NCBI GenBank assembly: GCA_023229665.1
Contig: JALNYW010000002.1
Span: forward strand, 92,988 to 156,987
DNA length: 64,000 nt
From: Patescibacteria group bacterium
GTDB taxonomy: Bacteria > Patescibacteriota > Patescibacteriia > 2-12-FULL-60-25
Direction: 5' to 3'
Shown: in pieces, positions 1 to 64,000 of the stretch
Numbering within the stretch: the stretch's first letter is position 1
How the letters are laid out: every line of letters begins with the position of its first letter
Program-made: the position numbers and the translations under genes
Notes under the pieces: model-generated
What the model was told of the DNA's origin: nothing
What the model saw: only the letters and a program-made list of their open reading frames with translations
Database searches by the model: none

Positions 1-28
1 ACCGGAGGGGTTTTATCTTTTAGATGGG

Positions 29-57
29 TTGACAATTACGTCTCGATGGGAATATCT
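29..57 (+). promoter_or_regulatory. sigma70-like promoter (TTGACA-17-ATATCT) upstream of the first ORF
   Basis: TTGACA at 29-34, 17-nt spacer, ATATCT at 52-57. Pattern only. Confidence 0.4.
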
Positions 58-109
58 TGCACCCGCGTTTCGAGAATAGATTCTACAAAAGAAGAAGGAT
101 AGGTGACCC

Positions 110-1117
110 GTGTACGCATTCAAGATGGACATGTTTTTTGTCGGAGTCGTTGTCTGCCTTCTCGCTGGCTGCACTCCGGGTGGCCTGCCTGCCGAGGACG
201 CGGCGATGAGCCGTGAAGATTCCGGCATGGCGATGGAGGACGCGGCGGTAATGCCGTCTGATTCGGCCACCGGGACCGACGCCGAATCCATCGCCTGGAC
301 GAGCTGTGAGATCAGCACTGGCGTCTGGAGCTTGTCCTACGTGCTCCAGGCCGGAAGCGATGCGCGGTGCAGCCCGCGCGAAGCCGTGACCGTGTGCTTG
401 TGCGATGCTGCCGCGGACCCTGCGCGTTGCTTGCATGACGCAAGTCTCGACGAGCTTACGATCTTGGCCGCTGGATCGGCTTGCGCTTCGCGCCCCGAAG
501 GTCCGAACGTTGACGAGGCCGTGACCCCGGCCTGTCTGTCCGAAACGACCTGCTGGCTGAGCCGTGGAGGGAGCGCGGCGACGCTCACGAAAGCGAGTCC
601 CGATTCGGCTCGAGGAATCGCTGAGAGCGGCTCCGTGTTGGGTGACCTCACGACCCTTAGTTGTGCGCATGATCTGACCGCATCGCTAGTCGCGTCGTCG
701 TGCCCTGATCCCTGCGCGGATCCGGAGTATATCGGTGTCGAGTGCAACCTGCCGGATGATATGGCGTACGCACGGGACGAGTTCCTGTGCGCGATGTCTA
801 TCAGCCATGATCGCTGGTTCGTCGGAACGGGTATCGAGACCAATGAGTATATTCGTGACTATCGGGATGTCCTTTACGCTGCTTTGAACTTCGCGCAATA
901 CAACGGAGGACTCTCCATTCCTCCGGATACGCTGATCGAGTTCACTTGCGGTCCCGAAGGAGCCTGCTGGTTCAACTGGTCGAATCTCGACAGCCACCAT
1001 TCGCGCTGTCGAGTCAGTTTCGCAGCTGATTGCAGTGAAGCGACGACCGAGTGCTGGCCGCCCGGGTCGGACACGCCGATCGTCACGATCGCCTACTACG
1101 CCTACGAACTCCCGTAG
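110..1117 (+). CDS. hypothetical Cys-rich acidic lipoprotein
   Basis: 335-aa ORF with GTG start 6 nt after AAGGATAGG. N-terminal hydrophobic segment ends in an LLAGC lipobox. Many Cys and Asp residues, very high GC3. No recognised domain. Start could instead be ATG 125 or 131. Confidence 0.55.
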   Translation: MYAFKMDMFFVGVVVCLLAGCTPGGLPAEDAAMSREDSGMAMEDAAVMPSDSATGTDAESIAWTSCEISTGVWSLSYVLQAGSDARCSPREAVTVCLCDAAADPARCLHDASLDELTILAAGSACASRPEGPNVDEAVTPACLSETTCWLSRGGSAATLTKASPDSARGIAESGSVLGDLTTLSCAHDLTASLVASSCPDPCADPEYIGVECNLPDDMAYARDEFLCAMSISHDRWFVGTGIETNEYIRDYRDVLYAALNFAQYNGGLSIPPDTLIEFTCGPEGACWFNWSNLDSHHSRCRVSFAADCSEATTECWPPGSDTPIVTIAYYAYELP

Positions 1118-1128
1118 CCACTGTCATT

Positions 1129-1150
1129 GACCCCAACCGGGGTCTTTTTA
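1129..1150 (+). terminator. intrinsic terminator
   Basis: Hairpin GACCCCaaccGGGGTC followed by TTTTT. Confidence 0.6.
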
Positions 1151-1235
1151 TTCCCGGGTTTTATCTTGACCGGGCGGCAATTTTCTGCCATTCTCGGCGC
1201 ATTCCGGCATGTCGTCGGGATAGGAGGATGTTCCT

Positions 1236-2636
1236 TTGATTCCGAGATATTCCAGTCCCGAAATGTCGGCCGTCTGGTCCGATGAGAACAAGTTCAAGAA
1301 GTGGCTCGAGGTCGAGCTCGCGGTCCTCAAGGTGCGCGAGAAGCGCGGCGAGCTTCCGGCCGGTACGGCCAAGGGGATCGCTCAGGCGACGTACGTCGAT
1401 GCGGTGATCGCGGAAGCGATCAACAACCGCGAGAAGGAGATCGGACATGATCTCAACGCATTCGTCGAGATCATGCGGATGCAGATCATCTCGCGAGCCG
1501 ACTACGAATCTGGCAACGGCGTGAAGGATGCGAGCTTCGAGGACTGCCTTCGTCGGGGCCATCCGCAGAAGTGGGACCACTTCTTCCACGAGGGGATGAC
1601 GAGCTACGACACCGAGGAGCCGGCCATGGCCCTGCTCTTCCGCGAGGCCGATCACGTCATCTTCGCGGGCATCAAGCGCGTCCAGGACGCGCTCGTCGAG
1701 CTTGCGAAGAAGCACCGCGGCACGCTCATGATTGGCCGCACTCACGGCCAGTGGGCGCAGCCGGTGACCTTCGGCAAGCGCTGCCTCGACTGGCTCGACA
1801 TGATGCAGCGCGCCGCGTTCCGCCTGGTCGAGTCGGCCCGTGAGGTCGGCGTGATGAAGCTCTCGGGCGCCGTGGGTTTCTACAGAACGCTCGGTTCCGA
1901 GATCGAGAAGGCTGTCGCCGAGGAGCTGGGGCTCGAGGTCGCGCCCATCGCGACCCAGATCATCCCGCTCGACCGTCGCGCCGCTCACGTGAGCTCGATT
2001 GCCGAGCTCGCGACCGTGATGGGCAAGATCAGCCGCGATCTCTGGCTCTTGAGCCAGAGCGAGATCGGGGAGGTGGCCGAGCCCTTCGGCAAGAAGCAGA
2101 AGGGTTCGTCGGCCATGCCGCACAAGAAGAACCCGATCACGCTCGAGAAGCTGTTCGGCCTTCCGCGGCATGTTCGCCACTGTGCGGCTTCGGTGCTCGA
2201 GAGCGTCGAGACGGCCCACGAGCGCGACATCAGCCACAGCTCGGTCGAGCGCATCGCGGTGGTCGACGCCTACGGGCTCACCGACCACCTGCTGCGCCAG
2301 CTCGCGCGCGTGCTCGAGGGGCTCCAGGTGTTCCCGGAGCGCATGCAGCAGAACCTTGATGCCACCAAGGAGGTCTATGCCTCCCAGGCGGTGCGGGATC
2401 TGCTCGGCCAGCATGGAGTGCCGGGCGAAACCGCGTACCGCTTCATCCAGCGGTGTACCTTCCTCACGCGCGAGAAGGACTGCACGTTCTCGGACGCGTT
2501 CCTGAACGCGGACGACGACGAAGTCCCGTACGATCAGCGCCGCGAGATCGGCGCCACGGAGGAATTCGACCGGGCCTTCGATCCCAAGTGGTGGGTCCGC
2601 CACGAGGGCGTCTACTACCAGCGCTTCGGTCTCTGA
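1236..2636 (+). CDS. purB: adenylosuccinate lyase
   Basis: N-terminus IPRYSSPEMSAVWSDENKF and fumarate-lyase signature SSAMPHKKNP. TTG start preceded by ATAGGAGGA. High GC3. Confidence 0.9.
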   Translation: MIPRYSSPEMSAVWSDENKFKKWLEVELAVLKVREKRGELPAGTAKGIAQATYVDAVIAEAINNREKEIGHDLNAFVEIMRMQIISRADYESGNGVKDASFEDCLRRGHPQKWDHFFHEGMTSYDTEEPAMALLFREADHVIFAGIKRVQDALVELAKKHRGTLMIGRTHGQWAQPVTFGKRCLDWLDMMQRAAFRLVESAREVGVMKLSGAVGFYRTLGSEIEKAVAEELGLEVAPIATQIIPLDRRAAHVSSIAELATVMGKISRDLWLLSQSEIGEVAEPFGKKQKGSSAMPHKKNPITLEKLFGLPRHVRHCAASVLESVETAHERDISHSSVERIAVVDAYGLTDHLLRQLARVLEGLQVFPERMQQNLDATKEVYASQAVRDLLGQHGVPGETAYRFIQRCTFLTREKDCTFSDAFLNADDDEVPYDQRREIGATEEFDRAFDPKWWVRHEGVYYQRFGL

Positions 2637-2649
2637 CCGGAGTTTTTTA

Positions 2650-4428
2650 TTACCCGTTATTCGACTTCGCCAGCTCTTCCGTCAGGCGATTCCATTCCGC
2701 TTCGGTGTGCTGGATCATGGTTTCAAGCGATGACAGGCGCTTGGTACGTTCCAAATCAAATTTTGCCGGATCTTGCGTAAACAATTTCATGATGCCCGAA
2801 CGTTCTTCTTCCAATGAGTCGAGCTGCTTTTCGATTTTGGAAATCGCGCGCTTCAGCTCTTTCTGTTTTTCATGGCGTTCGGCTTTGCTCGTGCCCTTTT
2901 CGCGCTCTTGTTTTTCTTCCAGCTGTTCCTGTTTGGAGATGAGTCCCTCTTCCCTCGCGACATCGTAGACGTATTCTTCGTACGTGCCCGGATAAGAGCG
3001 GACCGTGCCGTCACGAACATCCAAAATGCGCGTCGCGACCAAGTTCACGAAGGTGCGCGAGTGGGAAATAAAAAGCACGGTGCCATTCCAGCGTCGCAAC
3101 GCGTTTCCGAGCGCTTCCACCGTCTCCAAATCCAGGTGGTTGGTCGGCTCGTCGAGGAGCAGGACTTCCGGACGCGATAACAAAAGCCCGGCCAGGACCA
3201 GCCGCGAGCGTTCTCCGCCCGACAATACGCTGATCGGTTTCTCCAAATCATCCTTTGGGAACAAAAAGTCGCCGGCCATGCGCATCAAATCCTCCCGTTC
3301 GGTGCCGGGCGTGGCCGTGCGTTCCAAATAATTCCAAACTGTGTCCGTCGGATGCAAAGTTTCCGACGCGTGTTGGTCGTAGAAACCGAGTTTGAGGCGG
3401 TTATTCCACGTGTAGGTCCCATCGAGTTTTTCGATGCGGCCCGCGAGCGTCTTCAAGAGCGTGGATTTACCTTTCCCGTTTTCTCCAAGGATGGCGACGC
3501 GCATTCCGCGATCAATCTCAAAGCTGATATCGCTCGCAATGACCCGATCCCCATACCCGATGGCCAAACGGAGGGCGCGCACGGCGAACTGCTTGCGATG
3601 TTCCACGGCCGGGATTCGGATTTTAACCGTCTTCAACGCGCTTGCGATATCGATCGTCTTCAATTTACGTAATTGCTTCATCTTTGACTGCGCTTGGGAG
3701 GCCTTGGACGCCTTGGCGCGGAACCGATTGATGAAAGACTCCAAATGTTTCTTCTGCGTCTCGATGTTTTGGTTGAATTTTACGTCGAGCGCGAGTTTTT
3801 CCTCCTTGTATTCAAGATACTCATTCACCGGGCGGGGGAAAAGGAAAAGTTTGCCGCGTTCGGCCTCCATGGTTTGCTCGCAGGTCTCCATCAAAAACTC
3901 ACGGTCATGCGACACGATGATGAAGGCGCCATTCCACTCCTGTAAAAAATGTTCCAAGAGGAGCTGGGTCTGCAAATCGAGGAAGTTGGTCGGCTCGTCG
4001 AGCAGCATCAGGTTCGGCTCATGCAAAAGCATGGCCGCCAACTTCACGCGCATGCGATACCCGCCCGACAAAGATTCGATCGGCACAAGCAGGCGTTCTT
4101 TTTTGATATCGAAACGTCCGGCCATTTTGGCGCAGGCCCATTCTTCCTTGCCGGAAGCGCGTTCGAGATAGGCGATGACGCTTTCGCCGGGTTCAAAGTC
4201 GTCATGCTGTTTGAGATACCCGAGCCGGCAGGCCGGATGGATGACAATTTCGCCCGCATCTTTTGCTTCACCACCGACGATCATGTGCAGCAAGGTGGAT
4301 TTTCCCGCTCCGTTGCGGCCGATGAAGCCGATTTTGTCGCCCTCCGAAATCGACACTGAGGCATTCTCAAACAGCACATGCGGGCCATGCGCCTTGTCGA
4401 GACCTTCAATGTGGAGGAGAACGCTCAT
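2650..4428 (-). CDS. ABC-F family ATPase (two ABC cassettes, no TM domain)
   Basis: Walker A GRNGAGKST and GENGKGKST, signatures LSGGYRMR and LSGGERSR, charged coiled-coil C-terminal tail. No SD. Confidence 0.9.
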   Translation of the reverse strand: MSVLLHIEGLDKAHGPHVLFENASVSISEGDKIGFIGRNGAGKSTLLHMIVGGEAKDAGEIVIHPACRLGYLKQHDDFEPGESVIAYLERASGKEEWACAKMAGRFDIKKERLLVPIESLSGGYRMRVKLAAMLLHEPNLMLLDEPTNFLDLQTQLLLEHFLQEWNGAFIIVSHDREFLMETCEQTMEAERGKLFLFPRPVNEYLEYKEEKLALDVKFNQNIETQKKHLESFINRFRAKASKASQAQSKMKQLRKLKTIDIASALKTVKIRIPAVEHRKQFAVRALRLAIGYGDRVIASDISFEIDRGMRVAILGENGKGKSTLLKTLAGRIEKLDGTYTWNNRLKLGFYDQHASETLHPTDTVWNYLERTATPGTEREDLMRMAGDFLFPKDDLEKPISVLSGGERSRLVLAGLLLSRPEVLLLDEPTNHLDLETVEALGNALRRWNGTVLFISHSRTFVNLVATRILDVRDGTVRSYPGTYEEYVYDVAREEGLISKQEQLEEKQEREKGTSKAERHEKQKELKRAISKIEKQLDSLEEERSGIMKLFTQDPAKFDLERTKRLSSLETMIQHTEAEWNRLTEELAKSNNG

Positions 4429-4510
4429 TTGCCACGCAGCATGAATGATTGACGAAAAGGGTGCAATACGATACCAACATCGCAGTTCATCCCTTCAAAG
4501 TGAGGTGGGT

Positions 4511-4852
4511 ATGCGACGTCCGTGGGTCCAGTCTCTGCTCTGCTTCCTGGTCACGCTCATCGGCCTCGAGTCGATCACCGGCCTGGTCTGGCTGTTCAAC
4601 GGCGGCGACAAGATGATCGAGATTTGTCTTTGGGGCGGCGTCGGTGGCGCGGTCTGGGTCGCGCTTCGATCGTACGGCCACGCCGTTCGCGAACGGCCTC
4701 CCGATCCGCTCGAGATGAGCGATGCCGAACGGCCTCCCGATCCGCTCGAGATGAGCGATGCCGAACGGCCTCCCGATCCGCTCGAGATGAGCGATGCCGA
4801 ACGGCGCGAGCATCTGCGCCGCGTCCGCAGCGAGCTCGACAAGCGCACCTGA
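4511..4852 (+). CDS. small two-TM membrane protein with 3 x 12-aa tandem repeat (ERPPDPLEMSDA)
   Basis: ATG 4511 preceded by GTGAGGTGG. Two hydrophobic segments, then a perfect triple repeat. TTGACG box at 4449-4454, terminator downstream. Confidence 0.55.
   Translation: MRRPWVQSLLCFLVTLIGLESITGLVWLFNGGDKMIEICLWGGVGGAVWVALRSYGHAVRERPPDPLEMSDAERPPDPLEMSDAERPPDPLEMSDAERREHLRRVRSELDKRT
4691..4805 (+). repeat. perfect 36-bp tandem repeat, 3 full copies plus a partial one, in frame
   Basis: Unit GAACGGCCTCCCGATCCGCTCGAGATGAGCGATGCC at 4691, 4727 and 4763, with a partial copy from 4799. Confidence 0.95.
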
Positions 4853-4897
4853 TCCCCGCAACGCGGGGGTCTTTTTTTATAAAAAAGACCGCCCGGT
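4852..4897. terminator. back-to-back terminators between convergent genes
   Basis: CCCCGCaacGCGGGG + T7 on the plus strand. GCCGCCtgaaccGGGCGGTC + T6 on the minus strand. The two share a TTTTTTTATAAAAAA core. Confidence 0.65.
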
Positions 4898-5239
4898 TCA
4901 GGCGGCGATGTTCAGCACGCGGTGGTAAGCGGCGCGCAGTTCGGTCGAGTCGACTTCGATGTCCAGCTCGCAGCGTAGGAAAAGACGGTTGTCCATCCAG
5001 TGCTGCGTGATGTCGAGCTGGCCGCGGTCGAATGCTTGTTCGATGAGCCGCTCGACGGTTGGAATGGCGACCTCGTAGAGCTCGGAGCGCTCTTCGCGGG
5101 TGAGGTCGGTCGAGTTCCTGACTCCCGTTCGGAGCGGATCGATGCGGACGGCGTAGCTGCCCGCAAGGTGGGCTGACCAGTGTCCGAAGCGAAGTAAGAA
5201 GTCTCGGGCTTCGACAACCGTAAATCTTCCTGTATCCAT
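4898..5239 (-). CDS. hypothetical protein (113 aa)
   Basis: ORF with GGGGGTG SD-like element 5 nt upstream of the ATG. High GC3. No recognised motif. Confidence 0.5.
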   Translation of the reverse strand: MDTGRFTVVEARDFLLRFGHWSAHLAGSYAVRIDPLRTGVRNSTDLTREERSELYEVAIPTVERLIEQAFDRGQLDITQHWMDNRLFLRCELDIEVDSTELRAAYHRVLNIAA

Positions 5240-5322
5240 GGATCACCCCCGGAACAGCACCTGAGTGCTGGTTCCAGCATGGCACGCGAAGAAAGAAAAA
5301 GTCAATCCCTGGATTCGAGTGC

Positions 5323-5393
5323 CAAGTATCAAGTACCAAGTAACAACAAAAGGGCCCGCAGGCCCCTTTGATACTTGTTACTTGGTACTTGAT
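5323..5393. repeat. long hairpin whose arms are arrays of CAAGTAN heptamers around a GC-rich inner stem
   Basis: CAAGTAT CAAGTAC CAAGTAA at 5323-5343. Inverted ATACTTG TTACTTG GTACTTG at 5371-5391. 19-bp perfect arms (5328-5346 / 5375-5393) enclose CAAAAGGGCCcgcaGGCCCCTTTG. Confidence 0.85.
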
Positions 5394-5398
5394 TCGGT

Positions 5399-6634
5399 CT
5401 AGCGTTGGCGGGCGACGACCTTCACGACATTTCCGCAAGCGGCCGGCGCGTCTTTTTCACGCGCGCATACGCGATAGTAGTAGGTTTTTCCCGGCACCGC
5501 AGTTCCATCAATGAAATATTGCGAATCGCGGTCAGGGAGGAATTCGATGTATCCGTCATTTGGGTAGGAAAGGTCGGCGTTGGAAGTTGAGCGGACGACC
5601 TTGTACCCATCAAAGCCTTCGGTCGTGCGCTTGGTCCATTCCAAGGCCGCCGCGCCCGGCAGGGTGGTGACCTTGAGCACGAGCTCATGGCTGACCGGGG
5701 TGTAGTTCGACTTGGAAACGACTTTTTCTTCTCCGGCCGGCACCGTTACCTCGACGTCATTACTGTAGGAATCGCAGCCCGATCCCGTATTGCGGCAGAC
5801 GCGGATATGGTAGGTCTTCCCGGCAGGAAGCGACCACTCACGCGAGCGCGTATTCGCATCCACGTATTCGGCGGAGTTCTCCGGGTAGGTCGGATTCGGT
5901 TCCGTGGACTTCACGACTTTGAATCCATTCGAGGCATCCACGTTGGCGACCCAGACGAGTTTCACTTTGCCCGGAACCGTTTCGGCCTTGAGCGAGATGC
6001 TGCCTTCGGGGGAAAGCGGTTTCACCTCTTTCTTTTCCGATTTTACTTCGGATTTCGTGTCCTTTTTTGCGTCCTTCAACAAACGTTTGAATTCATTTTT
6101 TGCGTACATCTTCACCTGGGTGAGCGAGCCGTCCTTTTCGACATACCAAGTCTCGCCTTTCTTCTGGACGCGGAGCAGGACCTTGTCCTTCAAGCGCGCC
6201 TGAAGATCCTTGTTGCCGGCCTCCACGACCTTGAAATCCTTTTCCAAAATACCGACCATGAGTTTCTTTCCGAGCTCAACGGGAAGCGTGGTCTTCGCTT
6301 CGGTCTTCGCTTCAGCCTTGGCCGCGCCCTTCGTCTCGATATACGACGCACCCATCCAGCCGGTGAAGCCGTTATATTTCACTTTGTACCAGCCGTCGGT
6401 TTCCGCCACGATCTGGACCGAAGTTCCGGCCGGAATGACGGTCAACACTTTCGAGCCTTCCATGCAGGCAACGTCGCGCATGCGCAACCCGACGGTTGGC
6501 GCGCCCGACATATTTTTGGAATAGACAGGGTCAGCGCCACAGTCACCGGCGCGGGCCATGACCGGGGACAGGGCAGGCACCAATAAACCGAGGGAAACGC
6601 TTAGCTTTAGGAGCGAAGAAAGGATTTTTTGCAT
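5399..6634 (-). CDS. secreted SH3b plus fibronectin-III-like repeat protein
   Basis: Signal peptide MQKILSSLLKLSVSLGLLVPALSPVMARA. SH3b-like GWYKVKYNGFTGWMGASYIE. Repeated FN3-like modules (YYYRVCA, YHIRVCR). Start moved to ATG 6634; the ORF-track extension to 6838 has no support. Confidence 0.75.
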   Translation of the reverse strand: MQKILSSLLKLSVSLGLLVPALSPVMARAGDCGADPVYSKNMSGAPTVGLRMRDVACMEGSKVLTVIPAGTSVQIVAETDGWYKVKYNGFTGWMGASYIETKGAAKAEAKTEAKTTLPVELGKKLMVGILEKDFKVVEAGNKDLQARLKDKVLLRVQKKGETWYVEKDGSLTQVKMYAKNEFKRLLKDAKKDTKSEVKSEKKEVKPLSPEGSISLKAETVPGKVKLVWVANVDASNGFKVVKSTEPNPTYPENSAEYVDANTRSREWSLPAGKTYHIRVCRNTGSGCDSYSNDVEVTVPAGEEKVVSKSNYTPVSHELVLKVTTLPGAAALEWTKRTTEGFDGYKVVRSTSNADLSYPNDGYIEFLPDRDSQYFIDGTAVPGKTYYYRVCAREKDAPAACGNVVKVVARQR

Positions 6635-6665
6635 ACCTGAATACGATATCATAGATGGTCCGGGG

Positions 6666-6694
6666 TTGACATTTCGCCCAAGAAGTCGTATTTT
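6666..6694 (+). promoter_or_regulatory. promoter TTGACA-17-TATTTT for the small ORF
   Basis: TTGACA 6666-6671, 17-nt spacer, TATTTT 6689-6694. Confidence 0.45.
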
Positions 6695-6727
6695 ACCCGC
6701 CCGTTCATGTGAAAGAGGAGTTATTGC

Positions 6728-6892
6728 GTGGATTATTTGACGGTCTTCTTTGCGCTCGCCGGGCTTTTCATTCAGGGACTCCTGTTCCGATGGTCCTGGG
6801 AGCGTCCTAATCGTCGTATGGCCTTGCGCCTGCTGCACGTCCTCCTGGGTTGTTCTTGGGCGCTTCTCTTGTGCCAGAGCTTCCTCCGCTGA
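6728..6892 (+). CDS. unannotated 54-aa hydrophobic (two-TM) peptide
   Basis: GTG start 7 nt after AAGAGGAG. Translation (M)DYLTVFFALAGLFIQGLLFRWSWERPNRRMALRLLHVLLGCSWALLLCQSFLR. Own promoter and terminator. Below the 60-aa cutoff of the ORF track. Confidence 0.45.
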   Translation: MDYLTVFFALAGLFIQGLLFRWSWERPNRRMALRLLHVLLGCSWALLLCQSFLR

Positions 6893-6894
6893 TC

Positions 6895-6928
6895 AAAAAA
6901 CCCCGACCAAAGGCCGGGGCATTTTTTT
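6895..6928. terminator. bidirectional terminator (small ORF / SOD gene)
   Basis: A6-CCCCGACCaaaGGCCGGGG-T7. Overlaps the SOD stop codon. Confidence 0.65.
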
Positions 6929-7505
6929 AACGGTAGCGCTCTTCAACTTTCTGCCAGTTCAGATTTTTCCAGAACGCTTCGACGTACTTTGCGCGTTCCG
7001 TCGGCTTGTAATCCACCGTGTAGGCGTGTTCCCAGACGTCGAGGGCGAACAGGATTTTCTGGCCGCCGAGTTGGCCGAGTTCATGATCGCTCACCCAGAC
7101 CGAGAGAAGGTTGCCATTGGTTTCGTCCTGGACGAGCAGAACCCAACCGATCCCGCGCATGACGGCCATGGCTGAGATCTGGTTTTTCCAAGCGTCGAAG
7201 GAGCCGTATTGCGATTCGAGCGCCATCTTCAAGGCGTCGTTTGAACCTTCGGCCTTTTCGAATTGCGAGAAGTAATACTCATGCAAACGCATGCCGTTGA
7301 ATTCGAACCCGAAGCGGCGCACCAGCTCCGAGAGCTCGATGGCCATGGCTTCGGCATTTTGTTTATGCTGTTCGATTTTTTGGAGCAGGGCATTCGAGTT
7401 CTTCACATAGCCCTGGTAGAGCTTGAGGTGCTCACTGATTTGGGTCTCGGACAGGCCGTCGAGGGCCCCGAGGGCAAAGGTCTTGGCTTCGTAGGATTTC
7501 AGCAT
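6927..7505 (-). CDS. Fe/Mn-family superoxide dismutase
   Basis: C-terminal signature DVWEHAY, overall SOD_Fe N and C layout, 192 aa. Metal specificity not determinable by eye. Confidence 0.9.
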   Translation of the reverse strand: MLKSYEAKTFALGALDGLSETQISEHLKLYQGYVKNSNALLQKIEQHKQNAEAMAIELSELVRRFGFEFNGMRLHEYYFSQFEKAEGSNDALKMALESQYGSFDAWKNQISAMAVMRGIGWVLLVQDETNGNLLSVWVSDHELGQLGGQKILFALDVWEHAYTVDYKPTERAKYVEAFWKNLNWQKVEERYR

Positions 7506-7558
7506 ATATTAGCGATAAGAATCGGTTCCAGAGGCCATGGTAGGCCGTCGGATCGGGC

Positions 7559-7587
7559 TTGACAATCCGCCCTGGACATGGCATTCA
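7559..7587 (+). promoter_or_regulatory. promoter TTGACA-17-CATTCA
   Basis: TTGACA 7559-7564, 17-nt spacer, CATTCA 7582-7587. Confidence 0.4.
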
Positions 7588-7620
7588 TAGCTTACCCGAA
7601 ACCTTTGGAAGGAGGCGGCC

Positions 7621-8142
7621 ATGCCGCTTTTGATCGAGTTCACGGATCCGGACATCGACGTGGAGGACATCGACGACCTCCAGGAAGATCGTCGCATCCG
7701 CCTTCGCGAGAGGGCGGAGATTCAGTCGAGCGGGAACCCCGGCTTCTTTCTGCGCTATGCGCACCTGCCGGATTACCTGTTCCAGGCCCCGAGGCTTCCC
7801 CCGGACCTGGAGGTCCGCTACAGCTACCGTTCCGACCTGCGGGACGACGGCCGCGCCTCCCAAGGCATGTACGAGGTCGAGGGCATCGCCCTTATGAAAG
7901 TGGAGCACGCCAAGGATTACGACCTGAAGACGATCTTCTCACGGGTCGTCATCATCGGCGAGATCGGCACGCCCCTGCAGACCATCTCGGATGCCTACGT
8001 CGCGCTGCGCGACGGCAAGCTCCGACCCTCCAAGGACTGGTCCAGTCCCGGTACGATCGCGGCGCCCGCGGCCGAGAAGAGCGAGGGCAGCGGCTCGCAC
8101 ACCCTCCCTCAGAAGGCCACGGCGGCGACGAAGGCGGCCTAG
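7621..8142 (+). CDS. hypothetical protein (173 aa)
   Basis: ATG preceded by GGAAGGAGG. High GC3. No recognised domain. Ala/Thr/Lys-rich tail. Confidence 0.55.
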   Translation: MPLLIEFTDPDIDVEDIDDLQEDRRIRLRERAEIQSSGNPGFFLRYAHLPDYLFQAPRLPPDLEVRYSYRSDLRDDGRASQGMYEVEGIALMKVEHAKDYDLKTIFSRVVIIGEIGTPLQTISDAYVALRDGKLRPSKDWSSPGTIAAPAAEKSEGSGSHTLPQKATAATKAA

Positions 8143-8212
8143 TGGCCACCGGCACGTCGTCCCGTGGCCCACCTACCTCCGGCACCTGATTCATCACCAG
8201 GTTCCGGGTTTT

Positions 8213-9694
8213 TTATTTTTTCTCGAACGGGTTGCTGGTAAACGTGAAGCGCGTGATATGGGCGAGGGCTTGTTCGCGGGTTTTGATGATGCCTTCGTCG
8301 CGCAGGCGTTCCACTTCGGCGATGAGACGCCCCATAAGCGGGCCGGGTTTGATGCCAAGCGCTTCCAAATCACGGCCGTAGAGGAGGGGTTTATGTTCCG
8401 CGGCGTTCAGGATTTTTTCCACGGTCTTCGCAAAGAGATCGCCCGCTTCATACGACTGAGGACGCGAATCCGGCAGCCCGCGACCCAGGTGATCCGACTC
8501 GCTCACCGCCAAATACACGCGCCAGGGGAGCGGCTCGATGCGTTTCAAGAGTTTGCGCACGGCATTGGCATAGGTTTCTTCCGTGAGTTCTTTTTTGTTC
8601 ACCAATTGGCGCATCAGCATGCCGGGTTTGAGGTGCTCTTTCGCGCAGATGATGGCCGCATGGCTGATATTTTCTCCAAACGCGAAGCGTGCCAGGAATG
8701 ATTCCGTCGGCGCGACCCCAGCGTCTTCATGTCCGAGCGAGCGGATGCGCATCACGCCATCTTTGAGTCCTGGGGCCGTGGTGGAAGGCTTGCCGAGATC
8801 GTGGCATAGCGCGCCCAACATCACCTGCAGACGCTCTTCATCCGTATGGAAATCGCGGCGCGAGATGCGGGCGGCCTCATCCACCACCATCATGGTGTGG
8901 ATCCAGACATCGCCTTCGGGATGCCATTCGACTTCTTGCGGCGTATCAATCAAGGCATGGAGTTCCGGGAAATATTTGCGGATAATGCCGAGCTTGCGCA
9001 TGAGTTCAAAGCCGGCCGACGGTTGCGGGGACTTGAGCAGGAGTTTTTTCCATTCATCAGTGATGCGCTCTTTGGAAAGTTCATCTAAGTCGCCGCGGCC
9101 GACCATGAGGCGCATGAGTTCGTTGCTGGCCGGTTCGATCGTGAGATGGAATCGTGCCGCAAATTGGATGCCGCGATAGACGCGCAGGGGATCGTCCACG
9201 AACGTCGAGGGGTCCACGACGCGCAGCCGTTTTTCTTCCAGATCTTTCTGGCCATGGAATGGATCAAAGAGCTCGCCGGAAACCGGGTCGGCGCTCATCG
9301 CATTCATGGTGAAGTCGCGACGGCGTGCGGCTTCGGTCGGATCTAATTCGGGGTCACCGATCACTTCAAAACCTTTATGTCCCGGCCCGGTCTTGGATTC
9401 GCGGCGGGGAATGGCAACGTCTAAATCAAAGCCCTCGCCGAGCGGAATCTTAAAGATGCCGAAGCTGCGGCCCACGGTTTCCACCTTGTCGCCGAAGATT
9501 TTTTTCAAGACGCTTTCCAGCTCCTCGGCCCCGATGCCATAGGTTTCCAGGTCCGCGTCTTTTGATTGGATGCCAAGAATCGCATCACGCACAAACCCAC
9601 CCACAAGCATGGCTTTGGGCACGTGCTCCGTGACCTTACGGGCGGCTTCAAGCAGGCGCGGGTCCTGGTGTTTGAGCGGAATGTGTCGGGCCAT
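8213..9694 (-). CDS. cca: CCA-adding tRNA nucleotidyltransferase with HD domain
   Basis: [21 protein letters not shown] and an HD motif (LCHDLGKP). Lies 7 nt downstream of hflX on the same strand. Confidence 0.85.
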
Positions 9695-9701
9695 GTCGTC
9701 C

Positions 9702-10826
9702 TTATGATACCAGTTGCTTGGCGATGAGTTGTTTTAACTCTTCCAAACCTACTCCCGTATGTGCCGAAACGAAGGTCGGGGAGAACGCTTTGTATTCTTT
9801 GGTGAGCTTGGCTTTTGGTACGCGCTTGAGGCGGTCCACTTTGTTAAAGACGTAGAGCTTGGGAATACGGTCGGCTTTCATCTGCTTCAAGACTTCTTCG
9901 ACTTCAACGATTTTTTCGTTTACATACGGATCGCTGACATCGATGACGTGGAGCAAGAGATCCGCATCCACAGTTTCATCCAAGGTGGAACGGAACGCAT
10001 CAATCAATTGCGGCGGCAGGTCTTGGATAAAGCCGATCGTGTCTGACAAAAGCACCTCACGCTCACCGGTCCAGAGTTTGCCGACACGCGTATCGAGCGT
10101 GGCGAAGAGCGCATCGGCCACATACGCGCCTTTTTTGGTGAGTGCGTTCAACAGCGATGATTTTCCGGCATTCGTATAGCCGACAATGGACACGGTTTTG
10201 AGTCCGACGCGATCACGGTGCGCGCGATGGCCGGAACGTGACACGGCCACGCGATCCAGTTCTTTCTTGGTGTGCTGTTCCTGCTGGAAAAGGTGGCGTT
10301 TCATCATTTCCGTATTCGATTCACCCGCGCCGGCACGACCGCCGATCCCACCGGCCTGCTGCATCATTTCCGAACCCATGCCGAAAATACGCGGACCCAT
10401 GTGGCGGATGGCTGCGAGTTTGATTTGGAGTTTGGCTTCGGCGGTTTTGGCGTGTTTGGAAAAGATTTTGAGGATCAAATCCACGCGGTCCCAAACTTGC
10501 ATCTTCAATTTTGCGTCGCGAAGCGCTTCATCCACCTTAAACATCTGTCCCGGCTTCAAAAGATTGTTGATGATGAGCACTTCCGCTTTTTCTTTGCGCG
10601 CGAGTTCGGCGATTTCTTCCAACTTTCCCGAACCGATATAAGTCCGATAATCAGGCACGCCTTTTTTCTGGATGAGTTTCACGATGATGATCCCGCCATA
10701 GGTTCCAACCAGCGACTCAAGCTCAAGCAAGCGGCGTTCCGCTTCCGCTTTTGGCATGGTGGGTGGGATGACATCAATCAGGATGGCCCTGGGTTTTAGG
10801 GGGATTTTGGGCATAGGGTTATTCAA
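9702..10826 (-). CDS. hflX: GTPase HflX
   Basis: HflX N-domain, G1 GYTNAGKSSLLNALT, G3 DTIGFI. TTG start at 10826 or ATG at 10814. Confidence 0.9.
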   Translation of the reverse strand: MNNPMPKIPLKPRAILIDVIPPTMPKAEAERRLLELESLVGTYGGIIIVKLIQKKGVPDYRTYIGSGKLEEIAELARKEKAEVLIINNLLKPGQMFKVDEALRDAKLKMQVWDRVDLILKIFSKHAKTAEAKLQIKLAAIRHMGPRIFGMGSEMMQQAGGIGGRAGAGESNTEMMKRHLFQQEQHTKKELDRVAVSRSGHRAHRDRVGLKTVSIVGYTNAGKSSLLNALTKKGAYVADALFATLDTRVGKLWTGEREVLLSDTIGFIQDLPPQLIDAFRSTLDETVDADLLLHVIDVSDPYVNEKIVEVEEVLKQMKADRIPKLYVFNKVDRLKRVPKAKLTKEYKAFSPTFVSAHTGVGLEELKQLIAKQLVS

Positions 10827-10964
10827 TCATGGGAATAGAAAAACGGGCTATAGCGAAACGCACGGATTGCCGTGTGCGTTTGCCATGCCCGGATTTAGCG
10901 GATCATGAGGAAAAGATAGCGTTTCATTTGGACTTTGGCAAGAAAAAGACCCCGCGTGGCGGGA

Positions 10965-11207
10965 TCAGGAGTCGGGCTCGTCCTTGCGGAGGAGCGTCAT
11001 GCCCTGGGTGATCTCGCCGCGCTCGAAGGCGTGGCGGGACTCCATGCGCTGCAACGTACCGCCGGTACTCTTGCGTTCGCGTGCGGCTTTGAGTTCCGCA
11101 CGCTGTTCTCTCAGGAGCCGGATCCTGCGGACGCGTCGCATCACCGCGGTGGCGGTGACGACGACCACGAACAGGATCAAAAGGAACGTCTCGAACTGCA
11201 TCGTCAC
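10965..11207 (-). CDS. small single-pass membrane protein (80 aa)
   Basis: AAGGAGGTG SD 4 nt upstream. N-terminal TM FLLILFVVVVTATAV, then a basic helical tail. Terminator GATCCCGCcacgCGGGGTC-T5 downstream. Confidence 0.45.
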   Translation of the reverse strand: MTMQFETFLLILFVVVVTATAVMRRVRRIRLLREQRAELKAARERKSTGGTLQRMESRHAFERGEITQGMTLLRKDEPDS

Positions 11208-11264
11208 CTCCTTGCATTCCTACCAAACCAAGCCAAACGTGTTTCGTCAAAAAAACCGCCCTCA

Positions 11265-11462
11265 TCAAGCGGCGGCAGGGGGATCGGACCCGCTCGAGCT
11301 GGGCGGGTTCGAGGGCGTGGGAGGCGGCGGCCGCTTCGATGGGCTCGGAATCCGGAGGATATCCTCCCATCTCGGCGGATACTGGCGCATGGCCACGATC
11401 ATCATGGCGACGTTCAGGGCCACGAACGCAAAAACGCACAAACCGACCAATAACCATTCCAT
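11265..11462 (-). CDS. small single-pass membrane protein with Pro-rich tail (65 aa)
   Basis: GAGGT SD-like element. TM LLVGLCVFAFVALNVAMMIVA, then PPPPTPSNPPSSS. Confidence 0.4.
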   Translation of the reverse strand: MEWLLVGLCVFAFVALNVAMMIVAMRQYPPRWEDILRIPSPSKRPPPPTPSNPPSSSGSDPPAAA

Positions 11463-11580
11463 GCTGACCTCGCATGCTTACCGCACCATATTTGAGGAAG
11501 ATGATCAAGCCCTTGACGTCCGGTCCTGAAAAGGGAACGTGGTAGAGAGAGGGGAGAGAAAACCCCAGAAGGAGGTTCCT

Positions 11581-12399
11581 ATGGAAAAGAGCTGGTTTTG
11601 GTTGGTCTTCGTATGCACGTGGCTCATGCAGGGCTGCGTCGTGTCCGAGGGCGGTTTTTCCGATGCCGGCATGCCGGCCGACGCCTCGCCGAACGCCGTT
11701 CGACCGGTGTTCAGCCATCCGACGCTTGAGCCGGACGTGCCGGAGCTGTCGCTTCGGCCCGCTCCCGAACCGGAGTGGCGGCCGAGCTGGCACCCGCAGG
11801 GCACGTTGCTGGTGGATGCGGCCGGCGATCTCTGGATGGTGGGCGAGCACGAGACGCGTCTGCCGGTTTCCGGCGATGACACGCTCGGCTACGTGAGCCT
11901 CGACGAGCACGACGCGATCCCGATGTCGCTCGACGAGGAGCGCTGCCTCGTTCCGGACGAGAGCCGCTACTGGGGTCCCGGAAACTTTGCCTGGTGGCCT
12001 GTCTATGGGCCGAGCGAAGAAGAGCGCGGGCCGTTCATCCTGGACGGGGAACACTTCGTCCGCCGTCCCGTCGCCCATGAAGTCCTCGAGAGCTGGGGCT
12101 ACTACTGGAGATGGATGGACTACTTCGATGGCGGAGAAGATGAGTGGCTCTCCTACAGGTTCGAAGACGATCCCGTCCCGTTCCGTGACGGTTCGCTCGC
12201 GCGGACCGAGCTTGGCACGTACTACTTGCTGCACGGTCGCGCGTATCTCTTCCGTCCGGCCGGGCTTGCGCTCGAGGCCGGATACCGTGAAGAGGACATG
12301 CAGATGATGAGCGAGACGCGCCTGCGCGAGCTCGCCATCGTCACCACGTCTTTCACGCGCGAGACCTTCGGGAGCTGTCCCTCGGACATAGCTCCCTGA
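11581..12399 (+). CDS. hypothetical lipoprotein (272 aa)
   Basis: AGAAGGAGG SD. Signal peptide with LMQGC lipobox. Trp/acidic-rich, high GC3. No known domain. Confidence 0.55.
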   Translation: MEKSWFWLVFVCTWLMQGCVVSEGGFSDAGMPADASPNAVRPVFSHPTLEPDVPELSLRPAPEPEWRPSWHPQGTLLVDAAGDLWMVGEHETRLPVSGDDTLGYVSLDEHDAIPMSLDEERCLVPDESRYWGPGNFAWWPVYGPSEEERGPFILDGEHFVRRPVAHEVLESWGYYWRWMDYFDGGEDEWLSYRFEDDPVPFRDGSLARTELGTYYLLHGRAYLFRPAGLALEAGYREEDMQMMSETRLRELAIVTTSFTRETFGSCPSDIAP

Positions 12400-12464
12400 T
12401 CCCCTGATCTCGACAAATGTCGGGATTTTTTTTAAAACGTGGTCAGCACCATTAAGGAGGAAGT

Positions 12465-12815
12465 ATGTTCAAGGCCATTCGTAAGTGGTGGAGCGATCGC
12501 AAACAACCGTCGATCGAGCCGGAGCCGCTTCCGGTAGACGAAGAGCTCCTGAAGCTTCTCGACGATACGATGAATGCCGAAGATCGGGCCCTGCGCCTTT
12601 ACTACCAGCTCGCGAAACGTGAGCGACGTGGCGAAAAGATTCCGCTTCGGGAAGTCTGGCGACAGCTTCAGCTTATCTCGCCTTTGATCGGCAAGTATGA
12701 GACAGGCTGCCGTCTCATCGACGAGAAGATCGGCTTCGAAAAGAAACATCAGGCGGTGCGTCTGATCGCCTCCCGCCGCCAGCTCAAAAAGCTCAAGATC
12801 GCTGCCGCCCCTTAG
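12465..12815 (+). CDS. hypothetical protein (116 aa)
   Basis: TAAGGAGG SD 6 nt upstream of the ATG. Charged helical protein. The antisense 135-aa ORF has no start signals. Confidence 0.5.
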   Translation: MFKAIRKWWSDRKQPSIEPEPLPVDEELLKLLDDTMNAEDRALRLYYQLAKRERRGEKIPLREVWRQLQLISPLIGKYETGCRLIDEKIGFEKKHQAVRLIASRRQLKKLKIAAAP

Positions 12816-12909
12816 GCGGCTTTTTCTTGCCCAAAGCAAAGAACCCGCTTAAGGTTCAATGCGATATATCATTATATATAGGTGTGTTAAGCTACCGTCA
12901 TCCAAGCCC

Positions 12910-13476
12910 ATGAAAAACGTTACTGAAGTGGAGCTCCAACTTGAAAAGGAGCTTCTCGCCAGGGCCAAGGAGAACCCCGCGGTGGTCGCCGAAATTTACG
13001 ACCGTTACGCGGATAGGCTCTACGGGTTCCTGCTCAAACGCTCCGGCCATAAAGAAACGGCCGAAGATTTGGTCTCGCGCGTCTTCATAAAATTTATGGA
13101 GGCGTTGCCGAATATCGAATGGCAAGGCGTCTCGCTCGGCGCGTATTTGTACCGCAGCGCGTCGAACGCCTTGATTGACCATTGGCGCAGCGCGAGCGTC
13201 CGCATGGACCGCGAGCTTGATGAAAATTTTGATGCGCCTATTACGGAGAACGATCCATCCTGGCACGCGGAACTCGTGCTCGAAAAAGACAAGCTGCTGA
13301 GCGCGATGAAGACTCTGGCGCCGCGCGACCAGCAAGTGCTCGACTTGCGGTTCTTTGGCGGCCTTGAGCCGGATGAAATCGCCGCCATGCTCGGCATCAG
13401 TCCGAACCATGCATCCGTCCTTTGTTATCGAGCTATCGGCCGATTGCGCAAGCACTACGCCATCCCCACCGTATGA
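12910..13476 (+). CDS. ECF-type RNA polymerase sigma factor
   Basis: Sigma-70 region 2 (YDRYADRLYGFLLKRSGHKETAEDLVSRVF) and region 4 (LAPRDQQVLDLRFFGGLEPDEIAAMLGISPNHASVLCYRAIGRLRK). Confidence 0.85.
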   Translation: MKNVTEVELQLEKELLARAKENPAVVAEIYDRYADRLYGFLLKRSGHKETAEDLVSRVFIKFMEALPNIEWQGVSLGAYLYRSASNALIDHWRSASVRMDRELDENFDAPITENDPSWHAELVLEKDKLLSAMKTLAPRDQQVLDLRFFGGLEPDEIAAMLGISPNHASVLCYRAIGRLRKHYAIPTV

Positions 13477-16400
13477 ACGACTTCCTCCACCCCAAACAAG
13501 ATATGACCCCGCCGATTCCGGAAGGGTCGGACCGTCATGCCCCGGTTCCGAAGCCGTTGCAAGAAGCGGCTGACGTCATTTCTTCCATCGCCGATGAGTC
13601 GTCCGAGCCGATGGCTTCCGGCGTGAAGATGCGTCAACGCGCGGCTTTGCTCGCGCATGCCGAACAACTTAAACCGTCTTCTTCTCCTTCCGTTATGCCG
13701 TCTCCCGAGTCCGCCAAGCCCAAGAAAGTCGCCGCCCATCACCCCTGGCGCGGATTTAGCCTCGGTTTTGCCGGGGTATTGGCCGCCGTGGCTTTGGTTC
13801 TGGTTTTTGTCAGTCCGAACGGGCTGACCCCGTTGCCGGGTACGCGTCCGCTCGCGAACGCGCTTTCGATTCCCGCCGCCCATGCCGGGGACGCCTTCCT
13901 GCTCGTGGCGGATAATTCAGATGCGTCCGGCGTCGCCTCGGATTCCACGCTCACCATCACTTCCAAGGTGGATATATCGCCGGAAGTGCTGAAGCAGTCT
14001 TTGCGTATTGAACCGCCGCTCGAGGTGGATGTCGTGAAAGAAGGGGAGGGTACGTATAAGGTCACGCCGAAACAGGATCTTGAGCCGGGCGAAACCTATC
14101 GCGTGAGCATTGAGACCTTGGTCGACAAGGAAGACGGCACCCGGTTGCGCCGCGAATTCTCGTGGGCGCTCCAGGCGAAGAACGACATGCGCGTCCTTTC
14201 GACCATCCCGCGCGATGGCAGCGCCTTTGTGCCGACGACGACCGGCATCGAATTCAAATTGTCCCGTGACGGATGGACCGACGCGACTTCTTCGTTCTCG
14301 ATCGTGCCGAATGTCCCGGGCCGTTTCGAGTCGCGCGGCCGCTATCTCACGTTTATTCCGACGCTGCCGTTTGAAGCCGGCCGCCGTTTTGAAGTCACGT
14401 TGAAAAAAGGATTTGGAGGCGGTCCCGGCGATGCCGGATTGGCGGAAGATGCGCGCATCCGTTTTGAGACGGCCGTCGCCCAGCCGACGGGTCCGAATGC
14501 TAACCAGCCGCCCATGTTCTCGGTGAGCGAATTCCAGGAAAAATCGCCGAACGAGGCTTGGTTGCTTGACCTTGGATATACCGATTCACGCAGCGCCGGT
14601 ACGGCCATGAAAGCCGAAATCATCGGGTATCGCCTGGACGCGAATGAAGCCAAGCGTTTGCTCCAAGATCGTTTGAAGATTCCGACCTGGGCTCCGGTGG
14701 AAGCCGGTCGGTTTGAGGCGTACGAAAAAACGAACAAGACGGAAGCCTTCCGTGCCGAGGCTGACACGGTGGTTACGAATTATCAGCGCCAAGTGAGCAT
14801 GCCGGCCGCTCCGGCAGGTTTCTATGCCGTGCGCGTGACCCCAAAAACGGCCACGGCCGGCAAGCCGACCTGGATGTTCCTCCAGCTTACCGATGTGGCC
14901 GCGTATTTGATCGCGGATGAAAAGCGTTTCTTCGTGTGGAGCGTGAATCCGACCACGAACCGTCCGCTTTCCAATTTGCGCGTCCGTTTGTCCGGCCAGG
15001 ACAAGCGCACCGACGAGCGCGGCTTGGTCGAATTGCAGACCCCGTCAATTTTACTCGCGACCACGACCCAGGCGGGCGACGTCTATCCGTATGAACTCAC
15101 CGAGTACGGCGATGAAGGTACGGCCACCCAAGCCTTCGGGATCGTGCGCAAGACGTATGATGGGTACTGGTTCGAGCTCGGGAACCGCGACGCGGGCATC
15201 TCGAAGACCTGGGGATACCTGTATCTCGACCGACCGTTGTATCGCACGCAGGATGAATTGAAGTTGTTCGGACTCGCGCAGGACCGTGACTCGCGCCAGA
15301 GCGGCGGCGACATTGAAGTACGTTTGCGCAAGAGTTCGTATTGGATTGATTGGGGTACGGGACGCGAAAAAGTCTATCAGAGCAAAACCGTACGTCCCGA
15401 TGCGGCCGGCCGTTTTGACGCGTCCTTCAATTGGAATGAGCTTGCCCAGGGGTATTACTCGGTCGAAGTCCGCCGCGGCACCGAAACGGTCGCCTCGCGC
15501 AGCTTCGAAGTGCGCGAATTCGCCAAACCGGCCTACGCGCTTTCCGTCGTCATGGACAAGGAAGAGCTCTTCGACGGCGAACAGATTTCCGGCACGCTCA
15601 AGGCCTCGTTTTTCGAAGGCACGCCCATGTCCAAGCTGCGCGTGAAGCTTAACTGGGATGGCGGCCAGACCACGGTTGAAACCGATGAAGCCGGCATGGT
15701 CCGCTTTACGGTTCCGTATCGCATGCCTGTTTGCGCCTCGCCGTCCGTGAGCCGCACCTCTTTTTGTCCGGCGACGGTTTGGTTGAATGTAAATGCCGTC
15801 CCCGAAGAAGGGGAGGAAGGTCAGGTGGTTGGCACCGGCACGGTCGTGGTCCAGCGCAGCGAAGCCGGCGTGACCCTGAATGCCCGCGCCGATCAAAATA
15901 ATGCGACCGTAACCGGGAACGTATGGCGTCGCATCTTGGGCAAAATGGATACCGACCGCTCCCAAGCGTGGGCGAACCGCGCCGTTTCCCTCTATATTTA
16001 TGGCCGTCGTTGGGAGCGTGTCCAAACCGGTTTCCGCTACGACCCGATCGAGAAGGTGCAGGTTCCGGTCTATCGCTATGAAGAACGTTGGGACGCGCCC
16101 GTGACGGCCCAGCTCACCACCGATGCGCGCGGCAATTTCACGCATATCTTCCCGGTGGATGATACGCGCGATTATTACCTGATTACCGAAACGCGCGACG
16201 ATAAGAATCGCGTCTCCGAATCCCGTACCTGGGTCTATCCGGGTTCTTGGGGCGGAGTATCGCGCCCGATGCCTTCCGATACGGGCGTCGTGGATGTGTA
16301 TCCGCGCCTTGAACTTACGCCCAAGCCTCCGGAGGGCGGTCCGTATGGATACGGCCTCGGCGAAGAAGTGACGGCGACCTATCTCATGGGGAACCAGCCC

Positions 16401-18794
16401 ATCGAGGTCGCGAAGACGCCGGGTATCTTATTCCTGGTCGGGAGCCGCGGGCTCCGTTCGGTGAACGTACAGAATACGGCGGACATGAAATTCCGTTTCG
16501 ACCAGAATCTCGTTCCGAACGCCGAGGTCCGCGCCATCACGTGGGTGAATGGCCACTTCGAGCCGGTGCAGGCGACGGCGGAATACCGCCGTGAGGAAAA
16601 GAGCGTGGTGATCGAAGCGACGCCGCGGAAGACCGCCTATGCTCCGGGAGAAACCGTCGAAGTGGATGTGACGGCCCGTTTGAAGTCGAATAATGCGCCC
16701 GCTCGCGACACCGTGGTGGCGTTCGGCGCGGTGGACAAGGCGCTTCTCGCCATCAGCTATGACGAAAAAGCGTCGCCGCTCGATTCGATATACGGATATG
16801 TGGCGGACGGCGTGATTTTCACTTCGCGCTTGCATGATGAAGCCTATGACGGCTTTGGCGGCGCGGAAAAAGGCGGGGGAGGCGGCGACGCCGCGCGTCT
16901 CGCGAACCAAGTCCGCAAGAATTTTAAGGATACGGCAGCCTTTGGCACGGTCGTAACCGATGGCGATGGAAAAGCGACGCTTCGCTTTACGGCTCCGGAC
17001 AATATTACAGGTTGGCGTCTCGAATTGGTCGGCGTATCCGCCCAGCTTGAAGCCGGTGCCGGCCGCACGGACGTGAACGTGACCAAGCCCGTCTTCGTGG
17101 ACGTGGTTGCTCCTCCGCGCTTGCTTACGAATGACAAGCCGTTCCTGAAACTGCGTGCCTATGGCGCCGGCTTGGCGACGGGGGATGCGGTCACTTACAC
17201 CGTCAAAGCGCCGACGCTCGGCATTGACCAGCAGGTTCCGGGTCGCGCCGGCGAATCCATTTCGGTCGGCATCTCGAAGTTGGTGGATGGCCGCCATCCG
17301 ATCACGATCTCGATCACCTCCGCCAAGGGCACGGATGCGATCGAGCGCACGGTGACGGTTGTTCCGTCGCGTTTCCTGCGCGATGAGTTCGCCCGCGTGG
17401 ATGCCGCTCCGGGCTCAAGCTTGCCGGATATCGGCCGCCCTGAAGCGACCATCCAATTCATCCCGCAAAACCGCGCCGCGCTCCAGCCGTTGGCTTATGA
17501 TCTTTTGAAGCCGGGTTCGAGCCGTTCCGATGCCTTATTGACGACGCGCCTGGCCGCCAAGTTGTTGCGCGAAGAGTTCAAGGTGAATGACCGTTGGTGG
17601 GGCGATTGGCTGCCGCAAGACGCGGACCTCGCGACGCGCCTGGCCGATTATCAGGATGAAGCCGGCGGCATGCGCCTCGTGACCTACGGAACTTCGGATC
17701 TCGAATTATCCGCCGAAATCGCCGCCACCGTTCCCGAATATGTGGACAGCAACAGTCTCGCCGGATATTTCTGGTCGACACTTGATTCCAAAACCGCCAG
17801 CCGTGAAGTACAAATCCAGGCTCTGGCGGGTCTCGCTTCGCTTGGCGAACCTGTCCTTCCTTCCCTTCAGGCGGCTGCGGCGATTCCGGAACTCGGTTGG
17901 CGCGAACAGCTCGCGATCGCGCGCGGCCTCGAAGCCGCGGGGGACCGTGAACGCGCCCGTGGATTGCTTGAAGCGTTGCTGTCCAAGGCGGAACGTCGCG
18001 ATGAGCTGACCTTCCTCAAGGTTTCCGACCGTGAAGCCGATGTCTATGAAGCCACGGCGGATGCGGCCGGCATCGCGGCGCGTCTCGCGCATCCGGAGGC
18101 GGACAATCTCTCACGCTATGTCGAGACGAACTGGGTCGAGGACGCGTTCCCGGTTCTCGCGAAAGCTCGTTACTTGAAAGCGGTGCTGCCGACGCGCGCG
18201 AACCGCGACATCGTGCTCGCGTATACCTTAGGCGAAGGGGAGAGCGTGCTCACCTTTAAGGAGGGAGCGGTCCAGTCCATTGACTTGACCCGCGAAGAGG
18301 CCGCCAACTTCCGCGTGACGCGCGTGGACGGTCCGATTGCCATGACCTTCATCCGCCGCGCCGCCGGCCGCCCGACTTCCAAACCGGAACTCGCCGTGTC
18401 GCGTCGCTACGAAGCCTCTAAGCCGCTCGCGGACTTGAAGGAAGGCGATGCGGTCCGCGTCATCCTCACGCCGGAATGGAAGGCGAATGCCCAGGATGGC
18501 TGCTACGCGGTCCGTGACCATATGCCGGGCGCGTTCCAGGCCGTCGTTGGTTGGGGCGCTTCCGAGGCTTATGGCCTGCAGGACGGCCGTTCCAGCTGGT
18601 ATACGTCTCTGGTCGAGGACGGCGAAGTGACGTTCACCGCCTGCAAGTATGGGACGTGGCGCGATATGCCCATCAGTTATACGGCCCGCGTGGTTACGCG
18701 CGGCACGTACACGGCCGAAGCTCCGGTCATCCAGCACGAACAGTTCCCGTCGGTCGCCGCCGTCGGTACGGATCTCACCATTGAAATCAAATGA
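13473..18794 (+). CDS. membrane-anchored alpha-2-macroglobulin-family giant protein (1773 aa), thioester motif absent
   Basis: ATGA overlap with the sigma-factor stop. Cytoplasmic N-terminal ~110 aa, then TM FSLGFAGVLAAVALVLVFV, then Ig/MG-like repeats. A2M hallmark RKNFKDTAAFGTVVTDGDGKATLRFTAPDNITGWRLELVGVS. C-terminal DHMPGAFQ. No CxEQ motif. Confidence 0.8.
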   Translation: MNDFLHPKQDMTPPIPEGSDRHAPVPKPLQEAADVISSIADESSEPMASGVKMRQRAALLAHAEQLKPSSSPSVMPSPESAKPKKVAAHHPWRGFSLGFAGVLAAVALVLVFVSPNGLTPLPGTRPLANALSIPAAHAGDAFLLVADNSDASGVASDSTLTITSKVDISPEVLKQSLRIEPPLEVDVVKEGEGTYKVTPKQDLEPGETYRVSIETLVDKEDGTRLRREFSWALQAKNDMRVLSTIPRDGSAFVPTTTGIEFKLSRDGWTDATSSFSIVPNVPGRFESRGRYLTFIPTLPFEAGRRFEVTLKKGFGGGPGDAGLAEDARIRFETAVAQPTGPNANQPPMFSVSEFQEKSPNEAWLLDLGYTDSRSAGTAMKAEIIGYRLDANEAKRLLQDRLKIPTWAPVEAGRFEAYEKTNKTEAFRAEADTVVTNYQRQVSMPAAPAGFYAVRVTPKTATAGKPTWMFLQLTDVAAYLIADEKRFFVWSVNPTTNRPLSNLRVRLSGQDKRTDERGLVELQTPSILLATTTQAGDVYPYELTEYGDEGTATQAFGIVRKTYDGYWFELGNRDAGISKTWGYLYLDRPLYRTQDELKLFGLAQDRDSRQSGGDIEVRLRKSSYWIDWGTGREKVYQSKTVRPDAAGRFDASFNWNELAQGYYSVEVRRGTETVASRSFEVREFAKPAYALSVVMDKEELFDGEQISGTLKASFFEGTPMSKLRVKLNWDGGQTTVETDEAGMVRFTVPYRMPVCASPSVSRTSFCPATVWLNVNAVPEEGEEGQVVGTGTVVVQRSEAGVTLNARADQNNATVTGNVWRRILGKMDTDRSQAWANRAVSLYIYGRRWERVQTGFRYDPIEKVQVPVYRYEERWDAPVTAQLTTDARGNFTHIFPVDDTRDYYLITETRDDKNRVSESRTWVYPGSWGGVSRPMPSDTGVVDVYPRLELTPKPPEGGPYGYGLGEEVTATYLMGNQPIEVAKTPGILFLVGSRGLRSVNVQNTADMKFRFDQNLVPNAEVRAITWVNGHFEPVQATAEYRREEKSVVIEATPRKTAYAPGETVEVDVTARLKSNNAPARDTVVAFGAVDKALLAISYDEKASPLDSIYGYVADGVIFTSRLHDEAYDGFGGAEKGGGGGDAARLANQVRKNFKDTAAFGTVVTDGDGKATLRFTAPDNITGWRLELVGVSAQLEAGAGRTDVNVTKPVFVDVVAPPRLLTNDKPFLKLRAYGAGLATGDAVTYTVKAPTLGIDQQVPGRAGESISVGISKLVDGRHPITISITSAKGTDAIERTVTVVPSRFLRDEFARVDAAPGSSLPDIGRPEATIQFIPQNRAALQPLAYDLLKPGSSRSDALLTTRLAAKLLREEFKVNDRWWGDWLPQDADLATRLADYQDEAGGMRLVTYGTSDLELSAEIAATVPEYVDSNSLAGYFWSTLDSKTASREVQIQALAGLASLGEPVLPSLQAAAAIPELGWREQLAIARGLEAAGDRERARGLLEALLSKAERRDELTFLKVSDREADVYEATADAAGIAARLAHPEADNLSRYVETNWVEDAFPVLAKARYLKAVLPTRANRDIVLAYTLGEGESVLTFKEGAVQSIDLTREEAANFRVTRVDGPIAMTFIRRAAGRPTSKPELAVSRRYEASKPLADLKEGDAVRVILTPEWKANAQDGCYAVRDHMPGAFQAVVGWGASEAYGLQDGRSSWYTSLVEDGEVTFTACKYGTWRDMPISYTARVVTRGTYTAEAPVIQHEQFPSVAAVGTDLTIEIK

Positions 18795-19708
18795 CGCCTC
18801 CGAGAATCATTCTCACGATCACAGCCTGCGCCCTTTTAGGCGCGGGCTGTTCGTATCCCGAGGAGCGCGTAACACGTAGCACGCAACCCGTAACATCCGT
18901 GTGGGCACAAAGCGCTTCCACGACGACAACTTCTTTTATTGATGCCGATGTTTTCGCCATTCAAGAATTGATGGCCGCGGCTGCACAACCCTTGCCTGAA
19001 GAGGCCGTTTTTGTTTGTAAGAAATATCGCGCCGGCATCGTGAACCATCATGCGTTGGCATCGGATCTGCTCGCAGCCTTTTTCCGGACGCTAAAACGCT
19101 GCCGGCCGGATGTGAAAACCGTGATCATCCTTTCGCCTGATCATTTCGGCCAGGCCTCTGCCGCTGTGACGACGCATCGCTTGCCCTACCGCGTGTCCGG
19201 ACGAGATATCGAGGTTGATGAGCATTCGGCGGATCGCCTGAAGGGAGCGGTTACGTCGCATCAGGAGCAGGCGAGTCTTTTCACGCGAGAGCATGGCATT
19301 GGTGCGTTGCTGCCATTCCTTACGGACTCTGTGCCGGACGCGCGCATCGTGCCCGTGATCATCCGGAGCCAAATAGACGAAGTATCGCGCGCCGAGGTTT
19401 CAGCCTGGCTAAAAAACGAATTAAAAAATCCCGCGACCTTCGTCGTGATTTCGTCCGACATGTCGCATTATCTGGCGGCCGATATCGCATGGCGCAAGCA
19501 AGCGGAGGACAACCGGGCGCTTCAGAATTCGGATGTCGATTTTTTCATCGCCGCGAAAGACGACCATACGGACAACGGCGAATCCATTGCCGCTGTTTTA
19601 CGAGCGCTCGGAAAAACAAAATGGACTCTCTTACGAGAATCCATTTCGAGCGACTACGCCGGTTCCCCCGGGTTCACCACGACGTACGCGATTGGCTTTT
19701 GGGATTAG
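18791..19708 (+). CDS. Memo-like protein (AmmeMemoRadiSam system protein B family) with lipoprotein signal
   Basis: ATGA overlap with the upstream gene. LLGAGC lipobox. Motifs GIVNHH, ILSPDHF, HGIGALLPFL, ISSDMSHY. Confidence 0.75.
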   Translation: MTPPRIILTITACALLGAGCSYPEERVTRSTQPVTSVWAQSASTTTTSFIDADVFAIQELMAAAAQPLPEEAVFVCKKYRAGIVNHHALASDLLAAFFRTLKRCRPDVKTVIILSPDHFGQASAAVTTHRLPYRVSGRDIEVDEHSADRLKGAVTSHQEQASLFTREHGIGALLPFLTDSVPDARIVPVIIRSQIDEVSRAEVSAWLKNELKNPATFVVISSDMSHYLAADIAWRKQAEDNRALQNSDVDFFIAAKDDHTDNGESIAAVLRALGKTKWTLLRESISSDYAGSPGFTTTYAIGFWD

Positions 19709-20124
19709 GCGGCGACGAGCCGTTCCAAAATTTGGACTTCGTCTTCTTTCATCACGTTCACGTCCAGCTCTTTGCCCAGGATGTTCGCCGCTTCCGGAGC
19801 CAGGTGTTTCTTGAATGGGTGGGCCACATCGGCCGGGGCGAGGATATGGAGGGCCATGGCCACCTCTTCATCGCGGATAAGCTGGCTGACACGGTCGGCA
19901 AGGACATGCGTGAAGCGCTTAAGGCGTTCTTCATCGGTGATTTCTTGGCCGAGTTCTTTTCCCTCGTTATCCGATAGAGCGTCCTTGGGCATTTCGAATG
20001 ACTCGACCGCTTCCATCGAATCCTCAAACGCGAGCCAGAGGCGGGCGTGGAAGTGGTCGGCGGTGACGATCAGGGCGGGTTCGGGGAACTGTTGGAGAGC
20101 TTCAGGGATTTGCATATCAGACAA
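19705..20124 (-). CDS. hypothetical protein, possibly host-attachment-protein / baeRF-like
   Basis: 139 aa, overlaps the gpsA stop by 8 nt. ALIVTADHFHARLW resembles the N-terminal strand motif of that family. Family assignment is by eye only. Confidence 0.55.
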   Translation of the reverse strand: MSDMQIPEALQQFPEPALIVTADHFHARLWLAFEDSMEAVESFEMPKDALSDNEGKELGQEITDEERLKRFTHVLADRVSQLIRDEEVAMALHILAPADVAHPFKKHLAPEAANILGKELDVNVMKEDEVQILERLVAA

Positions 20125-21115
20125 GCGTAAGATTCTTCAGATAATCAACAAATGGACGCTCGAAATTATCCCGTTTGGAGAGACACCGGTCAATGGATTC
20201 AAGCAAGGGGGCGCGGGCTTTGACGTTGCGGGCGAGTTTGAGCGCGAGTCCGGTCGCGGCAATGCCCTCGACGGTCCCAAGCCCGAGATCGGCCGGTAAT
20301 TTGGACTTGGCTCCGACGAGCCGTTCGCCATAGGTGCGGTTGCGGCCATGCGGACTCATGCCCGTGACGATCAAATCGCCCAAACCGGCCAAGCCGCTCG
20401 CGGTTTCGAGCTTCGCGCCGGCTTTTACGAGCACATGTTCCATTTCTTCAATCGCGATGGTGAGTAGGAGCGCCTTGGCATTCGTCGGATGCTTGAGTCC
20501 GTCGCACATCCCGAGCGCGATCGCGTAAGGGTTTTTGAGCGCCGAGGCCAATCCGACCCCGAGCAAGTCGAGCGAGGTCGCGCATTTCAGGTGGTCCGTC
20601 TCCAAAAGTTTCTTCACGCGGTTAAGGGTGGCTTTGTCCCGTCCGGCAATCACGAAGCCGGTAGGGGAGCCTTTGGCCATTTCGGTGGCGATGGCCGGAC
20701 CGCCGAGCGTACAGACTTTTTTTCGGAGCGACGATGGGACAAGCTCGGCCTCTGCGACCACGAGCGGCTTTAGCGTCTTTGGATCTAAACCCTTGGTAAT
20801 GCTCGCGATGCTTTTGATTTTGGATGAAAGATAGGGTTTCGCTTTTTCCATCACTTCGGCCACGGCAAAAGAGGGCACGGCGACAAAGACATCCTCCGCG
20901 TCTTTCAAAACTACGGCCAAATCATTTGAGGCGGTGACGTGTTTCGGGAAACGATGCCCGGCCATGTATTTGGTATTGCAGGCGTTTTTTCGCAGGTCTT
21001 CTTCGACGTCCGGTTCGATGCAGTACAGGCGCACCGGTCGTTTATGGCGGGCCAAATTGAGGGCAAGGGCACTCGCCATATTGCCTGCGCCCAGGATCGC
21101 GATGGGGGATTTCAT
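20117..21115 (-). CDS. gpsA: NAD(P)H-dependent glycerol-3-phosphate dehydrogenase
   Basis: N-terminal Rossmann motif IAILGAGNMASALA. Length and conserved C-terminal domain typical of GpsA. Confidence 0.88.
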   Translation of the reverse strand: MKSPIAILGAGNMASALALNLARHKRPVRLYCIEPDVEEDLRKNACNTKYMAGHRFPKHVTASNDLAVVLKDAEDVFVAVPSFAVAEVMEKAKPYLSSKIKSIASITKGLDPKTLKPLVVAEAELVPSSLRKKVCTLGGPAIATEMAKGSPTGFVIAGRDKATLNRVKKLLETDHLKCATSLDLLGVGLASALKNPYAIALGMCDGLKHPTNAKALLLTIAIEEMEHVLVKAGAKLETASGLAGLGDLIVTGMSPHGRNRTYGERLVGAKSKLPADLGLGTVEGIAATGLALKLARNVKARAPLLESIDRCLSKRDNFERPFVDYLKNLTLV

Positions 21116-21167
21116 GGTCGAATCATACGTCTCCCGCAGGGAACAAAAAAGATCCCGTGTTGCGGGA

Positions 21168-21425
21168 TCAGAAGCGCGGATGGTTGGGGTCGATGCGGAA
21201 GAAGGCGAGCATCGAAGCTACGGTGGGGTGGTTGTTGTGGCCCTGGCGGATCGCTTCGAGCGTCTTCTCGACCGCGACCTTACGCGTTGTCAGGTAACCG
21301 ATGACCTCGGCGTCGTTCCACTTTCCGTGGTCGAGCTGATAGAGGTCACCGCGCGTCATCCGTCCGTCGAGCTCGCGAAGCTCCTTCAGGATCTGGGGCT
21401 CTTCGGGCTGTTGCTGATCGGTCAT
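21168..21425 (-). CDS. hypothetical 85-aa protein, paralogous to the C-terminal extension of the adjacent PRTase
   Basis: AAGGAGG SD 5 nt before ATG 21425. Shares the KW-D and R-G-HPTV motifs with residues ~180-264 of ORF 21537-22331. Confidence 0.5.
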   Translation of the reverse strand: MTDQQQPEEPQILKELRELDGRMTRGDLYQLDHGKWNDAEVIGYLTTRKVAVEKTLEAIRQGHNNHPTVASMLAFFRIDPNHPRF

Positions 21426-21536
21426 CACTGCCTCCTTGTGCGCTTTCTTCCTGCCAGATTTTTTGGATTTTGTCAACCGTGCACCATGTGGTGCACGGTC
21501 AATCCTCACCATAATAAAAAAGATCCCGGGTGGGGA

Positions 21537-22331
21537 TCAGGGGGCGAGGCACAGGCTGGAGAGCTTCTGTACGGTCGGGTGGTCGTAGTATTTGCCCTCC
21601 CGCGCGAGTTTGAGATGGTCGCGCACCTGGCGGTCGATCGCCGGGTCGGGCCATTTCTCGGCCGCGCTCCGCAGGAGCATCTCCACGTCGCTCTGCGCTT
21701 CGGTCCAACGCAGGTACTCGGCGCCTCGGCCGAGCTCGGGATGGACCGGGATCTGGAGCAGCGAAGCCGGAGCCTCCTCTTCGCTCCAGTCCTGCAGCCG
21801 CTCGTTGATCAGGGAGAAGACCGAGTTCACACCCAGTTTCTCGGCGGTGACCCCGCCGCGATTCCAGATGAACACGACGTCCTCGACGATGCCGCCAGCC
21901 TCGAGGATGGCCTCGACCGCACCCGCGACCGAGTCGCCGGTGGTGGCGATGTCCTCGAAGACAAGGACAAGCTGACCTTTCACGTGGCGCGCATGCGTGC
22001 CCGAGAGCTTGAACTTCTTGGAGCCGCGCGTTTCGTCCTTCTCCGGGATGACGTGCTTCACGTCATGGTCCTCGTAGAGGGTGAGGAGCCGCGCCGTCTC
22101 CCACGAGGGGACGATGGCGCCGACGGCCGGACCGGCCACGACCGCGATCTTCTTTCCGCGGAACCGGTCGGCGACCTGCATGCAAAGCATGGACGCGTAG
22201 CGCGGGATGACCGACACTTCGCGCTTGTCGATGTACTCGTCGGAATGGCGCCAGCTGCTCAGGATGAAATGGCCCTGCTTGCGGGCGCCGCACTTCTTCA
22301 GGATCTCGAACGGGGAGTCGTCTTTGTGCAC
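21537..22331 (-). CDS. phosphoribosyltransferase (OPRT-like) with ~90-aa C-terminal extension
   Basis: GTG start after GGAGGT. PRPP-binding loop LVLVFEDIATTGDSV. High GC3. Confidence 0.7.
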   Translation of the reverse strand: MHKDDSPFEILKKCGARKQGHFILSSWRHSDEYIDKREVSVIPRYASMLCMQVADRFRGKKIAVVAGPAVGAIVPSWETARLLTLYEDHDVKHVIPEKDETRGSKKFKLSGTHARHVKGQLVLVFEDIATTGDSVAGAVEAILEAGGIVEDVVFIWNRGGVTAEKLGVNSVFSLINERLQDWSEEEAPASLLQIPVHPELGRGAEYLRWTEAQSDVEMLLRSAAEKWPDPAIDRQVRDHLKLAREGKYYDHPTVQKLSSLCLAP

Positions 22332-22399
22332 GCGGACCTCCGGGTGGGATGTCAGGAACCGGGCTGACCTTATGTTTGTCGTGAGAACCTGTCAAAGCC

Positions 22400-22428
22400 T
22401 TGATTTTTAGTCCATTTTACGCTATAGT
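22400..22428 (+). promoter_or_regulatory. promoter TTGATT-17-TATAGT for tRNA-Arg
   Basis: -10 element ends 13 nt before the tRNA 5' end. Confidence 0.5.
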
Positions 22429-22441
22429 CCGCGCCATCCCT

Positions 22442-22516
22442 GTCTCGGTCGTTCAACGGATAGGACGCGTGGCTTCGAACCACGTAATGGGGGTTCGATT
22501 CCCTCCCGGGACACCA
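22442..22516 (+). tRNA. tRNA-Arg (anticodon TCG), CCA encoded
   Basis: Cloverleaf folded by hand: acceptor GTCTCGG/CCGGGAC, anticodon arm CGTGG-CTTCGAA-CCACG, T arm GGGGG-TTCGATT-CCCTC. Confidence 0.93.
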
Positions 22517-22519
22517 TAA

Positions 22520-22547
22520 AAACACCCCCGCAATGCGGGGGTGTTTT
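22520..22547 (+). terminator. intrinsic terminator
   Basis: ACACCCCCGcaatGCGGGGGTGT followed by TTT. Confidence 0.65.
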
Positions 22548-22620
22548 GCGATGTGTCAGAAAATAGAAGACCGGCGCGTAGTACTGTTTGCAAGCGTCCG
22601 TTAACTCTTTAAGACAACCT

Positions 22621-23064
22621 ATGAATAAATATCGCAAACTTTTCTATTCTTCGGCCGTAGCCTTGCCTATGTTGGCCTTGGCCGCGACCGGCGTGCACGC
22701 CGCTTCCTCCGGCACGATGGGCATGTTTAAGTTCGCCCCAGGTAAAGATGTTGCGTTCAAGAACATCGAGCTTACGGCTGAACAGAAAGTCGCCGTTGAG
22801 CAGGCGCAGGCGCTGCGTAAGCAAGCGGATGATATTCTTGAGAAGGCTGGCTTGCCCATTCGCCACCCGATGATGGGCATGAAGATGATGCAGCGCCCGG
22901 AGCTCACGGCTGAGCAGAAAGCCACCCTCGAACAGGTGCGTAAGCTCCACGAGGAAGGGAAAAACGATGAAGCCAAGGCGCTTCTCGAAACAGCCGGTCT
23001 CCCAGCCGGCCCGCATGGCATGAAGTTCAAGCATATGGAGTCGAAGATTGGCGAAGTGAAGTAA
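22621..23064 (+). CDS. secreted Spy/CpxP-like protein with two LTAEQK (LTxxQ) modules
   Basis: Signal peptide MNKYRKLFYSSAVALPMLALAATGVHA. Duplicated module LTAEQK..EQ..LRK..AGLP. Confidence 0.6.
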   Translation: MNKYRKLFYSSAVALPMLALAATGVHAASSGTMGMFKFAPGKDVAFKNIELTAEQKVAVEQAQALRKQADDILEKAGLPIRHPMMGMKMMQRPELTAEQKATLEQVRKLHEEGKNDEAKALLETAGLPAGPHGMKFKHMESKIGEVK

Positions 23065-23070
23065 ATAAAA

Positions 23071-23098
23071 GAAACCCGCCGATCGGCGGGTTTCTTTT
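23071..23098 (+). terminator. intrinsic terminator
   Basis: GAAACCCGCCgatcGGCGGGTTTC followed by TTTT. Confidence 0.7.
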
Positions 23099-23110
23099 AT
23101 GTTACGCCGA

Positions 23111-23139
23111 TTGACGCGGTCATCATATTCTGCTATAGC
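23111..23139 (+). promoter_or_regulatory. promoter TTGACG-17-TATAGC
   Basis: Hexamers with 17-nt spacing, 27 nt upstream of the GTG start. Confidence 0.45.
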
Positions 23140-23165
23140 ATGCTCACGTTTTTAGGAGGTGTGAG

Positions 23166-23537
23166 GTGGAAAGCACTCATCTGCTGATCTTGTCCCTGTT
23201 CTCTGTCAGTATCCTGGGCTGGTACGTGTATGCGGTGTACAGCGATTGGGAGAGTAGGCTTCGGGCGGGCAAGAAGCACCAACGGCGGTTGGAGTTGGAG
23301 GGGCTACAGCACAAGCAGCGCTTGGAGCTCGCTCAACAGATCGACACGACCATCCACGTATTGGTCGCAGACAAGGAGCTCGCCTGTACCTTCGACGAAC
23401 GGCTGGCCGAAGCGATGCAGAAGGCCGACATCCCGAGAGTCCGAGTCGAACCTGATCTCGAAGACGACGAGGATGACGAGGCCGCGGATGAACGTTCCAA
23501 GACGCATCGACGCAAGAAGAGACGCAAGTCAGGCTGA
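23166..23537 (+). CDS. single-pass membrane protein with coiled-coil and acidic/basic tail (123 aa)
   Basis: GTG start after TTAGGAGG. TM LLILSLFSVSILGWYVYAVY. Tail DLEDDEDDEAADE...RRKKRRKSG. Terminator GAGCCCGGaactTCGGGCTC-T5 follows. Confidence 0.5.
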   Translation: MESTHLLILSLFSVSILGWYVYAVYSDWESRLRAGKKHQRRLELEGLQHKQRLELAQQIDTTIHVLVADKELACTFDERLAEAMQKADIPRVRVEPDLEDDEDDEAADERSKTHRRKKRRKSG

Positions 23538-23564
23538 GCCCGGAACTTCGGGCTCTTTTTATTT

Positions 23565-24287
23565 TTATTTCCCTTTCGCTTTGTGCGTTCGCCAGCCTTT
23601 TGCCTCGATGCCCGCATCCGCCGCCGCGACCTGGGCTTCCTGCTTTGACGTGCCGCGTCCGACGGCAATCAACTCTTTATCCAAGAAGACGCCGATGGTG
23701 AATTCCTTCGCGTGATCCGGACCCTTTTCTTCCAATACTTTATACGTCGGCGTCACGCCCAGCAGTTCCTGCGCGGTTTCCTGGAATTTGCTCTTCGCAT
23801 CCACGTACAACTCTTCTTCAAGAATGCGCGGCAAAATGCTCAGGATGAATGAACCGACGAATTTTTCCGCCGCCGGCATGCCGCCGTCGAGATAAATGGC
23901 GCCGATAATCGCTTCAATGGCATTCGCCAAAATGTACATGCGCGCCTTCGTGTCTTTGTCTTTCGCCTCGCCTTTTGAGAGCAACAAGTATTCTTCAAAG
24001 TTTAATTCTTTGGCGATTCCTGAAAGTGTTTTGGCATTCACCATGGCCGCGCGCCAGTTCGTGAGCTCGCCTTCGTCGTTCGCGTAATTTTTGTAGAGGG
24101 ATTCCGTCACGACCAGCTCGAGCACGGCATCGCCTAAAAACTCCAAACGTTCATTGTGAGGATATTCGTAGCTGGTATTTTCGTTCAGGTACGACCGGTG
24201 CGTGAGGGCCTGCAGGAGGAGCGAGCGGTCACGGAATGCGTGCCCCAATCGTTCTTCCAGCGGGCCGAAGTCTGGCATGGTTGTCAT
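23565..24287 (-). CDS. rnc: ribonuclease III
   Basis: RNase III signature ERLEFLGDAVLELVV and a C-terminal dsRBD. Confidence 0.92.
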   Translation of the reverse strand: MTTMPDFGPLEERLGHAFRDRSLLLQALTHRSYLNENTSYEYPHNERLEFLGDAVLELVVTESLYKNYANDEGELTNWRAAMVNAKTLSGIAKELNFEEYLLLSKGEAKDKDTKARMYILANAIEAIIGAIYLDGGMPAAEKFVGSFILSILPRILEEELYVDAKSKFQETAQELLGVTPTYKVLEEKGPDHAKEFTIGVFLDKELIAVGRGTSKQEAQVAAADAGIEAKGWRTHKAKGK

Positions 24288-24288
24288 A

Positions 24289-24807
24289 TCATTCTTCGGT
24301 GGGTTCTTTAGATTTCTTCGGCTTTCTCTCTTTCTTTTCTCCGGCGGGCTCGTCGCCTTTGTCTTTCGGCTTGTCCGAGTCTTTGGCGACGCCCTTCGCG
24401 AGTTGGTCGCGATAGACGGCGCCGAGCACGCCGTTCACGAATTTCCCGCTCGATTCCCCGCCAAACGTCTTGGCAAGTTCGATGGCTTCGTTGATGGCGA
24501 CCTTGCTCGGAATGTCGAAATTGAACAGGAGTTCGTAGATGCCGATGCGCAAAATGTTGCGATCGACGGTCGTGATCTTCGCCAAAGGCCAATCCGGCGC
24601 AAAGGTCGTGATGGCTTTGTCGATTTCCTCGCGGTGATCCGCGACGCCGTTCACGATGGAGAGACAGAAGTCCGTCTCATCAAAGCTTTCCGGCTGTTCG
24701 GCGAGATTGCGTTTGGCCATTTCAACCAAATCCCGCGTACCGCTATAGAAGTCCCACTCGTAGAGGGACTGCATCGCGATAGCGCGGGCGAGGTGTCGAT
24801 TGGACAT
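24289..24807 (-). CDS. nusB: transcription antitermination factor NusB
   Basis: N-terminus [17 protein letters not shown] and the NusB fold pattern. Lys/Glu-rich tail. Confidence 0.88.
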
Positions 24808-24858
24808 AGGACAAAGGTGCGAACGGATCGGACGGGGGAAGGGTGACAGCCGTGAGGC

Positions 24859-25161
24859 TTACTTTTTCTTCGCGACCGGGCCGTGATTGTGTCCTTCGTG
24901 ATCGTGGTCGTGACCTTCGTGATCGTGCGCGTCCTCCTTTACGGTCGCGGATTTGGTCTTGTTGAGGGCACGTTCCATCTTGCGATCGAGACCCTTCACG
25001 AAAATTTTCACGCCATTGTACTCCGTGGCGCCAGGGGCGGCGGTGTGCATGCGGTGGGTGCGGCCAGCCTTATCGACCGTAATCGAGGGCTTGGTTAACG
25101 CAAAATGGGAAGCGCGGCGGCGCTTGTGGGAACTTGTGCGGCGATGTCCGGGAAGACTCAT
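24859..25161 (-). CDS. rpmF: 50S ribosomal protein L32 with His-rich C-terminal extension
   Basis: L32 N-terminal motif PGHRRTSSHKRRRASHFAL. No CxxC zinc knuckle. Extension EDAHDHEGHDHDHEGHNHG. Confidence 0.8.
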   Translation of the reverse strand: MSLPGHRRTSSHKRRRASHFALTKPSITVDKAGRTHRMHTAAPGATEYNGVKIFVKGLDRKMERALNKTKSATVKEDAHDHEGHDHDHEGHNHGPVAKKK

Positions 25162-25223
25162 AGTCGTCTAGATACAGATTATTATTCAATAGTCTAGCCG
25201 AAACCCGATTTTTTGGCAAGTTT

Positions 25224-25252
25224 TTGACAAAAAACCGCCCAAAAACTAGACT
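25224..25252 (+). promoter_or_regulatory. promoter TTGACA-17-TAGACT for ndk
   Basis: -10 element ends 12 nt before ATG 25265. No SD, implying a very short leader. Confidence 0.5.
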
Positions 25253-25264
25253 TTGGCCAACTCT

Positions 25265-25852
25265 ATGGAAAAAACACTCGTTCTGATCAAGCCGGATGGC
25301 GTGGCCCGCGGCCTCACGGGGCAGATTTTGGCCCGTTTTGAGCAGGTTGGCCTGAAATTGGTAGCCATGAAGATGGTCCATGCTTCGCATGAGGATGTGG
25401 ATCGCCACTATGCCCTCACCGAAGAGTGGATGATGGCCGTTTATTCGAAAGCAAAGGCAAAATATGAGGCCGAAGGCCGCCCCTTCGACTATCCGGACCA
25501 TAAAGCCTATGGCGGCGAGATCAAGCGCGGGTTGGTGGACTTCCTGAAATCCGCTCCGATTGTCGCTTTGGTGCTGGAGGGTGAGATGGCCGTGTCCCTG
25601 GTTCGGAAGTTGGTGGGCGCCACCGAACCGGCCTCCTCGGCCCCGGGCACGATCCGCGGCGACTTCTCCCATGACACCTACGCGCTTTCAAACTCGCAGA
25701 ACCGTCCGTTGCGCAATTTGATCCACGCGTCCGGCAACCTCGAAGAAGCGAATAACGAAATCAAGATTTGGTTCACCGACACCGAGCTCTACAAGTACGA
25801 GCACGCGTTCGACGCGGTGCAATACGATCCGAAGTGGTTCCTCCCGTCATAA
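25265..25852 (+). CDS. ndk: nucleoside diphosphate kinase (long form)
   Basis: MEKTLVLIKPDGVARGL, GTIRGDF and the active-site context NLIHAS. ORF-track TTG start at 25253 is the alternative. Confidence 0.9.
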   Translation: MEKTLVLIKPDGVARGLTGQILARFEQVGLKLVAMKMVHASHEDVDRHYALTEEWMMAVYSKAKAKYEAEGRPFDYPDHKAYGGEIKRGLVDFLKSAPIVALVLEGEMAVSLVRKLVGATEPASSAPGTIRGDFSHDTYALSNSQNRPLRNLIHASGNLEEANNEIKIWFTDTELYKYEHAFDAVQYDPKWFLPS

Positions 25853-25899
25853 AAGAATAATCCCCGCTGCGTGCGGGGATTTTTGATATACTAGGTCGG

Positions 25900-27159
25900 A
25901 TGTCGTTCAAGCGTTTCAAAAAGTTTTTTGGACCCGGCCTGGTCACGGGCGCGTCGGATGATGATCCGTCCGGCATCGCGACCTACACGCAAGCGGGTGC
26001 GGCATTCGGTTTCGCCACGCTCTGGGTCGCGCTCATTACCATCCCATTCATGACGGCCGTGCAAGAGGCGAGCGCGCGTCTCGCGCTAGTCACGCGACGC
26101 GGCATCGTGAAAAACCTTTTCACGCGCGTGCCGCGCTCGGTATTGGCGATCGGCGTCCTTTTGTTCGCGGCCGTGAACGTATTCAATCTTGGGGCGGACC
26201 TGGGGATGATGGCCGCATCCGCCCAGCTTTTATGGGGCTTTCCGCAATGGGTCTGGTTGGTGTTCTTTCTTGTCGTCATCCTCGGGCTCCAGACCTTTCT
26301 TGATTACACGCGCTATGCGCGCGTACTGAAGTGGTTGTGCCTTTCCTTGCTCGCCTACGTCATCGTCGCGTTCACGGTGCGCGTGGATTGGATGTCGGCC
26401 GCGTTTGCGACGTTCATGCCGCAAATCAGATTTGAAAAAGAATATTTTTTGATGTTGGTCGCTTTGCTTGGCACGACGATCTCCCCGTATCTCTATGTGT
26501 GGCAAGCCGCGCAGGAGGTGGAGGAGGAAAAGGCCGACGGCTGTGGGCATGACCATGGCGAAGATTCGCAAGCCTGCGATGACGGCGCGATTTTGTACCG
26601 ACGTCGCGCCGACGTCGCGGTCGGCATGGGTCTTTCAAACGTGATCGCATGGTTCATCATCCTTACGGCCGCGACCGTGTTATTTGCGAATGGTTTGTAC
26701 GACGTTTCGACGCCCGCGGAAGCCGCTGCCGTCCTCGTACCGATCGCGGGGAAGTACGCGTCCTGGTTGTTTACCCTCGGCGTGATCGGAACGGGGTTGC
26801 TCGCGGTCCCGGTTTTGTCCGGCTCGGCCGCCTACGCGCTGTCCGAAGTCATTGGGTTGCGCCGATACGGCCTCTCATCCACCTGGAAGGAAGCAAAATG
26901 GTTTTACGTGATTGTCCTCGCGCTCACGGTCGCGGGCGCACTTACGACTCTCTTCGGCCTTAACCCGATCCATGCCCTGATTTATGCGGCCGTGGGCAAT
27001 GCTTTGATCGCTCCTTTGCTTATCTTAGCCCTGATCCGGCTTACGGAAGACAAGAAAGTCATGGGGAGTATGGTAAATGGACCCATGTCGCGCGTACTTT
27101 TATGGGGAGCTTTTTTGCTCATGACCGGGAGCCTTGTCATTTGGGGCATTCTTTCCTAA
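25900..27159 (+). CDS. mntH: Nramp-family divalent metal transporter
   Basis: GPGLVTGASDDDPSGIATYTQAGAAFGF motif and about 11 TM segments. TGaTATACT sits 7 nt before the ATG. Confidence 0.88.
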   Translation: MSFKRFKKFFGPGLVTGASDDDPSGIATYTQAGAAFGFATLWVALITIPFMTAVQEASARLALVTRRGIVKNLFTRVPRSVLAIGVLLFAAVNVFNLGADLGMMAASAQLLWGFPQWVWLVFFLVVILGLQTFLDYTRYARVLKWLCLSLLAYVIVAFTVRVDWMSAAFATFMPQIRFEKEYFLMLVALLGTTISPYLYVWQAAQEVEEEKADGCGHDHGEDSQACDDGAILYRRRADVAVGMGLSNVIAWFIILTAATVLFANGLYDVSTPAEAAAVLVPIAGKYASWLFTLGVIGTGLLAVPVLSGSAAYALSEVIGLRRYGLSSTWKEAKWFYVIVLALTVAGALTTLFGLNPIHALIYAAVGNALIAPLLILALIRLTEDKKVMGSMVNGPMSRVLLWGAFLLMTGSLVIWGILS

Positions 27160-27204
27160 GGTCAAATCCCGTTCTTTCTGTTTTTAGATCTATAGGGAGG
27201 TTGA

Positions 27205-35442: not shown

Positions 35443-36651
35443 CTAGCCGAGCGTTTTGGTGACTTCGAGGATGGCAGTCTTAAGATAGCGGCCTTCGGGG
35501 AAGGCGAGGCGCTCCGCATGGTCGAATGGCTGTTCCAGGTAATCAAGCAGGCGCACTTCGCGTTTGGCGCGACCGGCGGCCAGCTTCAGGATATTCCGGA
35601 AGTCTTCGTTCGTGACGCGCCCGGAACAGGAGCTTGTGACCAAGGTCCCGCTGGGAGCGAGGGCGCGCAAACAGGCGGCATTCACTTCGGCATACGCTTT
35701 GAGGGCTTTTTCGACTTGCGCGTCGGTTTTCGCAAATGCCGGCGGATCGCAGATGATCACGTCATACGGACCTCCTTCGATATCGGTGCGCGCCAGCAAA
35801 TCCAAGACGTCGGCTTCAAGGAACAGGAATTTGGATTCGTCGGCCGGATCAAATCCGTTTTGGGTGAATTGCCGTTCCGCGAGTTCGAGCGCCGGGCGCG
35901 AAACGTCCACCGTCGCCACGAATTCCGCGCCGCCTTTGGCCGCATGCAGGCTGAAGGCGCCTGAATATCCAAACAGGTTCAAGACGCGCTTGCCTTTCGA
36001 CATGTTTCCGACCGCGCGCCGCGCCTCGCGTTGGTCTAAAAAGAAGCCAGTCTTTTGCCCGTTGATGACGTCGGCCAAAAACGTGATCCCGTATTCTTTA
36101 AACGGAACCGCATCGGTCACGACGCCATGATGGATGTTCGGCGGCAGCGGCATGAGGCCTTCGCGGTTGCGGGCTTCCACATCCGAACGTTCAACCACGG
36201 CCTTTGGTTTGAACGTGGTAACCAAAGCCTCGACGATTTCGCCGCGGAAACGGTCCATGCCGACGGTATGGATTTGAAAAACAAGCACATCGGCGTAGCG
36301 GTCCACGATAAGGCCAGGTAATCCGTCGGCTTCGGCGTGTACGACGCGGTATCCATCGGTGGCTTCCGGTAAATGCGAGCGCTTCCATTCATCCAGTTCT
36401 GCAAAACGTTCCGCAAAATAATTCGCATCAATCAAACGGTTGGCGTCCCGATCTAGAATACGGACGCGAATGGAGTTGAGTCCGTTCCACGTTCCAAGTC
36501 CGACCGCTTCGCCGGCCTGGGAGCGGACAATCACTAAATCTCCCGCGCCCGGTTTGCCTTCGATGGTATCGATGGCATTCGAAAACACCCATGGGTGTCC
36601 GGCCCGCAGGGGAATGTCTTTGCCGGGCTTGAGGATGACGGATGGGTGCAT
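35443..36651 (-). CDS. rlmI: RlmI-like SAM-dependent rRNA (cytosine-C5) methyltransferase with PUA domain
   Basis: GHPWVFSNAI (PUA), VLNLFGYSGAFS (SAM motif I), ICDPPAFAK (motif IV). Start trimmed (ATG 36651 or 36666) because the ORF-track extension overlaps tRNA-Pro. Confidence 0.82.
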   Translation of the reverse strand: MHPSVILKPGKDIPLRAGHPWVFSNAIDTIEGKPGAGDLVIVRSQAGEAVGLGTWNGLNSIRVRILDRDANRLIDANYFAERFAELDEWKRSHLPEATDGYRVVHAEADGLPGLIVDRYADVLVFQIHTVGMDRFRGEIVEALVTTFKPKAVVERSDVEARNREGLMPLPPNIHHGVVTDAVPFKEYGITFLADVINGQKTGFFLDQREARRAVGNMSKGKRVLNLFGYSGAFSLHAAKGGAEFVATVDVSRPALELAERQFTQNGFDPADESKFLFLEADVLDLLARTDIEGGPYDVIICDPPAFAKTDAQVEKALKAYAEVNAACLRALAPSGTLVTSSCSGRVTNEDFRNILKLAAGRAKREVRLLDYLEQPFDHAERLAFPEGRYLKTAILEVTKTLG

Positions 36652-36670
36652 AGTCTTAATCTCCATGACA

Positions 36671-36747
36671 TGGTCGGGCTGGTGGGACTCGAACCCACGA
36701 CCCTCTGCTCCCAAAGCAGATGCGCTAGCCAACTGCGCTACAGCCCG
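36671..36747 (-). tRNA. tRNA-Pro (anticodon TGG), CCA encoded
   Basis: Reverse complement CGGGCTG-TA-GCGC...TCTGC-TTTGGGA-GCAGA...GTGGG-TTCGAGT-CCCAC-CAGCCCG-A-CCA. Confidence 0.93.
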
Positions 36748-36805
36748 ACGATGTCATCGAGGCGATATCATTGAAACGTTCGCATCCTAACCAAACCTGC
36801 CAGAT

Positions 36806-37141
36806 AAAGAAAGAGCCGCCATCCAGAGTGGATGAGCGGCCGGAGTAGGCCCGGGTAGATAGGAATGCACGTACATCGCGAGGCTTGGGGGAGGCCTATG
36901 TGCGACGCTCGTGGGCATTTTCTTCCTACGTCGGTGAAAGTTGGGGCTCTCACCTTACTACCCTCGGTTTTGACGAGAGCCTGGCCTGCGCCAGTCAGAC
37001 ATCCCTGCGCTCAGGAGGCGAACCGTCATCCAGGATCCAGCTTCGACCCTTTCCGTTTCGGTTCTGACGCCATCCTTTTCGAAGCCCGGTTTCCGGGGCT
37101 TCCCTGAGTCCTATCGCAGGTATTTCGAAGGGTACGCCAAC
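36806..37141 (-). ncRNA. candidate ~335-nt structured ncRNA, family unresolved
   Basis: 445-bp ORF-free GC-rich gap. Minus-strand TTGACG (37176-37171)-17-TGAATT. Hairpins GAAGCCCCGGaaaCCGGGCTTC and CTCAGG...CCTGAG. Minus-strand terminator GCCGCTCATCCActcTGGATGGCGGC + TCTTTCTTT (36840-36805). Loose resemblance to RNase P segments (CGGAAAGGGUCGAAGC, GGUGAGAGCCCC, CUACCCGGGCCUAC) that I could not fold into P4. Confidence 0.4.
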
Positions 37142-37194
37142 GCCGGTAATTCAACAGGTTTCACGTTTTCCGTCAAGGGTTGTAAGGTGGCGCT

Positions 37195-38259
37195 ATGCGC
37201 ATCGCCATCGACGCCCGGATGATGGGAGCCGGGAATACCCGGGGGATTGGCCGCTATATATATGAGACGGTCGAGGCCTTGAAAGCCTTGGGTTCGGACC
37301 ACGAATTCGTTTTGCTCCAACCGCCGATCCGTTGGTATACCTTGGCTGAACAAATAAAGATGCCGTCGGTGTTTCGGGAGGCCAAGGCCGACCTGGTTTG
37401 GATCCCGCATTGGAATGTCCCGCTTTTGTATCGCGGGCCGTATGTCATCACCATTCATGATTTGCTTCTCATCCATCAGCCGGCAAGTGCGAAGGCTTCA
37501 ACTCGCGGTCCGATCATCGCTTGGCTGAAGCGCGTGGGCCATCGCGTCGTGTTGTGGAATGCCCTGCGCCACGCCAAGGCGATTTTCGTGCCCGCGCAGG
37601 AAGTCGCGCGCGACGTGGCCGAGCATTATCCATTCGCGAAAGAAAAAATCGTCGTAACCGGCGAAGGAATTGCGGCGTTGCCTGAGCCTGCGGCGAATTC
37701 CGGCTTGCTCCCGACGCCGTATCTTTTGTATTTTGGCTCCGCCTATCCGCATAAACGGCTCGATCTTCTCTTAAAGATGTGGAAGACGTTTTCTTTCGCA
37801 CACCCCGAGTACTCATTGGTAATCGGGGGCGAGCAAGACGTCTTTATGCGGCGTTGGATGGAAGAGGCTAAGCGCCAACATCTTCCGCGCGTCCACTTTC
37901 CGGGGCGTTTATCCGATGAAGAGCTCTCGACCTTTCTCGCGCATGCCGCCGTACACATACATCCCTCGTCTTTTGAGGGGTTTGCCCTGCCTTCTTTGGA
38001 GGCGTTGTCGCTTGGATGTCCGACGGTCGCGGCAGATATTCCGATCCTGCGCGAGCTCCTGCCGGAACAGGGGGTTTTCTTCTTTAAGAATGGCGACGCG
38101 GATGATATGATACGCGCGATCGAGACCGTGCTCGTCGACCGCGATGAGGCAGCCGTTGCCGCCCGTTTGGGCGGGGAGGGCGCACGGGCTCGCCATAACT
38201 GGAATCTTGTAGCCCGTAAGACCCTTGATGCGATGATGTATGCCTCGCGGCGTGTCTAA
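37195..38259 (+). CDS. glycosyltransferase family 4 (GT-B, retaining)
   Basis: MRIAIDAR..GIGRY N-terminus and the C-terminal EGFALPSLEALSLGCPTVA (E-x7-E) motif. Confidence 0.85.
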   Translation: MRIAIDARMMGAGNTRGIGRYIYETVEALKALGSDHEFVLLQPPIRWYTLAEQIKMPSVFREAKADLVWIPHWNVPLLYRGPYVITIHDLLLIHQPASAKASTRGPIIAWLKRVGHRVVLWNALRHAKAIFVPAQEVARDVAEHYPFAKEKIVVTGEGIAALPEPAANSGLLPTPYLLYFGSAYPHKRLDLLLKMWKTFSFAHPEYSLVIGGEQDVFMRRWMEEAKRQHLPRVHFPGRLSDEELSTFLAHAAVHIHPSSFEGFALPSLEALSLGCPTVAADIPILRELLPEQGVFFFKNGDADDMIRAIETVLVDRDEAAVAARLGGEGARARHNWNLVARKTLDAMMYASRRV

Positions 38260-41005
38260 AAAACCAAAGTTGAAAAAAACACACGCCTTACCCGAATGGA
38301 AGAGGATGAATTTGCATGCCCAATTGGAAGCGCAGCTTTCGCAAGTCGTGGTCGGAGAAGTGGTAGCGACGCAAGCGGTGAAGCCGTCCGTTTCTTCGCA
38401 AGAAAAAAGAGAGGCAGCCCCGCCGTCCGTGGCGACACGCAACGATGCCGTACAGATCCTGTCGTCCATTCGTGAATTGGACGCGCGTTTAGTCGCGCAT
38501 GTCACCAGCAAGAGCGCGCCGACCCGGCGGCGCTTGTCGGTGCGCGTGGCTGAACATGAAGCGAGTCCGCACGTCGTGGCCCTGGGCGGATTGGCCCGCA
38601 AGTTGGAAACTAAAGTTCGCGAACCGGAATGGGAAAACGTCCAAGCATGGACGGCGCCCTACGAAGAACCTCCGTCCATCGATACCATGGCGGGATGGGC
38701 GGCTGATTTGTATCTCGACCGGGTAGAGCCGGCCTTGTGGCTTGAGCAGTTCACGCCCGGTGACATCGAAACCGCGTTCGGCGAAAGCTATGGTCTCTGG
38801 TCGCGGATCCGCGCGCCGTTTATCCGTTGGGAGCGCGCCGAACATGCCTACGCAGCCGAACCATCGGATGAAGTCGAGCCGCTCATCACCGATGTCGAGC
38901 CGGAAGAGCAGGTGGAAGAACCGGAGGAGCGCGTCCCGATGCTGTATCGGATGAAGCGTTCCGTGGTGGAAGCCTTCGCCAAGGCCAAGGACCGCGAAGA
39001 GGCGCTGATTGCCGAAATCGAACAGGAGTGGGGCGCGCCCATTTTGGTTCCGCGCGTCGCGCCCGCCCGCGTCATGGCCGGATTCTTCGCCCTCCTTCTT
39101 TTTGTGACCTTGCCTGCCGGCGCCGTTTCGCTTTCGCGTTCGGTCGGTTCGTCGTGGTTGGAGGTGAGCTCCTCGGGACAGGAAGCCCTCTCCGCCGCCG
39201 AACGCGCGGGAGCGTCACCCACCGATCCCGCCGCCTGGGGCCGCGTCTCGCAAAGCTTGAGCGATACTGACCAAGCCCTCAATCGCGTGAATGCGTTGGC
39301 GGTGGGCATCACCCAGGCGCTCCCGGAAACCCGCAACGCCTATTCAAGCGCCCGTAATTTATTGCATGCCGGCGACGCCTCGGCCCAAGCCGCGCTTTTG
39401 CTGACCCAGGGCCTGGATCGCGCGCTCGGCGAACCGACGCGCTATCCGGTAGATCGTGGCCGCGTTTTTAAAACGTATCTTGATTCCGCCGCGCCTTTGC
39501 TTGATGACGCAAACCTAGCCTTATCCGAGGTCAAACTTGATTCATTGCCCGAATCCGAACGCGCAAAAGCGACCGAGGCGACCACCTTGCTCACCACGGT
39601 TCGTCAGGCCGTAGGGGAACTCCGCTCCATTACGGATTTGTTGATGACCGGCGCGGGAGATTTGCATCGCCGGAGCTATCTCTTCGTTTTCCAGAACTCG
39701 ACCGAGCTTCGTCCGACTGGCGGCTTCATGGGTTCGCTGGCATTGATCACCCTGGATCGCGGCGAAATCAAAGCGCTTGAAGTGCCGGGCGGCGGTCCCT
39801 ACGATTTGAAAGGGGAACTGAAGGAACGCGTGCGTCCGCCGGAGCCGTTGCGCCTCGTGGCCCAGCGCTGGGAATTCCAGGACGCCAACTGGTTCCCGGA
39901 TTTCCCGGCCGCGGCGGAAAAGCTTCAGTGGTTTTGGAGCAAGTCCGGTCAGCCAAGTATCGACGGCGTCGTCGCGGTGAACTTACGCGTATTGGAACGC
40001 TTGCTCGAAGTCACCGGCCCGGTTGAGCTGCCCGAATATGGCAAAACCATCACTTCGGAAAATGTCTGGATGGAAATGCAAAAAGCCGTCGAGCTTGAAT
40101 ACGACAAGGAGGAAAATAAACCGAAGAAAATTGTCGGCGATTTGATGGCGAAGTTGCTGGAGCGTCTGAAATCTTCCGACCAGGACCAATGGGTGAAGCT
40201 TTTGTCGCTCGGGGCCGAGTCACTTGAAACGAAAGATATCCAGGTATGGCTGTCGAATCCCGAGGAAGAGGCATTGGTCGAACGTTTTGGCTGGAGCGGC
40301 CGCTTTAAAGAGACGCCCGGCGACTCGTTGGCGGTCATTGGCGCGAATATCGCCGGTCAAAAGTCCGACCGCTTGATCAATGAGCGCGTTGACCACACGG
40401 CGGAAATCCAGGAAGACGGATCCATCGTTGATACGGTCACCATCACGCGTACGCATACCGGGACCAAGGGCGATCTATTCACCGGAGTAAACAACGTCAC
40501 GTATTTGCGCGTGTATGTGCCGAAGGGCGCGGAGCTTTTGTCCGCCGATGGGTTCTCGCCGCCGCCCGCGAATCTGTTTAAGCAGATGCTCGAAGGCGAT
40601 CCGGAGGATGCGGACCTGGCGGCTGTGCAGGCGAATCCGCGCTTGTTGCCGAATGGAGTGCAAGCAACGGATGAATTCGGCCGCACGGCCTTTGGCGGAT
40701 GGGTCCAGTTGGAGCCGGGCCAGTCAAAAGTCACGACGTTCAAGTATCGTTTGCCGTTTGGCGCGTTCGATATCGCGCAGCGCCTTCGTCCCGAGGGCGC
40801 TCCGCGCGCCGACGCGATCCGCCCAGCCTATACCGCGCTCTACACCAGCCAATCCGGGAAGCCGGAACGGACGCTCACGACCAAGGTGACCTATCCAAAG
40901 GGATGGAATTTGGCCTGGAGCCACGCCGACGGCCTTGATGCGAACATGAGCTGGGATCGGGACCGTGCGACCGCCGGACTCTTCCTGTCATCCGCCGACA
41001 AATAG
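38240..41005 (+). CDS. DUF4012 domain-containing membrane protein (921 aa)
   Basis: Overlaps the GT4 stop by 20 nt. TM MAGFFALLLFVTLPAGAV. Hallmark YLFVFQNSTELRPTGGFMGS. Confidence 0.8.
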   Translation: MPRGVSKKPKLKKTHALPEWKRMNLHAQLEAQLSQVVVGEVVATQAVKPSVSSQEKREAAPPSVATRNDAVQILSSIRELDARLVAHVTSKSAPTRRRLSVRVAEHEASPHVVALGGLARKLETKVREPEWENVQAWTAPYEEPPSIDTMAGWAADLYLDRVEPALWLEQFTPGDIETAFGESYGLWSRIRAPFIRWERAEHAYAAEPSDEVEPLITDVEPEEQVEEPEERVPMLYRMKRSVVEAFAKAKDREEALIAEIEQEWGAPILVPRVAPARVMAGFFALLLFVTLPAGAVSLSRSVGSSWLEVSSSGQEALSAAERAGASPTDPAAWGRVSQSLSDTDQALNRVNALAVGITQALPETRNAYSSARNLLHAGDASAQAALLLTQGLDRALGEPTRYPVDRGRVFKTYLDSAAPLLDDANLALSEVKLDSLPESERAKATEATTLLTTVRQAVGELRSITDLLMTGAGDLHRRSYLFVFQNSTELRPTGGFMGSLALITLDRGEIKALEVPGGGPYDLKGELKERVRPPEPLRLVAQRWEFQDANWFPDFPAAAEKLQWFWSKSGQPSIDGVVAVNLRVLERLLEVTGPVELPEYGKTITSENVWMEMQKAVELEYDKEENKPKKIVGDLMAKLLERLKSSDQDQWVKLLSLGAESLETKDIQVWLSNPEEEALVERFGWSGRFKETPGDSLAVIGANIAGQKSDRLINERVDHTAEIQEDGSIVDTVTITRTHTGTKGDLFTGVNNVTYLRVYVPKGAELLSADGFSPPPANLFKQMLEGDPEDADLAAVQANPRLLPNGVQATDEFGRTAFGGWVQLEPGQSKVTTFKYRLPFGAFDIAQRLRPEGAPRADAIRPAYTALYTSQSGKPERTLTTKVTYPKGWNLAWSHADGLDANMSWDRDRATAGLFLSSADK

Positions 41006-41011
41006 GGTAAG

Positions 41012-43000
41012 ATGGGCCGCATGCCGGAAGGGAAACGCGTAAAACCAGCCGCCGTACCAAAACCGCCGCCGCGCCCCTGGCGCCGCGCGGCGTTTTCCTT
41101 TTCCAAAGGCAAGCCGGACGCCGAGGAAAAGCAGCGTGAAGACGAAGTATCCCGCGGATTAGAGGCGATCTATCTCACGAATGGCAAGAAACAGGATTTT
41201 AAGACGTTCTCACGCACCCAGCGCAGCCGCGCCTTGCGGATCTTCTCCATCGTTGTCGGATTCTGCGCGGTGGCAAGCGCGCTTGCGTGGGCCGGACTGT
41301 TTTATTTCGGCCCGCCGGGCCCTGCGGAAGCTTCGGGCGTCATCGTGGCCATTGATGGACCGGAATCCATCGGCCTCGGCCGCGAAGAACAGTTCCGCAT
41401 CCGTTGGTCCAATACCTCCATCCAGCCTGAACAGGAAGTCGAGCTGCGCCTGTCGGTCCCGGCAGAGATGTTGTTGTCTTCGTTGGTCCCTCCGCCAGAT
41501 GATGAACAGCATCTGGTCTGGAAGCTGGGCATGTTGCAGGCAGGAGCCAAGGGGGAAATCAAAGTGAAAGGGGTTTTTCTTGGGACCCTGGGTTCCAAGA
41601 GCGCGCTTCAGGCGGTTGTGACATCGCGCGGCCAGGCCGGAGGACGTCCGCGCGAAGCTTTGGTGACGAAGCCGCTCATTTATGGCGAAACCGTTTTAGC
41701 CGGACTCTTCAGCATGCCGGCGAAAGTCGTCACGGGCGACCAGATTACGATCCAGTATGCCGTCGCGAACCATGGCGGCCAGGGCCTGCGCGGATTGAAG
41801 GTGCGTCTGAAGCTTCCGGAGGGGTTCGTGCCGTCGCCGACCAGCACGGCATTCCAGCGCGTAGGGAATTCCGCCGAATGGGAGGCGCCGCTCGGGGATC
41901 TTGCGGCGGCGAGTACCAATACCTTGCGTATGATCGGCGCCTTCGCGGCGCAGAGTTCCGGCGACGTGAAGATTGAGGCGCGCATCGGCGCGGCCAAACA
42001 AGATGGATCGTTTTTGCCGCTCTTGGTCGGAGAGGGAAAGCTGACCGTGCTCGCGGGCGACCTCGGTCTCAAGCTCGTCGCCAATGGCGCGGATCAGGAT
42101 AAGACCATTGCGCCCGGAGATCCGTTGCGTATCACTATCCAATATAAGAATTTAAGTCCGGAAAAACTTGTTGGGGTAAAACTCACGCTCGGATTTGAGT
42201 CTTTGTCCGATGGAAAATCCGCGACCGGCACCAGTTTATTGAATTGGCGCGAATTGGAAGACGACGGAAAGGGCGTTTCGACGACCAAGACACGCATCCA
42301 GACCATCAAGTACGATCAAAAATCCATCCCGGTTTTCGCCCAGCTTCTTCCGCAGGAAGAAGGGACCATTGATATCGAGATTCCGACCTTGCCGGCCGCG
42401 AGCACGACGAAAGACGCGGCCGTTCGTCTGACGGTCGAGGGCTCCATGGACACAGTTGGCAACGAACGCTCGACGCGCGTCATCCGTACCGCGCCGCTCA
42501 CCTTCCGCTACCGAAGCGATGCGACCCTCGTCACCGAAGCGCGTTACTTCACCGAAGAGGGCGCGCCGCTGGGAGCCGGTCCCTTGCCGCCGGTCGCCGG
42601 AAAAACGACAAGTTACCGCATCTTCTGGAGCATCAACAAAACATTGCATCCGCTGGAGAACCTCCAGGTCACGGCCGTGCTGCCGACGTCGGTCGCTTGG
42701 GGCGCTTCGTCGTCTTCTCAAGCGGGAACGCTGACGTATGACGATGCGACGCGCACCGTGAGCTGGAGCTTGAACCGCATGCCGGAAGACGTGGATTCGC
42801 TCGAAGCATCGTTTGAAATCCAGCTTACGCCTACTGAATTTGATGTCGGCCGCTTCGCGCAATTGCTGGGCGAATCACGGTTATCCGCCACCGATCCGAC
42901 TGTCGCCGAATCCGTCGTGCGCGCCCTCCCGCCACTCACCAGCGATTTGCAGAATGACGAAGGCGCCCAAAATAAGGGCGTTGTAAAGAAGGGGAGCTAG
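41012..43000 (+). CDS. membrane-anchored surface protein with CARDB/DUF11-like repeats (662 aa)
   Basis: TM IFSIVVGFCAVASALAWAGLFYF, then repeated beta-sandwich-like modules (ITIQYAVANHGGQGLRGLKVRLKLPEGF and similar). Confidence 0.7.
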   Translation: MGRMPEGKRVKPAAVPKPPPRPWRRAAFSFSKGKPDAEEKQREDEVSRGLEAIYLTNGKKQDFKTFSRTQRSRALRIFSIVVGFCAVASALAWAGLFYFGPPGPAEASGVIVAIDGPESIGLGREEQFRIRWSNTSIQPEQEVELRLSVPAEMLLSSLVPPPDDEQHLVWKLGMLQAGAKGEIKVKGVFLGTLGSKSALQAVVTSRGQAGGRPREALVTKPLIYGETVLAGLFSMPAKVVTGDQITIQYAVANHGGQGLRGLKVRLKLPEGFVPSPTSTAFQRVGNSAEWEAPLGDLAAASTNTLRMIGAFAAQSSGDVKIEARIGAAKQDGSFLPLLVGEGKLTVLAGDLGLKLVANGADQDKTIAPGDPLRITIQYKNLSPEKLVGVKLTLGFESLSDGKSATGTSLLNWRELEDDGKGVSTTKTRIQTIKYDQKSIPVFAQLLPQEEGTIDIEIPTLPAASTTKDAAVRLTVEGSMDTVGNERSTRVIRTAPLTFRYRSDATLVTEARYFTEEGAPLGAGPLPPVAGKTTSYRIFWSINKTLHPLENLQVTAVLPTSVAWGASSSSQAGTLTYDDATRTVSWSLNRMPEDVDSLEASFEIQLTPTEFDVGRFAQLLGESRLSATDPTVAESVVRALPPLTSDLQNDEGAQNKGVVKKGS

Positions 43001-43047
43001 GGTTGACAGAAGATGAAGTTTCTGTCATGTTCCAACCGAGGTGAAGT

Positions 43048-43329
43048 ATGACCCACACCGATCTCGACAAGTTGTATGACGAGGTCCTGGGGCGCGGTTC
43101 GTACATGCCCCAGGTGCTCCTTCCGCGCATCAAGCGCGCGCTCGAAAGCGAGGGCTTCGATGTCTCGCTGGATGCGTCCGACGATCTCATGAAGCTGCCC
43201 ATCGAGGCGGTGCCCGCGGCCATCAAGTATCTGAACGGGTACTTGTCCAAGGCCTCGCCAGACGCCGACCACGCTGCACGGCTCGTGCGCAAGCGCTCTC
43301 AGAGCGGTACCCACCGCAAAGCAGGCTGA
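43048..43329 (+). CDS. hypothetical protein (93 aa)
   Basis: TTGACA-17-CATGTT at 43003-43031. GAGGTG SD. High GC3. Terminator GACTCCCAACGGGGTC-T5. Confidence 0.5.
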   Translation: MTHTDLDKLYDEVLGRGSYMPQVLLPRIKRALESEGFDVSLDASDDLMKLPIEAVPAAIKYLNGYLSKASPDADHAARLVRKRSQSGTHRKAG

Positions 43330-43395
43330 CTCCCAACGGGGTCGTTTTTATTTTCGGAAAAGAAAAACCCTCTCCTTTGCAGGAGAGGGCAGGCG

Positions 43396-46300
43396 TTAGC
43401 GCGAGGGATGTTCCTCGCACCAGATGCGCGCGTTCTGGAACATCCGGAGCCAGGGGCTCGTGGCGTATTCGCGCCACGCGTCCGGCATCCAGGGCCATTG
43501 CCACGGGAGCACGAGCCGCTCCGGGTGCGGCATGAGCGCCAGGTGGCGTCCGTCCGGCGAGCAGAGTCCGGCCGCGTTGAGCGCGCTTCCGTTCGGGTTG
43601 AACGGATATTCGTCCGTCGGCATACCCGTTTCCGGGTTTGCGTAGCTCGCGACGACGAGTTCGTGGCTCACGATGTTTTCGAGCACGTCGCGCGACGGGA
43701 CGTGCAAACGGCCTTCGCCGTGCGCGACCCAGCAGCCGAGTACCGACCCGAGCATGCCTTTCAGCATGAGGGCCGGACTGTCTTCGATGCGCAGGGTCGA
43801 GAAGCGCGACTCGAAGCGCCCCGACCGGTTGTGCACGAAGCGCGGCTGATGCTCCGACGGGAGGTCGAAGCCCGGCACCCAACCCAGGAGGGCCAGGAGC
43901 TGGCAGCCATTGCAGATGCCGAGCGAGAACGTGTCGGGCCGGGCGCGGAAACGCTCCAGCTCGCCGCGTAGCTTCGGGTTGAAGCGGATCACGCCCGCCC
44001 AGCCCTTGGCCGAGTCGAACACGTCGGCGAACGAGAACCCGCCGACGAAGACCACGCCTCGGAATTCATCCAAGCCGACCGTGCCTTCGAGCAAGTCCGA
44101 CATGGTGACGTCCCAAGGCTCGAACCCGGCCAGATGGAAGGCGACGGCCATCTCTCGATCGCCGTTGCTGCCTTCCGCGCGGATGACCGCGACTTTGGGC
44201 TTTCCTTCCCGCGCGAGCAGGTCGGGAGCCGTCCGTTGCGGGTGGTAGGTGAGCCGGTAGGCGGGCGGGTCGAGAAGCTCCCGCACCGCCTCCCGCTCCT
44301 CGTCCGCGCATTCGGGATTGATCTGGAGCCGTTCGAGCTGGTAGCTCGTCTCGCTCCAGATCGCACGCAGGTCGATGAGCGAGTCGTGCAGCACCGTGAA
44401 GCCGTTGTGCTTCACGATGATGTCCGGCTGGAAGCCGATGACCTTGCCGATCCAGTTCGCGCCGATGCCGCGGCGCGTGAAGTACCACTGGGCGGCTTCC
44501 GCATCTGCGACTTCCACCACCACGCCCGGCTCTTGCGAGAACAGGGTGGTGATGGCGTCGGTCGGCGAAAAGAGCTCGACCTCGATGCCCTGGTGGCCCG
44601 CGAAGGCCATCTCGAGCAGCGTGGCGATGAGCCCGCCGTCGCTCACGTCATGCATGGCGAGCGCGTGCCCGTCGCGCACGAGGTCTTGCAGCGCGCCGAA
44701 GACGCGCTTCAGGAGATCGGCATTGGCCGCGTCGGGCGGATCGTCGCCGAATTGTCCGTAAGTCTGCGCGAGCGCCGAACCGCCGAGGCGGTAGACGTTC
44801 GGGTTCAGGCTGATGTGCAAGAGCGAGCTGCCTTCGCGCTTGAGGTCGGGCGTGGCCTTGCGGGCCACATCCGGCATCGAAGCGTAGGCCTTGATGATGA
44901 CGGTCGGCGGCGATTCGACATCGCCCGCCGCCATCGAGAGCGAGTCCTTGCCGCCATCGAGAGCGCAGCCGAGCTGCACGCAGAACGTCGACAGGGCTTC
45001 GCAGGCGTCGTAGAGCCAGGCATTCCGGCCCGGCTTTTTCGCCGCCAGCATCCAGTTGGCCGAAGCCTTGATGCCATCGAGACCGTTCTCGGTTTCGATG
45101 CAGGCTCCGGCCATGTTCAGGATGGCTTCCGTCATGGCGAGACGCGCCGCGACGCCCGGCGAGAGCAGGCCCGCGATCGGCTGTTCGCCGAGCGCATGTA
45201 CCGCTCCCGAGGCGTCGAAGTAGCCGTCCGCCAGGATGGCGAAGTCGGCGAGCGGCAGCTGACTCGGGCCCACGCATTGCTGCTGGGCCACCAGTCCGCC
45301 GACGCTCCTATCCACCTTGTGTACGAGGAAGCCTTTCGACCCCACGCTCACGAGGCGCAGCACCCGTTCGAGCGCCTGTCTGACCGTAAGGTCGGCCGGG
45401 AGCTCGAGCGACTTGGTCTCGAAGCGCTGCCGCGTGTCCGCGTAGGACTTCTTCGGCAGCGAACCGAGGATGTCCTCGAGCGGGAGGTCCACGGACTTCG
45501 TGTCGTCCGCGTCCTCGAGGGTGATGCGCCCGTCGCCGGTCACCGAACCGATGGCCGTCACCGGACAACCCTCGCGAGCGCAGATGGCCTCAAGCTGGCC
45601 GAAGCGGTCTCCTTGTACGAGCACGACCTCGCGCTCCTGGGCTTCGTTGCCCCAGAGCTCGAGGATCGAGAGGCTCGCATCTCCGCAGGGGATCTCGCGC
45701 AGCTGCACGCGACCGCCGGCCGGATGGACCAACTCGGGCACCGCATTGCTGAGGCCGCCCGCGCCGAGGTCATGCGTCGAGACGAAGGGATTCTTGTCTC
45801 CCAACTCGACGCACGCCCGGATCACGCGGTACATGCGCTGCTCCATCTGCGGCGCGCCGCGCTGAACCGACTTGAAGTCGAGATCCACGTCGTTCGCGCC
45901 GCCCAGGATGGAGCTGGCCGCTCCGCCGCCGACGCCGATCCGGTAGCCCGGACCGCCCAGCTGGACGATGAGCATGCCTGCTTCCGGTGCCTGCTTGTGC
46001 AGATGCTGGTCGCGCAGCCGGCCCGCGCCGCCCACGTAGACGATGGGCTTGTGCCACGCATAGTGGCGGCCGTCGGGCGCGGCAGCGGCGAAGCTCCGGC
46101 AAACGCCTCCGGTCACGGGATCGCCGAAGCAATTCCCATAGGCCGAGACGCCATTGCTGGCCTGGATGAGGATGTCGAGCGGCGAAGCCGCGTAGCTCGG
46201 ATGCGGGACCGCATCCCGCTCGCACGGCAACGCATAGCCGGGGATCTTGAGCGCGCCGACGAAATAGCCGGCCGCACTCATCCCGACCTGTCCGCCGCGT

Positions 46301-47184
46301 CCGACCGACATGCGGTCGCGCAGCTCGCCGCCAACGCCAGTCTCCGCGCCCGGGAAGGGCGCGATCATGCTCGGGTGGTTGTGCGTCTCCGCCTTGTTGG
46401 TCGGATGCACGACGTGCCGCTGCCGGAGGAAGCCGCTGGGCTGTCCGGGGCGGCTCGGGACGAACAGCTCGACCTCGCGCCCGCGGATCGCGGACGCGTC
46501 ATCCGCGAAGGCGAGCACCGAGTTGCCCGGGTGCTGCTTCCACGGAAGCTTGATGAGGTCGAAGGGGGAGTGCGGCATCTTCACGCCGTCGATGGCGTGC
46601 ACACCGCCGAAGCGGTGGTGTCGCGAGTGCTCCGAGTTCGCCTGCGCGATCTGGAAGAGCTCGACGTCGGTCGGGTCCCGCTTTTCCACCTCTCGGTAGA
46701 GCCGCAGCAGGAAGGTGAGATCGCTTTCGTCGAACCCGCAGCCAAACCTGCCGCTGAAGCGGACCAGGTTTTCGTAGCCGAACTCGCCGAGCACATCCAC
46801 CGAGAACGAAGCCTCGGGGACGAGCGCGAGCCTCAGGCTCTCCGGCGGCAACGCATAGACCATGTGGGTCATGCGGTCGAAGGCAAAAGGCTCGAGCGTC
46901 CGGATGGAGCGCTCGAGTCGCGTCACCTTGTCGAGCCCGCAGGCGCGGCAGATGTCCACGGCCGTCGAGGAATCGGCCGTCTCGAAGTTGAGACGGGGTC
47001 CGACCTCGAACACATGGCCCTTGAGGAACGATGTACGGCCGTAGCCGTGCGGCTCGAAGGTCTCCGAGAGGAGCCAGTCGAGCGTCGCCTCTTCGTCGGC
47101 GGTGAGCCCTTCGCTCACCTCGATGTAGAAGCCGTATTCGCGCTCCGCATCCGAATCAATCAAGCGGTATCGGTTCAGCAGCAT
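43396..47184 (-). CDS. purL: phosphoribosylformylglycinamidine synthase, single-chain large type
   Basis: 1262 aa with the FGAM synthetase N-terminal, AIR-synthase-like and C-terminal glutaminase (GICNGCQLL) domains. ~70% GC on a hand-counted sample. Confidence 0.93.
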   Translation of the reverse strand: MLLNRYRLIDSDAEREYGFYIEVSEGLTADEEATLDWLLSETFEPHGYGRTSFLKGHVFEVGPRLNFETADSSTAVDICRACGLDKVTRLERSIRTLEPFAFDRMTHMVYALPPESLRLALVPEASFSVDVLGEFGYENLVRFSGRFGCGFDESDLTFLLRLYREVEKRDPTDVELFQIAQANSEHSRHHRFGGVHAIDGVKMPHSPFDLIKLPWKQHPGNSVLAFADDASAIRGREVELFVPSRPGQPSGFLRQRHVVHPTNKAETHNHPSMIAPFPGAETGVGGELRDRMSVGRGGQVGMSAAGYFVGALKIPGYALPCERDAVPHPSYAASPLDILIQASNGVSAYGNCFGDPVTGGVCRSFAAAAPDGRHYAWHKPIVYVGGAGRLRDQHLHKQAPEAGMLIVQLGGPGYRIGVGGGAASSILGGANDVDLDFKSVQRGAPQMEQRMYRVIRACVELGDKNPFVSTHDLGAGGLSNAVPELVHPAGGRVQLREIPCGDASLSILELWGNEAQEREVVLVQGDRFGQLEAICAREGCPVTAIGSVTGDGRITLEDADDTKSVDLPLEDILGSLPKKSYADTRQRFETKSLELPADLTVRQALERVLRLVSVGSKGFLVHKVDRSVGGLVAQQQCVGPSQLPLADFAILADGYFDASGAVHALGEQPIAGLLSPGVAARLAMTEAILNMAGACIETENGLDGIKASANWMLAAKKPGRNAWLYDACEALSTFCVQLGCALDGGKDSLSMAAGDVESPPTVIIKAYASMPDVARKATPDLKREGSSLLHISLNPNVYRLGGSALAQTYGQFGDDPPDAANADLLKRVFGALQDLVRDGHALAMHDVSDGGLIATLLEMAFAGHQGIEVELFSPTDAITTLFSQEPGVVVEVADAEAAQWYFTRRGIGANWIGKVIGFQPDIIVKHNGFTVLHDSLIDLRAIWSETSYQLERLQINPECADEEREAVRELLDPPAYRLTYHPQRTAPDLLAREGKPKVAVIRAEGSNGDREMAVAFHLAGFEPWDVTMSDLLEGTVGLDEFRGVVFVGGFSFADVFDSAKGWAGVIRFNPKLRGELERFRARPDTFSLGICNGCQLLALLGWVPGFDLPSEHQPRFVHNRSGRFESRFSTLRIEDSPALMLKGMLGSVLGCWVAHGEGRLHVPSRDVLENIVSHELVVASYANPETGMPTDEYPFNPNGSALNAAGLCSPDGRHLALMPHPERLVLPWQWPWMPDAWREYATSPWLRMFQNARIWCEEHPSR

Positions 47185-47282
47185 GGCACGGTCCTTTCAT
47201 GGCTTTCAGCCACAGAAATTCGGTTGTCGAAAGGGCCCCAAAAGGGCTGGCGGCAACTTACGTGATACCCTAGAGGACGTCT

Positions 47283-49808
47283 ATGCCCCCGCGTGATCAG
47301 CTTCCAAACCCGACGGAATTAGCTCCCGTGCATGAAGCCACGGGCCGTCGCTTGCGCCCTTCGAACGCGAACGAAGAAGTCTTGCGCATGCGTGCCATCG
47401 CGATGCGTGAAAAAGCCGAAGCGCTACAAACAAGTCCCGAAGAGGACCCGGCCCGTCGCCAGGCGGAGATGGATTTTGAAGAGGCGAACCTGGATTTGGA
47501 GATCTTCGACATGACGCATGACCCGACCGGCGCTTTAAAGCGTGAGGCGATCGGCGGAGACCTCGCGGAACAATTAACCGAGCGCATGGCGTCGGAGACG
47601 GAGCCGCAAGCCGTGGTTTCGCCCGAGAACATCACGCCGGTCTTTTTGGTGAACATGGGCGAGCTCGACCGCCTGAACAAAGTCAGTCCGGATTTCGGGA
47701 ACGAGGCGTTGACGCGTTTGGCGGATGTCTTGTCGCGCAAGCTCGAAACCGCCCTTGGTCCGATCGCGGGGGAGAATCCCGAGTCCTTTTATAAGATTTA
47801 CCGCGCGGACAATAACAGTTTCATGGTGCGCTTCGTGCGCGAAGTGCCGAAAGAAGTCGCCGAAGCGTTGCGCGAGCATCTTTCCATGCCGGCCGGAGCA
47901 CGTTGGGAAGAGCCGGTTGCCGACGGAGAAAAAGAAACGGATTTATTTGAAGGGAAAGTCGAGGCGCCGCCGGTCATCGCGGACTACGTTTCGGTCGAAG
48001 AAGTGTTGTCCGGTTTGCCGCCTTCGCTGCGCACCTCGGGGAAAGCCGAGACCTATGCTGTCGGCGCTTTGAAAGACGTGCTCTTTAGTTTGCAGGACGC
48101 GCGCAAAATCGTGAGCCGCGTGGACCGCATGCGCGAAGCCATGGCCAAAGACCCGGTCAAAGCCCAGGATTTGTATGACAAGTTTTTGAAGAAATCCATC
48201 GCTGGAACGTTTTCTCTGGAAGTCGGGCCGGAGGCCATCCAAGTCCCGGTCGAAACCTATGAACAGTTTACGGACTACGTAAAAACGCTTGATGCCGATC
48301 CGGCGCATGCCCAAGGTACGCTTTGGGAAACGGCCTTTGGGAAAGTGTTGGCGGATTTGCGCGTGCGTTATGAAAAAGACGGCAAATACGCCAAACAGCT
48401 TCAGGGCTTCGTGGCCGACAAGGTGAAGGCAGAGCACGGATTAAGCGTGTATGAGCGACGCTCCTCGGCTCCGCCGGGCGCTGAGTTGCCGGCCGACAAG
48501 CCGGTGACGGAATTCGTCGCACCGAAGCGCGAAGACGCGACCGAGGGGTTGCGCATCATTACGGCCCTTGAAGCGGAGGCGCAGCAGCCGCGGGAGAATC
48601 CGCAGGAGCAGCGCATCGCGGAAAAAAAGTTGGCCCGCGAACGCGCCATGCGCGATTACGCCACCGGCCTCGAATTGCGTGGACAGATGTTTAAAAAACT
48701 TGAAGGCGCCATGGAGGACCCATCCAAGCGTATCGCTTCGGTGTCCATGGACATGGGATTCCTTAAATATTTTGATCAAGTCGGCGGGCGTGAAACGGGC
48801 GACCTCGCGATTTTGAAGGTCGCGGAAGTGTTCCAAAAAGTGAAAGACGCTTTCAGCAAGGAGGGGATCGACGTCAGCGTGCACCGCTTGGGCGGCGACG
48901 AATTCGGTATGAGCGTGATCGGCGAGTCCGCGATTTCACCGGAGGATTTCCGGACCAAGCTTCGGGAGCTGCAAGCTGCGCTCTATCGTGAAATCGAACG
49001 CGCCGGACGCATCCCACCCTCGACCGGAGCCAAGCCGGGCTACTTCGCGAGCAAACTGAATATCGGCATCGGCGTACATGTCTATGAAGATGGGAAAGCC
49101 GCCGAAGCGGAAGACGCGCTCTATGGCCTGACGGAAAAGGCGCCTGAAGGGCTCGTGGAGGGGTTGCCGGGGTATGACGCGTGGAAACGCAACCAGCGAG
49201 CCGACCACATGGTGAAGGTGGCGGATAAGGTGATGGAGTTCCAGAAAGCTTCCAACCGTTTGATGCTTTTGGTGGAAAAAATGAAGGGCATCCAGGATTT
49301 GAAAGCGAAAAATGGGGCTGCGGAAGATATTCGTCGCGAAGAAGAACATCTCAAACAGTTGCTCGCGTTTTCCGACAAGGCCATCTTCGGACAAAAAGGC
49401 CGTGAGCGCCTAGGAGTCGTGGCCGCTGCGGAAAAAACGGAAGAAGGCGAAGAAGAAACGAGCGGCGTCCATCAGAAATCCTGGATGGAACAGCTCGCGG
49501 CCGGCGCGACGCCCGAAGAATTGGACGGCCAGATCAATGAATTCGTTTGGGACATGATGGACAAGGCCTTCCAGCAGGAAGTGAAGGAGCATGAAGCGCT
49601 TGAAAACCACGTGGGCTATGCGGTACGCATCGAATACCTGAGCGGACGCATCCGCGAACTCGAAGCCCGTCTCAAAGAAGGGGGCGATACCTCGGAAAAA
49701 CTGAAAGAAAAGTACGCCCACGAACAGCAAAAGCTTCAGCAAAAGCTCAAAGCCGCCGAAGAAGACCTGGAAGGCGTTCGTGCCGCGCGCGCGGCTATTT
49801 CCGGCTAG
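47283..49808 (+). CDS. large cytoplasmic protein with a degenerate plus an intact GGDEF domain and coiled-coil tail (841 aa)
   Basis: Domain 1 VFLVNMGELDRLNK...IYRADNNSFMVRF (GGDEF replaced). Domain 2 SMDMGFLKYFDQVGGRETGD...VHRLGGDEFGMSV. No TM segment. Confidence 0.72.
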   Translation: MPPRDQLPNPTELAPVHEATGRRLRPSNANEEVLRMRAIAMREKAEALQTSPEEDPARRQAEMDFEEANLDLEIFDMTHDPTGALKREAIGGDLAEQLTERMASETEPQAVVSPENITPVFLVNMGELDRLNKVSPDFGNEALTRLADVLSRKLETALGPIAGENPESFYKIYRADNNSFMVRFVREVPKEVAEALREHLSMPAGARWEEPVADGEKETDLFEGKVEAPPVIADYVSVEEVLSGLPPSLRTSGKAETYAVGALKDVLFSLQDARKIVSRVDRMREAMAKDPVKAQDLYDKFLKKSIAGTFSLEVGPEAIQVPVETYEQFTDYVKTLDADPAHAQGTLWETAFGKVLADLRVRYEKDGKYAKQLQGFVADKVKAEHGLSVYERRSSAPPGAELPADKPVTEFVAPKREDATEGLRIITALEAEAQQPRENPQEQRIAEKKLARERAMRDYATGLELRGQMFKKLEGAMEDPSKRIASVSMDMGFLKYFDQVGGRETGDLAILKVAEVFQKVKDAFSKEGIDVSVHRLGGDEFGMSVIGESAISPEDFRTKLRELQAALYREIERAGRIPPSTGAKPGYFASKLNIGIGVHVYEDGKAAEAEDALYGLTEKAPEGLVEGLPGYDAWKRNQRADHMVKVADKVMEFQKASNRLMLLVEKMKGIQDLKAKNGAAEDIRREEEHLKQLLAFSDKAIFGQKGRERLGVVAAAEKTEEGEEETSGVHQKSWMEQLAAGATPEELDGQINEFVWDMMDKAFQQEVKEHEALENHVGYAVRIEYLSGRIRELEARLKEGGDTSEKLKEKYAHEQQKLQQKLKAAEEDLEGVRAARAAISG

Positions 49809-49850
49809 GAATCGGGGAGGGGATGTGTTACTATCCACTCATCCGTCCTT

Positions 49851-51140
49851 ATGAATCCGGTCCGATCCCGCCGTCCCGGCGCCGTGCATATCAGCGCCCC
49901 CTCGTTCCCCGTCGGCGTACGCCCTTCGGTCTATCGCCGTATCGCCTATACGTTCATCGGCCTCACGGTCATCGTGATTCTGGGTGTGCTTTGGCTGACA
50001 TCGGTCCGCGCGGAAGTCGTGGTCAAGTTGAAGCGTGATGCGGTGCGCCTCGACGGCGTCGTGGAAGTGGCGAAGGAGCCTCGCGACGGCCAGATTCCCG
50101 GCCGCGTCGTCCAGGACGCCTACACCAAGACGCGTGAATTTCAGGTTGCGAAGGATGCTCCCGCGCCCGCTCCGACCCCGACTCCAGCGCCTGCCCCAAC
50201 ATCTGAACCGGAAGAATCCAATGATGTGACGGCGCGCGGCACGGTTAAAATCATCAACAACTACTCCAAGGCGCAGACATTGGTAAAAACCACGCGTTTG
50301 CTCACGCCGGACGGCAAGCTCTATCGCATTGATGCGACGGTGAATGTCCCGGCCAAGAGCGAGCTCACCGTTCCCGCCTATTCGGACAAGCCGGGCCGCG
50401 AATATGTGCTGACCAGTCCGACTAAATTCACGATCCCCGGTCTTTTCGTTGATTTGCAGCAATTTATTTTTGCGGAAACTGTCGGCGCTTTCACGGCCGT
50501 CCCGCGCGGGAGCACGCCTTCCACGGCTCCGGCCGCCAGTACCCCGCGCCCGGTCGCGACCTCACCCAATGCCCGCCCGGTTTCGTATGAAGATTTGGAG
50601 AACGCCAAAAAATCGCTGACGGATGAAATTCTCAATGAGGCGATGAAGGCTTTGGCCGACCAAGTGGAGAATAAAGAGAGTATGGAAGTCGTGTATGTCG
50701 TGAAGGTGGCGGATGAAAGCAAGAATGCGAATGTCGGACAGGTCACGGATTCGTTCTTGTACTCCATCAAATTGGATGTGACGGCCGTGTATTATTCAAA
50801 GGAGGATATGCAGGCTCTGGTGCGCTCACGTTTGCGTGAGCGCGTGCCGGCCGGCCGCGAATTCCTGCCGTTTACCGGCGGCGCCGTGACCTATGCGCTG
50901 GAGTCAGCCAATCCCCAAACCGAAGTCGCGGCCATGCGCGTCACCGCCGACGCCGATTACCGCCTGAGCCCCACGAGCCCGCTCCTCCAGAAGTCCGTGA
51001 TCGCGGGAAAATCCATCGAAGAAGCGAAGGGGTTGCTCATGTCCATCGAAGGCGTGGAAAGCGTGGAAGTCACCGTCCGCCCGTCCTGGCTCGGATCGCT
51101 CCCGGCCCTCAAGGACCGCATCAAGCTGGACATTCAGTAA
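49851..51140 (+). CDS. membrane-anchored hypothetical protein (429 aa)
   Basis: N-terminal anchor IAYTFIGLTVIVILGVLWL, Pro/Ala/Thr linkers, no recognised domain. Confidence 0.68.
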   Translation: MNPVRSRRPGAVHISAPSFPVGVRPSVYRRIAYTFIGLTVIVILGVLWLTSVRAEVVVKLKRDAVRLDGVVEVAKEPRDGQIPGRVVQDAYTKTREFQVAKDAPAPAPTPTPAPAPTSEPEESNDVTARGTVKIINNYSKAQTLVKTTRLLTPDGKLYRIDATVNVPAKSELTVPAYSDKPGREYVLTSPTKFTIPGLFVDLQQFIFAETVGAFTAVPRGSTPSTAPAASTPRPVATSPNARPVSYEDLENAKKSLTDEILNEAMKALADQVENKESMEVVYVVKVADESKNANVGQVTDSFLYSIKLDVTAVYYSKEDMQALVRSRLRERVPAGREFLPFTGGAVTYALESANPQTEVAAMRVTADADYRLSPTSPLLQKSVIAGKSIEEAKGLLMSIEGVESVEVTVRPSWLGSLPALKDRIKLDIQ

Positions 51141-51298
51141 GCGTTTTGTCATCCTAAGCTCATCTCCGGCCTCACCACCCGGCGCCGACAATTGCAGAAA
51201 ATGAGTGTCCCGACCGCGTACGGCGTCGGGGAACTCGGGTGGAACCCTCCGACCGTCGGAGCCCGAGCGAAACACACGTTGTTTCGCTTTTTGTTTAT
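51141..51298 (+). promoter_or_regulatory. T-box-like leader of thrS (antiterminator with UGGAACC bulge plus terminator)
   Basis: GGGTGGAACC at 51237-51246. Helix A1 CTCGGG (51234-39) / CCCGAG (51262-67). 7-nt bulge TGGAACC. Helix A2 CTCCG/CGGAG. Terminator AGCGAAACAcacgtTGTTTCGCT + TTTT (51266-51292). Upstream hairpin loop carries ACC ACC (51174-51179). Confidence 0.45.
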
Positions 51299-53110
51299 AT
51301 GGATAACCCCTTTGCTATGCCCCAACCCATTGAAACCCGCCGCCATAGCGCGGCCCACGTTATGGCCGCCGCCGTAAAGCGCCTTTTTCCCGAGGCGAAG
51401 CTTGGCGTAGGTCCGGTCATTGAAAACGGCTTCTATTACGACATCGATATCAGCCGTCCGGTGACGAACGACGACGTGAAAGCCATCACGAAAGAGATGC
51501 GCAAGATTTTGAAAGAGAATCCGGCCTTTACGCGCATGGATATTTCTTTGGACGAAGCGATCAAGCTGTTCCAGGACCTGGGCCAAACCTACAAAGTCGA
51601 GCTTTTGAACGATCTGAAAACCAAAGGCACGACCAAGGTCAGCGCTGAAGAAGCGCAAGACGTGGACCCGCAAAATGTCGGCATGGTTTCGATCTATCGC
51701 ACCGGCGAATTCACGGATTTGTGCCGCGGCCCGCACGTCACCGAGGCGAAGGAAATTGGCGACGGCTGGAAGCTCACCAAGATCGCCGGCGTCTATTGGC
51801 GCGGCAAAGATACGAACCCGCAAATGCAGCGCATTTATGGTTTGTGCTTTGATACGGCCGCCGAATTGGAAGCGTATGAAGTGATGATGGCCGAGGCCGA
51901 GAAACGCGACCACCGAAAGCTCGGGAAAGAACTCGGTCTCTTCGTTTTTTCGGAGTTGGTCGGTCCCGGCTTGCCGCTGTGGACCCCGCGCGGCACCACG
52001 GTCCGTGAGCTTCTGAACGATTTCGTCTGGCAATTGCGCAAGCCCTATGGCTATGAGCGCGTCACCATCCCGCACATCACGAAAAAGGATTTGTATGAAA
52101 CGTCCGGGCACTGGGCGAAGTATGCCGAGGACTTGTTCAAGATCAAGACGCGCGAAGACCACTTGTACGCGATGAAGCCGATGAACTGCCCGCACCACAC
52201 GCAGATCTACGCGAGCGAGCAGCGTTCCTACCGTCAGCTCCCGATCCGCTACGCGGAAACCACCATGGTGTACCGCGACGAGCAGTCCGGCGAATTGTCC
52301 GGTTTGTCGCGCGTGCTTTCCATCACGCAGGATGATGCCCACGTCTTTTGCCGCGTCTCGCAGGTGCGTGATGAGGCCGAAAAAGTCTGGGACATCATCC
52401 AGCGTTTCTACAATGCGTTCGGGTTTACGCTCACGCCCCGTTTCTCGCGTCGCGACATGGCGAAACCGGAAAAATACCAGGGGAGCGCGGAGGACTGGGA
52501 CAAAGCCGAAGCTTCGTTAAAGGGCATGCTGGAAGAGAAGAAAATCAATTGGGTTGATGGTCCGGGCGAGGCCGCCTTTTACGGCCCGAAGATCGACTTC
52601 ATGGCCAAGGATTCCATCGGGCGCACCTGGCAGGTCGCGACCATTCAGCTCGATTTTACCCAACCGAAGAATCTCGACGTGTTCTGCATCAATGAAGCTG
52701 GGGAGCGTGAGCAGGTCGTGATGATCCACTGCGCCATCATGGGTTCCATCGAGCGCTTCATGAGCGTGCTCATCGAACACTATGCGGGCGCATTCCCACT
52801 GTGGCTGTCTCCCGTCCAGGTCATGATTCTGCCGGTTGCCGATCGCCACAATGACTTCGCCTTCGCTTTGGCAAAAGAGCTGAAAGAGCGCGGCCTGCGC
52901 GTTGAAGTGGACGATTCGACCGAATCCGTCGGTAAGAAAATCCGCAATGCGGAAAAAGGCAAAGCGCCGCGCATGCTCGTCGTCGGCGACAAGGAAATGG
53001 AAGGCGGTCCGCTCACCGTGCGCGTGCGCGGCGAGGCGGATCAAAAGAGCCTCCCGAAGGAGGCCTTCATTGCCGAGTGTTTAAAGATGGTGGAAGAGAA
53101 AGCAACCTAA
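51299..53110 (+). CDS. thrS: threonyl-tRNA synthetase (no N-terminal TGS domain)
   Basis: Begins in the editing domain (HSAAHVMAAAVKRLFPEAKLGVGPVIENGFYYD). Class II motifs (YRDEQSGELSGLSRV) and an anticodon-binding domain. 603 aa from ATG 51299. Confidence 0.92.
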   Translation: MDNPFAMPQPIETRRHSAAHVMAAAVKRLFPEAKLGVGPVIENGFYYDIDISRPVTNDDVKAITKEMRKILKENPAFTRMDISLDEAIKLFQDLGQTYKVELLNDLKTKGTTKVSAEEAQDVDPQNVGMVSIYRTGEFTDLCRGPHVTEAKEIGDGWKLTKIAGVYWRGKDTNPQMQRIYGLCFDTAAELEAYEVMMAEAEKRDHRKLGKELGLFVFSELVGPGLPLWTPRGTTVRELLNDFVWQLRKPYGYERVTIPHITKKDLYETSGHWAKYAEDLFKIKTREDHLYAMKPMNCPHHTQIYASEQRSYRQLPIRYAETTMVYRDEQSGELSGLSRVLSITQDDAHVFCRVSQVRDEAEKVWDIIQRFYNAFGFTLTPRFSRRDMAKPEKYQGSAEDWDKAEASLKGMLEEKKINWVDGPGEAAFYGPKIDFMAKDSIGRTWQVATIQLDFTQPKNLDVFCINEAGEREQVVMIHCAIMGSIERFMSVLIEHYAGAFPLWLSPVQVMILPVADRHNDFAFALAKELKERGLRVEVDDSTESVGKKIRNAEKGKAPRMLVVGDKEMEGGPLTVRVRGEADQKSLPKEAFIAECLKMVEEKAT

Positions 53111-53871
53111 GCCCATCGACTCACCAGCAAAATCGCGATAAAAAACACGGTCGCTCCGGCGCTCTCGATCATGGCGAGACGCCGGGGCGGTTTTGGTTCA
53201 TACGAGTAACGGCGGGCGCGCAAAGGCCAGGCGAAAGCGAGGGCGGCGAGGCTTCCGGTTACTTCAAGGCCGACCGGCAACACCACGGCCAGGAAGCCGA
53301 CATGCAATCCAAGCACGGCGCCAAAAATGATCCAACGGATTGAAGCGGCACGCCCCACGGTTGGGTGTTCGGTGATGCGCGCGACCGCCGCGCCAAGCGC
53401 GGTGAAGCAGAGCACGGTTGCCCAATCCGGCCAGCGGATGAAAATTTGCATGCCGACCAAACCCACGGCGATGCAGTACGCCGACAAGGGCACGAGGGCG
53501 AGATTTAAACGGGACAATCCGTTCACCGGATAGCGCGACGGTTGATGCGCAAGGAGATATAAAAGTTCGAGCGAGTAAAGCGGAACGACGGTCATCAAAA
53601 TAGTGAGGAGAAGGCGCTCTTCGATGCGTTCGGCCATCAGGCTCGCAAGCACCAACGAGGCGAATGCAAAGCCGGGCATCAGCATTTTTGCCGCCAGGTC
53701 CTTGGGACCCAATTTTTTCCAACCGAGTACCACGCTCGCGGCGACATAAGCGCCGAGTACGGCCATGAGAACCCACGGATAATCCGTCGGATGCGTCCAC
53801 GTCCACTGCGAAGCCAGCAAAGCCGCGACTCCGACGAGCCAGGGCGAGAAGCGGGTGAGCAGGAAGCGCAT
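53107..53871 (-). CDS. polytopic membrane protein (254 aa, ~8 TM)
   Basis: Continuous hydrophobic segments, no recognised family. Converges on the thrS stop with a 4-nt overlap. Confidence 0.62.
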   Translation of the reverse strand: MRFLLTRFSPWLVGVAALLASQWTWTHPTDYPWVLMAVLGAYVAASVVLGWKKLGPKDLAAKMLMPGFAFASLVLASLMAERIEERLLLTILMTVVPLYSLELLYLLAHQPSRYPVNGLSRLNLALVPLSAYCIAVGLVGMQIFIRWPDWATVLCFTALGAAVARITEHPTVGRAASIRWIIFGAVLGLHVGFLAVVLPVGLEVTGSLAALAFAWPLRARRYSYEPKPPRRLAMIESAGATVFFIAILLVSRWA

Positions 53872-53875
53872 GAGG

Positions 53876-54910
53876 TTATGTCGTGGAACTTACCGACCTG
53901 AACTTACCATATTCGCTGAGCGCCACCGAGACCGCGGTCGCGACCGGAATCGAGAAAATGGCCCCGGCGACGCCAAAGAGTTTGGCGCCAATCAAGAATG
54001 CGGCGATGGAAACGACCGGATGGAGGCCGACGGCGCGCTGCATGACTTTTGGCGTGATGACGTGGCTTTGGATTTGTTGGAAAATCAGCACGAAGATCAA
54101 AACGATCAGCGCTTTCCATGGTGACACCGTGAGCGCGACGAACACCGCGGCCGCGCCGGCCGTTACCGGACCAAGATAGGGGACGAATTCGCTCACCGCC
54201 GCGACCAGGGCGAGGAGGAGCGCATACGGGACACCGAGAACGGAATAGATAAGGAAGGACGTGACGCCGACCGACGCGGAAAGCGTGAGTTGCCCGCGCG
54301 CCCAGGCGCCCAATTTTTCCACGACCGCCCAGGCGACGTGGGAAACGAAGTCACGATAGCGGGCCGGCACGATTTGATGGAAGGCGTTTTTGATGGCCTT
54401 GTCTTCGATGACCAAATAGAAAGAGAGAACGAGAACAACGACCACCGCGCCGACCGTGCCGAGGACGTCGTTCAACGAGGTCACAAGGTTGATCGCGGTT
54501 TCTTGCAAACGCTCGGCGACCGTCGCGAGCGTCGGCGTGGTCCCGCTGCCGAGGCCAACGCGCTCCGTGAGATCGCGCAATTCATTCGCGCCGTCGCGCA
54601 GCCAGCCGAAGGCCCCGCCAAAATTGCTCGAAGCAAGACGCGCTTGGTCAATCAGGGCCGGAATCAAGAAGCTGATGATGACCGCGATGAGGGCGAACAG
54701 GGCAAGATAGATCAGTCCGACGGCGAGCGCCTTAGGAACTTTGTGCCGCGCGGCCCATTCGGCAAACGGATAGAGGATGCCCGCCAAAAACGCCGCGGAA
54801 AACAGGAGGAGTAAAATATCCTTGATCAACCAGGCGATAAAGATGCCGACCACGATGACAACGGTTTTGACGATGGTCTCCGTGGAGATCGAAATGATGC
54901 GGGGTTCCAT
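53876..54910 (-). CDS. AI-2E family transporter (UPF0118/PerM-like)
   Basis: 344 aa. Typical TM layout and the conserved C-terminal segment FVPYLGPV...HPVVSI. Confidence 0.85.
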   Translation of the reverse strand: MEPRIISISTETIVKTVVIVVGIFIAWLIKDILLLLFSAAFLAGILYPFAEWAARHKVPKALAVGLIYLALFALIAVIISFLIPALIDQARLASSNFGGAFGWLRDGANELRDLTERVGLGSGTTPTLATVAERLQETAINLVTSLNDVLGTVGAVVVVLVLSFYLVIEDKAIKNAFHQIVPARYRDFVSHVAWAVVEKLGAWARGQLTLSASVGVTSFLIYSVLGVPYALLLALVAAVSEFVPYLGPVTAGAAAVFVALTVSPWKALIVLIFVLIFQQIQSHVITPKVMQRAVGLHPVVSIAAFLIGAKLFGVAGAIFSIPVATAVSVALSEYGKFRSVSSTT

Positions 54911-54941
54911 GTCTGCACGGTAATATGGTTGAATACCACCC

Positions 54942-55382
54942 GTGAAGCCCTATGCCGAAAACCGCAAAGCGCGGTTCGAATACGAAATCCTCGAGACCTA
55001 CGAGGGCGGCTTAGTGTTGTCCGGGGCCGAGGTAAAGGCCATCCGGGAGGGGGGAGCTAAGCTCGAAGGCTCCCATATAAAGGTGTTTGGGGGTCGTTTG
55101 GCCCTGATTGGGGCTCATATTCGCGCATATTCGAAGATCGCGACCCGGGAGGGTTATGATCCGGACCGTACCCGGACCATCCTGGTCTCCAAGAAAGAAT
55201 TGCGTCTGTTAACAGATAAAACGCTGCAAAAAGGCTTGACACTTGTGCCCTTATCGTTCTATCCTGTCGCCCGACGCATCAAAGTGTCTTTTGCGCTCTG
55301 CCGTGGGAAAAAAGCCCATGACAAGAGGGCATCGCTGAAGAAGCGGGACGTTGAGCGGTCCATTCGTCGGTTCGACGAATAA
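54942..55382 (+). CDS. smpB: SsrA-binding protein
   Basis: ENRKARFEYEILETYEGGLVLSGAEVKAIR. GTG start. tmRNA gene begins 3 nt after the stop. Confidence 0.92.
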   Translation: MKPYAENRKARFEYEILETYEGGLVLSGAEVKAIREGGAKLEGSHIKVFGGRLALIGAHIRAYSKIATREGYDPDRTRTILVSKKELRLLTDKTLQKGLTLVPLSFYPVARRIKVSFALCRGKKAHDKRASLKKRDVERSIRRFDE

Positions 55383-55384
55383 TA

Positions 55385-55788
55385 GGGGATGAATCAGCAT
55401 CGACGACGGTCGTTCCACAATCTGGCAAGCCGAGCGTGTCGAATCCGCTCGTAAATCATGACCGACGCATGACAACTGCCAATGTCATCTCTAAGGTTCG
55501 CAGCGCGATCGCTTCGGCGTTCAGCGTTCCGACCTTCGCCCCGTCCTTCGCCTAAGGCGAACTGACGAGCCGGTCTGCCACTCCTTGATCCGGGGAATGG
55601 ACAGGCCGTCACTGACGGATCTAGACGATGCATCTGCCTTCGATGCATCGCGACGGCTTGAAGGCGTAGATGACGCGCGCTCGTCCGTTCCCTGACGCGT
55701 CGTCGAACCTCCTGAGCGGACCAAGCTTGTGAATGACGGGTTGCGGACAGCTGTTCGGACGCGGGTGCGATACCCGCCATCTCCACCA
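55385..55788 (+). ncRNA. ssrA: tmRNA (404 nt)
   Basis: 5' GGGGATG pairs with 3' CATCTCC-ACCA, including the G3:U alanine identity pair. T arm GCGGGTGCGATACCCGC. Candidate tag ORF at 55478-55555 encodes ANVISKVRSAIASAFSVPTFAPSFA, then a stop. Confidence 0.9.
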
Positions 55789-55798
55789 TCGCATACTA

Positions 55799-56359
55799 AT
55801 GCGCATCCACCATCGCCGCCGCGGCGGCCAACAGAAGAAAGAGGAGAAGATCCTGTATAACGTGAACGAGCAGATTCGCGCGCCCCAAGTGCGCGTGATC
55901 GACGAGAACGGCGCTCCCATGGGGGTGCTCGACACGTCGCAAGCGCTCGCGACCGCCCAGGAACGCGGCTTCGACCTGGTCGAAGTCTCTCCAAAGGCTG
56001 AACCGCCCGTCTGCAAAATGCTCGACTACGGTCAGTTCAAATACCAGAAGGAGAAGGAAATCCGTTCCCAGAAGGCCCACTCCAAAAAGGTGGACGTGAA
56101 GGGGATTCGCCTGTCGGTAAAGATGGGCGTCGGTGACTTCGACTTCCGCGTGGATCAAGGCAAGAAGTTCTTGTCCGAAGGCCACAAGCTCAATATCGAG
56201 ATCCGCCTGCGCGGACGCGAGAAGGAGCATGGGGACATCGCCAGAACCAAGATCCAAGAGTATCTGGCCAAAGTCGGCCAGGAATACGAACTTTCCATCG
56301 AGCAACCTATTACCCGTTCGGGCGGAAACGTCACCGCCATTGTCGGCCGCAAGTCCTAA
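55799..56359 (+). CDS. infC: translation initiation factor IF-3
   Basis: VNEQIRAPQVRVIDENG and EVSPKAEPPVCKMLDYGQFKYQKEK. ATG 55799 lies only 10 nt after the tmRNA 3' end. A non-ATG start further in is possible. Confidence 0.88.
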   Translation: MRIHHRRRGGQQKKEEKILYNVNEQIRAPQVRVIDENGAPMGVLDTSQALATAQERGFDLVEVSPKAEPPVCKMLDYGQFKYQKEKEIRSQKAHSKKVDVKGIRLSVKMGVGDFDFRVDQGKKFLSEGHKLNIEIRLRGREKEHGDIARTKIQEYLAKVGQEYELSIEQPITRSGGNVTAIVGRKS

Positions 56360-56368
56360 CCTATCCAT

Positions 56369-56563
56369 ATGAAGCAAAAGACCTCCAAGACCGTCGCCAA
56401 GCGCATGAAGATGACCAAGAGCGGAAAGCTTTTGAAGCGCAAAGGCGGACAGGGCCATTTCAATAGCCGTGAATCCGGCAACACGACGCGCAACAAGCGC
56501 CGTGACCTTGAAGTTTCCGGTTCGTACACCCGCAATATTAAGCAGCTCATGCCCCACGCCTAA
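56369..56563 (+). CDS. rpmI: 50S ribosomal protein L35
   Basis: MKQKTSKTVAKRMKMTKSGKLLKRK. 64 aa. Confidence 0.92.
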   Translation: MKQKTSKTVAKRMKMTKSGKLLKRKGGQGHFNSRESGNTTRNKRRDLEVSGSYTRNIKQLMPHA

Positions 56564-56569
56564 CCTCCT

Positions 56570-56908
56570 ATGCCACGTGTAAAGCGCGGTACTCACCGCA
56601 TCAAGCGCCGAAAGAACATCCTTGCCCGTACCAAGGGCATGATGTGGGGTCGCAAGTCCAAGATCACGCTCGCGAAGACGGCGGCCACCAAGGCCGGCAA
56701 GAACGCGTATGTCGGCCGCAAGCTGAAGAAGCGTGACAACCGCGCCCTCCAGCAGGTCCGCATCAACGCCGCCGCCCGTTTGAACGGCACCACCTACTCG
56801 AAACTCATGGGTTCGCTCAAGGCCCGCAAGATCGAACTCGACCGCAAGGTCCTGTCCCAGCTCGCGGCCCAGCACCCCACGGTGTTCGCCAAGTTGGTCA
56901 AAGCCTAA
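56570..56908 (+). CDS. rplT: 50S ribosomal protein L20
   Basis: MPRVKRGTHRIKRRKNILARTKG. 112 aa. Confidence 0.93.
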   Translation: MPRVKRGTHRIKRRKNILARTKGMMWGRKSKITLAKTAATKAGKNAYVGRKLKKRDNRALQQVRINAAARLNGTTYSKLMGSLKARKIELDRKVLSQLAAQHPTVFAKLVKA

Positions 56909-56920
56909 GTTCAGCACAAA

Positions 56921-56945
56921 ACGATCCCCACGGGGGTCGTTTTTG
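56921..56945 (+). terminator. intrinsic terminator after rplT
   Basis: ACGATCCCCacgGGGGTCGT followed by TTTT. Confidence 0.65.
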
Positions 56946-56966
56946 TGTTAGAATGGTCCCGAATAT

Positions 56967-59900
56967 ATGCCCCGCAAGATGTATAGGAATGTCGAAGACG
57001 TTCCGCAGCCGGAAGAACGACCCGGTTCAGGCACACCGCGCTCGGCGAAAGAAGCCGCGCTCGCCCGTATGGCCGAGACCAAGCGGAATGTCCAGGGACA
57101 AAAAGCCCGGATGCAAGAAGAGATGAAGCGCCGCAAAGAAGCGGCTGAGGATTATCCTGAAATTGTCGAGCAGGTTGAAATGGAAGCCGAAGAAGGTAAG
57201 GCCTTGGCGGAAGAAGCGGAGCAAATTGAAACCGCGCAAGCGATCGAGCGTCGTTCGAAGTCAAAAAAGAAAGAAGAAACGCTTTCAGTTGGAGAAGCGC
57301 GTGCACGCTTTGAAAAAATCGAAAAAGATTTGGCGGAGATGGGCGTGACCTCGTTCGCTGATAAGATGAATGATCCTGAATGGGTGAAGGCTGATGCCGC
57401 GATGCGCCATGCCGAACGCGCGGGTCGCGCGGAGACGGGCAAGCGTAAGGTCGCGGAGTATAAAAAAATCCAGGAACTCGAAGCTGAGAAGGCCGACAAT
57501 CTGAAGCGCATGCAGGAAATGGGCGGCGTGTGGGGAGGCGAGTCTTATTTCTTATTGAGTGAACGCAACGAAGAAATTGAAGCTGAGTTGGCGAAGTTGG
57601 GAGGCCGGTCGAAGGAAAAGAAAGCGAAGGCCGTCGAAGCGCCGATGACGGAAGAGATGATGGTCGCCGGCGAGCCCACGCCCGAGGACCGCGTCGCCGA
57701 CGCCCGCAAGACGATCGATTTCATGAACGGGTACGAGCAAGAGATCGTCGCCCGTCAGAGAGCCGTTCAGGCGGAGCTGAAAAAGCACGGCATCAAGGAT
57801 GCGGCGCAGATCGATGCCGAGATGGAAGTAATTTCGCCGGAGCTTCGTGAAAAATCCATCGGTCTCAAGCCGGACATTTGGTACAAGATGAAGCGTCTTG
57901 GCCGCAATTTAATGGGTCTTGAGCGTCCGCCGGAAGTGAAGCAGTTGCTGAAGAAGTACGCGGAACTGGAAGGCGAAATGAACGAACAATTGCACAAGCG
58001 CCGCGAGGCCGAAGCGGAATTAATGGCCGCTCATGCCGCGGCCGGCCATGAAGTAAGCACCGGGACCATCTCTACGGCCGCCCTTCGCGCGATGGAGCGC
58101 CGCGTGCGTTCCGGTGGCGGCGATGGCGGCTTGGATGTATCCAGCTTGCTCAACAAGGTAATTCCTGCCGGCGCGGATCAGCTCCATGTCGAGCAAGAAT
58201 TGGAATCGCTTAAGCACATTGGAGAAGGGAGCCTTCAAAAAGAATTGGCCGCCGTGCGTGCCTTGAGAATGCTCGAAGAAGATATCCAGGACGCCATGCA
58301 GAATGTGGCATCGAAAAAAGATGAAATGACATTGGAGGATGCTCAGATGTATAAGGATCGCTTGCAGGAATTGCAGACGCGCGTCACGAATTTGGACAAC
58401 GAAGCGGGCAAATCAAAAGAAGCGGCCGAAGCAGCCAAGAATACCGAAGCGGCTCTGGCCCAGTATCGCCGCATGGTAAATACGGCCGTCGCGGATTTGC
58501 AGCGCGGCGTGCGTGAAAGCGGCAAAGGCTCCCGTCCCGGTTCGGTGGTCGGCATGCGCGCGGGAACCAAGGGAACCTACGGCGCTTCGACCCCTGACCG
58601 CCGCGTGGTGTCGCTCTCGAAGATGGAAACCGCGGATACGAAAGAACGGAAGGAGAGCGAAGCGGCCAAGGCGGCCGAGCGCGTGAACAAGGACGTGCAG
58701 ATGTACCGCTCGATCAAGTGGCGCAAGGAATTGATCGATACCATCAACTCAAACGAAGCCGTGCGCTCCGCCATGCATGCGGTGTATGAAGCGTATAAGA
58801 AGCGCGCCCAAGAAATGATGGAGCAGGGCGAGTTGAATCTCACGACCGGCAGTCCGGATCCGGCCTTGGATTACGCGCTCAACTTGTATCGCTTGTATGC
58901 GCGCAAGGAAAACGGCAAGCATCAATATAGCGAGAAGATTTGCCAGGCGGCATCGGAGGAGATCAACCACACCGACGAATTGCTCGGCGCGCAATGGGAT
59001 ACGGGCCGCACGACGGACCGTTTGGTCAGCGCCTTATTGAGCGGCCTGCCTTCGGTGATGGTCGAGCCGGGGTATGCGGCCGAAGCGGCGGCGAAAAAAG
59101 AAGAGGAAGAAGTAGAGCTTCAGGACTCTGACCTTGAAGAGGTGGTCGAAGAGCCGATCCCGTTGAAGCGGCTTAAGCCCCAAAGACCCTCGCTCGAAAT
59201 TCCCACGACCGAAGTCCGTGAGCGCATTGATCGGGAAGCTCGTGAGTCTTTCGAGGCTTCGCTTACCGAAACCACGCCCGAACAGCCGCTTCCGCACATT
59301 AAGCGCGCCTTATCCGAAGAGGAACAGGAAGCTGCCGAAGAAGCCGGCATTCCTTCGGTTCAAGAATTGGCCGCCATGGGGAAGCGCGAAGAGGCTCCGG
59401 CATCTTCCAACGAAGATTTGATCAATATGCCTTCGGCTTCGGTTGAGCCGGTGATTGAGCAAAAACCGGAAGCCGAAATTCCGCGCGAACGTTACGAGGA
59501 GATCAGGGAGGTTTGGAGCGCGCTTCGCAAGGATTTGAACGAAAGGGTCGCGACGGAACGCGGTTCCCTCAGGAAAAAGATCGGGGAGCTGGAGGGCCTG
59601 GTACGGGCTCTTCCGCAAACAGATACGATACGCATCGCGGGATTGGCCGAAGTCCAGAAGTTCCGCGAACAGCTTCGACAGGGAGAGGTTATCCGTCGCC
59701 AAAAAGAGCGCGCGCTCTATCCGACCGAAGAGACGTTGAAGTCCATGCGCCGACGCATCAATGGTCTCCGGAACAATGAAGCCAAGATGAATGAACTATC
59801 AGTTAAGCTGACGGGTGTGGCCGGAAATTCGTCGGCGGAAAAATTGCTCAACCTATTCCGCAGCTATCAGATGGCCAGTCCGAGCGGAGTCAGGAAAGCC

Positions 59901-60059
59901 GCTTACCTGAACCAGTTGAATAGCGTGCGCGCCATCTTGGGCCTGGATGCCTTTGAAACGGCCGAACCCGAAACGCCGCCGGCCGAAGATGAAGGGCAGG
60001 TTATTTCCCTGGCTGATGCTCGCGCCGCCCGCGAAAAGAAGAAGAAAAAAGGAGCATAG
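56967..60059 (+). CDS. 1030-aa highly charged Glu/Lys/Ala-rich coiled-coil ORFan
   Basis: No TM segment or signal peptide and no recognised domain. TGtTAGAAT ends 12 nt before the ATG, with no SD. Confidence 0.72.
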   Translation: MPRKMYRNVEDVPQPEERPGSGTPRSAKEAALARMAETKRNVQGQKARMQEEMKRRKEAAEDYPEIVEQVEMEAEEGKALAEEAEQIETAQAIERRSKSKKKEETLSVGEARARFEKIEKDLAEMGVTSFADKMNDPEWVKADAAMRHAERAGRAETGKRKVAEYKKIQELEAEKADNLKRMQEMGGVWGGESYFLLSERNEEIEAELAKLGGRSKEKKAKAVEAPMTEEMMVAGEPTPEDRVADARKTIDFMNGYEQEIVARQRAVQAELKKHGIKDAAQIDAEMEVISPELREKSIGLKPDIWYKMKRLGRNLMGLERPPEVKQLLKKYAELEGEMNEQLHKRREAEAELMAAHAAAGHEVSTGTISTAALRAMERRVRSGGGDGGLDVSSLLNKVIPAGADQLHVEQELESLKHIGEGSLQKELAAVRALRMLEEDIQDAMQNVASKKDEMTLEDAQMYKDRLQELQTRVTNLDNEAGKSKEAAEAAKNTEAALAQYRRMVNTAVADLQRGVRESGKGSRPGSVVGMRAGTKGTYGASTPDRRVVSLSKMETADTKERKESEAAKAAERVNKDVQMYRSIKWRKELIDTINSNEAVRSAMHAVYEAYKKRAQEMMEQGELNLTTGSPDPALDYALNLYRLYARKENGKHQYSEKICQAASEEINHTDELLGAQWDTGRTTDRLVSALLSGLPSVMVEPGYAAEAAAKKEEEEVELQDSDLEEVVEEPIPLKRLKPQRPSLEIPTTEVRERIDREARESFEASLTETTPEQPLPHIKRALSEEEQEAAEEAGIPSVQELAAMGKREEAPASSNEDLINMPSASVEPVIEQKPEAEIPRERYEEIREVWSALRKDLNERVATERGSLRKKIGELEGLVRALPQTDTIRIAGLAEVQKFREQLRQGEVIRRQKERALYPTEETLKSMRRRINGLRNNEAKMNELSVKLTGVAGNSSAEKLLNLFRSYQMASPSGVRKAAYLNQLNSVRAILGLDAFETAEPETPPAEDEGQVISLADARAAREKKKKKGA

Positions 60060-60070
60060 ACTGACAGAAG

Positions 60071-60097
60071 CAAACCCGCCCATAGGCGGGTTTGTCT
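60071..60097 (+). terminator. intrinsic terminator
   Basis: CAAACCCGCCcataGGCGGGTTTG followed by TCTT. Confidence 0.6.
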
Positions 60098-60158
60098 TGA
60101 CAAGGACAAAAAAATATGGAACGGATACGTCTGACCTCAAGCCGAAAGGAGGTGACCC

Positions 60159-60716
60159 GTGGCAAGAGATGTTCGTTTCAAGGGGGAAGACCCCGTACGC
60201 GATTGCGAGCGCTTTCTCGCATTCCTTAGGGAGGCCTGCCCGCCGGTAACCGCCGGCTTGCGCGAAGGTCTGGCGCCGTTGCCCGCCCAGGTCCGACTGG
60301 TATTCCTCCAGATGCTCTCGCATCTGGTGCGCTTCGCCCCGAGCCATTCGTTCGGACCCTCATCCGACTTCACCGATCTCAGCGGGAAGCGTTATTACGC
60401 CAACCGCAGGCTCATCGAACGCCTGAGGCGCCGTGACGAGTTTTGCGGGCTGGAGGTCGGGTACATCCTCGAACAGCTCGAGTGCCTGCATCGGGGCATC
60501 GAGATCTCGTCGGGTCCGCAGGAGCTGGCCTACAACTTCGCCGCCACACTGATGGTGCGGCTGCTCGGCCATCTCATCCGCGCCGAAGCCGGGATTTCCA
60601 TCGTGCCGGACCTGCCCAAGATGGCGTCGGACAAGGCGAAGCCGCTTCCGTGCATCCCCCCGCCGCCTCCGCGTCTCGCGAAGGTCCTGCCGTTCCCCAA
60701 GAAACGGCCTTCATGA
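60159..60716 (+). CDS. hypothetical protein (185 aa)
   Basis: TTGACA at 60097-60102. GAAAGGAGGTG SD and GTG start. High GC3. Pro-rich tail. Terminator CCCGCctccGCGGG-T5. Confidence 0.5.
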   Translation: MARDVRFKGEDPVRDCERFLAFLREACPPVTAGLREGLAPLPAQVRLVFLQMLSHLVRFAPSHSFGPSSDFTDLSGKRYYANRRLIERLRRRDEFCGLEVGYILEQLECLHRGIEISSGPQELAYNFAATLMVRLLGHLIRAEAGISIVPDLPKMASDKAKPLPCIPPPPPRLAKVLPFPKKRPS

Positions 60717-60766
60717 CCCCCGCCTCCGCGGGCGTTTTTATTTTCATGCTAAGATATCCGCGATCT

Positions 60767-61957
60767 ATGTCGGCCAGGGACAAAACCGTCATGCGTTATC
60801 TCGCGCTTTCCGTCGTCTTGGCGGGAGTGTGTGGCGTTTTAGGCGGCATTTTATCCGGTTGGGCTTTGTTCGCCCAGTCGGTCCAGCCGGAACTCATGCG
60901 TTTGCAGGATTCGGTGGATGCCCTTTCGGTATCCGGCACGCGGCCTATCCAGGGTTCCACCCAGCCGCCGATCGAAATTATCCCGGTTGAATCACGCCCC
61001 TTGTCCCCGGCGTATCCCATCGCGTTCTCCGAACGCCGTACATCGGCAGTCGTCTCGCTGGTCCGCCGCGCGGCACGTCCCGTGCAGGATGAACCCGTTT
61101 CTCCCGAGCGTGAGTTTGGCGCGGCCGTGGTCGTAACGGCGGATGGCTGGCTTGCGACCTCCGAGAAAGCCTTGAGCGGATTCCGTTTGTCCGAGATCGG
61201 AGCCGTCGTGAACGGAAAAGTGTTAACCGTTGAACGCGGCGTGCGCGATACGTCGACCGGAGTGGCCTATTTGAAAGTTTCGGCCACCGGCCTACCTACT
61301 CCGGCATTTGTCCGTGCGTCCGATATCGTGCCCGGCGCTCCGGTTTGGGTCGAATCCATGCCGCATCAACTCGCTCCTGAAATCGTGCTCACGGTCCGTG
61401 CGCGTCCGTCCGCCGATCCGGTACCGAGCGATAAGACCGCCCGCCGTTTCCTGGTGTCAGGCGCAGAGGAAGGTCGGAGGTCCGGAGCTTCAGTATGGGA
61501 TGGCGCCGGTCGTTTGATCGGATTGCTTGAAACATCCGAAGTCGGTGGTTGGCGAGTGATCCCGGCCGGTCCGATTGGTTCAAGCTTGTCCCAGGTATTC
61601 TCAGGGGATGGCCAAATCCGTCGCGCAACGCTTGGCGTGCGTAGTCTCGATTTGTCTGCCATTACGCTTGATGCGGCCACATCCAGCCTGCCTTCATTGG
61701 GCGCGTGGCTGCGCGCGGATCGAAAGCTTGGGCTTCCGGCCGTAAGCGCGAATGGGCCGTCGGCGCGCGCGTTATTGGACGGCGACGTGATCGAGCGCAT
61801 CGAGCGTGATATCCTGGATGGGACCGCGGATCTCGGCGAACGTTTGCTCGAGTACCGTCCGGGCGCGAGCGTCGGCGTTTCCGGCCGCCGCAAAGCCGGC
61901 GTCTTCCAAGTCGAAGTCACCCTTGGATCGGAAATCGTGTCCGAACAAATCAAATAA
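60767..61957 (+). CDS. membrane-anchored trypsin-fold (HtrA-like) protein with PDZ-like C-terminus, possibly inactive
   Basis: Anchor YLALSVVLAGVCGVLGGILSGWALF. GAAVVVTADGWLATSEKAL, GVAYLKVS and RSGASVWDGAGRLIGLL align to the HtrA His, Asp and Ser regions. ATG 60746 is an alternative start. The ORF-track start at 60443 overlaps the previous gene. Confidence 0.65.
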   Translation: MSARDKTVMRYLALSVVLAGVCGVLGGILSGWALFAQSVQPELMRLQDSVDALSVSGTRPIQGSTQPPIEIIPVESRPLSPAYPIAFSERRTSAVVSLVRRAARPVQDEPVSPEREFGAAVVVTADGWLATSEKALSGFRLSEIGAVVNGKVLTVERGVRDTSTGVAYLKVSATGLPTPAFVRASDIVPGAPVWVESMPHQLAPEIVLTVRARPSADPVPSDKTARRFLVSGAEEGRRSGASVWDGAGRLIGLLETSEVGGWRVIPAGPIGSSLSQVFSGDGQIRRATLGVRSLDLSAITLDAATSSLPSLGAWLRADRKLGLPAVSANGPSARALLDGDVIERIERDILDGTADLGERLLEYRPGASVGVSGRRKAGVFQVEVTLGSEIVSEQIK

Positions 61958-61966
61958 AAAAATCGT

Positions 61967-62578
61967 ATGATCTTAAAAGAACATCCCGTCGCCCTTCTCC
62001 GCCGCTCCTGGCCCGCCCTTCTGTTCGGCGGTCTGGCTGGCGCGCTTTTAGCCGCGCTTCTGTCGTTTACGCAACCGCTCGAGTATTCGTCGACCGTTCG
62101 CTTGTTGATCACCCAGCCGGGAGCCACGAATACCGATCCCTACACCATCCTCAAATCGAACGAACGCATTGCCCAGAACCTTTCGCAATTGCTTTACACC
62201 TCCAGTTTCTTTGAGAATATCCTGACTCAAGCTGAGGGCATTGACCGTGAGTATTTCCCGGCGGACGAATATGACCGCCGCCGCGCCTGGTCCCGTTCCA
62301 TCGGAACGACGGTGGAACCGGGTTCCGGGCTCATGCTCGTCACGATCTTCCATCCAAATCGAACCCAGGCTCATTCCTTGGTCCAGGCTGCGACGCAGGA
62401 GTTGGCGAAACAGGCCCCGAATTTCTTTGGGTACTCCGTCCGAGTCCAGGTGATCGATGCTCCGCTTGATTCCCGCTGGATTGCCCGGCCGAACTTCCTC
62501 AATAATGCGTTGGCAGGGTTGGTTCTTGGCTCTTTGCTTGGTTTGCTCTGGATGATTGCCAACCGCGAAAAGATCTAA
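61967..62578 (+). CDS. Wzz-like (chain-length-determinant topology) membrane protein
   Basis: N-terminal TM ALLFGGLAGALLAALLSF, followed by TQPLEYSSTVRLLI, and a C-terminal TM LAGLVLGSLLGLLWMI. Confidence 0.55.
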   Translation: MILKEHPVALLRRSWPALLFGGLAGALLAALLSFTQPLEYSSTVRLLITQPGATNTDPYTILKSNERIAQNLSQLLYTSSFFENILTQAEGIDREYFPADEYDRRRAWSRSIGTTVEPGSGLMLVTIFHPNRTQAHSLVQAATQELAKQAPNFFGYSVRVQVIDAPLDSRWIARPNFLNNALAGLVLGSLLGLLWMIANREKI

Positions 62579-62664
62579 AAAATGTTCGTTTTTTAACAGG
62601 TTTTCATGGAAAAGGCCTAATCCTAGGCCTTTTTTCTTATAAAGCCTTGCAAAACAAATGTTTG

Positions 62665-62693
62665 TCTATAAGGCTTGACAAAAGCGTCATTTT
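62665..62693 (+). promoter_or_regulatory. promoter TTGACA-17-TATTGT with TGn extension
   Basis: TTGACA 62665-62670, 17-nt spacer ending in TGG, TATTGT 62688-62693. Confidence 0.55.
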
Positions 62694-62699
62694 GTGGTA

Positions 62700-63024
62700 T
62701 TGTAATCCGTTCTTTAAATGGCTAATCGTAGCCATACGACAGGAAATCAAGCCGTTCCGTCCCCACCATGCGCATGGCGGGAAGCGGGACGGCTTGAGGG
62801 CCGGTCGATATGGAGATTCCCTCTCCTGCTCCTTCGACATTACGGTCACTAGAACAAAGTTTCCTGCCTCGGCTTTCGAGGCAGAAAGGAGGTCGTAGCC
62901 TTTTCGTTCGGTTTGGGACTAAAAATCCCGGGCCGAGCGGAAGCTCGGCTTCCTGAATCAAGCTCCCGTCTCTTCACCCGGCGTCGCATACGCGGCGTCT
63001 TCACCTGGCCATAGGAGGCCTGTC
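62700..63024 (+). ncRNA. ~325-nt multi-hairpin leader or independent ncRNA (unassigned)
   Basis: Consecutive hairpins: ATGGCTAatcgTAGCCAT; a ~49-nt imperfect hairpin CAAGCCGTTCCGTCCCCACCATGC/GCATGGCGGGAAGCGGGACGGCTTG; CTGCCTCGgcttTCGAGGCAG; GCCGAGCggaaGCTCGGC. No credible ORF. Confidence 0.4.
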
Positions 63025-64000
63025 ATGACGAAGAATCTCTGGATGATGGTCGCGAGCGCGACCCTGGCTCTCTCCCTCGCTTCGACGGCGCAGGCGCAGG
63101 ACTCGTGTCCGGCGCACGCGCACCTCCGGGCGGAGGTTCGTGCCTGCGGCGCGAGCGGCGCGGACTTCGACTGCACGTGCGTCTGTGACGCGGGCTACAG
63201 CCCGCGTGACGGCGGCGTCCCGTCGGCGTCCAACCCCTGCGAGCGCAACGAGCCCTCCTGGGGCTCGTACAGCGATCCGCTGTGCGCCTTCGGCGCGGAG
63301 CGGGGCGCGAACGGCGAGTGCATGTGCCCTGCGTCCCTCGGGTCGCGGCGCGCGCGTTCGCTCGTGATCGTCACGCGTGACTTCGCCGAGTCGATCGCGG
63401 ACCAGATCGAGAACTTCGACTCGGTCCGTCGCGGTCGTGGCGTCGTGGCCCTGCAGGCCTGCATCGATCCGCTGGCAACGGCGGGTGCGGACGGGTCTGC
63501 TCAGGCGCTGCTGGTCGATGCGATCGACCAGCGCACGCGCATCCTCTGCGGTTCCGCGGAGGGAGCGAGCGACGAGCAGGTGCTCGCCGATTGCCGCGCG
63601 ACGCGCGAGCTGATCGAGAGCATCCGCGGCATGCGTGCCGGCCAGGTCACGATCCACCACGGTGATCGCGACTACACGGTGCAGGAGTTCGTCGATAGCG
63701 TGCTGGTCCCTCTCTTCGGAGAGATCCAGTCGCGACTCGCCGCGCTCGAGGCACAGGTCGGTGATCACGAGGAGCGGCTCGACGAGCTCGAGCCTCGCGT
63801 CGCGGCGCTCGAGGCGCGTCCTGCGCCTTCGCCCGATGCGTCGGGTTCCGACGGTCGCAATTCGTTCACCCTCGCGGTGGGCGCGTTCGGCCTCGTCGGC
63901 ATCCACACGGCAGGTCCCATGACGGGAGCGGGCGGGCTGTCGCTCGCCCTGCACTACCGTCCGGACCTCGCGCCGCTCGACATCTACGCGCGAGCGGGGA
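63025..64000 (+). CDS. secreted Cys-rich protein, partial (runs off the window end)
   Basis: Hand translation is open from ATG 63025 to the end of the window. ATAGGAGG SD. Signal peptide MTKNLWMMVASATLALSLASTAQA. Many Cys residues in the first ~100 aa. Coiled-coil LAALEAQVGDHEERLDELEPRVAALEA. Missed by the ORF track because there is no stop codon in the window. Confidence 0.6.
   Translation, partial: MTKNLWMMVASATLALSLASTAQAQDSCPAHAHLRAEVRACGASGADFDCTCVCDAGYSPRDGGVPSASNPCERNEPSWGSYSDPLCAFGAERGANGECMCPASLGSRRARSLVIVTRDFAESIADQIENFDSVRRGRGVVALQACIDPLATAGADGSAQALLVDAIDQRTRILCGSAEGASDEQVLADCRATRELIESIRGMRAGQVTIHHGDRDYTVQEFVDSVLVPLFGEIQSRLAALEAQVGDHEERLDELEPRVAALEARPAPSPDASGSDGRNSFTLAVGAFGLVGIHTAGPMTGAGGLSLALHYRPDLAPLDIYARAG

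Follow-up and report, generated by a model that had tools for sequence, protein, structure and literature searches.

Gene content of the window

The window, i.e. the whole 64-kb stretch of DNA analysed here, belongs to an Uhrbacteria-like bacterium of the Patescibacteria (CPR) with 59% GC. This assignment is based on the homologues of purL, cca, thrS and hyp453, which bear the names Uhrbacteria or Patescibacteria; the 64-kb window contains no 16S gene. Two classes of genes are found along it. Class B, led by a Shine-Dalgarno (SD) sequence, consists of purB, purM, purL, a pyrE-like phosphoribosyltransferase (PRT), lineage-specific lipoproteins and small proteins. Class A consists of core housekeeping and cell-envelope genes, without SD. 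They are distributed as follows:

110..1117, +: Cys-rich lipoprotein (lipobox LLAGC), class B; SD AAGGAtAGGTGA, TTGACA 81 nt upstream of the start, GC3 0.70
1236..2636, +: purB (adenylosuccinate lyase), class B; TTG start, GGAGG at 8 nt and TTGACC at 70 nt upstream, GC3 0.88
2650..4428, -: ABC-F ATPase, class A; no SD, GC3 0.68
4511-4852, +: hyp113a, class B; membrane protein with three 12-aa repeats, SD and upstream TTGAC
4898-5239, -: hyp113b, class B; SD and upstream TTGAC
6927..7505, -: Fe/Mn superoxide dismutase (SOD), class A; no SD
7621..8142, +: hyp173, class B; SD GGAAGGAGG, TTGACA 62 nt upstream, GC3 0.87
8213..10814, -: hflX-cca operon, class A; no SD, TANNNT ending 9 nt before the cca ATG
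10965-11201, -: hyp78, class B; GGAGG SD
11581-12399, +: hyp272 lipoprotein, class B; GGAGG SD
12465-12815, +: hyp116, class B; GGAGG SD
12859..21115: class A block (sigma factor, alpha-2-macroglobulin-like protein, Memo, host-attachment-like protein, gpsA); no SD, starts coupled or overlapping; gpsA of leaderless look (TATGAT - 6 nt - ATG)
21168-21425, -: hyp85, class B; SD, TTGACA, own terminator, GC3 0.82
21537-22331, -: PRT, class B; SD, TTGACA, own terminator, GC3 0.88
22442-22516: tRNA-Arg, adjoining hyp85 and PRT
22588..23537, +: hyp158 (no SD), paired with hyp123
23166-23537, +: hyp123; SD dG -14, terminator at 23536
23565..27159: class A block (rnc, nusB, rpmF, ndk, mntH); no SD; mntH of leaderless-type layout (TATACT - 7 nt - ATG)
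27205..28566, +: hyp453, class B; GTG start, GGGAGG SD, own terminator, GC3 0.79
28863-30239, -: hyp458 lipoprotein, class B; weak SD
30399-31511, +: purM, class B; GGGAGG SD, promoter TTGACT-16-TAAGGT, GC3 0.93
31580: tRNA-Phe, 3' of purM
31734..33233, +: EEP-family nuclease/phosphatase and hemerythrin; no SD, GC3 0.57 and 0.62, the lowest of the window
33260..33859, -: hyp199, class B, between tRNA-Phe and tRNA-Gly; GAGGAGG SD (dG -15), own terminator
34123..43000: class A block (hyp430, PUA-methyltransferase, tRNA-Pro, GT4, DUF4012, DUF11); no SD; hyp430 with TATACT - 7 nt - ATG
43048..43329, +: hyp93, class B; GAGGTGA SD, TTGACA 45 nt upstream, GC3 0.83
43396..47242, -: purL cassette, class B; 1262-aa FGAM synthase, weak SD (GAAAGGA), GC3 0.87
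47283..60059: class A block (GGDEF-like protein, hyp429, thrS, hyp254, AI-2E transporter, smpB, tmRNA, infC-rpmI-rplT, hyp1030); no SD, translation genes with raised GC3
60159..60716, +: hyp185, class B; GTG start, SD AAAGGAGGTGA (dG -16), TTGACA 62 nt upstream
63025..63999, +: hyp324, Cys-rich secreted protein, class B; TAGGAGG SD, GC3 0.85, truncated by the window edge

Initiation signals and codon usage

A strong GGAGG SD precedes 17 to 19 of the 53 curated genes; class B amounts to about one third of the genes and class A to about two thirds. Anti-SD duplex energies range from -10 to -16 kcal/mol at the class-B starts listed below and are weaker than -5 for most other genes. Their distribution is bimodal and is associated with GC3 and with GC at two-fold sites. 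The first-pass annotation had credited nearly all class-B genes with a strong SD; in purL and 28863-30239(-) it is weak (-7). The motif GGAGG-N4-8-DTG occurs 46 times in the window (29 +/- 5 in shuffles). Almost all class-B starts listed in that annotation were recovered, on the forward strand (110, 1236, 4511, 7621, 11581, 12465, 23166, 27205, 30399, 43048, 60159, 63025) and on the reverse strand, where the genes start at 5239(-), 11201(-), 21425(-), 22331(-) and 33859(-); ORFs 6728 and 11265(-) are doubtful gene calls. The alternation it described at the level of single genes corresponds to 18 A/B switches along the 53 genes. Starts other than ATG are used by 6 of 19 class-B genes versus 2 of 34 in class A.

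Most class-B genes carry, as had been proposed, a TTGAC -35 box, 45-81 nt upstream of the start (12/19 versus 3/34 in class A, p=5e-5), and their own terminators: terminator-like hairpins lie 3' of each of the seven class-B genes located in the 20-36 kb interval. A TANNNT box ending 5-12 nt before the start is present in 11 of 23 class-A units (3.0 +/- 1.6 in shuffles) and in none of the 19 class-B units. Its position close to ATG in about half of the SD-less units suggests leaderless or near-leaderless mRNAs; the other class-A genes are operon-internal or have SD-free leaders. Class A would lack SD largely because of such leaderless or very short-leader transcripts and of operon-internal genes.

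The scattering of SD-led, high-GC3 genes among SD-less ones is real: SD-led genes have a GC3 of 0.80, the remaining genes one of 0.70 (Mann-Whitney p=6e-5). The link of SD to codon usage also holds with all candidate starts treated alike and only the 3' portion of every ORF used for the codons (p=1.7e-5; Fisher 2e-5). The difference in GC3 is not located at four-fold sites; in two-fold degenerate codons GC is 0.77 in SD-led genes versus 0.55 in the rest (p=2e-6). A unimodal GC3 distribution had been named as a ground for rejecting the two classes. Plain GC3 is weakly bimodal (a BIC tie), and two-fold sites are strongly so (BIC -66.8 versus -45.8). Fifteen class-B genes occupy the top of the first principal component of RSCU, and GC1 is likewise higher in class B (0.66 versus 0.61). 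Intergenic GC is about equal beside class B (0.52) and class A (0.53), and the offset is therefore limited to coding sequence. The description of class B as using almost only G/C-ending codons was right in direction and overstated in extent: GC3 spans 0.69 to 0.93 within the class, and the SD-led genes at 110 and 12465 have class-A-like codon usage. Three of the four GC samples counted by hand in the annotation were exact, and the fourth was off by one base.

A GC shift in the same direction affects rplT, rpmI, infC and rplS in every genome, without SD; rplT has a class-B-like GC3 of 0.86. Four-fold codon preferences are mostly common to classes A and B. In these families the preference of class B is unlike that of translation genes: in small samples, CGG and CCG reach 0.24 and 0.71 in purB, purM, purL and PRT versus 0.00 and 0.15 in infC, rpmI, rplT and rpmF. 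Class B is enriched in both G- and C-ending codons, whereas translation genes prefer C only, and its GC offset exceeds that of ribosomal-protein genes.

Conservation and turnover in related genomes

Eight syntenic relatives were compared (L084, L085, L086, L088, L089, L093, L094 and L095; locus GC 0.39-0.62). In the positional orthologs of class-B genes the SD is mostly kept, TTGAC is often kept, and GC3 is among the highest of the locus. Across hosts of 0.39 to 0.62 GC, ortholog GC3 tracks that of the host, and its offset is always positive. When 75 database-called genes of L084-L089 are pooled, SD-led genes deviate at two-fold sites by +0.146 and the others by -0.006 (p=3e-5). In 3 of the 5 class-A genes compared, the window and L085 agree at four-fold sites about as often as composition predicts; saturation of synonymous sites is thus largely reached, and the offset therefore represents an equilibrium. 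In L003, L004 and L006, SD-led genes with elevated GC3 are again purM, purD, purL and purB; in L002 and L005 the SD-codon association is weak or absent. Since related genomes retain the class split, it would be a built-in trait of the lineage, and neither a recent import nor an assembly error.

Class-B genes occupying the same slot in related Uhrbacteria are hyp453, hyp173, hyp272, hyp85, hyp199, hyp93, hyp185, PRT, purB and purM. In L004 and in a JGI 964-kb contig purB also adjoins ABC-F, whose ortholog in L089 is 83% identical and likewise without SD. The hyp173 slot between cca and SOD holds orthologs in L088 and L089 (proteins 38-48% identical, SD and TTGAC kept, GC3 0.88), and a gene is present there in the JGI contig. 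These two relatives also have hyp272 with SD, and TTGAC was noted upstream in L089. The region of hyp85 and PRT has positional equivalents in L085 and L086. In L084, L085 and L086, hyp453 adjoins mntH and is each time SD-led with elevated GC3, and hyp199 has SD-led equivalents of 25-58% identity, also between tRNA-Phe and tRNA-Gly. The orthologs of hyp93 and hyp185 in L093 are both 46% identical with SD and TTGAC kept, and GC3 is 0.81 for hyp93. The gene in the hyp93 position of L095 (GC 0.39) has the highest GC3 of its locus and no detectable similarity to hyp93. Synteny extends to the class-A blocks 12859..21115 (L085, L086, L089), 23565..27159 (L085, L086, JGI 964-kb contig) and 34123..43000 (L084, L086, L093). 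Relative to L093, protein identity is 46% for class B and 76-95% for class A; class B evolves far faster.

The sole class-B gene without known function put through a homologue search, hyp453, yielded 14 clusters among 5.8 billion proteins; most are without taxon name, and those with names are Patescibacteria or Uhrbacteria only. Its pairwise identities are compatible with those of its class-A neighbours, and therefore nothing points to transfer.

Class B is at the same time the flexible portion of the genome, quick to evolve and subject to genuine gain and loss of genes (purL, purM with hyp458, PRT, purB). Compared with L093, the purL cassette forms a clean ~3.9-kb indel, and purL is absent from this site in L095. 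Its leader of ~58 nt is conserved with L002, where a 75%-identical purL lies in an unrelated context. Apart from an Uhrbacteria sequence of 75% identity, identity is at most 55% among the best 80 loci from 185,579 species genomes; the nearest purL sequences are those of Patescibacteria. In the purL tree the clade of the window holds, besides Patescibacteria, sequences of two high-GC actinomycete metagenome assemblies, and other CPR purL genes fall elsewhere; the tree shows several origins of purL within CPR. The site of purM and hyp458 holds both genes in L084 and neither of them in L085 or L086; L086 also lacks PRT, and L089 lacks purB and the hyp113a/hyp113b pair. Two insertions follow tRNA genes: one of hyp158 and hyp123 behind tRNA-Arg, missing from L085 and L086, and one of EEP with hemerythrin behind tRNA-Phe, missing from L084, L085 and L086. 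The second is the foremost candidate for having been acquired recently. Class-B cassettes are not flanked by repeats, att sites or mobility genes.

Origin of the two gene classes

We favour, with about even confidence, an explanation in which the two classes are native, conserved expression architectures, with a maintained codon enrichment and selection acting via SD-led translation. In class A, a -10 box (TANNNT) near ATG would produce leaderless or near-leaderless mRNAs in about half of the transcription units. Each class-B gene would be a stand-alone cassette with a TTGAC -35 box ~45-80 nt upstream, a leader of ~30-40 nt, a terminator of its own, and GGAGG 4-8 nt ahead of an ATG, GTG or TTG start; such cassettes may be gained, lost or relocated singly. 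Their enrichment in C/G-ending codons, mainly in two-fold families, would be a maintained equilibrium and not a vestige of foreign origin. What keeps G and C at the ends of these codons is most likely selection at the codon level, tied to SD-led translation: the SD would ensure efficient ribosome loading and hence stronger selection on class-B mRNAs, pushing the same way as in genes for ribosomal proteins. The idea of a native class under different rules, already raised in the first-pass annotation, fits the data, with the amendments that class B is also variable and fast-evolving and that the SD-less state of class A would largely be leaderless or operonic.

Some observations go against this explanation: the four-fold families in which class B is unlike translation genes, an offset larger than that of ribosomal-protein genes, the raised GC1, and a fast protein evolution that is atypical of highly expressed genes. 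Presence or absence of cassettes among close relatives, the mixed purL tree, and the weak or absent association in L002 and L005 also go against it.

Class B could also be a pool of genes mobile among Uhrbacteria by recombination, SD and promoter making each cassette portable, with GC raised by GC-biased gene conversion and not by translation selection. We consider this unlikely. It would account for the variable presence of purL, purM with hyp458, PRT and purB, for the L002 purL in its unrelated context, for extremely divergent proteins in conserved slots, for GC1 rising along with GC3, for G- and C-ending codons being both enriched, and for an offset positive in every host at any GC. However, flanking non-coding DNA is not enriched in GC, the cassettes lack flanking repeats, att sites and mobility genes, hyp453 identities are compatible with those of its class-A neighbours, and the conservation of SD and TTGAC is left unexplained. 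The known published effects of gene conversion on bacterial GC3 also fall far below +0.15 to +0.3.

Repeated, independent and fairly recent import from donors outside the CPR that have a high GC and use SD (e.g. a host bacterium), leaving genes whose composition has still to drift to that of the recipient, seems improbable. The class-B genes of known function are nucleotide-synthesis enzymes, which are not known from most CPR bacteria, and most others have no family match in the libraries searched; several adjoin tRNA genes, and the clean purL indel and the purL tree, with several CPR origins and two actinomycete sequences, are in keeping with import. But homologues from outside the CPR are never closer than those from within it (best 80 loci for purL, named clusters for hyp453), orthologs sit in the same slots of relatives, and their GC3 follows host GC with a constant positive offset at saturated synonymous sites. 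Four-fold preferences are largely common with class A, flanks are not GC-rich, and the clearest lineage-specific insertion, EEP with hemerythrin, has low GC3 and no SD. The annotation's alternative of many acquisitions thus encounters same-slot orthologs and same-lineage homologues, and recent high-GC import as the general cause of class B is not supported by these comparisons. For hyp453, hyp173, hyp272, hyp93 and hyp185 it is largely refuted. A chimeric contig or binning artefact joining two organisms, for which nothing speaks beyond uneven composition, is vanishingly improbable and was ruled out, in agreement with the earlier view that the pattern does not look like a single island or a chimera, because three independent assemblies (Logan, JGI, ENA) span A/B junctions at 99.95-100% identity (Logan contig L001, 100% over 41053-52193; JGI contigs L082 and L083, 99.95-100% over 26934-29104 and 24763-26005), contigs L090-L092 bear the window-end proteins, and the eight separately assembled relatives interleave alike.

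Genomes mixing leaderless and SD-led genes form the 'leaderless transcription' group of GeneMarkS-2 (PMC6028130) and include Mycobacterium (PMC3898074, PMC4633059; survey PMC3160421). Like the window, they have a -10 box directly 5' of ATG on many first-in-operon genes and SD on others, and leaderless starts strongly favour ATG in both. A full-text literature search found no report of this architecture in Patescibacteria. Nor is it otherwise known from there, and in such mixed genomes initiation mode is not known to be strongly and bimodally tied to synonymous codon usage or -35 type. Just 48% of Parcubacteria 16S sequences were found to carry the anti-SD motif (PMC9297842). The lineage of the window likewise tends to SD-free initiation, but this organism keeps a functional-looking SD on a defined third of its genes and has, for this reason, presumably retained the anti-SD.

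Acquired islands are said, following Lawrence and Ochman, to be recognised by atypical GC3 and to drift toward host composition over time. Class B shares with them atypical GC3, tRNA proximity and variable presence among relatives. It differs in consisting of single genes with typical flanks and no mobility genes, in an offset persisting at equilibrium in orthologs, and in lineage-restricted homologues. The E. coli gene classes I, II and III, reportedly defined from codon usage by Medigue et al. in 1991, are likewise interleaved on one chromosome along the first codon-usage axis, one group being highly expressed or horizontally acquired. In contrast, class B fits neither the ribosomal-protein four-fold pattern nor a foreign origin; it is also set by initiation mode (SD-led versus leaderless or SD-less) and promoter type, and class membership is kept in orthologs across genomes of 39% to 62% GC.

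Two gene classes in the window

The window has a GC content of 59.1% and contains about 53 protein genes, four tRNAs and one tmRNA; Rfam returned tRNAs and tmRNA only, and gave no riboswitch match ahead of any pur gene. Protein sequences are divergent, and Pfam scans gave no family for many of them. Among the 80 best loci of 185,579 species genomes, the top match of the FGAM synthase gene purL (in the cassette at 43396-47242, minus strand) is a Candidatus Uhrbacteria metagenome-assembled genome at 75% identity; the next matches are Patescibacteria (53-55%) and all others are at about 52% or less. Homologues of cca, thrS and hyp453 (hypN is a protein of no known function, N its length in aa) are also named Uhrbacteria or Patescibacteria, so the source is an unusually GC-rich CPR bacterium.

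Nineteen stand-alone genes led by a Shine-Dalgarno (SD) sequence form class B, and 34 SD-less genes form class A. Start sites were refined by inspecting every candidate start, and the standard CACCUCCUUU tail was assumed as anti-SD sequence, the window having no rRNA gene. Anti-SD duplex energies fall into two groups: 17 genes are at -10 kcal/mol or below and most others are weaker than -5. Nearly all of the 17 carry GGAGG 4-8 nt from the start, as do 12 of the 19 class-B genes, and the window has more GGAGG-N4-8-start matches (46) than shuffled sequence (29 +/- 5).

The first-pass annotation had described SD-led, high-GC3 genes alternating with SD-less genes at single-gene resolution. Both aspects hold: GC3 is 0.80 in SD-led genes and 0.70 in the rest (p=6e-5), and there are 18 class switches along the 53 genes. 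The SD-codon association is kept in a retest free of start refinement, which takes the best SD over all starts in the first 40 codons and codon usage from the 3' part only (p=1.7e-5); there, SD-led genes make up 12/18 of the GC-rich genes versus 3/35 of the others (Fisher 2e-5). Three of the four hand GC counts given earlier are exact, the fourth being wrong by one base. Among the class-B starts listed, 23166 is real, and 6728 and 11265 (minus strand) are doubtful. The genes at 110 and 12465 are exceptions, SD-led yet with class-A-like codons; further exceptions are the weak SD of purL and of 28863 (minus strand), and rplT, which is GC3-rich without an SD.

A mixture model of plain GC3 gave no clear decision between one and two components, and two-fold and four-fold sites were therefore analyzed apart. 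Two-fold-site GC has a clearly bimodal distribution (BIC -66.8 for two components versus -45.8), with 0.77 in SD-led and 0.55 in SD-less genes (p=2e-6); the four-fold families are nearly alike in both classes (GC4 0.82 versus 0.79, not significant). The codon shift is not a uniform GC shift: two-fold families, Ile and Leu differ strongly between class B and class A (TAC 0.79 versus 0.41, AAG 0.80 versus 0.51, GAG 0.67 versus 0.35, TTC 0.93 versus 0.63, TTG 0.08 versus 0.29), and the first principal component of RSCU places fifteen class-B genes on top. By eye from the gene table, neither gene length nor strand accounts for the split. A regional GC effect was ruled out, intergenic GC beside class B being equal to that beside class A (0.52 versus 0.53). 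The antisense ORFs lying over purL (44134-47265, plus strand, 1043 aa) and over purB (1161-2603, minus strand, 480 aa) are by-products of extreme GC3, not genes.

Within class A, four-fold sites are GC-rich (about 0.79) and two-fold sites balanced (about 0.55), and A-ending Glu, Lys and Gln codons are often preferred. One idea for this contrast is a mutation spectrum combining GC-biased transversions with AT-biased transitions, another is constraint by the tRNA pool.

The classes also differ in their promoters. As the first-pass annotation had proposed for class B, a TTGAC -35 box and own terminators are found: a TTGAC at 45-81 nt ahead of the start is present in 12/19 class-B versus 3/34 class-A genes (57 such pentamers occur in the window on both strands), and a terminator-like hairpin directly follows 7/7 class-B genes within 20-36 kb. 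In class A, TANNNT ends 5-12 nt before the start in 11 of the 23 genes heading a transcription unit (3.0 +/- 1.6 in shuffles), against 0/19 in class B. Examples are mntH and hyp430 (TATACT, 7 nt, ATG) and gpsA (TATGAT, 6 nt, ATG), and the arrangement is kept in orthologs, e.g. hyp430 in the related locus L084 and gpsA in L085. Judged from the sequence, TANNNT near the ATG would mark leaderless or near-leaderless mRNAs. The other class-A genes either sit inside operons, their starts overlapping or abutting, or are preceded by leaders that lack an SD. Leaderless initiation depends on a 5' AUG, in line with the concentration of non-ATG starts in class B (6/19 versus 2/34).

The functions assigned in class B are purB, purM, purL and a pyrE-like phosphoribosyltransferase (PRT). 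The remainder have no known function, with no match in Pfam, NCBIfam or PHROGs; several of them are lipoproteins or secreted Cys-rich proteins. Lipoprotein signal peptides are present in several class-B proteins, and the Cys content of the class is fourfold that of class A (1.7% versus 0.4%; e.g. 110-1117, 11581-12399, 28863-30239, 63025-63999). For hyp453, a PDB profile search gave no significant match, and an AlphaFold model from 14 sequences has a mean pLDDT of 49. The ortholog of hyp272 in the related locus L088 is a MopE-like copper-binding protein by Pfam.

The class junctions are reproduced in independent assemblies, which rules out an assembly chimera, as the first-pass annotation had already argued from the alternation itself. 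A Logan contig is identical (100%) to window 41053-52193 and a JGI contig each covers 24763-26005 and 26934-29104 (99.95-100%); together these contigs span the junctions DUF11|hyp93|purL|GGDEF and mntH|hyp453|hyp458. Window proteins of the hyp1030-hyp185-trypsin-hyp203 stretch are also encoded on other short contigs from Logan and ENA. An mntH-anchored scan of metagenomes yielded a pair of short contigs, both identical to the window, and no relatives.

Conservation and turnover of class-B genes

The sample compared is one 64-kb window and stretches of about 10-24 kb from relatives. Eight relatives with DNA were found through homologues of hyp453, cca and thrS, with locus GC of 0.595 (L084), 0.489 (L085), 0.553 (L086), 0.616 (L088), 0.576 (L089), 0.583 (L093), 0.569 (L094) and 0.393 (L095); a further relative, on a 964-kb JGI contig (P0026), contributed gene order only. 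The class-A backbone is syntenic in the relatives: A2M-Memo-hostatt-gpsA (A2M, alpha-2-macroglobulin-like; hostatt, host-attachment-like), rnc-nusB-rpmF-ndk-mntH, MTase-GT4-DUF4012-DUF11, GGDEF-hyp429-thrS and smpB-infC-rpmI-rplT. Class-B genes occupy defined slots in it.

Slots of class-B genes in the relatives (window coordinates in brackets)
hyp453 (27205-28566, plus strand), no known function: after mntH
hyp173, no known function: between cca and SOD
hyp272, no known function: beside the sigma factor
hyp85, no known function, and PRT (21537-22331, minus strand), pyrE-like phosphoribosyltransferase: after gpsA
hyp199 (33260-33859, minus strand), no known function: between tRNA-Phe and tRNA-Gly
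hyp93, no known function: after DUF11
hyp185, no known function: after hyp1030
purB, purine synthesis: beyond ABC-F

In these slots the strong SD is mostly kept, TTGAC at 47-77 nt is often kept, and GC3 is at or near the top of the gene's own locus (0.88 versus about 0.68 in L089, 0.88-0.92 versus about 0.57 in L094, 0.65-0.75 versus about 0.43 in L085, 0.47 versus about 0.27 in L095). A pooled test used 75 genes of L084-L089 with database gene calls and no start choices of our own: two-fold GC minus the locus median is +0.146 in SD-led genes and -0.006 in the others (p=3e-5), and TTGAC is present in 8/15 versus 5/60. Farther out in the Patescibacteria (L003, L004, L006), it is again purM, purD, purL and purB that combine an SD with elevated GC3; in L004, purB adjoins ABC-F as in the window.

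In the comparison of the window with L085, four-fold-site identity equals or comes close to the compositional expectation for mntH, MTase and gpsA; rnc and ndk exceed it somewhat. Synonymous sites are thus largely turned over, and the GC3 of each gene is therefore near equilibrium. The base composition of the clade (0.39-0.62 among the relatives) has shifted strongly and fairly quickly. L095 (0.393) and the window (0.591), with 73% thrS identity and local synteny, are about 20 GC points apart.

The hyp453 family comprises 14 clusters among 5.8 billion proteins, the only taxa named being Patescibacteria and Uhrbacteria, and in pairwise identity it is in line with the class-A genes beside it. 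The first-pass annotation had left a choice between many acquisitions from a high-GC donor and a native gene class. Because the closest purL and the named hyp453 homologues belong to the same lineage and class-B genes occupy the same syntenic positions, which it had itself named as a refutation, recent acquisition from multiple donors is refuted as the general explanation. Class B is, with good confidence, a native and conserved gene class rather than a product of recent horizontal transfer or a chimera.

Within this conserved arrangement, class B is the flexible fraction. In the same genome pair its proteins are far more divergent than those of class A: against L093, hyp93 and hyp185 are 46% identical and class-A proteins 76-95%; against L084, hyp199 is 58% and hyp430 98% identical. 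Present in place in relatives are hyp453, hyp173, hyp272, hyp85, hyp199, hyp93 and hyp185; missing are purM and hyp458 (at their site in L085 and L086), PRT (L086) and purB (L089). Gain or loss also affects purL, which with its own terminator and promoter region forms a clean indel of about 3.9 kb relative to L093 (thrS 90% identical). The indel is bordered by the hyp93 terminator and the GGDEF promoter (window 43330-43395 and 47185-47282, L093 5917-5984) and has no flanking repeats; purL is also missing at the equivalent site in L095. More generally, a repeat search found no repeat family flanking the class-B cassettes and no attC-like or REP-like repeats, and neither an integrase nor a transposase turned up when 50 of the 53 called genes were scanned with Pfam. 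In these Patescibacteria, purine-synthesis genes occur one by one as self-contained cassettes that are gained and lost, which bears on the evolution of metabolic capacity in CPR bacteria.

In L002, which carries the 75%-identical purL, the gene lies in an unrelated context; synteny with the window is restricted to purL and a tRNA-Pro-like stretch, and the SD-codon association is weak. In a neighbour-joining tree without support values, the window purL groups with L002-L006, L030 and L041 (all Patescibacteria) and with two high-GC actinomycete metagenome-assembled genomes, other CPR purL genes being placed elsewhere. Judging by this tree, transfer forms part of the deep history of purL. The purL leader (window 47185-47242, about 58 nt) aligns with L002 inside a 77%-identical nucleotide alignment; the two share CGACAACC and an equally spaced weak SD (GAAAGGA), and no Rfam family matches. 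By this alignment, the leader may be a conserved regulatory one.

The clearest lineage-specific insertions are an EEP-family nuclease/phosphatase gene with a hemerythrin gene after tRNA-Phe, and hyp158 with hyp123 after tRNA-Arg. In GC3 (0.57 and 0.62) the EEP and hemerythrin genes (31734-33233) rank below all other genes of the window, and both are SD-less. Only the window genome has them between tRNA-Phe (31580-31654) and hyp199; in L084, L085 and L086 tRNA-Phe is directly followed by a hyp199-like gene. This pair, which the first-pass annotation had put in class A, looks like the real recent insertion.

Cause and significance of the codon offset

Codon-level selection linked to SD-led translation would keep class-B codons G/C-ending, an explanation to which we give close to an even chance. 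It is favoured because the offset is limited to coding sequence (flanking intergenic GC 0.52 versus 0.53), because rplT, rpmI, infC and rplS shift in the same direction in every genome from 39 to 59% GC (they are raised at two-fold sites in the window, L089 and L093-L095), and because strong SD and consensus -35 boxes count as expression signals in their own right. A simple reading of class B as highly expressed genes is weakened, since its offset exceeds that of ribosomal-protein genes, its four-fold preferences differ from those of translation genes, GC1 is raised too and the proteins evolve fast. The slow protein evolution expected of a highly expressed class is not seen, class B diverging much faster than class A. 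At four-fold sites the translation genes, a small set (n=4), prefer C-ending codons (CGG 0/49, CCG 0.15); the class-B nucleotide-synthesis genes use G-ending codons freely (CGG 0.24, CCG 0.71).

GC-biased gene conversion, acting on a flexible class-B gene pool in recombination-prone slots, would fit the offset larger than that of ribosomal-protein genes, the free use of G-ending four-fold codons in nucleotide-synthesis genes, the raised GC1 and the fast protein evolution. It leaves the unchanged flank GC and the conserved expression signals unexplained, and we regard it as unlikely. Recurrent import of class B from GC-rich donors is highly improbable: the closest purL is from Uhrbacteria (75%, others at most 55% among the best 80 loci) and the named hyp453 homologues are Patescibacteria or Uhrbacteria, the GC offset is not decaying and persists with synonymous sites saturated and host GC of 0.39-0.62, flanking intergenic GC is not raised, and no mobility signatures were found (no flanking repeats, and no integrase or transposase among the 50 of 53 genes scanned).

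Codon-usage classes inside a single genome are established, and this lineage is thought to be losing SD-dependent initiation. Genomes mixing leaderless and SD-led genes are likewise established (PMC6028130, PMC3160421, PMC3898074), and a reduced anti-SD use has been described in Parcubacteria (PMC9297842). What is new is how tightly initiation mode, promoter type and codon usage are coupled, bimodally and gene by gene, and that positional orthologs keep this coupling throughout a CPR clade of 39-62% GC. Full-text searches found no earlier account of such coupling in Patescibacteria. Composition-based screens would call a third of the genome foreign, wrongly for most of those genes according to synteny, which bears on estimates of horizontal transfer and on bin decontamination in CPR genomes. 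The clade offers a natural case in which initiation mode, promoter architecture and synonymous codon usage co-vary by gene and are kept over deep divergence and a 23-point GC range. A link between initiation and codon selection, or between recombination and GC, is directly testable in such a lineage.

A more speculative reading, which we consider unlikely, casts the SD-led cassettes as a translational regulon under separate control in a presumably host-attached CPR bacterium. Core leaderless genes would be translated constitutively, access to the anti-SD or 30S-dependent initiation would act as a global switch, and the codon dialect would be tuned to that pathway. The switch would govern fast-evolving surface lipoproteins, small proteins and nucleotide-synthesis enzymes. 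If true, Uhrbacteria of 39-62% GC would share a conserved, genome-wide expression system with two channels, made up of initiation mode, promoter type and codon usage together.

Minor features

The window and its relatives contain the following additional features.

4690-4805, in hyp113a, a small membrane protein: a 36-nt unit in three perfect tandem copies, encoding ERPPDPLEMSDA three times
24859-25161, L32 homologue: unusual in its length of 100 aa; matches Pfam weakly
25265-25852, NDK: Pfam model matched in two stretches, which suggests an insertion
54942-55382, smpB: immediately upstream of the tmRNA
55385-55788, tmRNA: predicted tag peptide long and atypical (ANVISKVRSAIASAFSVPTFAPSFA)
L088 18253-18329 and L089 14669-14745, tRNA-Ile (UAU): between ABC-F or purB and a pseudouridine synthase gene

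Follow-up and report, generated by a model that had tools for sequence, protein, structure and literature searches.

ECF sigma/anti-sigma pairs are a main route of bacterial surface sensing, and bacterial alpha-2-macroglobulins (A2Ms) are viewed as protease traps with a passive role. Some single-pass anti-sigma factors, such as RsiV and RsiW, the partners of sigma V and sigma W, are released by regulated intramembrane proteolysis. Bacterial A2Ms that lack a thioester are also already known, namely those of the MagD/YfaS type (type II A2Ms), represented by MagD of P. aeruginosa and YfaS of E. coli, which are encoded in dedicated operons. The anti-sigma factor closest to the case described here is RsbN, whose helix alpha3 is the main sigma-binding helix and is alone enough to bind BldN; in this protein R67 is invariant, the L70R substitution abolishes sigma2 binding, and homologues seem to be confined to Streptomyces (PMC6101532). 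In this class III domain the conserved Arg and Leu of alpha3 touch sigma2/sigma4, and alpha1 and alpha2 dock on sigma4, where they prevent binding to the -35 element. BldN itself represents ECF121, a group featuring an N-terminal pro-extension that is proteolytically removed (PMC7826278). The presence of an A2M and an anti-sigma domain in one polypeptide would link envelope attack directly to gene expression.

Such a combination may exist in a member of Candidatus Uhrbacteria (Patescibacteria), a small, uncultured groundwater organism with a genome of 1.34 Mb. The window that we analyzed (a stretch of 64,000 nucleotides, GCA_023229665.1, JALNYW010000002.1:92988-156987) contains three consecutive ORFs, all on the plus strand, encoding an ECF sigma factor (12910-13476), a giant A2M-like protein (13473-18794) and a Memo-like protein (18791-19708). 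An earlier note on this DNA had placed the three ORFs at the same coordinates that we recovered, and the ATGA overlaps that it described were read again at both junctions (13473-13476 and 18791-18794). The sigma gene and the A2M-like gene are read in different frames. Gene order and overlaps are kept over deep divergence among relatives, and the sequencing runs that contain this stretch are groundwater DNA metagenomes, with no RNA run among them. The 5' boundary of the unit is marked by a terminator-like hairpin, GCTGCCGCCCCTTAGGCGGC, and a T-run, TTTTTCTTGC (12801..12828, plus strand), which end an upstream 116-aa ORF; this ORF was considered as an alternative anti-sigma factor and rejected, being kept in no relative, and the operon holds no other anti-sigma candidate besides the giant. 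The operon neighbors are hflX, the gene of the CCA-adding enzyme and gpsA, and the host genome encodes an M50 protease of the RseP type as well as Lgt. We consider it probable, at roughly three chances in four, that the unit is an ECF sigma/anti-sigma operon in which the A2M-like giant is the putative anti-sigma factor.

The first gene (12910..13476, plus strand) encodes a BldN-like ECF (group 4) sigma-70 factor of 188 aa that consists of the sigma2 and sigma4 domains only, and all the relevant models score above their cut-offs (Sigma70_r2 58 bits, Sigma70_r4 38 bits, Sigma70_ECF 28.8 bits, TIGR02937 97.7 bits). Its top match in the PDB is BldN of Streptomyces (6dxo_A, E-value 1.9e-18), with the next ECF sigma factors at about 1e-9, and the BldN contact residues Y19, D20, F48 and E41 (contacts according to PMC6101532) are retained. 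TIGR02952, the BldN equivalog, is the best model for the sigma factors of the window and of loci L013 and L047, and scores 120 bits in the window, below its cut-off of 206.45. Since that cut-off is missed though BldN is the best PDB match, we regard the protein as a relative of BldN, not as a member of its group. The pro-extension is absent, with about 17 residues ahead of region 2.1. GTG at 12928 is an alternative start of this gene; a longer ORF beginning at 12859 was rejected, as it contains promoter-like elements and is not conserved.

For the giant, the earlier note had assumed a cytoplasmic N-terminus of about 110 aa followed by one transmembrane helix; the single helix is found in the AF2 model (residues 92-113, 13746..13811, plus strand), whereas the cytoplasmic part is shorter, about 91-94 aa, and the KPKK and R just before the helix indicate that the protein is N-in. 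Residues 1-26 are disordered in the model, and two cytoplasmic helices are predicted on the plus strand: residues 27-41 (13551..13595; P28, L29 and A40 conserved), the counterpart of RsbN alpha2, and residues 49-65 with VKMRQRAALLAHA (13617..13667), the counterpart of RsbN alpha3. When a profile of the tail (A4) was compared with 177,635 PDB sequences, the top match was RsbN (6dxo_D, E-value 0.0047), and hhalign of the tail against RsbN gave a probability of 72% (P 3.4e-5). The homology to anti-sigma factors on which the earlier proposal depended was thus found, and to the partner of BldN. The similarity spans only about 25 residues, over helix alpha3, where K63, Q66, R67 and L70 of RsbN correspond to K52, Q55, R56 and L59, which are among the most conserved positions of the tail (R56 is basic and L59 hydrophobic in 24/24 sequences). 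A class III-type alpha3 helix with conserved Arg and Leu is therefore detectable in the tail, by a similarity that is short and modest.

Other searches with the tail gave less. A profile of a 10-sequence subset (A6), consisting of tails with an extra N-terminal helix, misses RsbN and retrieves vinculin repeats at noise level; this extra helix (A..LD.LL) is found in deeper clades and has no significant alignment to RsbN alpha1, of which the clade of the window has no counterpart. No anti-sigma family was found by a Pfam scan of five N-terminal tails (E-value ≤ 10), nor was any class I anti-sigma structure found by the tail profile in the PDB (E-value ≤ 10). Run against 1.84 billion proteins, the tail profile returned this family and fragments only, with no other ectodomains at this sensitivity.

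Comparison of relatives ties the tail to the sigma factor. An ECF sigma gene lies directly upstream (0-80 nt) in all 25 relatives that have a helical cytoplasmic N-terminus and enough flanking sequence, as opposed to none of 14 relatives with a mere signal peptide or anchor; two loci (L029 and L031) have long disordered N-termini, yet no sigma factor. The pairing spans Uhrbacteria-type Patescibacteria, Saccharibacteria and Clostridia, so that the adjacency, whose conservation was also part of the earlier proposal, is present in every informative relative with a cytoplasmic N-terminus. Furthermore, the type of tail varies with the type of sigma factor: BldN-like sigma factors go with the RsbN-like motif, and in Clostridia and Saccharibacteria both the ECF subfamilies and the tails are different. 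Adjacency and RsbN-like homology together support the suggestion, made in the earlier note, that the cytoplasmic N-terminus may act as an anti-sigma module.

A bipartite DNA motif, GT(C/A)AT-N16-CGTT, occurs twice per operon, before the sigma gene and inside the coding sequence of the tail. The upstream copy, GTCAT-N16-CGTT (12897..12921, plus strand), is a candidate for an ECF-type promoter, for which the earlier note proposed to look upstream of 12910, and its CGTT is located within the third and fourth codons of the sigma ORF as annotated; the copy is present in 19/19 informative loci, with N16 in 17 of them, N17 in L001 and N15 in L017. The internal copy, also GTCAT-N16-CGTT (13534..13558, plus strand), runs from tail codons R21-H22 through P28-L29 and is found in the same frame in 18/21 loci, compared with 1.6 expected by synonymous resampling. 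The same letters arise from different amino acids. Conservation of the motif is thus one of DNA sequence, and part of the conservation of the tail (RH...PL) is imposed by this motif, not by the protein; it is a clear case of an embedded regulatory DNA signal that constrains protein sequence. The motif looks like a promoter of the sigma factor's own and is a candidate for this role; in some clades the upstream copy overlaps the sigma start, so that a simple autoregulated promoter misfits there. An extended -10-like element, TGtTAAGCT (12885..12893, plus strand), is a candidate housekeeping-type promoter, and most of the 19 Uhrbacteria-type loci have a TGnTAnnnT 0-3 nt ahead of GTCAT. The genome-wide count of the motif is near chance (27 vs. 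about 20 expected), and no conserved sigma target beyond the operon was found among these sites: one at murI/rseP was rejected because it lies inside the upstream coding sequence, and one before the gene of a 387-aa envelope protein (contig C18:190404) because it is not kept in relatives of the same genus.

The giant (1773 aa, 13473..18794, plus strand) is a membrane protein whose single transmembrane helix joins an anti-sigma-like tail to an A2M-like ectodomain that lacks the thioester; Pfam, AF2 and Foldseek agree with its first description as an A2M-family protein with a transmembrane anchor. Big_5, MG2 (39.6 bits, cut-off 32.8), A2M_BRD (34.5 bits, cut-off 22.7) and A2M (36.6 bits, cut-off 21) are above their Pfam cut-offs and bMG10 is below its own, and no NCBIfam model matches. 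Residues 1140-1773 were modeled by AF2 with a pLDDT of 87.8, and Foldseek retrieved C5, C3 and ECAM at E-values of about 1e-27, with a TM-score of 0.69 to 4ziq. After the membrane (all features on the plus strand) comes a juxtamembrane motif, LSIPAAHAGDAF (residues 131-142, 13863..13898), in which I133, P134, A136, A138, D140 and F142 are invariant in alignment A2; it is unlikely that signal peptidase cuts at the conserved AHA/G, which is situated about 23 residues beyond the membrane-spanning helix. It is followed by three domains recognized by Pfam, namely a Big_5 Ig-like domain (residues 150-231, 13920..14165), an MG2 domain (residues 581-680, 15213..15512) and an A2M bait-region domain (residues 962-1093, 16356..16751), and then by a nearly invariant Gly-rich loop, GFGGAEKGGGGG (residues 1127-1138, 16851..16886), flanked by residues 1140-1160, for which the model has low pLDDT. 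This loop is just ahead of the A2M domain (residues 1159-1222, 16947..17138; Pfam), and into the latter runs the segment NFKDTAAF...PDNITGWR, which begins at residue 1150, had been singled out as diagnostic and is nearly invariant in relatives. The C-terminal part comprises a helical TED-like domain without the thioester Cys (about residues 1334-1574, 17472..18194; AF2, Foldseek) and an MG8/bMG10-like beta domain (residues 1651-1749, 18423..18719; Pfam, AF2). As had been noticed before, the thioester motif is missing: there is no C.EQ, and Cys occurs only at 754, 765, 1677 and 1724. PGSSRSDA stands where one would expect GCGEQ, a position assigned by inference, not by alignment. The ectodomain thus has the complete architecture of A2M/C3 proteins (MG/bait-region/CUB-TED-MG8) except for the thioester, and this domain set, including the bait-region domain and the TED, is retained over 25-90% identity.

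The third gene (18791..19708, plus strand) encodes a Memo-like exported protein (305 aa), whose N-terminal signal peptide contains LLGAGC and which is recognized by both Pfam and NCBIfam (Memo, PF01875, 64.1 bits vs. a cut-off of 27; AmmeMemoSam_B, TIGR04336, 80 bits). Four residues (H86, H118, D223 and D261) never vary among 24 orthologs, and conservation of H87, H168 and H226 is 92% or more, a pattern of His/Asp residues that fits a Memo-type metal site and thus membership of the family. All 24 orthologs have a signal peptide or signal anchor and therefore share an extracytoplasmic location; the lipobox is not kept in relatives. Many relatives that have neither sigma factor nor tail still carry Memo, and the association of A2M with Memo predates that with the sigma factor and is more widespread. 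Through this constant partner, a family of bacterial enzymes whose function is unknown becomes accessible to study.

One may consider explanations of the operon other than an anti-sigma function of the giant. The sigma factor could control the A2M-like and Memo-like genes and be itself regulated by other means, the N-terminus of the giant being a by-product of the embedded promoter and the anchor. This would agree with the conservation of RH...PL at the DNA level, with the lack of a Pfam anti-sigma match in the tail and with an RsbN match that is short and depends on the sequences sampled. However, helix 49-65, downstream of the motif, is conserved as protein and fits the RsbN contact pattern, tail and sigma factor vary in type together, and tail-less relatives have no sigma factor altogether instead of retaining it as a plain regulator, all of which makes this explanation improbable in our view. 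One could also regard the adjacency as a passive operon and the giant as an ordinary anchored protective A2M like ECAM, without any signaling. Bacterial A2Ms are indeed membrane-anchored defense proteins and the neighboring genes are housekeeping ones, but the deep conservation of gene order and overlaps, the strict linkage of the sigma gene to the tail and the motif shared twice per operon leave very little room for this scenario.

If, as we prefer, the giant is an anti-sigma factor, its tail would keep the sigma factor sequestered at the membrane. Cleavage or loss of the ectodomain, or its capture of a ligand, may then, by analogy with other single-pass anti-sigma factors, lead to removal of the tail through regulated proteolysis, possibly by the encoded RseP-type M50 protease, and the freed sigma factor would fire both motif sites and renew A2M and Memo, the trap being both the sensor and the main response product. 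A point against this scenario is that about 850 residues separate the bait-region domain from the membrane, so that bait cleavage alone would give no substrate for a site-2 protease. A more far-reaching version is that the giant is a consumable sensor-effector, in which attack on the ectodomain or its loss leads to removal of the RsbN-type tail and frees the sigma factor to fire the upstream and the tail-internal promoters; the internal start would yield a 5'-shortened message for a fresh A2M body and Memo, and possibly an isoform whose sigma-binding tail is reduced, and the spent trap would be replaced in proportion to damage. This would be the first signaling role for a bacterial A2M-family protein, and we hold it to be rather unlikely in this full form. 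It is possible, if somewhat doubtful, that the giant is an anti-sigma factor whose ectodomain senses no proteases but reports surface state, a bound polymer or host contact, or is matured at the Gly-rich loop by a dedicated enzyme, with the A2M fold as scaffold only. The lack of a thioester, the conservation of the loop where cleavage usually takes place (unlike baits, which are usually variable), the exported Memo-like enzyme that always adjoins and the N-terminal Big_5 Ig-like domain, of a kind frequent in surface-binding proteins, all point in this direction, and Patescibacteria are often episymbionts. Against it, the full A2M domain set, with bait-region domain and TED, is kept at 25-90% identity, and thioester-less bacterial A2Ms of the MagD type are still held to be protease inhibitors.

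An A2M-like giant with a putative anti-sigma tail is an arrangement found in no published paper that we searched, although the ECF sigma/anti-sigma logic itself is known; our literature search returned nothing relevant on A2Ms with ECF sigma or anti-sigma factors, and nothing relevant on RsbN homologs outside Streptomyces. Patescibacteria have tiny genomes and few regulators, and those retained are telling. The third gene product shares with Memo and with protein B of AmmeMemoRadiSam the family match and the conserved His/Asp positions, yet here it is exported or membrane-anchored and paired with an A2M-like protein, the Cys position of Memo appears replaced (in a by-eye reading of the sequence), and this three-gene unit has no AMMECR1 or radical SAM gene. 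With RsiV and RsiW the putative anti-sigma factor has in common the logic of an outer sensor ectodomain and an inner tail, together with an encoded M50 site-2 protease, whereas the kind of tail is different and the ectodomain enormous.

Like the type II A2Ms, the giant is a thioester-less A2M-family protein encoded in a dedicated operon, but the mag operon partners are absent and a putative sigma-binding tail and Memo are found instead; its similarity to proteins named YfaS is very weak (E-value 1e-15 over at most 43% of the query). Type I A2Ms (E. coli ECAM/YfhM and Salmonella A2M; 4ZIQ, 5A42, 4U48) have in common with it the MG domains, the bait-region domain and the MG7-CUB-TED-MG8 third, and are likewise anchored in the cytoplasmic membrane and outward-facing. 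In contrast to them, the giant has no CxEQ and carries a transmembrane helix and cytoplasmic tail instead of a lipid anchor, its partners are an ECF sigma factor and Memo rather than PBP1C, and its host has a monoderm-type envelope. The nearest parallel is RsbN-BldN of Streptomyces venezuelae (PDB 6DXO, PMC6101532): RsbN and the putative anti-sigma factor described here are both single-pass and N-in, and both have an alpha3-like helix with the K, Q, R, L contact pattern. The cytoplasmic part measures 117 aa in RsbN and about 92 aa here, and the ectodomain is a 272-aa domain of unknown fold there and an A2M-like one of 1650 aa here. The present unit further differs in its ATGA-overlapping genes, its Memo-like partner and the absence of alpha1 (in the clade of the window) and of a sigma pro-extension. 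Finally, its host phylum is Patescibacteria, and, if our reading is true, class III anti-sigma domains occur far outside Streptomyces, in a distant phylum.

The three genes are laid out as the earlier note had described them: the ECF sigma factor gene (12910-13476), the gene of the 1773-aa A2M-like protein (13473-18794; hereafter the giant) and the Memo-like gene (18791-19708), all on the forward strand and overlapping by ATGA at both junctions. A terminator-like hairpin at 12801-12828 closes the gene preceding the sigma factor, and the surrounding genes are housekeeping ones (the CCA-adding enzyme gene, hflX, gpsA and tRNA-Arg). Directly 5' of the unit lies a 116-aa ORF (12465-12815) with its own terminator and no family match, which is absent beside the operon in every relative compared, and a convergent 139-aa ORF on the minus strand (19705-20124), with a sub-threshold match to Host_attach (PF10116), overlaps the stop of the Memo-like gene by 4 nt. 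The host genome (1.34 Mb, 29 contigs) has seven matches to sigma-70 region 2, one to A2M and two to Memo, and encodes both an RseP-type M50 protease and Lgt; the stretch was also recovered in independent groundwater metagenome runs. The second and weaker Memo match (27.7 bits; contig C21:137823-138062) falls in a 309-aa frame and, with only one A2M match in the genome, has no A2M-like partner gene.

Gene neighbourhoods were surveyed at 44 loci, found by scanning a single genome for each species, and sigma genes were called by phmmer, by Pfam and by an HMM made from those already detected. Relatives occur in 25 of 301 sampled Patescibacteria genomes, among them every one of the four sampled from the family of the window, and the records of close relatives bear the names Candidatus Uhrbacteria or Patescibacteria. 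In the window and in all 18 Uhrbacteria-type loci with enough upstream flank the order is sigma-A2M-Memo, the junctions in loci of this type being overlaps of 4, 8 or 17 nt or a few bases apart (in L015 the gap is about 76 nt). An ECF sigma gene also lies directly 5' of the A2M-like gene in two Saccharibacteria loci, two Clostridia loci and two more distant metagenomic relatives. No sigma gene lies in the fetched flanks of fourteen relatives in which the protein begins with a lipoprotein signal or a short signal anchor; several of these retain Memo directly 3'. Sigma was thus present versus absent in a ratio of 25:2 among relatives with a long N-terminus, the two exceptions (L029 and L031) having long, low-complexity N-termini, and of 0:14 among those with only a signal or anchor; these rows are not phylogenetically independent, and cover three lineages, with sigma factors of at least three subfamilies. 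The adjacency of sigma and A2M genes is therefore kept in relatives with the helical cytoplasmic N-terminus; the A2M-Memo pair is the older module, and the sigma link goes with the cytoplasmic tail. In the Clostridia (L023, L028) and Saccharibacteria (L024, L025) loci the homologous ectodomain is attached to another kind of short cytoplasmic tail and is preceded by another ECF subfamily, and thus the sensor body has been joined to more than one type of sigma/anti-sigma pair; L028 has two consecutive sigma genes.

The sigma factor consists of regions 2 and 4 only (Pfam). Among NCBIfam models it scores best with the BldN family (120 bits, below the cut-off of 206), and its closest solved structure is BldN of Streptomyces venezuelae (6dxo_A, E 1.9e-18; other ECFs about 1e-9). 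BldN residues Y19, D20, F48 and E41, which contact its partner, are all kept, as Y30, D31, F59 and E52. The earlier note had also suggested that the N-terminus of the giant acts as the anti-sigma module, and this is supported: PDB profile searches and hhalign find a helix resembling alpha3 of RsbN, though no family, anti-sigma or other, was matched in Pfam. AlphaFold2 predicts helices at residues 27-41 and 49-65 of the tail and a transmembrane helix at 92-113 (mean pLDDT 70). The best PDB match of a profile of 17 tails was the 91-residue chain 6dxo_D (E 0.085), i.e. RsbN(1-91), the anti-sigma factor bound to BldN (PMC6101532); a profile of 24 tails with the transmembrane part removed retrieved it at E 0.0047 (next match 0.11), and a profile of a 10-tail subset did not retrieve it. 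The hhalign match is short (26 columns, probability 72%, P 3.4e-5) and falls on alpha3, which by itself suffices for BldN binding (PMC6101532). In RsbN the invariant R67 makes two salt bridges, K63 and Q66 make polar contacts, and L70 is an anchor residue whose change to arginine abolishes sigma2 binding (PMC6101532); K63, Q66, R67 and L70 correspond to K52, Q55, R56 and L59 of the tail, where position 56 is basic and position 59 hydrophobic in 24/24 sequences. No counterpart of RsbN alpha1 was found in the window's clade. Searched against 1.84 billion proteins, the tail profile was seen on the giant's own protein family only.

Upstream of the sigma gene, where the earlier note had suggested a search for an ECF-type promoter, the alignment shows a candidate: 19/19 loci have GTCAT-N16-CGTT, with an extended -10-like element, TGnTAnnnT, before it. 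In 18 of 21 loci GTCAT-N16-CGTT occurs a second time, in the same frame, within the 5' part of the giant's coding sequence. There the first position is Arg, always CGT, or else Cys (TGT), the next codon is CAT or AAT (CAG in L010), and Pro is always CCG, followed always by a TTN codon; a relative at 30% identity encodes the same motif letters with Ala-Leu rather than Pro-Leu. When synonymous codons were resampled with the proteins kept, 1.6 of the 21 loci were expected to have the motif, versus 18 observed, and in about 19 kb around each locus it occurs almost solely at the two operon sites. The fixed codons, the Ala-Leu substitute, the resampling and the two-place distribution show that the DNA itself is under selection. 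In geometry the motif matches an ECF promoter, so that the simplest reading, if not a complete one, is that both copies may be promoters used by the sigma factor itself. The place of the sigma start codon varies with the clade: it begins 8 nt before CGTT, immediately behind it or 6-7 nt beyond it. In this last group, and at the internal site of L013, L021 and L047, CGTT-N7-ATG would make the message leaderless. A transcript from the window's own upstream copy would begin near GTG 12928, within the annotated sigma ORF. Across the genome the motif is about as frequent as chance predicts, and beyond the operon no target was confirmed. The third-best match in the genome lies outside the window, 13 nt before the gene of a 387-aa membrane protein (C18:190404-191602) with a Cys-rich region and a C-terminal part that by eye looks Gmad2/GerMN-like; this site recurs in one relative (G305) but not in same-genus genomes. 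In the clade of L002, L004, L005 and L009 the 16-nt spacer of the upstream motif holds a small dyad (ATCCG...CGGAT) whose two arms vary from locus to locus in a compensating way; it may be an operator or form an RNA hairpin.

In the giant, Big_5, MG2, A2M_BRD and A2M score above the Pfam cut-offs and bMG10 is weak; no NCBIfam model matched. The thioester motif is missing, as claimed: C.EQ is absent and there are only four cysteines. An AlphaFold2 model of residues 1140-1773 (pLDDT 87.8) matches complement C5/C3 and E. coli ECAM (Foldseek E about 1e-27) and, given these matches and the lack of C.EQ, the modelled giant is an MG7-CUB-TED-MG8 build without a thioester. In domain arrangement it comes nearest to protease-activated ECAM (4ziq, TM 0.69), native ECAM being more distant (5a42, 0.33); this is an observation rather than a finding because the model covers only part of the chain. 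The best-conserved part of the first 150 residues is a juxtamembrane motif, LSIPAAHAGDAF (13863-13898), which looks like an AxA peptidase site, yet lies about 23 residues past the transmembrane helix. The Memo-like protein scores 64 bits versus 27 for Pfam Memo; H86, H118, D223 and D261 are invariant in 24 orthologues, all of which have a signal peptide or signal anchor.

We suggest that the tail would hold the sigma factor at the membrane, that the tail would be lost after an event at the ectodomain, probably through regulated proteolysis in which the M50 protease acts last, and that the freed sigma factor would then renew the operon products. The obvious idea for that event is protease attack on the ectodomain. 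A Gly-rich loop, GFGGAEKGGGGG (residues 1127-1138; 16851-16886), does occupy the site of the variable bait or processing site in A2M/C3-family proteins; however, at this usual cleavage position it is conserved rather than variable, being near-invariant down to about 25% identity, and it is far from the membrane. Protease sensing therefore faces a serious rival, in which the ectodomain has a dedicated maturation or ligand-sensing role.

The unit is most likely an ECF sigma/anti-sigma pair whose sensor body is unprecedented, a literature search having turned up no published connection of A2M-family proteins with either sigma factors or Memo. RsbN homologues are seemingly confined to Streptomyces (PMC6101532), and with the tail described here the class III anti-sigma domain would extend beyond that genus.

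Follow-up and report, generated by a model that had tools for sequence, protein, structure and literature searches.

The leader of thrS, the threonyl-tRNA synthetase gene of a Patescibacteria group bacterium, very probably acts as a T-box riboswitch that regulates thrS through transcription attenuation and responds specifically to tRNA-Thr(GGU). This reading is drawn from comparative sequence analysis. The features that define a T-box were found in the leader, namely a bulge between helices A1 and A2, a bulge base that matches the tRNA discriminator, a cognate specifier codon and the order RRRNG, stem III, AA. A T-box in front of thrS had been proposed in the initial annotation of this DNA, and the proposal is now supported by the anatomy of the leader, the match to U73, conservation, covariation and the agreement between the displayed codon and the downstream gene. 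Such a minimal form of the thrS T-box is apparently undescribed so far.

The window, that is the whole stretch of 64,000 nucleotides that was analysed, lies on contig JALNYW010000002.1 of assembly GCA_023229665.1 (genome 1.34 Mb), and the closest named relatives are Candidatus Uhrbacteria (Patescibacteria/CPR).

Anatomy of the thrS leader

The open reading frame upstream of the leader stops at 51140, and the ATG of thrS occupies 51299-51301. Pfam found tRNA-synt_2b, HGTP_anticodon and tRNA_SAD in the thrS product, which means a class II core, an anticodon-binding domain and a Thr/Ala editing SAD domain, and found no TGS domain at the N-terminus. Orthologues of thrS were present in 41/41 related genomes. 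The features of the locus are as follows.

51127-51155, + strand: promoter-like site (-35 box TGGACA 51127-32, 17-nt spacer, -10 box CATCCT 51150-55)
about 51162 to 51292, + strand: thrS leader, in the order specifier hairpin, linker, stem III, AA, antiterminator, terminator
51166-51182, + strand: ultrashort stem I, or specifier hairpin (CCGG 51166-69, 9-nt loop CCUCACCAC 51170-78, CCGG 51179-82)
51183-51207, + strand: A-rich single-stranded linker, 25 nt long, containing a conserved ACAA (3' end GAGUG 51203-07)
51208-51231, + strand: stem III (UCCCGAC 51208-14, loop, GUCGGGG 51225-31)
51232-51233, + strand: AA spacer between stem III and A1
51234-51267, + strand: antiterminator, the T-box proper (A1, CUCGGG 51234-39 with CCCGAG 51262-67)
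51237-51246, + strand: T-box core 10-mer GGGUGGAACC, spanning the end of the A1 5' strand and the bulge
51240-51246, + strand: 7-nt antiterminator bulge UGGAACC, in which UGGA is complementary to the tRNA 3' end UCCA
51247-51261, + strand: helix A2 (CUCCG 51247-51, loop ACCGU, CGGAG 51257-61)
51265-51296, + strand: intrinsic terminator (GAGCGAAACA 51265-74, loop CACGU, UGUUUCGCUU 51280-89, U-rich tail up to 51296)
51299-53110, + strand: thrS, the putatively regulated gene (603 aa)

The hairpin that had been annotated as displaying the Thr codon ACC is present at 51166-82, with ACC at 51174-76 of the loop followed by an A at 51177. Its helix has 4 bp and is 100% paired among 34 aligned sequences, and the second pair is C-G in 17 and U-A in 14 of them. 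The loop consensus in the family is NNUC-ACC-A-M, and two genomes of the family (L013 and L015) have ACG, likewise a Thr codon, in place of ACC. Loop-loop complexes between complementary anticodons are stabilised, and by analogy with these complexes the codon displayed in the loop may gain stability in a similar way.

The thrS leader has no stem I platform, K-turn, stem II S-turn or IIA/B pseudoknot. The remark in the initial annotation that a canonical stem I platform is missing agrees with this, since the 4-bp hairpin is all that is present and no further covarying helix was found. A closing P1 helix, a junction, a stem II remnant and a pseudoknot were looked for in the 5' lead and linker; none was predicted by RNAalifold and none covaried. 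One candidate pairing, CUCAU with AUGAG, was rejected, as it was not kept in the relatives inspected by eye and would lie 5' of the likely transcript start.

Between the hairpin and stem III runs the linker, whose length was 23-29 nt (median 25) in 32 leaders, with an A content of 44%, whereas in the same leaders hairpin lengths varied more widely, 15-43 nt for stem III and 13-38 nt for A2. Its terminal GAGUG corresponds to the RRRNG motif on the 5' side of stem III, and RAGNG was found at the linker end in 31/32 leaders. No covarying pairs that involve the linker were detected by RNAalifold or by an all-against-all column-pair scan. We infer that the linker is a spacer between the anticodon end and the acceptor end of the tRNA. 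The decoding part of the leader (51162-51202) comprises about 41 nt.

The promoter was recognised solely through comparison of relatives. A generic promoter scan gave no site; TGGACA/CATCCT was not called because it matches 8/12 positions and falls under the scan threshold. The site overlaps the 3' end of the upstream open reading frame. In 27/31 family leaders, a TTGAC[GAC] or TGGACA box was followed by a 17-18 nt spacer and an nAnnnT box, and the end of the -10 box lay 9-11 nt upstream of the hairpin in 23/31. Judging from this conserved promoter, the transcript would start 2-4 nt upstream of the specifier hairpin, in the window at about 51162, some 4 nt from it, and with such a start neither a basal helix nor a K-turn would have space to form.

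The T-box core, A1, the UGGAACC bulge, A2 and stem III, all of which had been annotated before, were each located at the coordinates listed above. The bulge was invariant across the 34 aligned leaders, and the spacer between stem III and A1 was AA in 32/32 family leaders and in 13/13 leaders parsed by hand. The order RRRNG, stem III, AA has been described as the hallmark of the aminoacylation-sensing module (PMC7778990).

The genome contains 48 tRNA genes, of which three are for tRNA-Thr (GGU, UGU and CGU), and the isoacceptor tRNA-Thr(GGU), which reads ACC, is thus encoded in it. The initial annotation had predicted from the UGGA of the bulge that the discriminator of tRNA-Thr should be U73, and this was borne out in 3/3 tRNA-Thr genes: all of them end in ...GGC-U-CCA, that is U73-CCA, which is complementary to UGGA. 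Binding of tRNA by the thrS leader is predicted.

Conservation, covariation and codon identity among relatives

A match to the Rfam T-box model RF00230 had been suggested as a check, and it formally failed at every level. There was no T-box match at the gathering threshold in the 64-kb window, no match at E<=10 on 51050-51400, and no match of RF00230 on the whole 1.34-Mb genome. The gathering threshold of this model is 93 bits, which the thrS leader does not reach. Orthologous thrS leaders of six relatives gave sub-threshold RF00230 matches of 18-33 bits (E 0.001-7.5). The full alignments of two of them (L012 and L029) cover AGNG, stem III, AAAU and the GGGUGGNACCGCG part, and the partial alignments of two others (L021 and L016, model positions 150-216) cover the same stem III/antiterminator part. 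Because RF00230 aligns with stem III and the antiterminator in relatives, the 3' half of the leader is homologous to known T-boxes. RF00230 is dominated by the long stem I, and its miss here is a false negative.

Conservation upstream of thrS, the other comparison that had been suggested and the decisive one, was found in 15/29 loci of close relatives when minus-strand loci were reoriented. Complementarity was also parsed in 13 raw leaders, which showed 5/5 outer pairs of stem III in 12/13 and 5/5 outer pairs of A2 in 13/13, with 4-6 pairs in A1 and with the AA spacer and UGGAACC invariant. The interiors of stem III and A2 vary in length and were not placed by MAFFT; they were therefore trimmed in the seed alignment A3, which was used only to bootstrap the covariance model R1. 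The natural sequences were then realigned to R1, which gave the alignment A5 with 34 sequences. Searches with R1 found the leader in 80/127 genomes of the family (22/33 genera), with exactly one copy in each, and in 190/401 genomes of the class, which belong to dozens of families and a few of which had 2-3 copies. At a stricter E<=1e-4, 45/301 genomes of a phylum sample were found, most of them in other classes.

Covariation in orthologous thrS leaders, which had likewise been put forward as a test, was present in all four helices. In A5, 95.8% of cells were standard pairs compared with 75.9% after shuffling, and 16/20 pairs changed on both sides; A5 was fitted to a model seeded from the hand parse, so these pair counts lean toward that structure. 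The covariation score was 0.591, compared with 0.193 for shuffled alignments, and was reached by 0/500 shuffles; when the 3' partners were slid by 1-3 columns, the score fell to 0.05-0.135. All 5/5 modelled pairs of stem III changed on both sides (99.4% of cells paired), the same was true of 5/5 pairs of A2 (99.4% paired), and in A1 three pairs were invariant and three covaried. RNAalifold predicted the same four helices independently, stem III included, and the parse of the raw sequences agreed. The all-against-all column-pair scan gave no covarying pairs outside these four helices.

The displayed triplet and the bulge both track the downstream gene. Among 43 class-level matches examined, 34 were upstream of thrS, and others were upstream of glyS (L095, L103), valS (L091, L101), trpB (L093, L097) and argG (L081). 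The identities of the latter four genes were assigned from hallmark motifs read in the translated open reading frames. Triplets and bulges were distributed as follows.

thrS leaders: triplet mostly ACC, frequently within the 7-nt loop CUACCAA, otherwise ACG or ACA; bulge UGGA in all
valS leaders: triplet GUC; bulge UGGU
glyS leaders: triplet GGC in the loop G(U/A)UU-GGC-U; bulge UGGA
trpB leaders: bulge UGGC
argG leader: bulge UGGU

The register is also kept, as the loop AUUU-GUC-AC of the valS leader L091 is laid out identically to CCUC-ACC-AC of the window. The bulge bases in front of valS, glyS and trpB fit the discriminators that are usual for the respective tRNAs, namely A73 (Val), U73 (Gly) and G73 (Trp). 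A triplet and a bulge that change with the gene are what a T-box predicts, and this speaks against a hairpin that is unrelated to the anticodon. The earlier idea that stem I is reduced and displays a codon in its loop is well founded in this respect, because the triplet was always a Thr codon before thrS, GUC before valS and GGC before glyS.

Within the window, the 10-mer GGGUGGAACC occurred twice compared with 0.31 expected, and the 10-mer alone is therefore near chance. The second GGGTGGAACC (minus strand, 60953-62) falls within a coding sequence and was rejected as a chance match. In the genome there were 485 TGGNACC sites, of which four passed a loose 4+4-bp helix test, and among these four only the site at thrS had GGG on the 5' side of the bulge together with the AA spacer. 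On its own genome, R1 scored the thrS leader with 78.7 bits (E 1e-18), and the next match had 15 bits (E 0.23). No T-box other than the thrS leader was found in this genome by the R1 search and the TGGNACC site scan. The whole architecture is far beyond chance, because it is conserved with covariation in relatives.

Terminator competition and rival readings

A terminator scan of 50500-51800 gave the hairpin in front of thrS as the sole terminator-like site. The initial annotation was right about the hairpin and the U-run before the ATG, but the stem has 10 pairs if one G.U is counted, not 9. The weak overlap between antiterminator and terminator that it had pointed out is also real, but it is 3 nt rather than 2: the first three terminator bases (GAG) are the last three of the A1 3' strand. 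A hairpin with a U-run was found 3' of the antiterminator in 34/34 leaders, and these leaders fall into two subtypes. Subtype 1 (16/34) follows the canonical logic, with a terminator that claims 5-10 nt from the A2' and A1' strands. In subtype 2 (18/34, including the window), the stem is CGAAAC...GUUUCG and shares only 0-3 nt with A1', and the sequence of this stem is kept across genera.

Energy calculations gave -12.3 kcal/mol for the full terminator, -6.5 kcal/mol for the stem that is left when A1 keeps GAG, and -16.0 kcal/mol for A1 plus A2. For the whole fold, the antiterminator with the truncated terminator (-36.3 kcal/mol) and the full terminator (-35.6 kcal/mol) were nearly iso-energetic. 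The minimum-free-energy fold of the leader alone had z = -1.6 and did not show the antiterminator. The three contested pairs are the basal pairs of the terminator and adjoin the U-run, and for this reason we judge it plausible that tRNA stacking on A1 could tip the competition. That a 3-bp competition suffices to switch is plausible in the model and is the least secure step of the T-box reading, and the residual 7-bp hairpin followed by CUUUUUG might still terminate.

The mechanism that we propose runs as follows. Transcription would start from the dedicated promoter about 4 nt upstream of the 4-bp hairpin, whose 9-nt loop would offer ACC and the following A to the anticodon loop of tRNA-Thr in a loop-loop contact. 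The A-rich strand, of nearly fixed length at 25 nt, would bridge to the discriminator module, in which GAGUG, stem III and AA precede the antiterminator with UGGAACC. If the tRNA is uncharged, its 3' UCCA (with U73) would pair with UGGA, and stacking of stem III would help to stabilise A1 through GAG. With GAG held by A1, the terminator stem would be cut from -12.3 to -6.5 kcal/mol and the polymerase would read through into thrS. If the tRNA is charged or no tRNA is present, the full 10-bp terminator would form.

Several other readings of the leader were weighed against this mechanism. The leader could be a degenerate T-box that has kept only the discriminator module sensing the tRNA 3' end, so that specificity would come solely from UGGA and U73 and the hairpin would not read the anticodon but serve another end, for example transcript stability or protein binding. 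Its decoding domain indeed contains no known affinity element, and loop-loop pairing through three bases, on a stem of 4 bp, seems a weak contact, but the triplet is always one of the Thr codons ACC, ACG and ACA at thrS and is replaced in the same register by GUC at valS and GGC at glyS, the hairpin covaries, and the linker keeps its length of 23-29 nt; we consider such degeneration improbable. Little weight is also given to translational or dual-level control, in which the hairpin and U-run would gate ribosome access like the sequestrator of actinobacterial ileS T-boxes. The ATG is only 6 nt past the U-run and no Shine-Dalgarno sequence is visible in front of it; with so small an overlap, a switch based on the terminator alone seems weak; and the maintenance of CGAAAC...GUUUCG across genera is unusual for a plain terminator. 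However, a GC-containing stem leads directly into a U-run in 34/34 leaders, as is characteristic of intrinsic terminators; among relatives the ATG lies anywhere from 6 to >50 nt past the U-run; and no anti-Shine-Dalgarno pairing is evident.

Hairpins in a thrS leader also call to mind the thrS operator of E. coli, where hairpins mimic the anticodon arm of tRNA-Thr and bind the synthetase. An autoregulatory operator of this type was rejected for the present leader and is very unlikely, since the loop shows the codon ACC and not an anticodon (GGU, CGU or UGU); moreover, the UGGAACC bulge, the RRRNG, stem III and AA order and the terminator are T-box features, and the same architecture carries other codons before valS and glyS. 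It is hardly conceivable, finally, that a T-box-like motif arose by chance beside the ordinary terminator of the upstream gene. The number of GGGTGGNACC expected per window is about 0.3 and its second copy is in a coding region, as such an origin would allow, but the motif is conserved and covarying, occurs once in each family genome that carries it, is linked to thrS across dozens of families and is preceded by a conserved promoter, and we regard the chance explanation as refuted.

Comparison with known T-boxes

T-boxes are textbook regulators of Gram-positive bacteria. The glyQS-type T-boxes of class I (RF00230; Bacillus subtilis and Geobacillus kaustophilus) have the same order of parts as the thrS leader, from stem I through to the intrinsic terminator, and both are without stem II and the IIA/B pseudoknot. 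They also share RRRNG, stem III and AA, a bulge base that matches the discriminator, and a specifier that ends in C (the 'C-rule'). In glyQS, however, stem I is long: it contains a K-turn and an S-turn within an internal specifier loop, and its distal platform stacks on the tRNA elbow. By contrast, the thrS leader has a 4-bp hairpin at its 5' terminus with the codon in the terminal loop, a terminator overlap of 3 nt and no RF00230 match, and the stem I features of class I (K-turn, internal specifier loop with S-turn, AG bulge and distal loop platform) are absent from it.

The ileS T-boxes of class II (Mycobacterium tuberculosis and Nocardia farcinica) resemble the thrS leader in their discriminator domain and in a truncated stem I that has no elbow platform. 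They keep the K-turn, the stem II S-turn and the IIA/B pseudoknot, which are needed for anticodon binding (PMC10651847), and the decoding domains of the actinobacterial ileS T-boxes that were studied measure 87-99 nt (PMC10651847; PMC12647780), compared with about 41 nt in the thrS leader. The ileS T-boxes sequester the Shine-Dalgarno sequence, whereas the thrS leader has an intrinsic terminator, and none of the class II features (stem II S-turn, IIA/B pseudoknot, Shine-Dalgarno sequestrator) was found in the latter. The likeness to the short stem I of Actinobacteria that the initial annotation had drawn holds for the reduction of stem I, but the present stem I is even shorter than that of ileS and carries its codon in the terminal loop.

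Under current models, a transcriptional T-box depends on the long stem I platform for quick capture of the tRNA, and one whose stem I is short depends on stem II together with the IIA/B pseudoknot. A conserved T-box without those parts would be a minimal system for the essentials of tRNA decoding and charge sensing. For the further proposal that the thrS leader belongs to a third class of T-box architecture and is the smallest tRNA-sensing riboswitch in nature, we see the balance as even. In such a class the tRNA would be held at two base-paired points with the A-rich strand as a 'ruler' between them, and the switch would act in transcription via three basal pairs. If this is true, a core of about 106 nt (51162-51267), with its short decoding part, would do the work, and an A-rich strand of fixed length would replace the stem I platform, stem II and the pseudoknot. 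Such a compact tRNA-responsive part could be of use in structural work and synthetic biology.

A full-text literature search, outside of which most subscription journals lie, returned no paper on a T-box in CPR, Patescibacteria or Parcubacteria, in line with the earlier remark that T-boxes are not a described feature of CPR genomes. The TBDB collection consists of RF00230 matches and matches of an actinobacterial class II model, and candidate phyla are not mentioned there (PMC7778990). The leaders found here would extend the range of T-boxes to the ultra-small, host-dependent CPR/Patescibacteria, in which thrS is often the only gene under T-box control, and would reveal an annotation blind spot in Rfam and TBDB through which hundreds of genomes have been missed.

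The leaders of other Patescibacteria families share with the present one the linkage to thrS, the UGGA bulge, a Thr codon in a terminal loop and a terminator, and they are missed by Rfam as well. Most of these other families have an anticodon-like 7-nt loop CUACCAA on a stem of 5-10 bp that lies 85-148 nt upstream of the T-box, and carry extra hairpins or a closing helix. The Uhrbacteria-like family, whose T-box is especially reduced for its lineage, carries in contrast a 9-nt loop on a stem of 4 bp just 71 nt upstream of the bulge and no additional elements.

Distribution of the thrS leader among relatives

In the same-genus genomes (G001 and G005) and in same-family genomes (loci L003-L005, L007, L009, and L010), thrS was found without the T-box leader, and because such close relatives lack it, the leader must have been lost or exchanged more than once.

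Conserved terminator stem and T-box leaders of other genes

The terminator stem (G/A)CGAAAC...GUUUCG(C/U) was kept in 18 of the 34 aligned leaders, which came from loci of several genera (window 51265-51289; loci L036-L058). The sequence of terminator stems normally drifts freely, so the conserved stem may have an additional function or another partner. A search for an alternative pairing of the conserved CGAAAC...GUUUCG stem found none.

T-box leaders were also seen in other families of the same class, before glyS (L095 and L103), valS (L091 and L101), trpB (L093 and L097), and argG (L081). The bulge bases looked cognate in the leaders of all four genes, and cognate-looking codons were read for glyS and valS. 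Both glyS leaders had a basal helix below a loop-displayed GGC, and the GA/GA arrangement below this loop looks like a K-turn. In a genome of another family (L030, 836-958), a Thr T-box with the loop CUACCAA was followed by a 162-aa ORF and then by thrS.

Surroundings of thrS in the window

Upstream of thrS lies the following reading frame:

49851-51140, + strand, 429-aa ORF with a Pro/Thr/Ala-rich segment

A Pfam search with this ORF gave zero matches. Many relatives carry the same C-terminus (SWLGSLPALKDRI...) in front of their thrS gene. In the window, the last codons of the ORF were overlapped by the -35 box of the predicted thrS promoter. No Shine-Dalgarno sequence was visible before thrS (51290-51301), where 6 nt separate the terminator U-run from the ATG, and the encoded ThrRS lacks the N-terminal TGS domain.

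Two other RNA genes were found in or next to the window:

G000:C18:92896-92972 (own genome, a short way 5' of the window), tRNA-Ile with anticodon UAU, called by ARAGORN
55385-55788, + strand, tmRNA gene, Rfam, 96 bits

Most bacteria decode AUA with a lysidine-modified CAU tRNA, and the UAU tRNA-Ile would therefore be unusual for a bacterium. The tag peptide of the tmRNA was predicted by ARAGORN as ANVISKVRSAIASAFSVPTFAPSFA.
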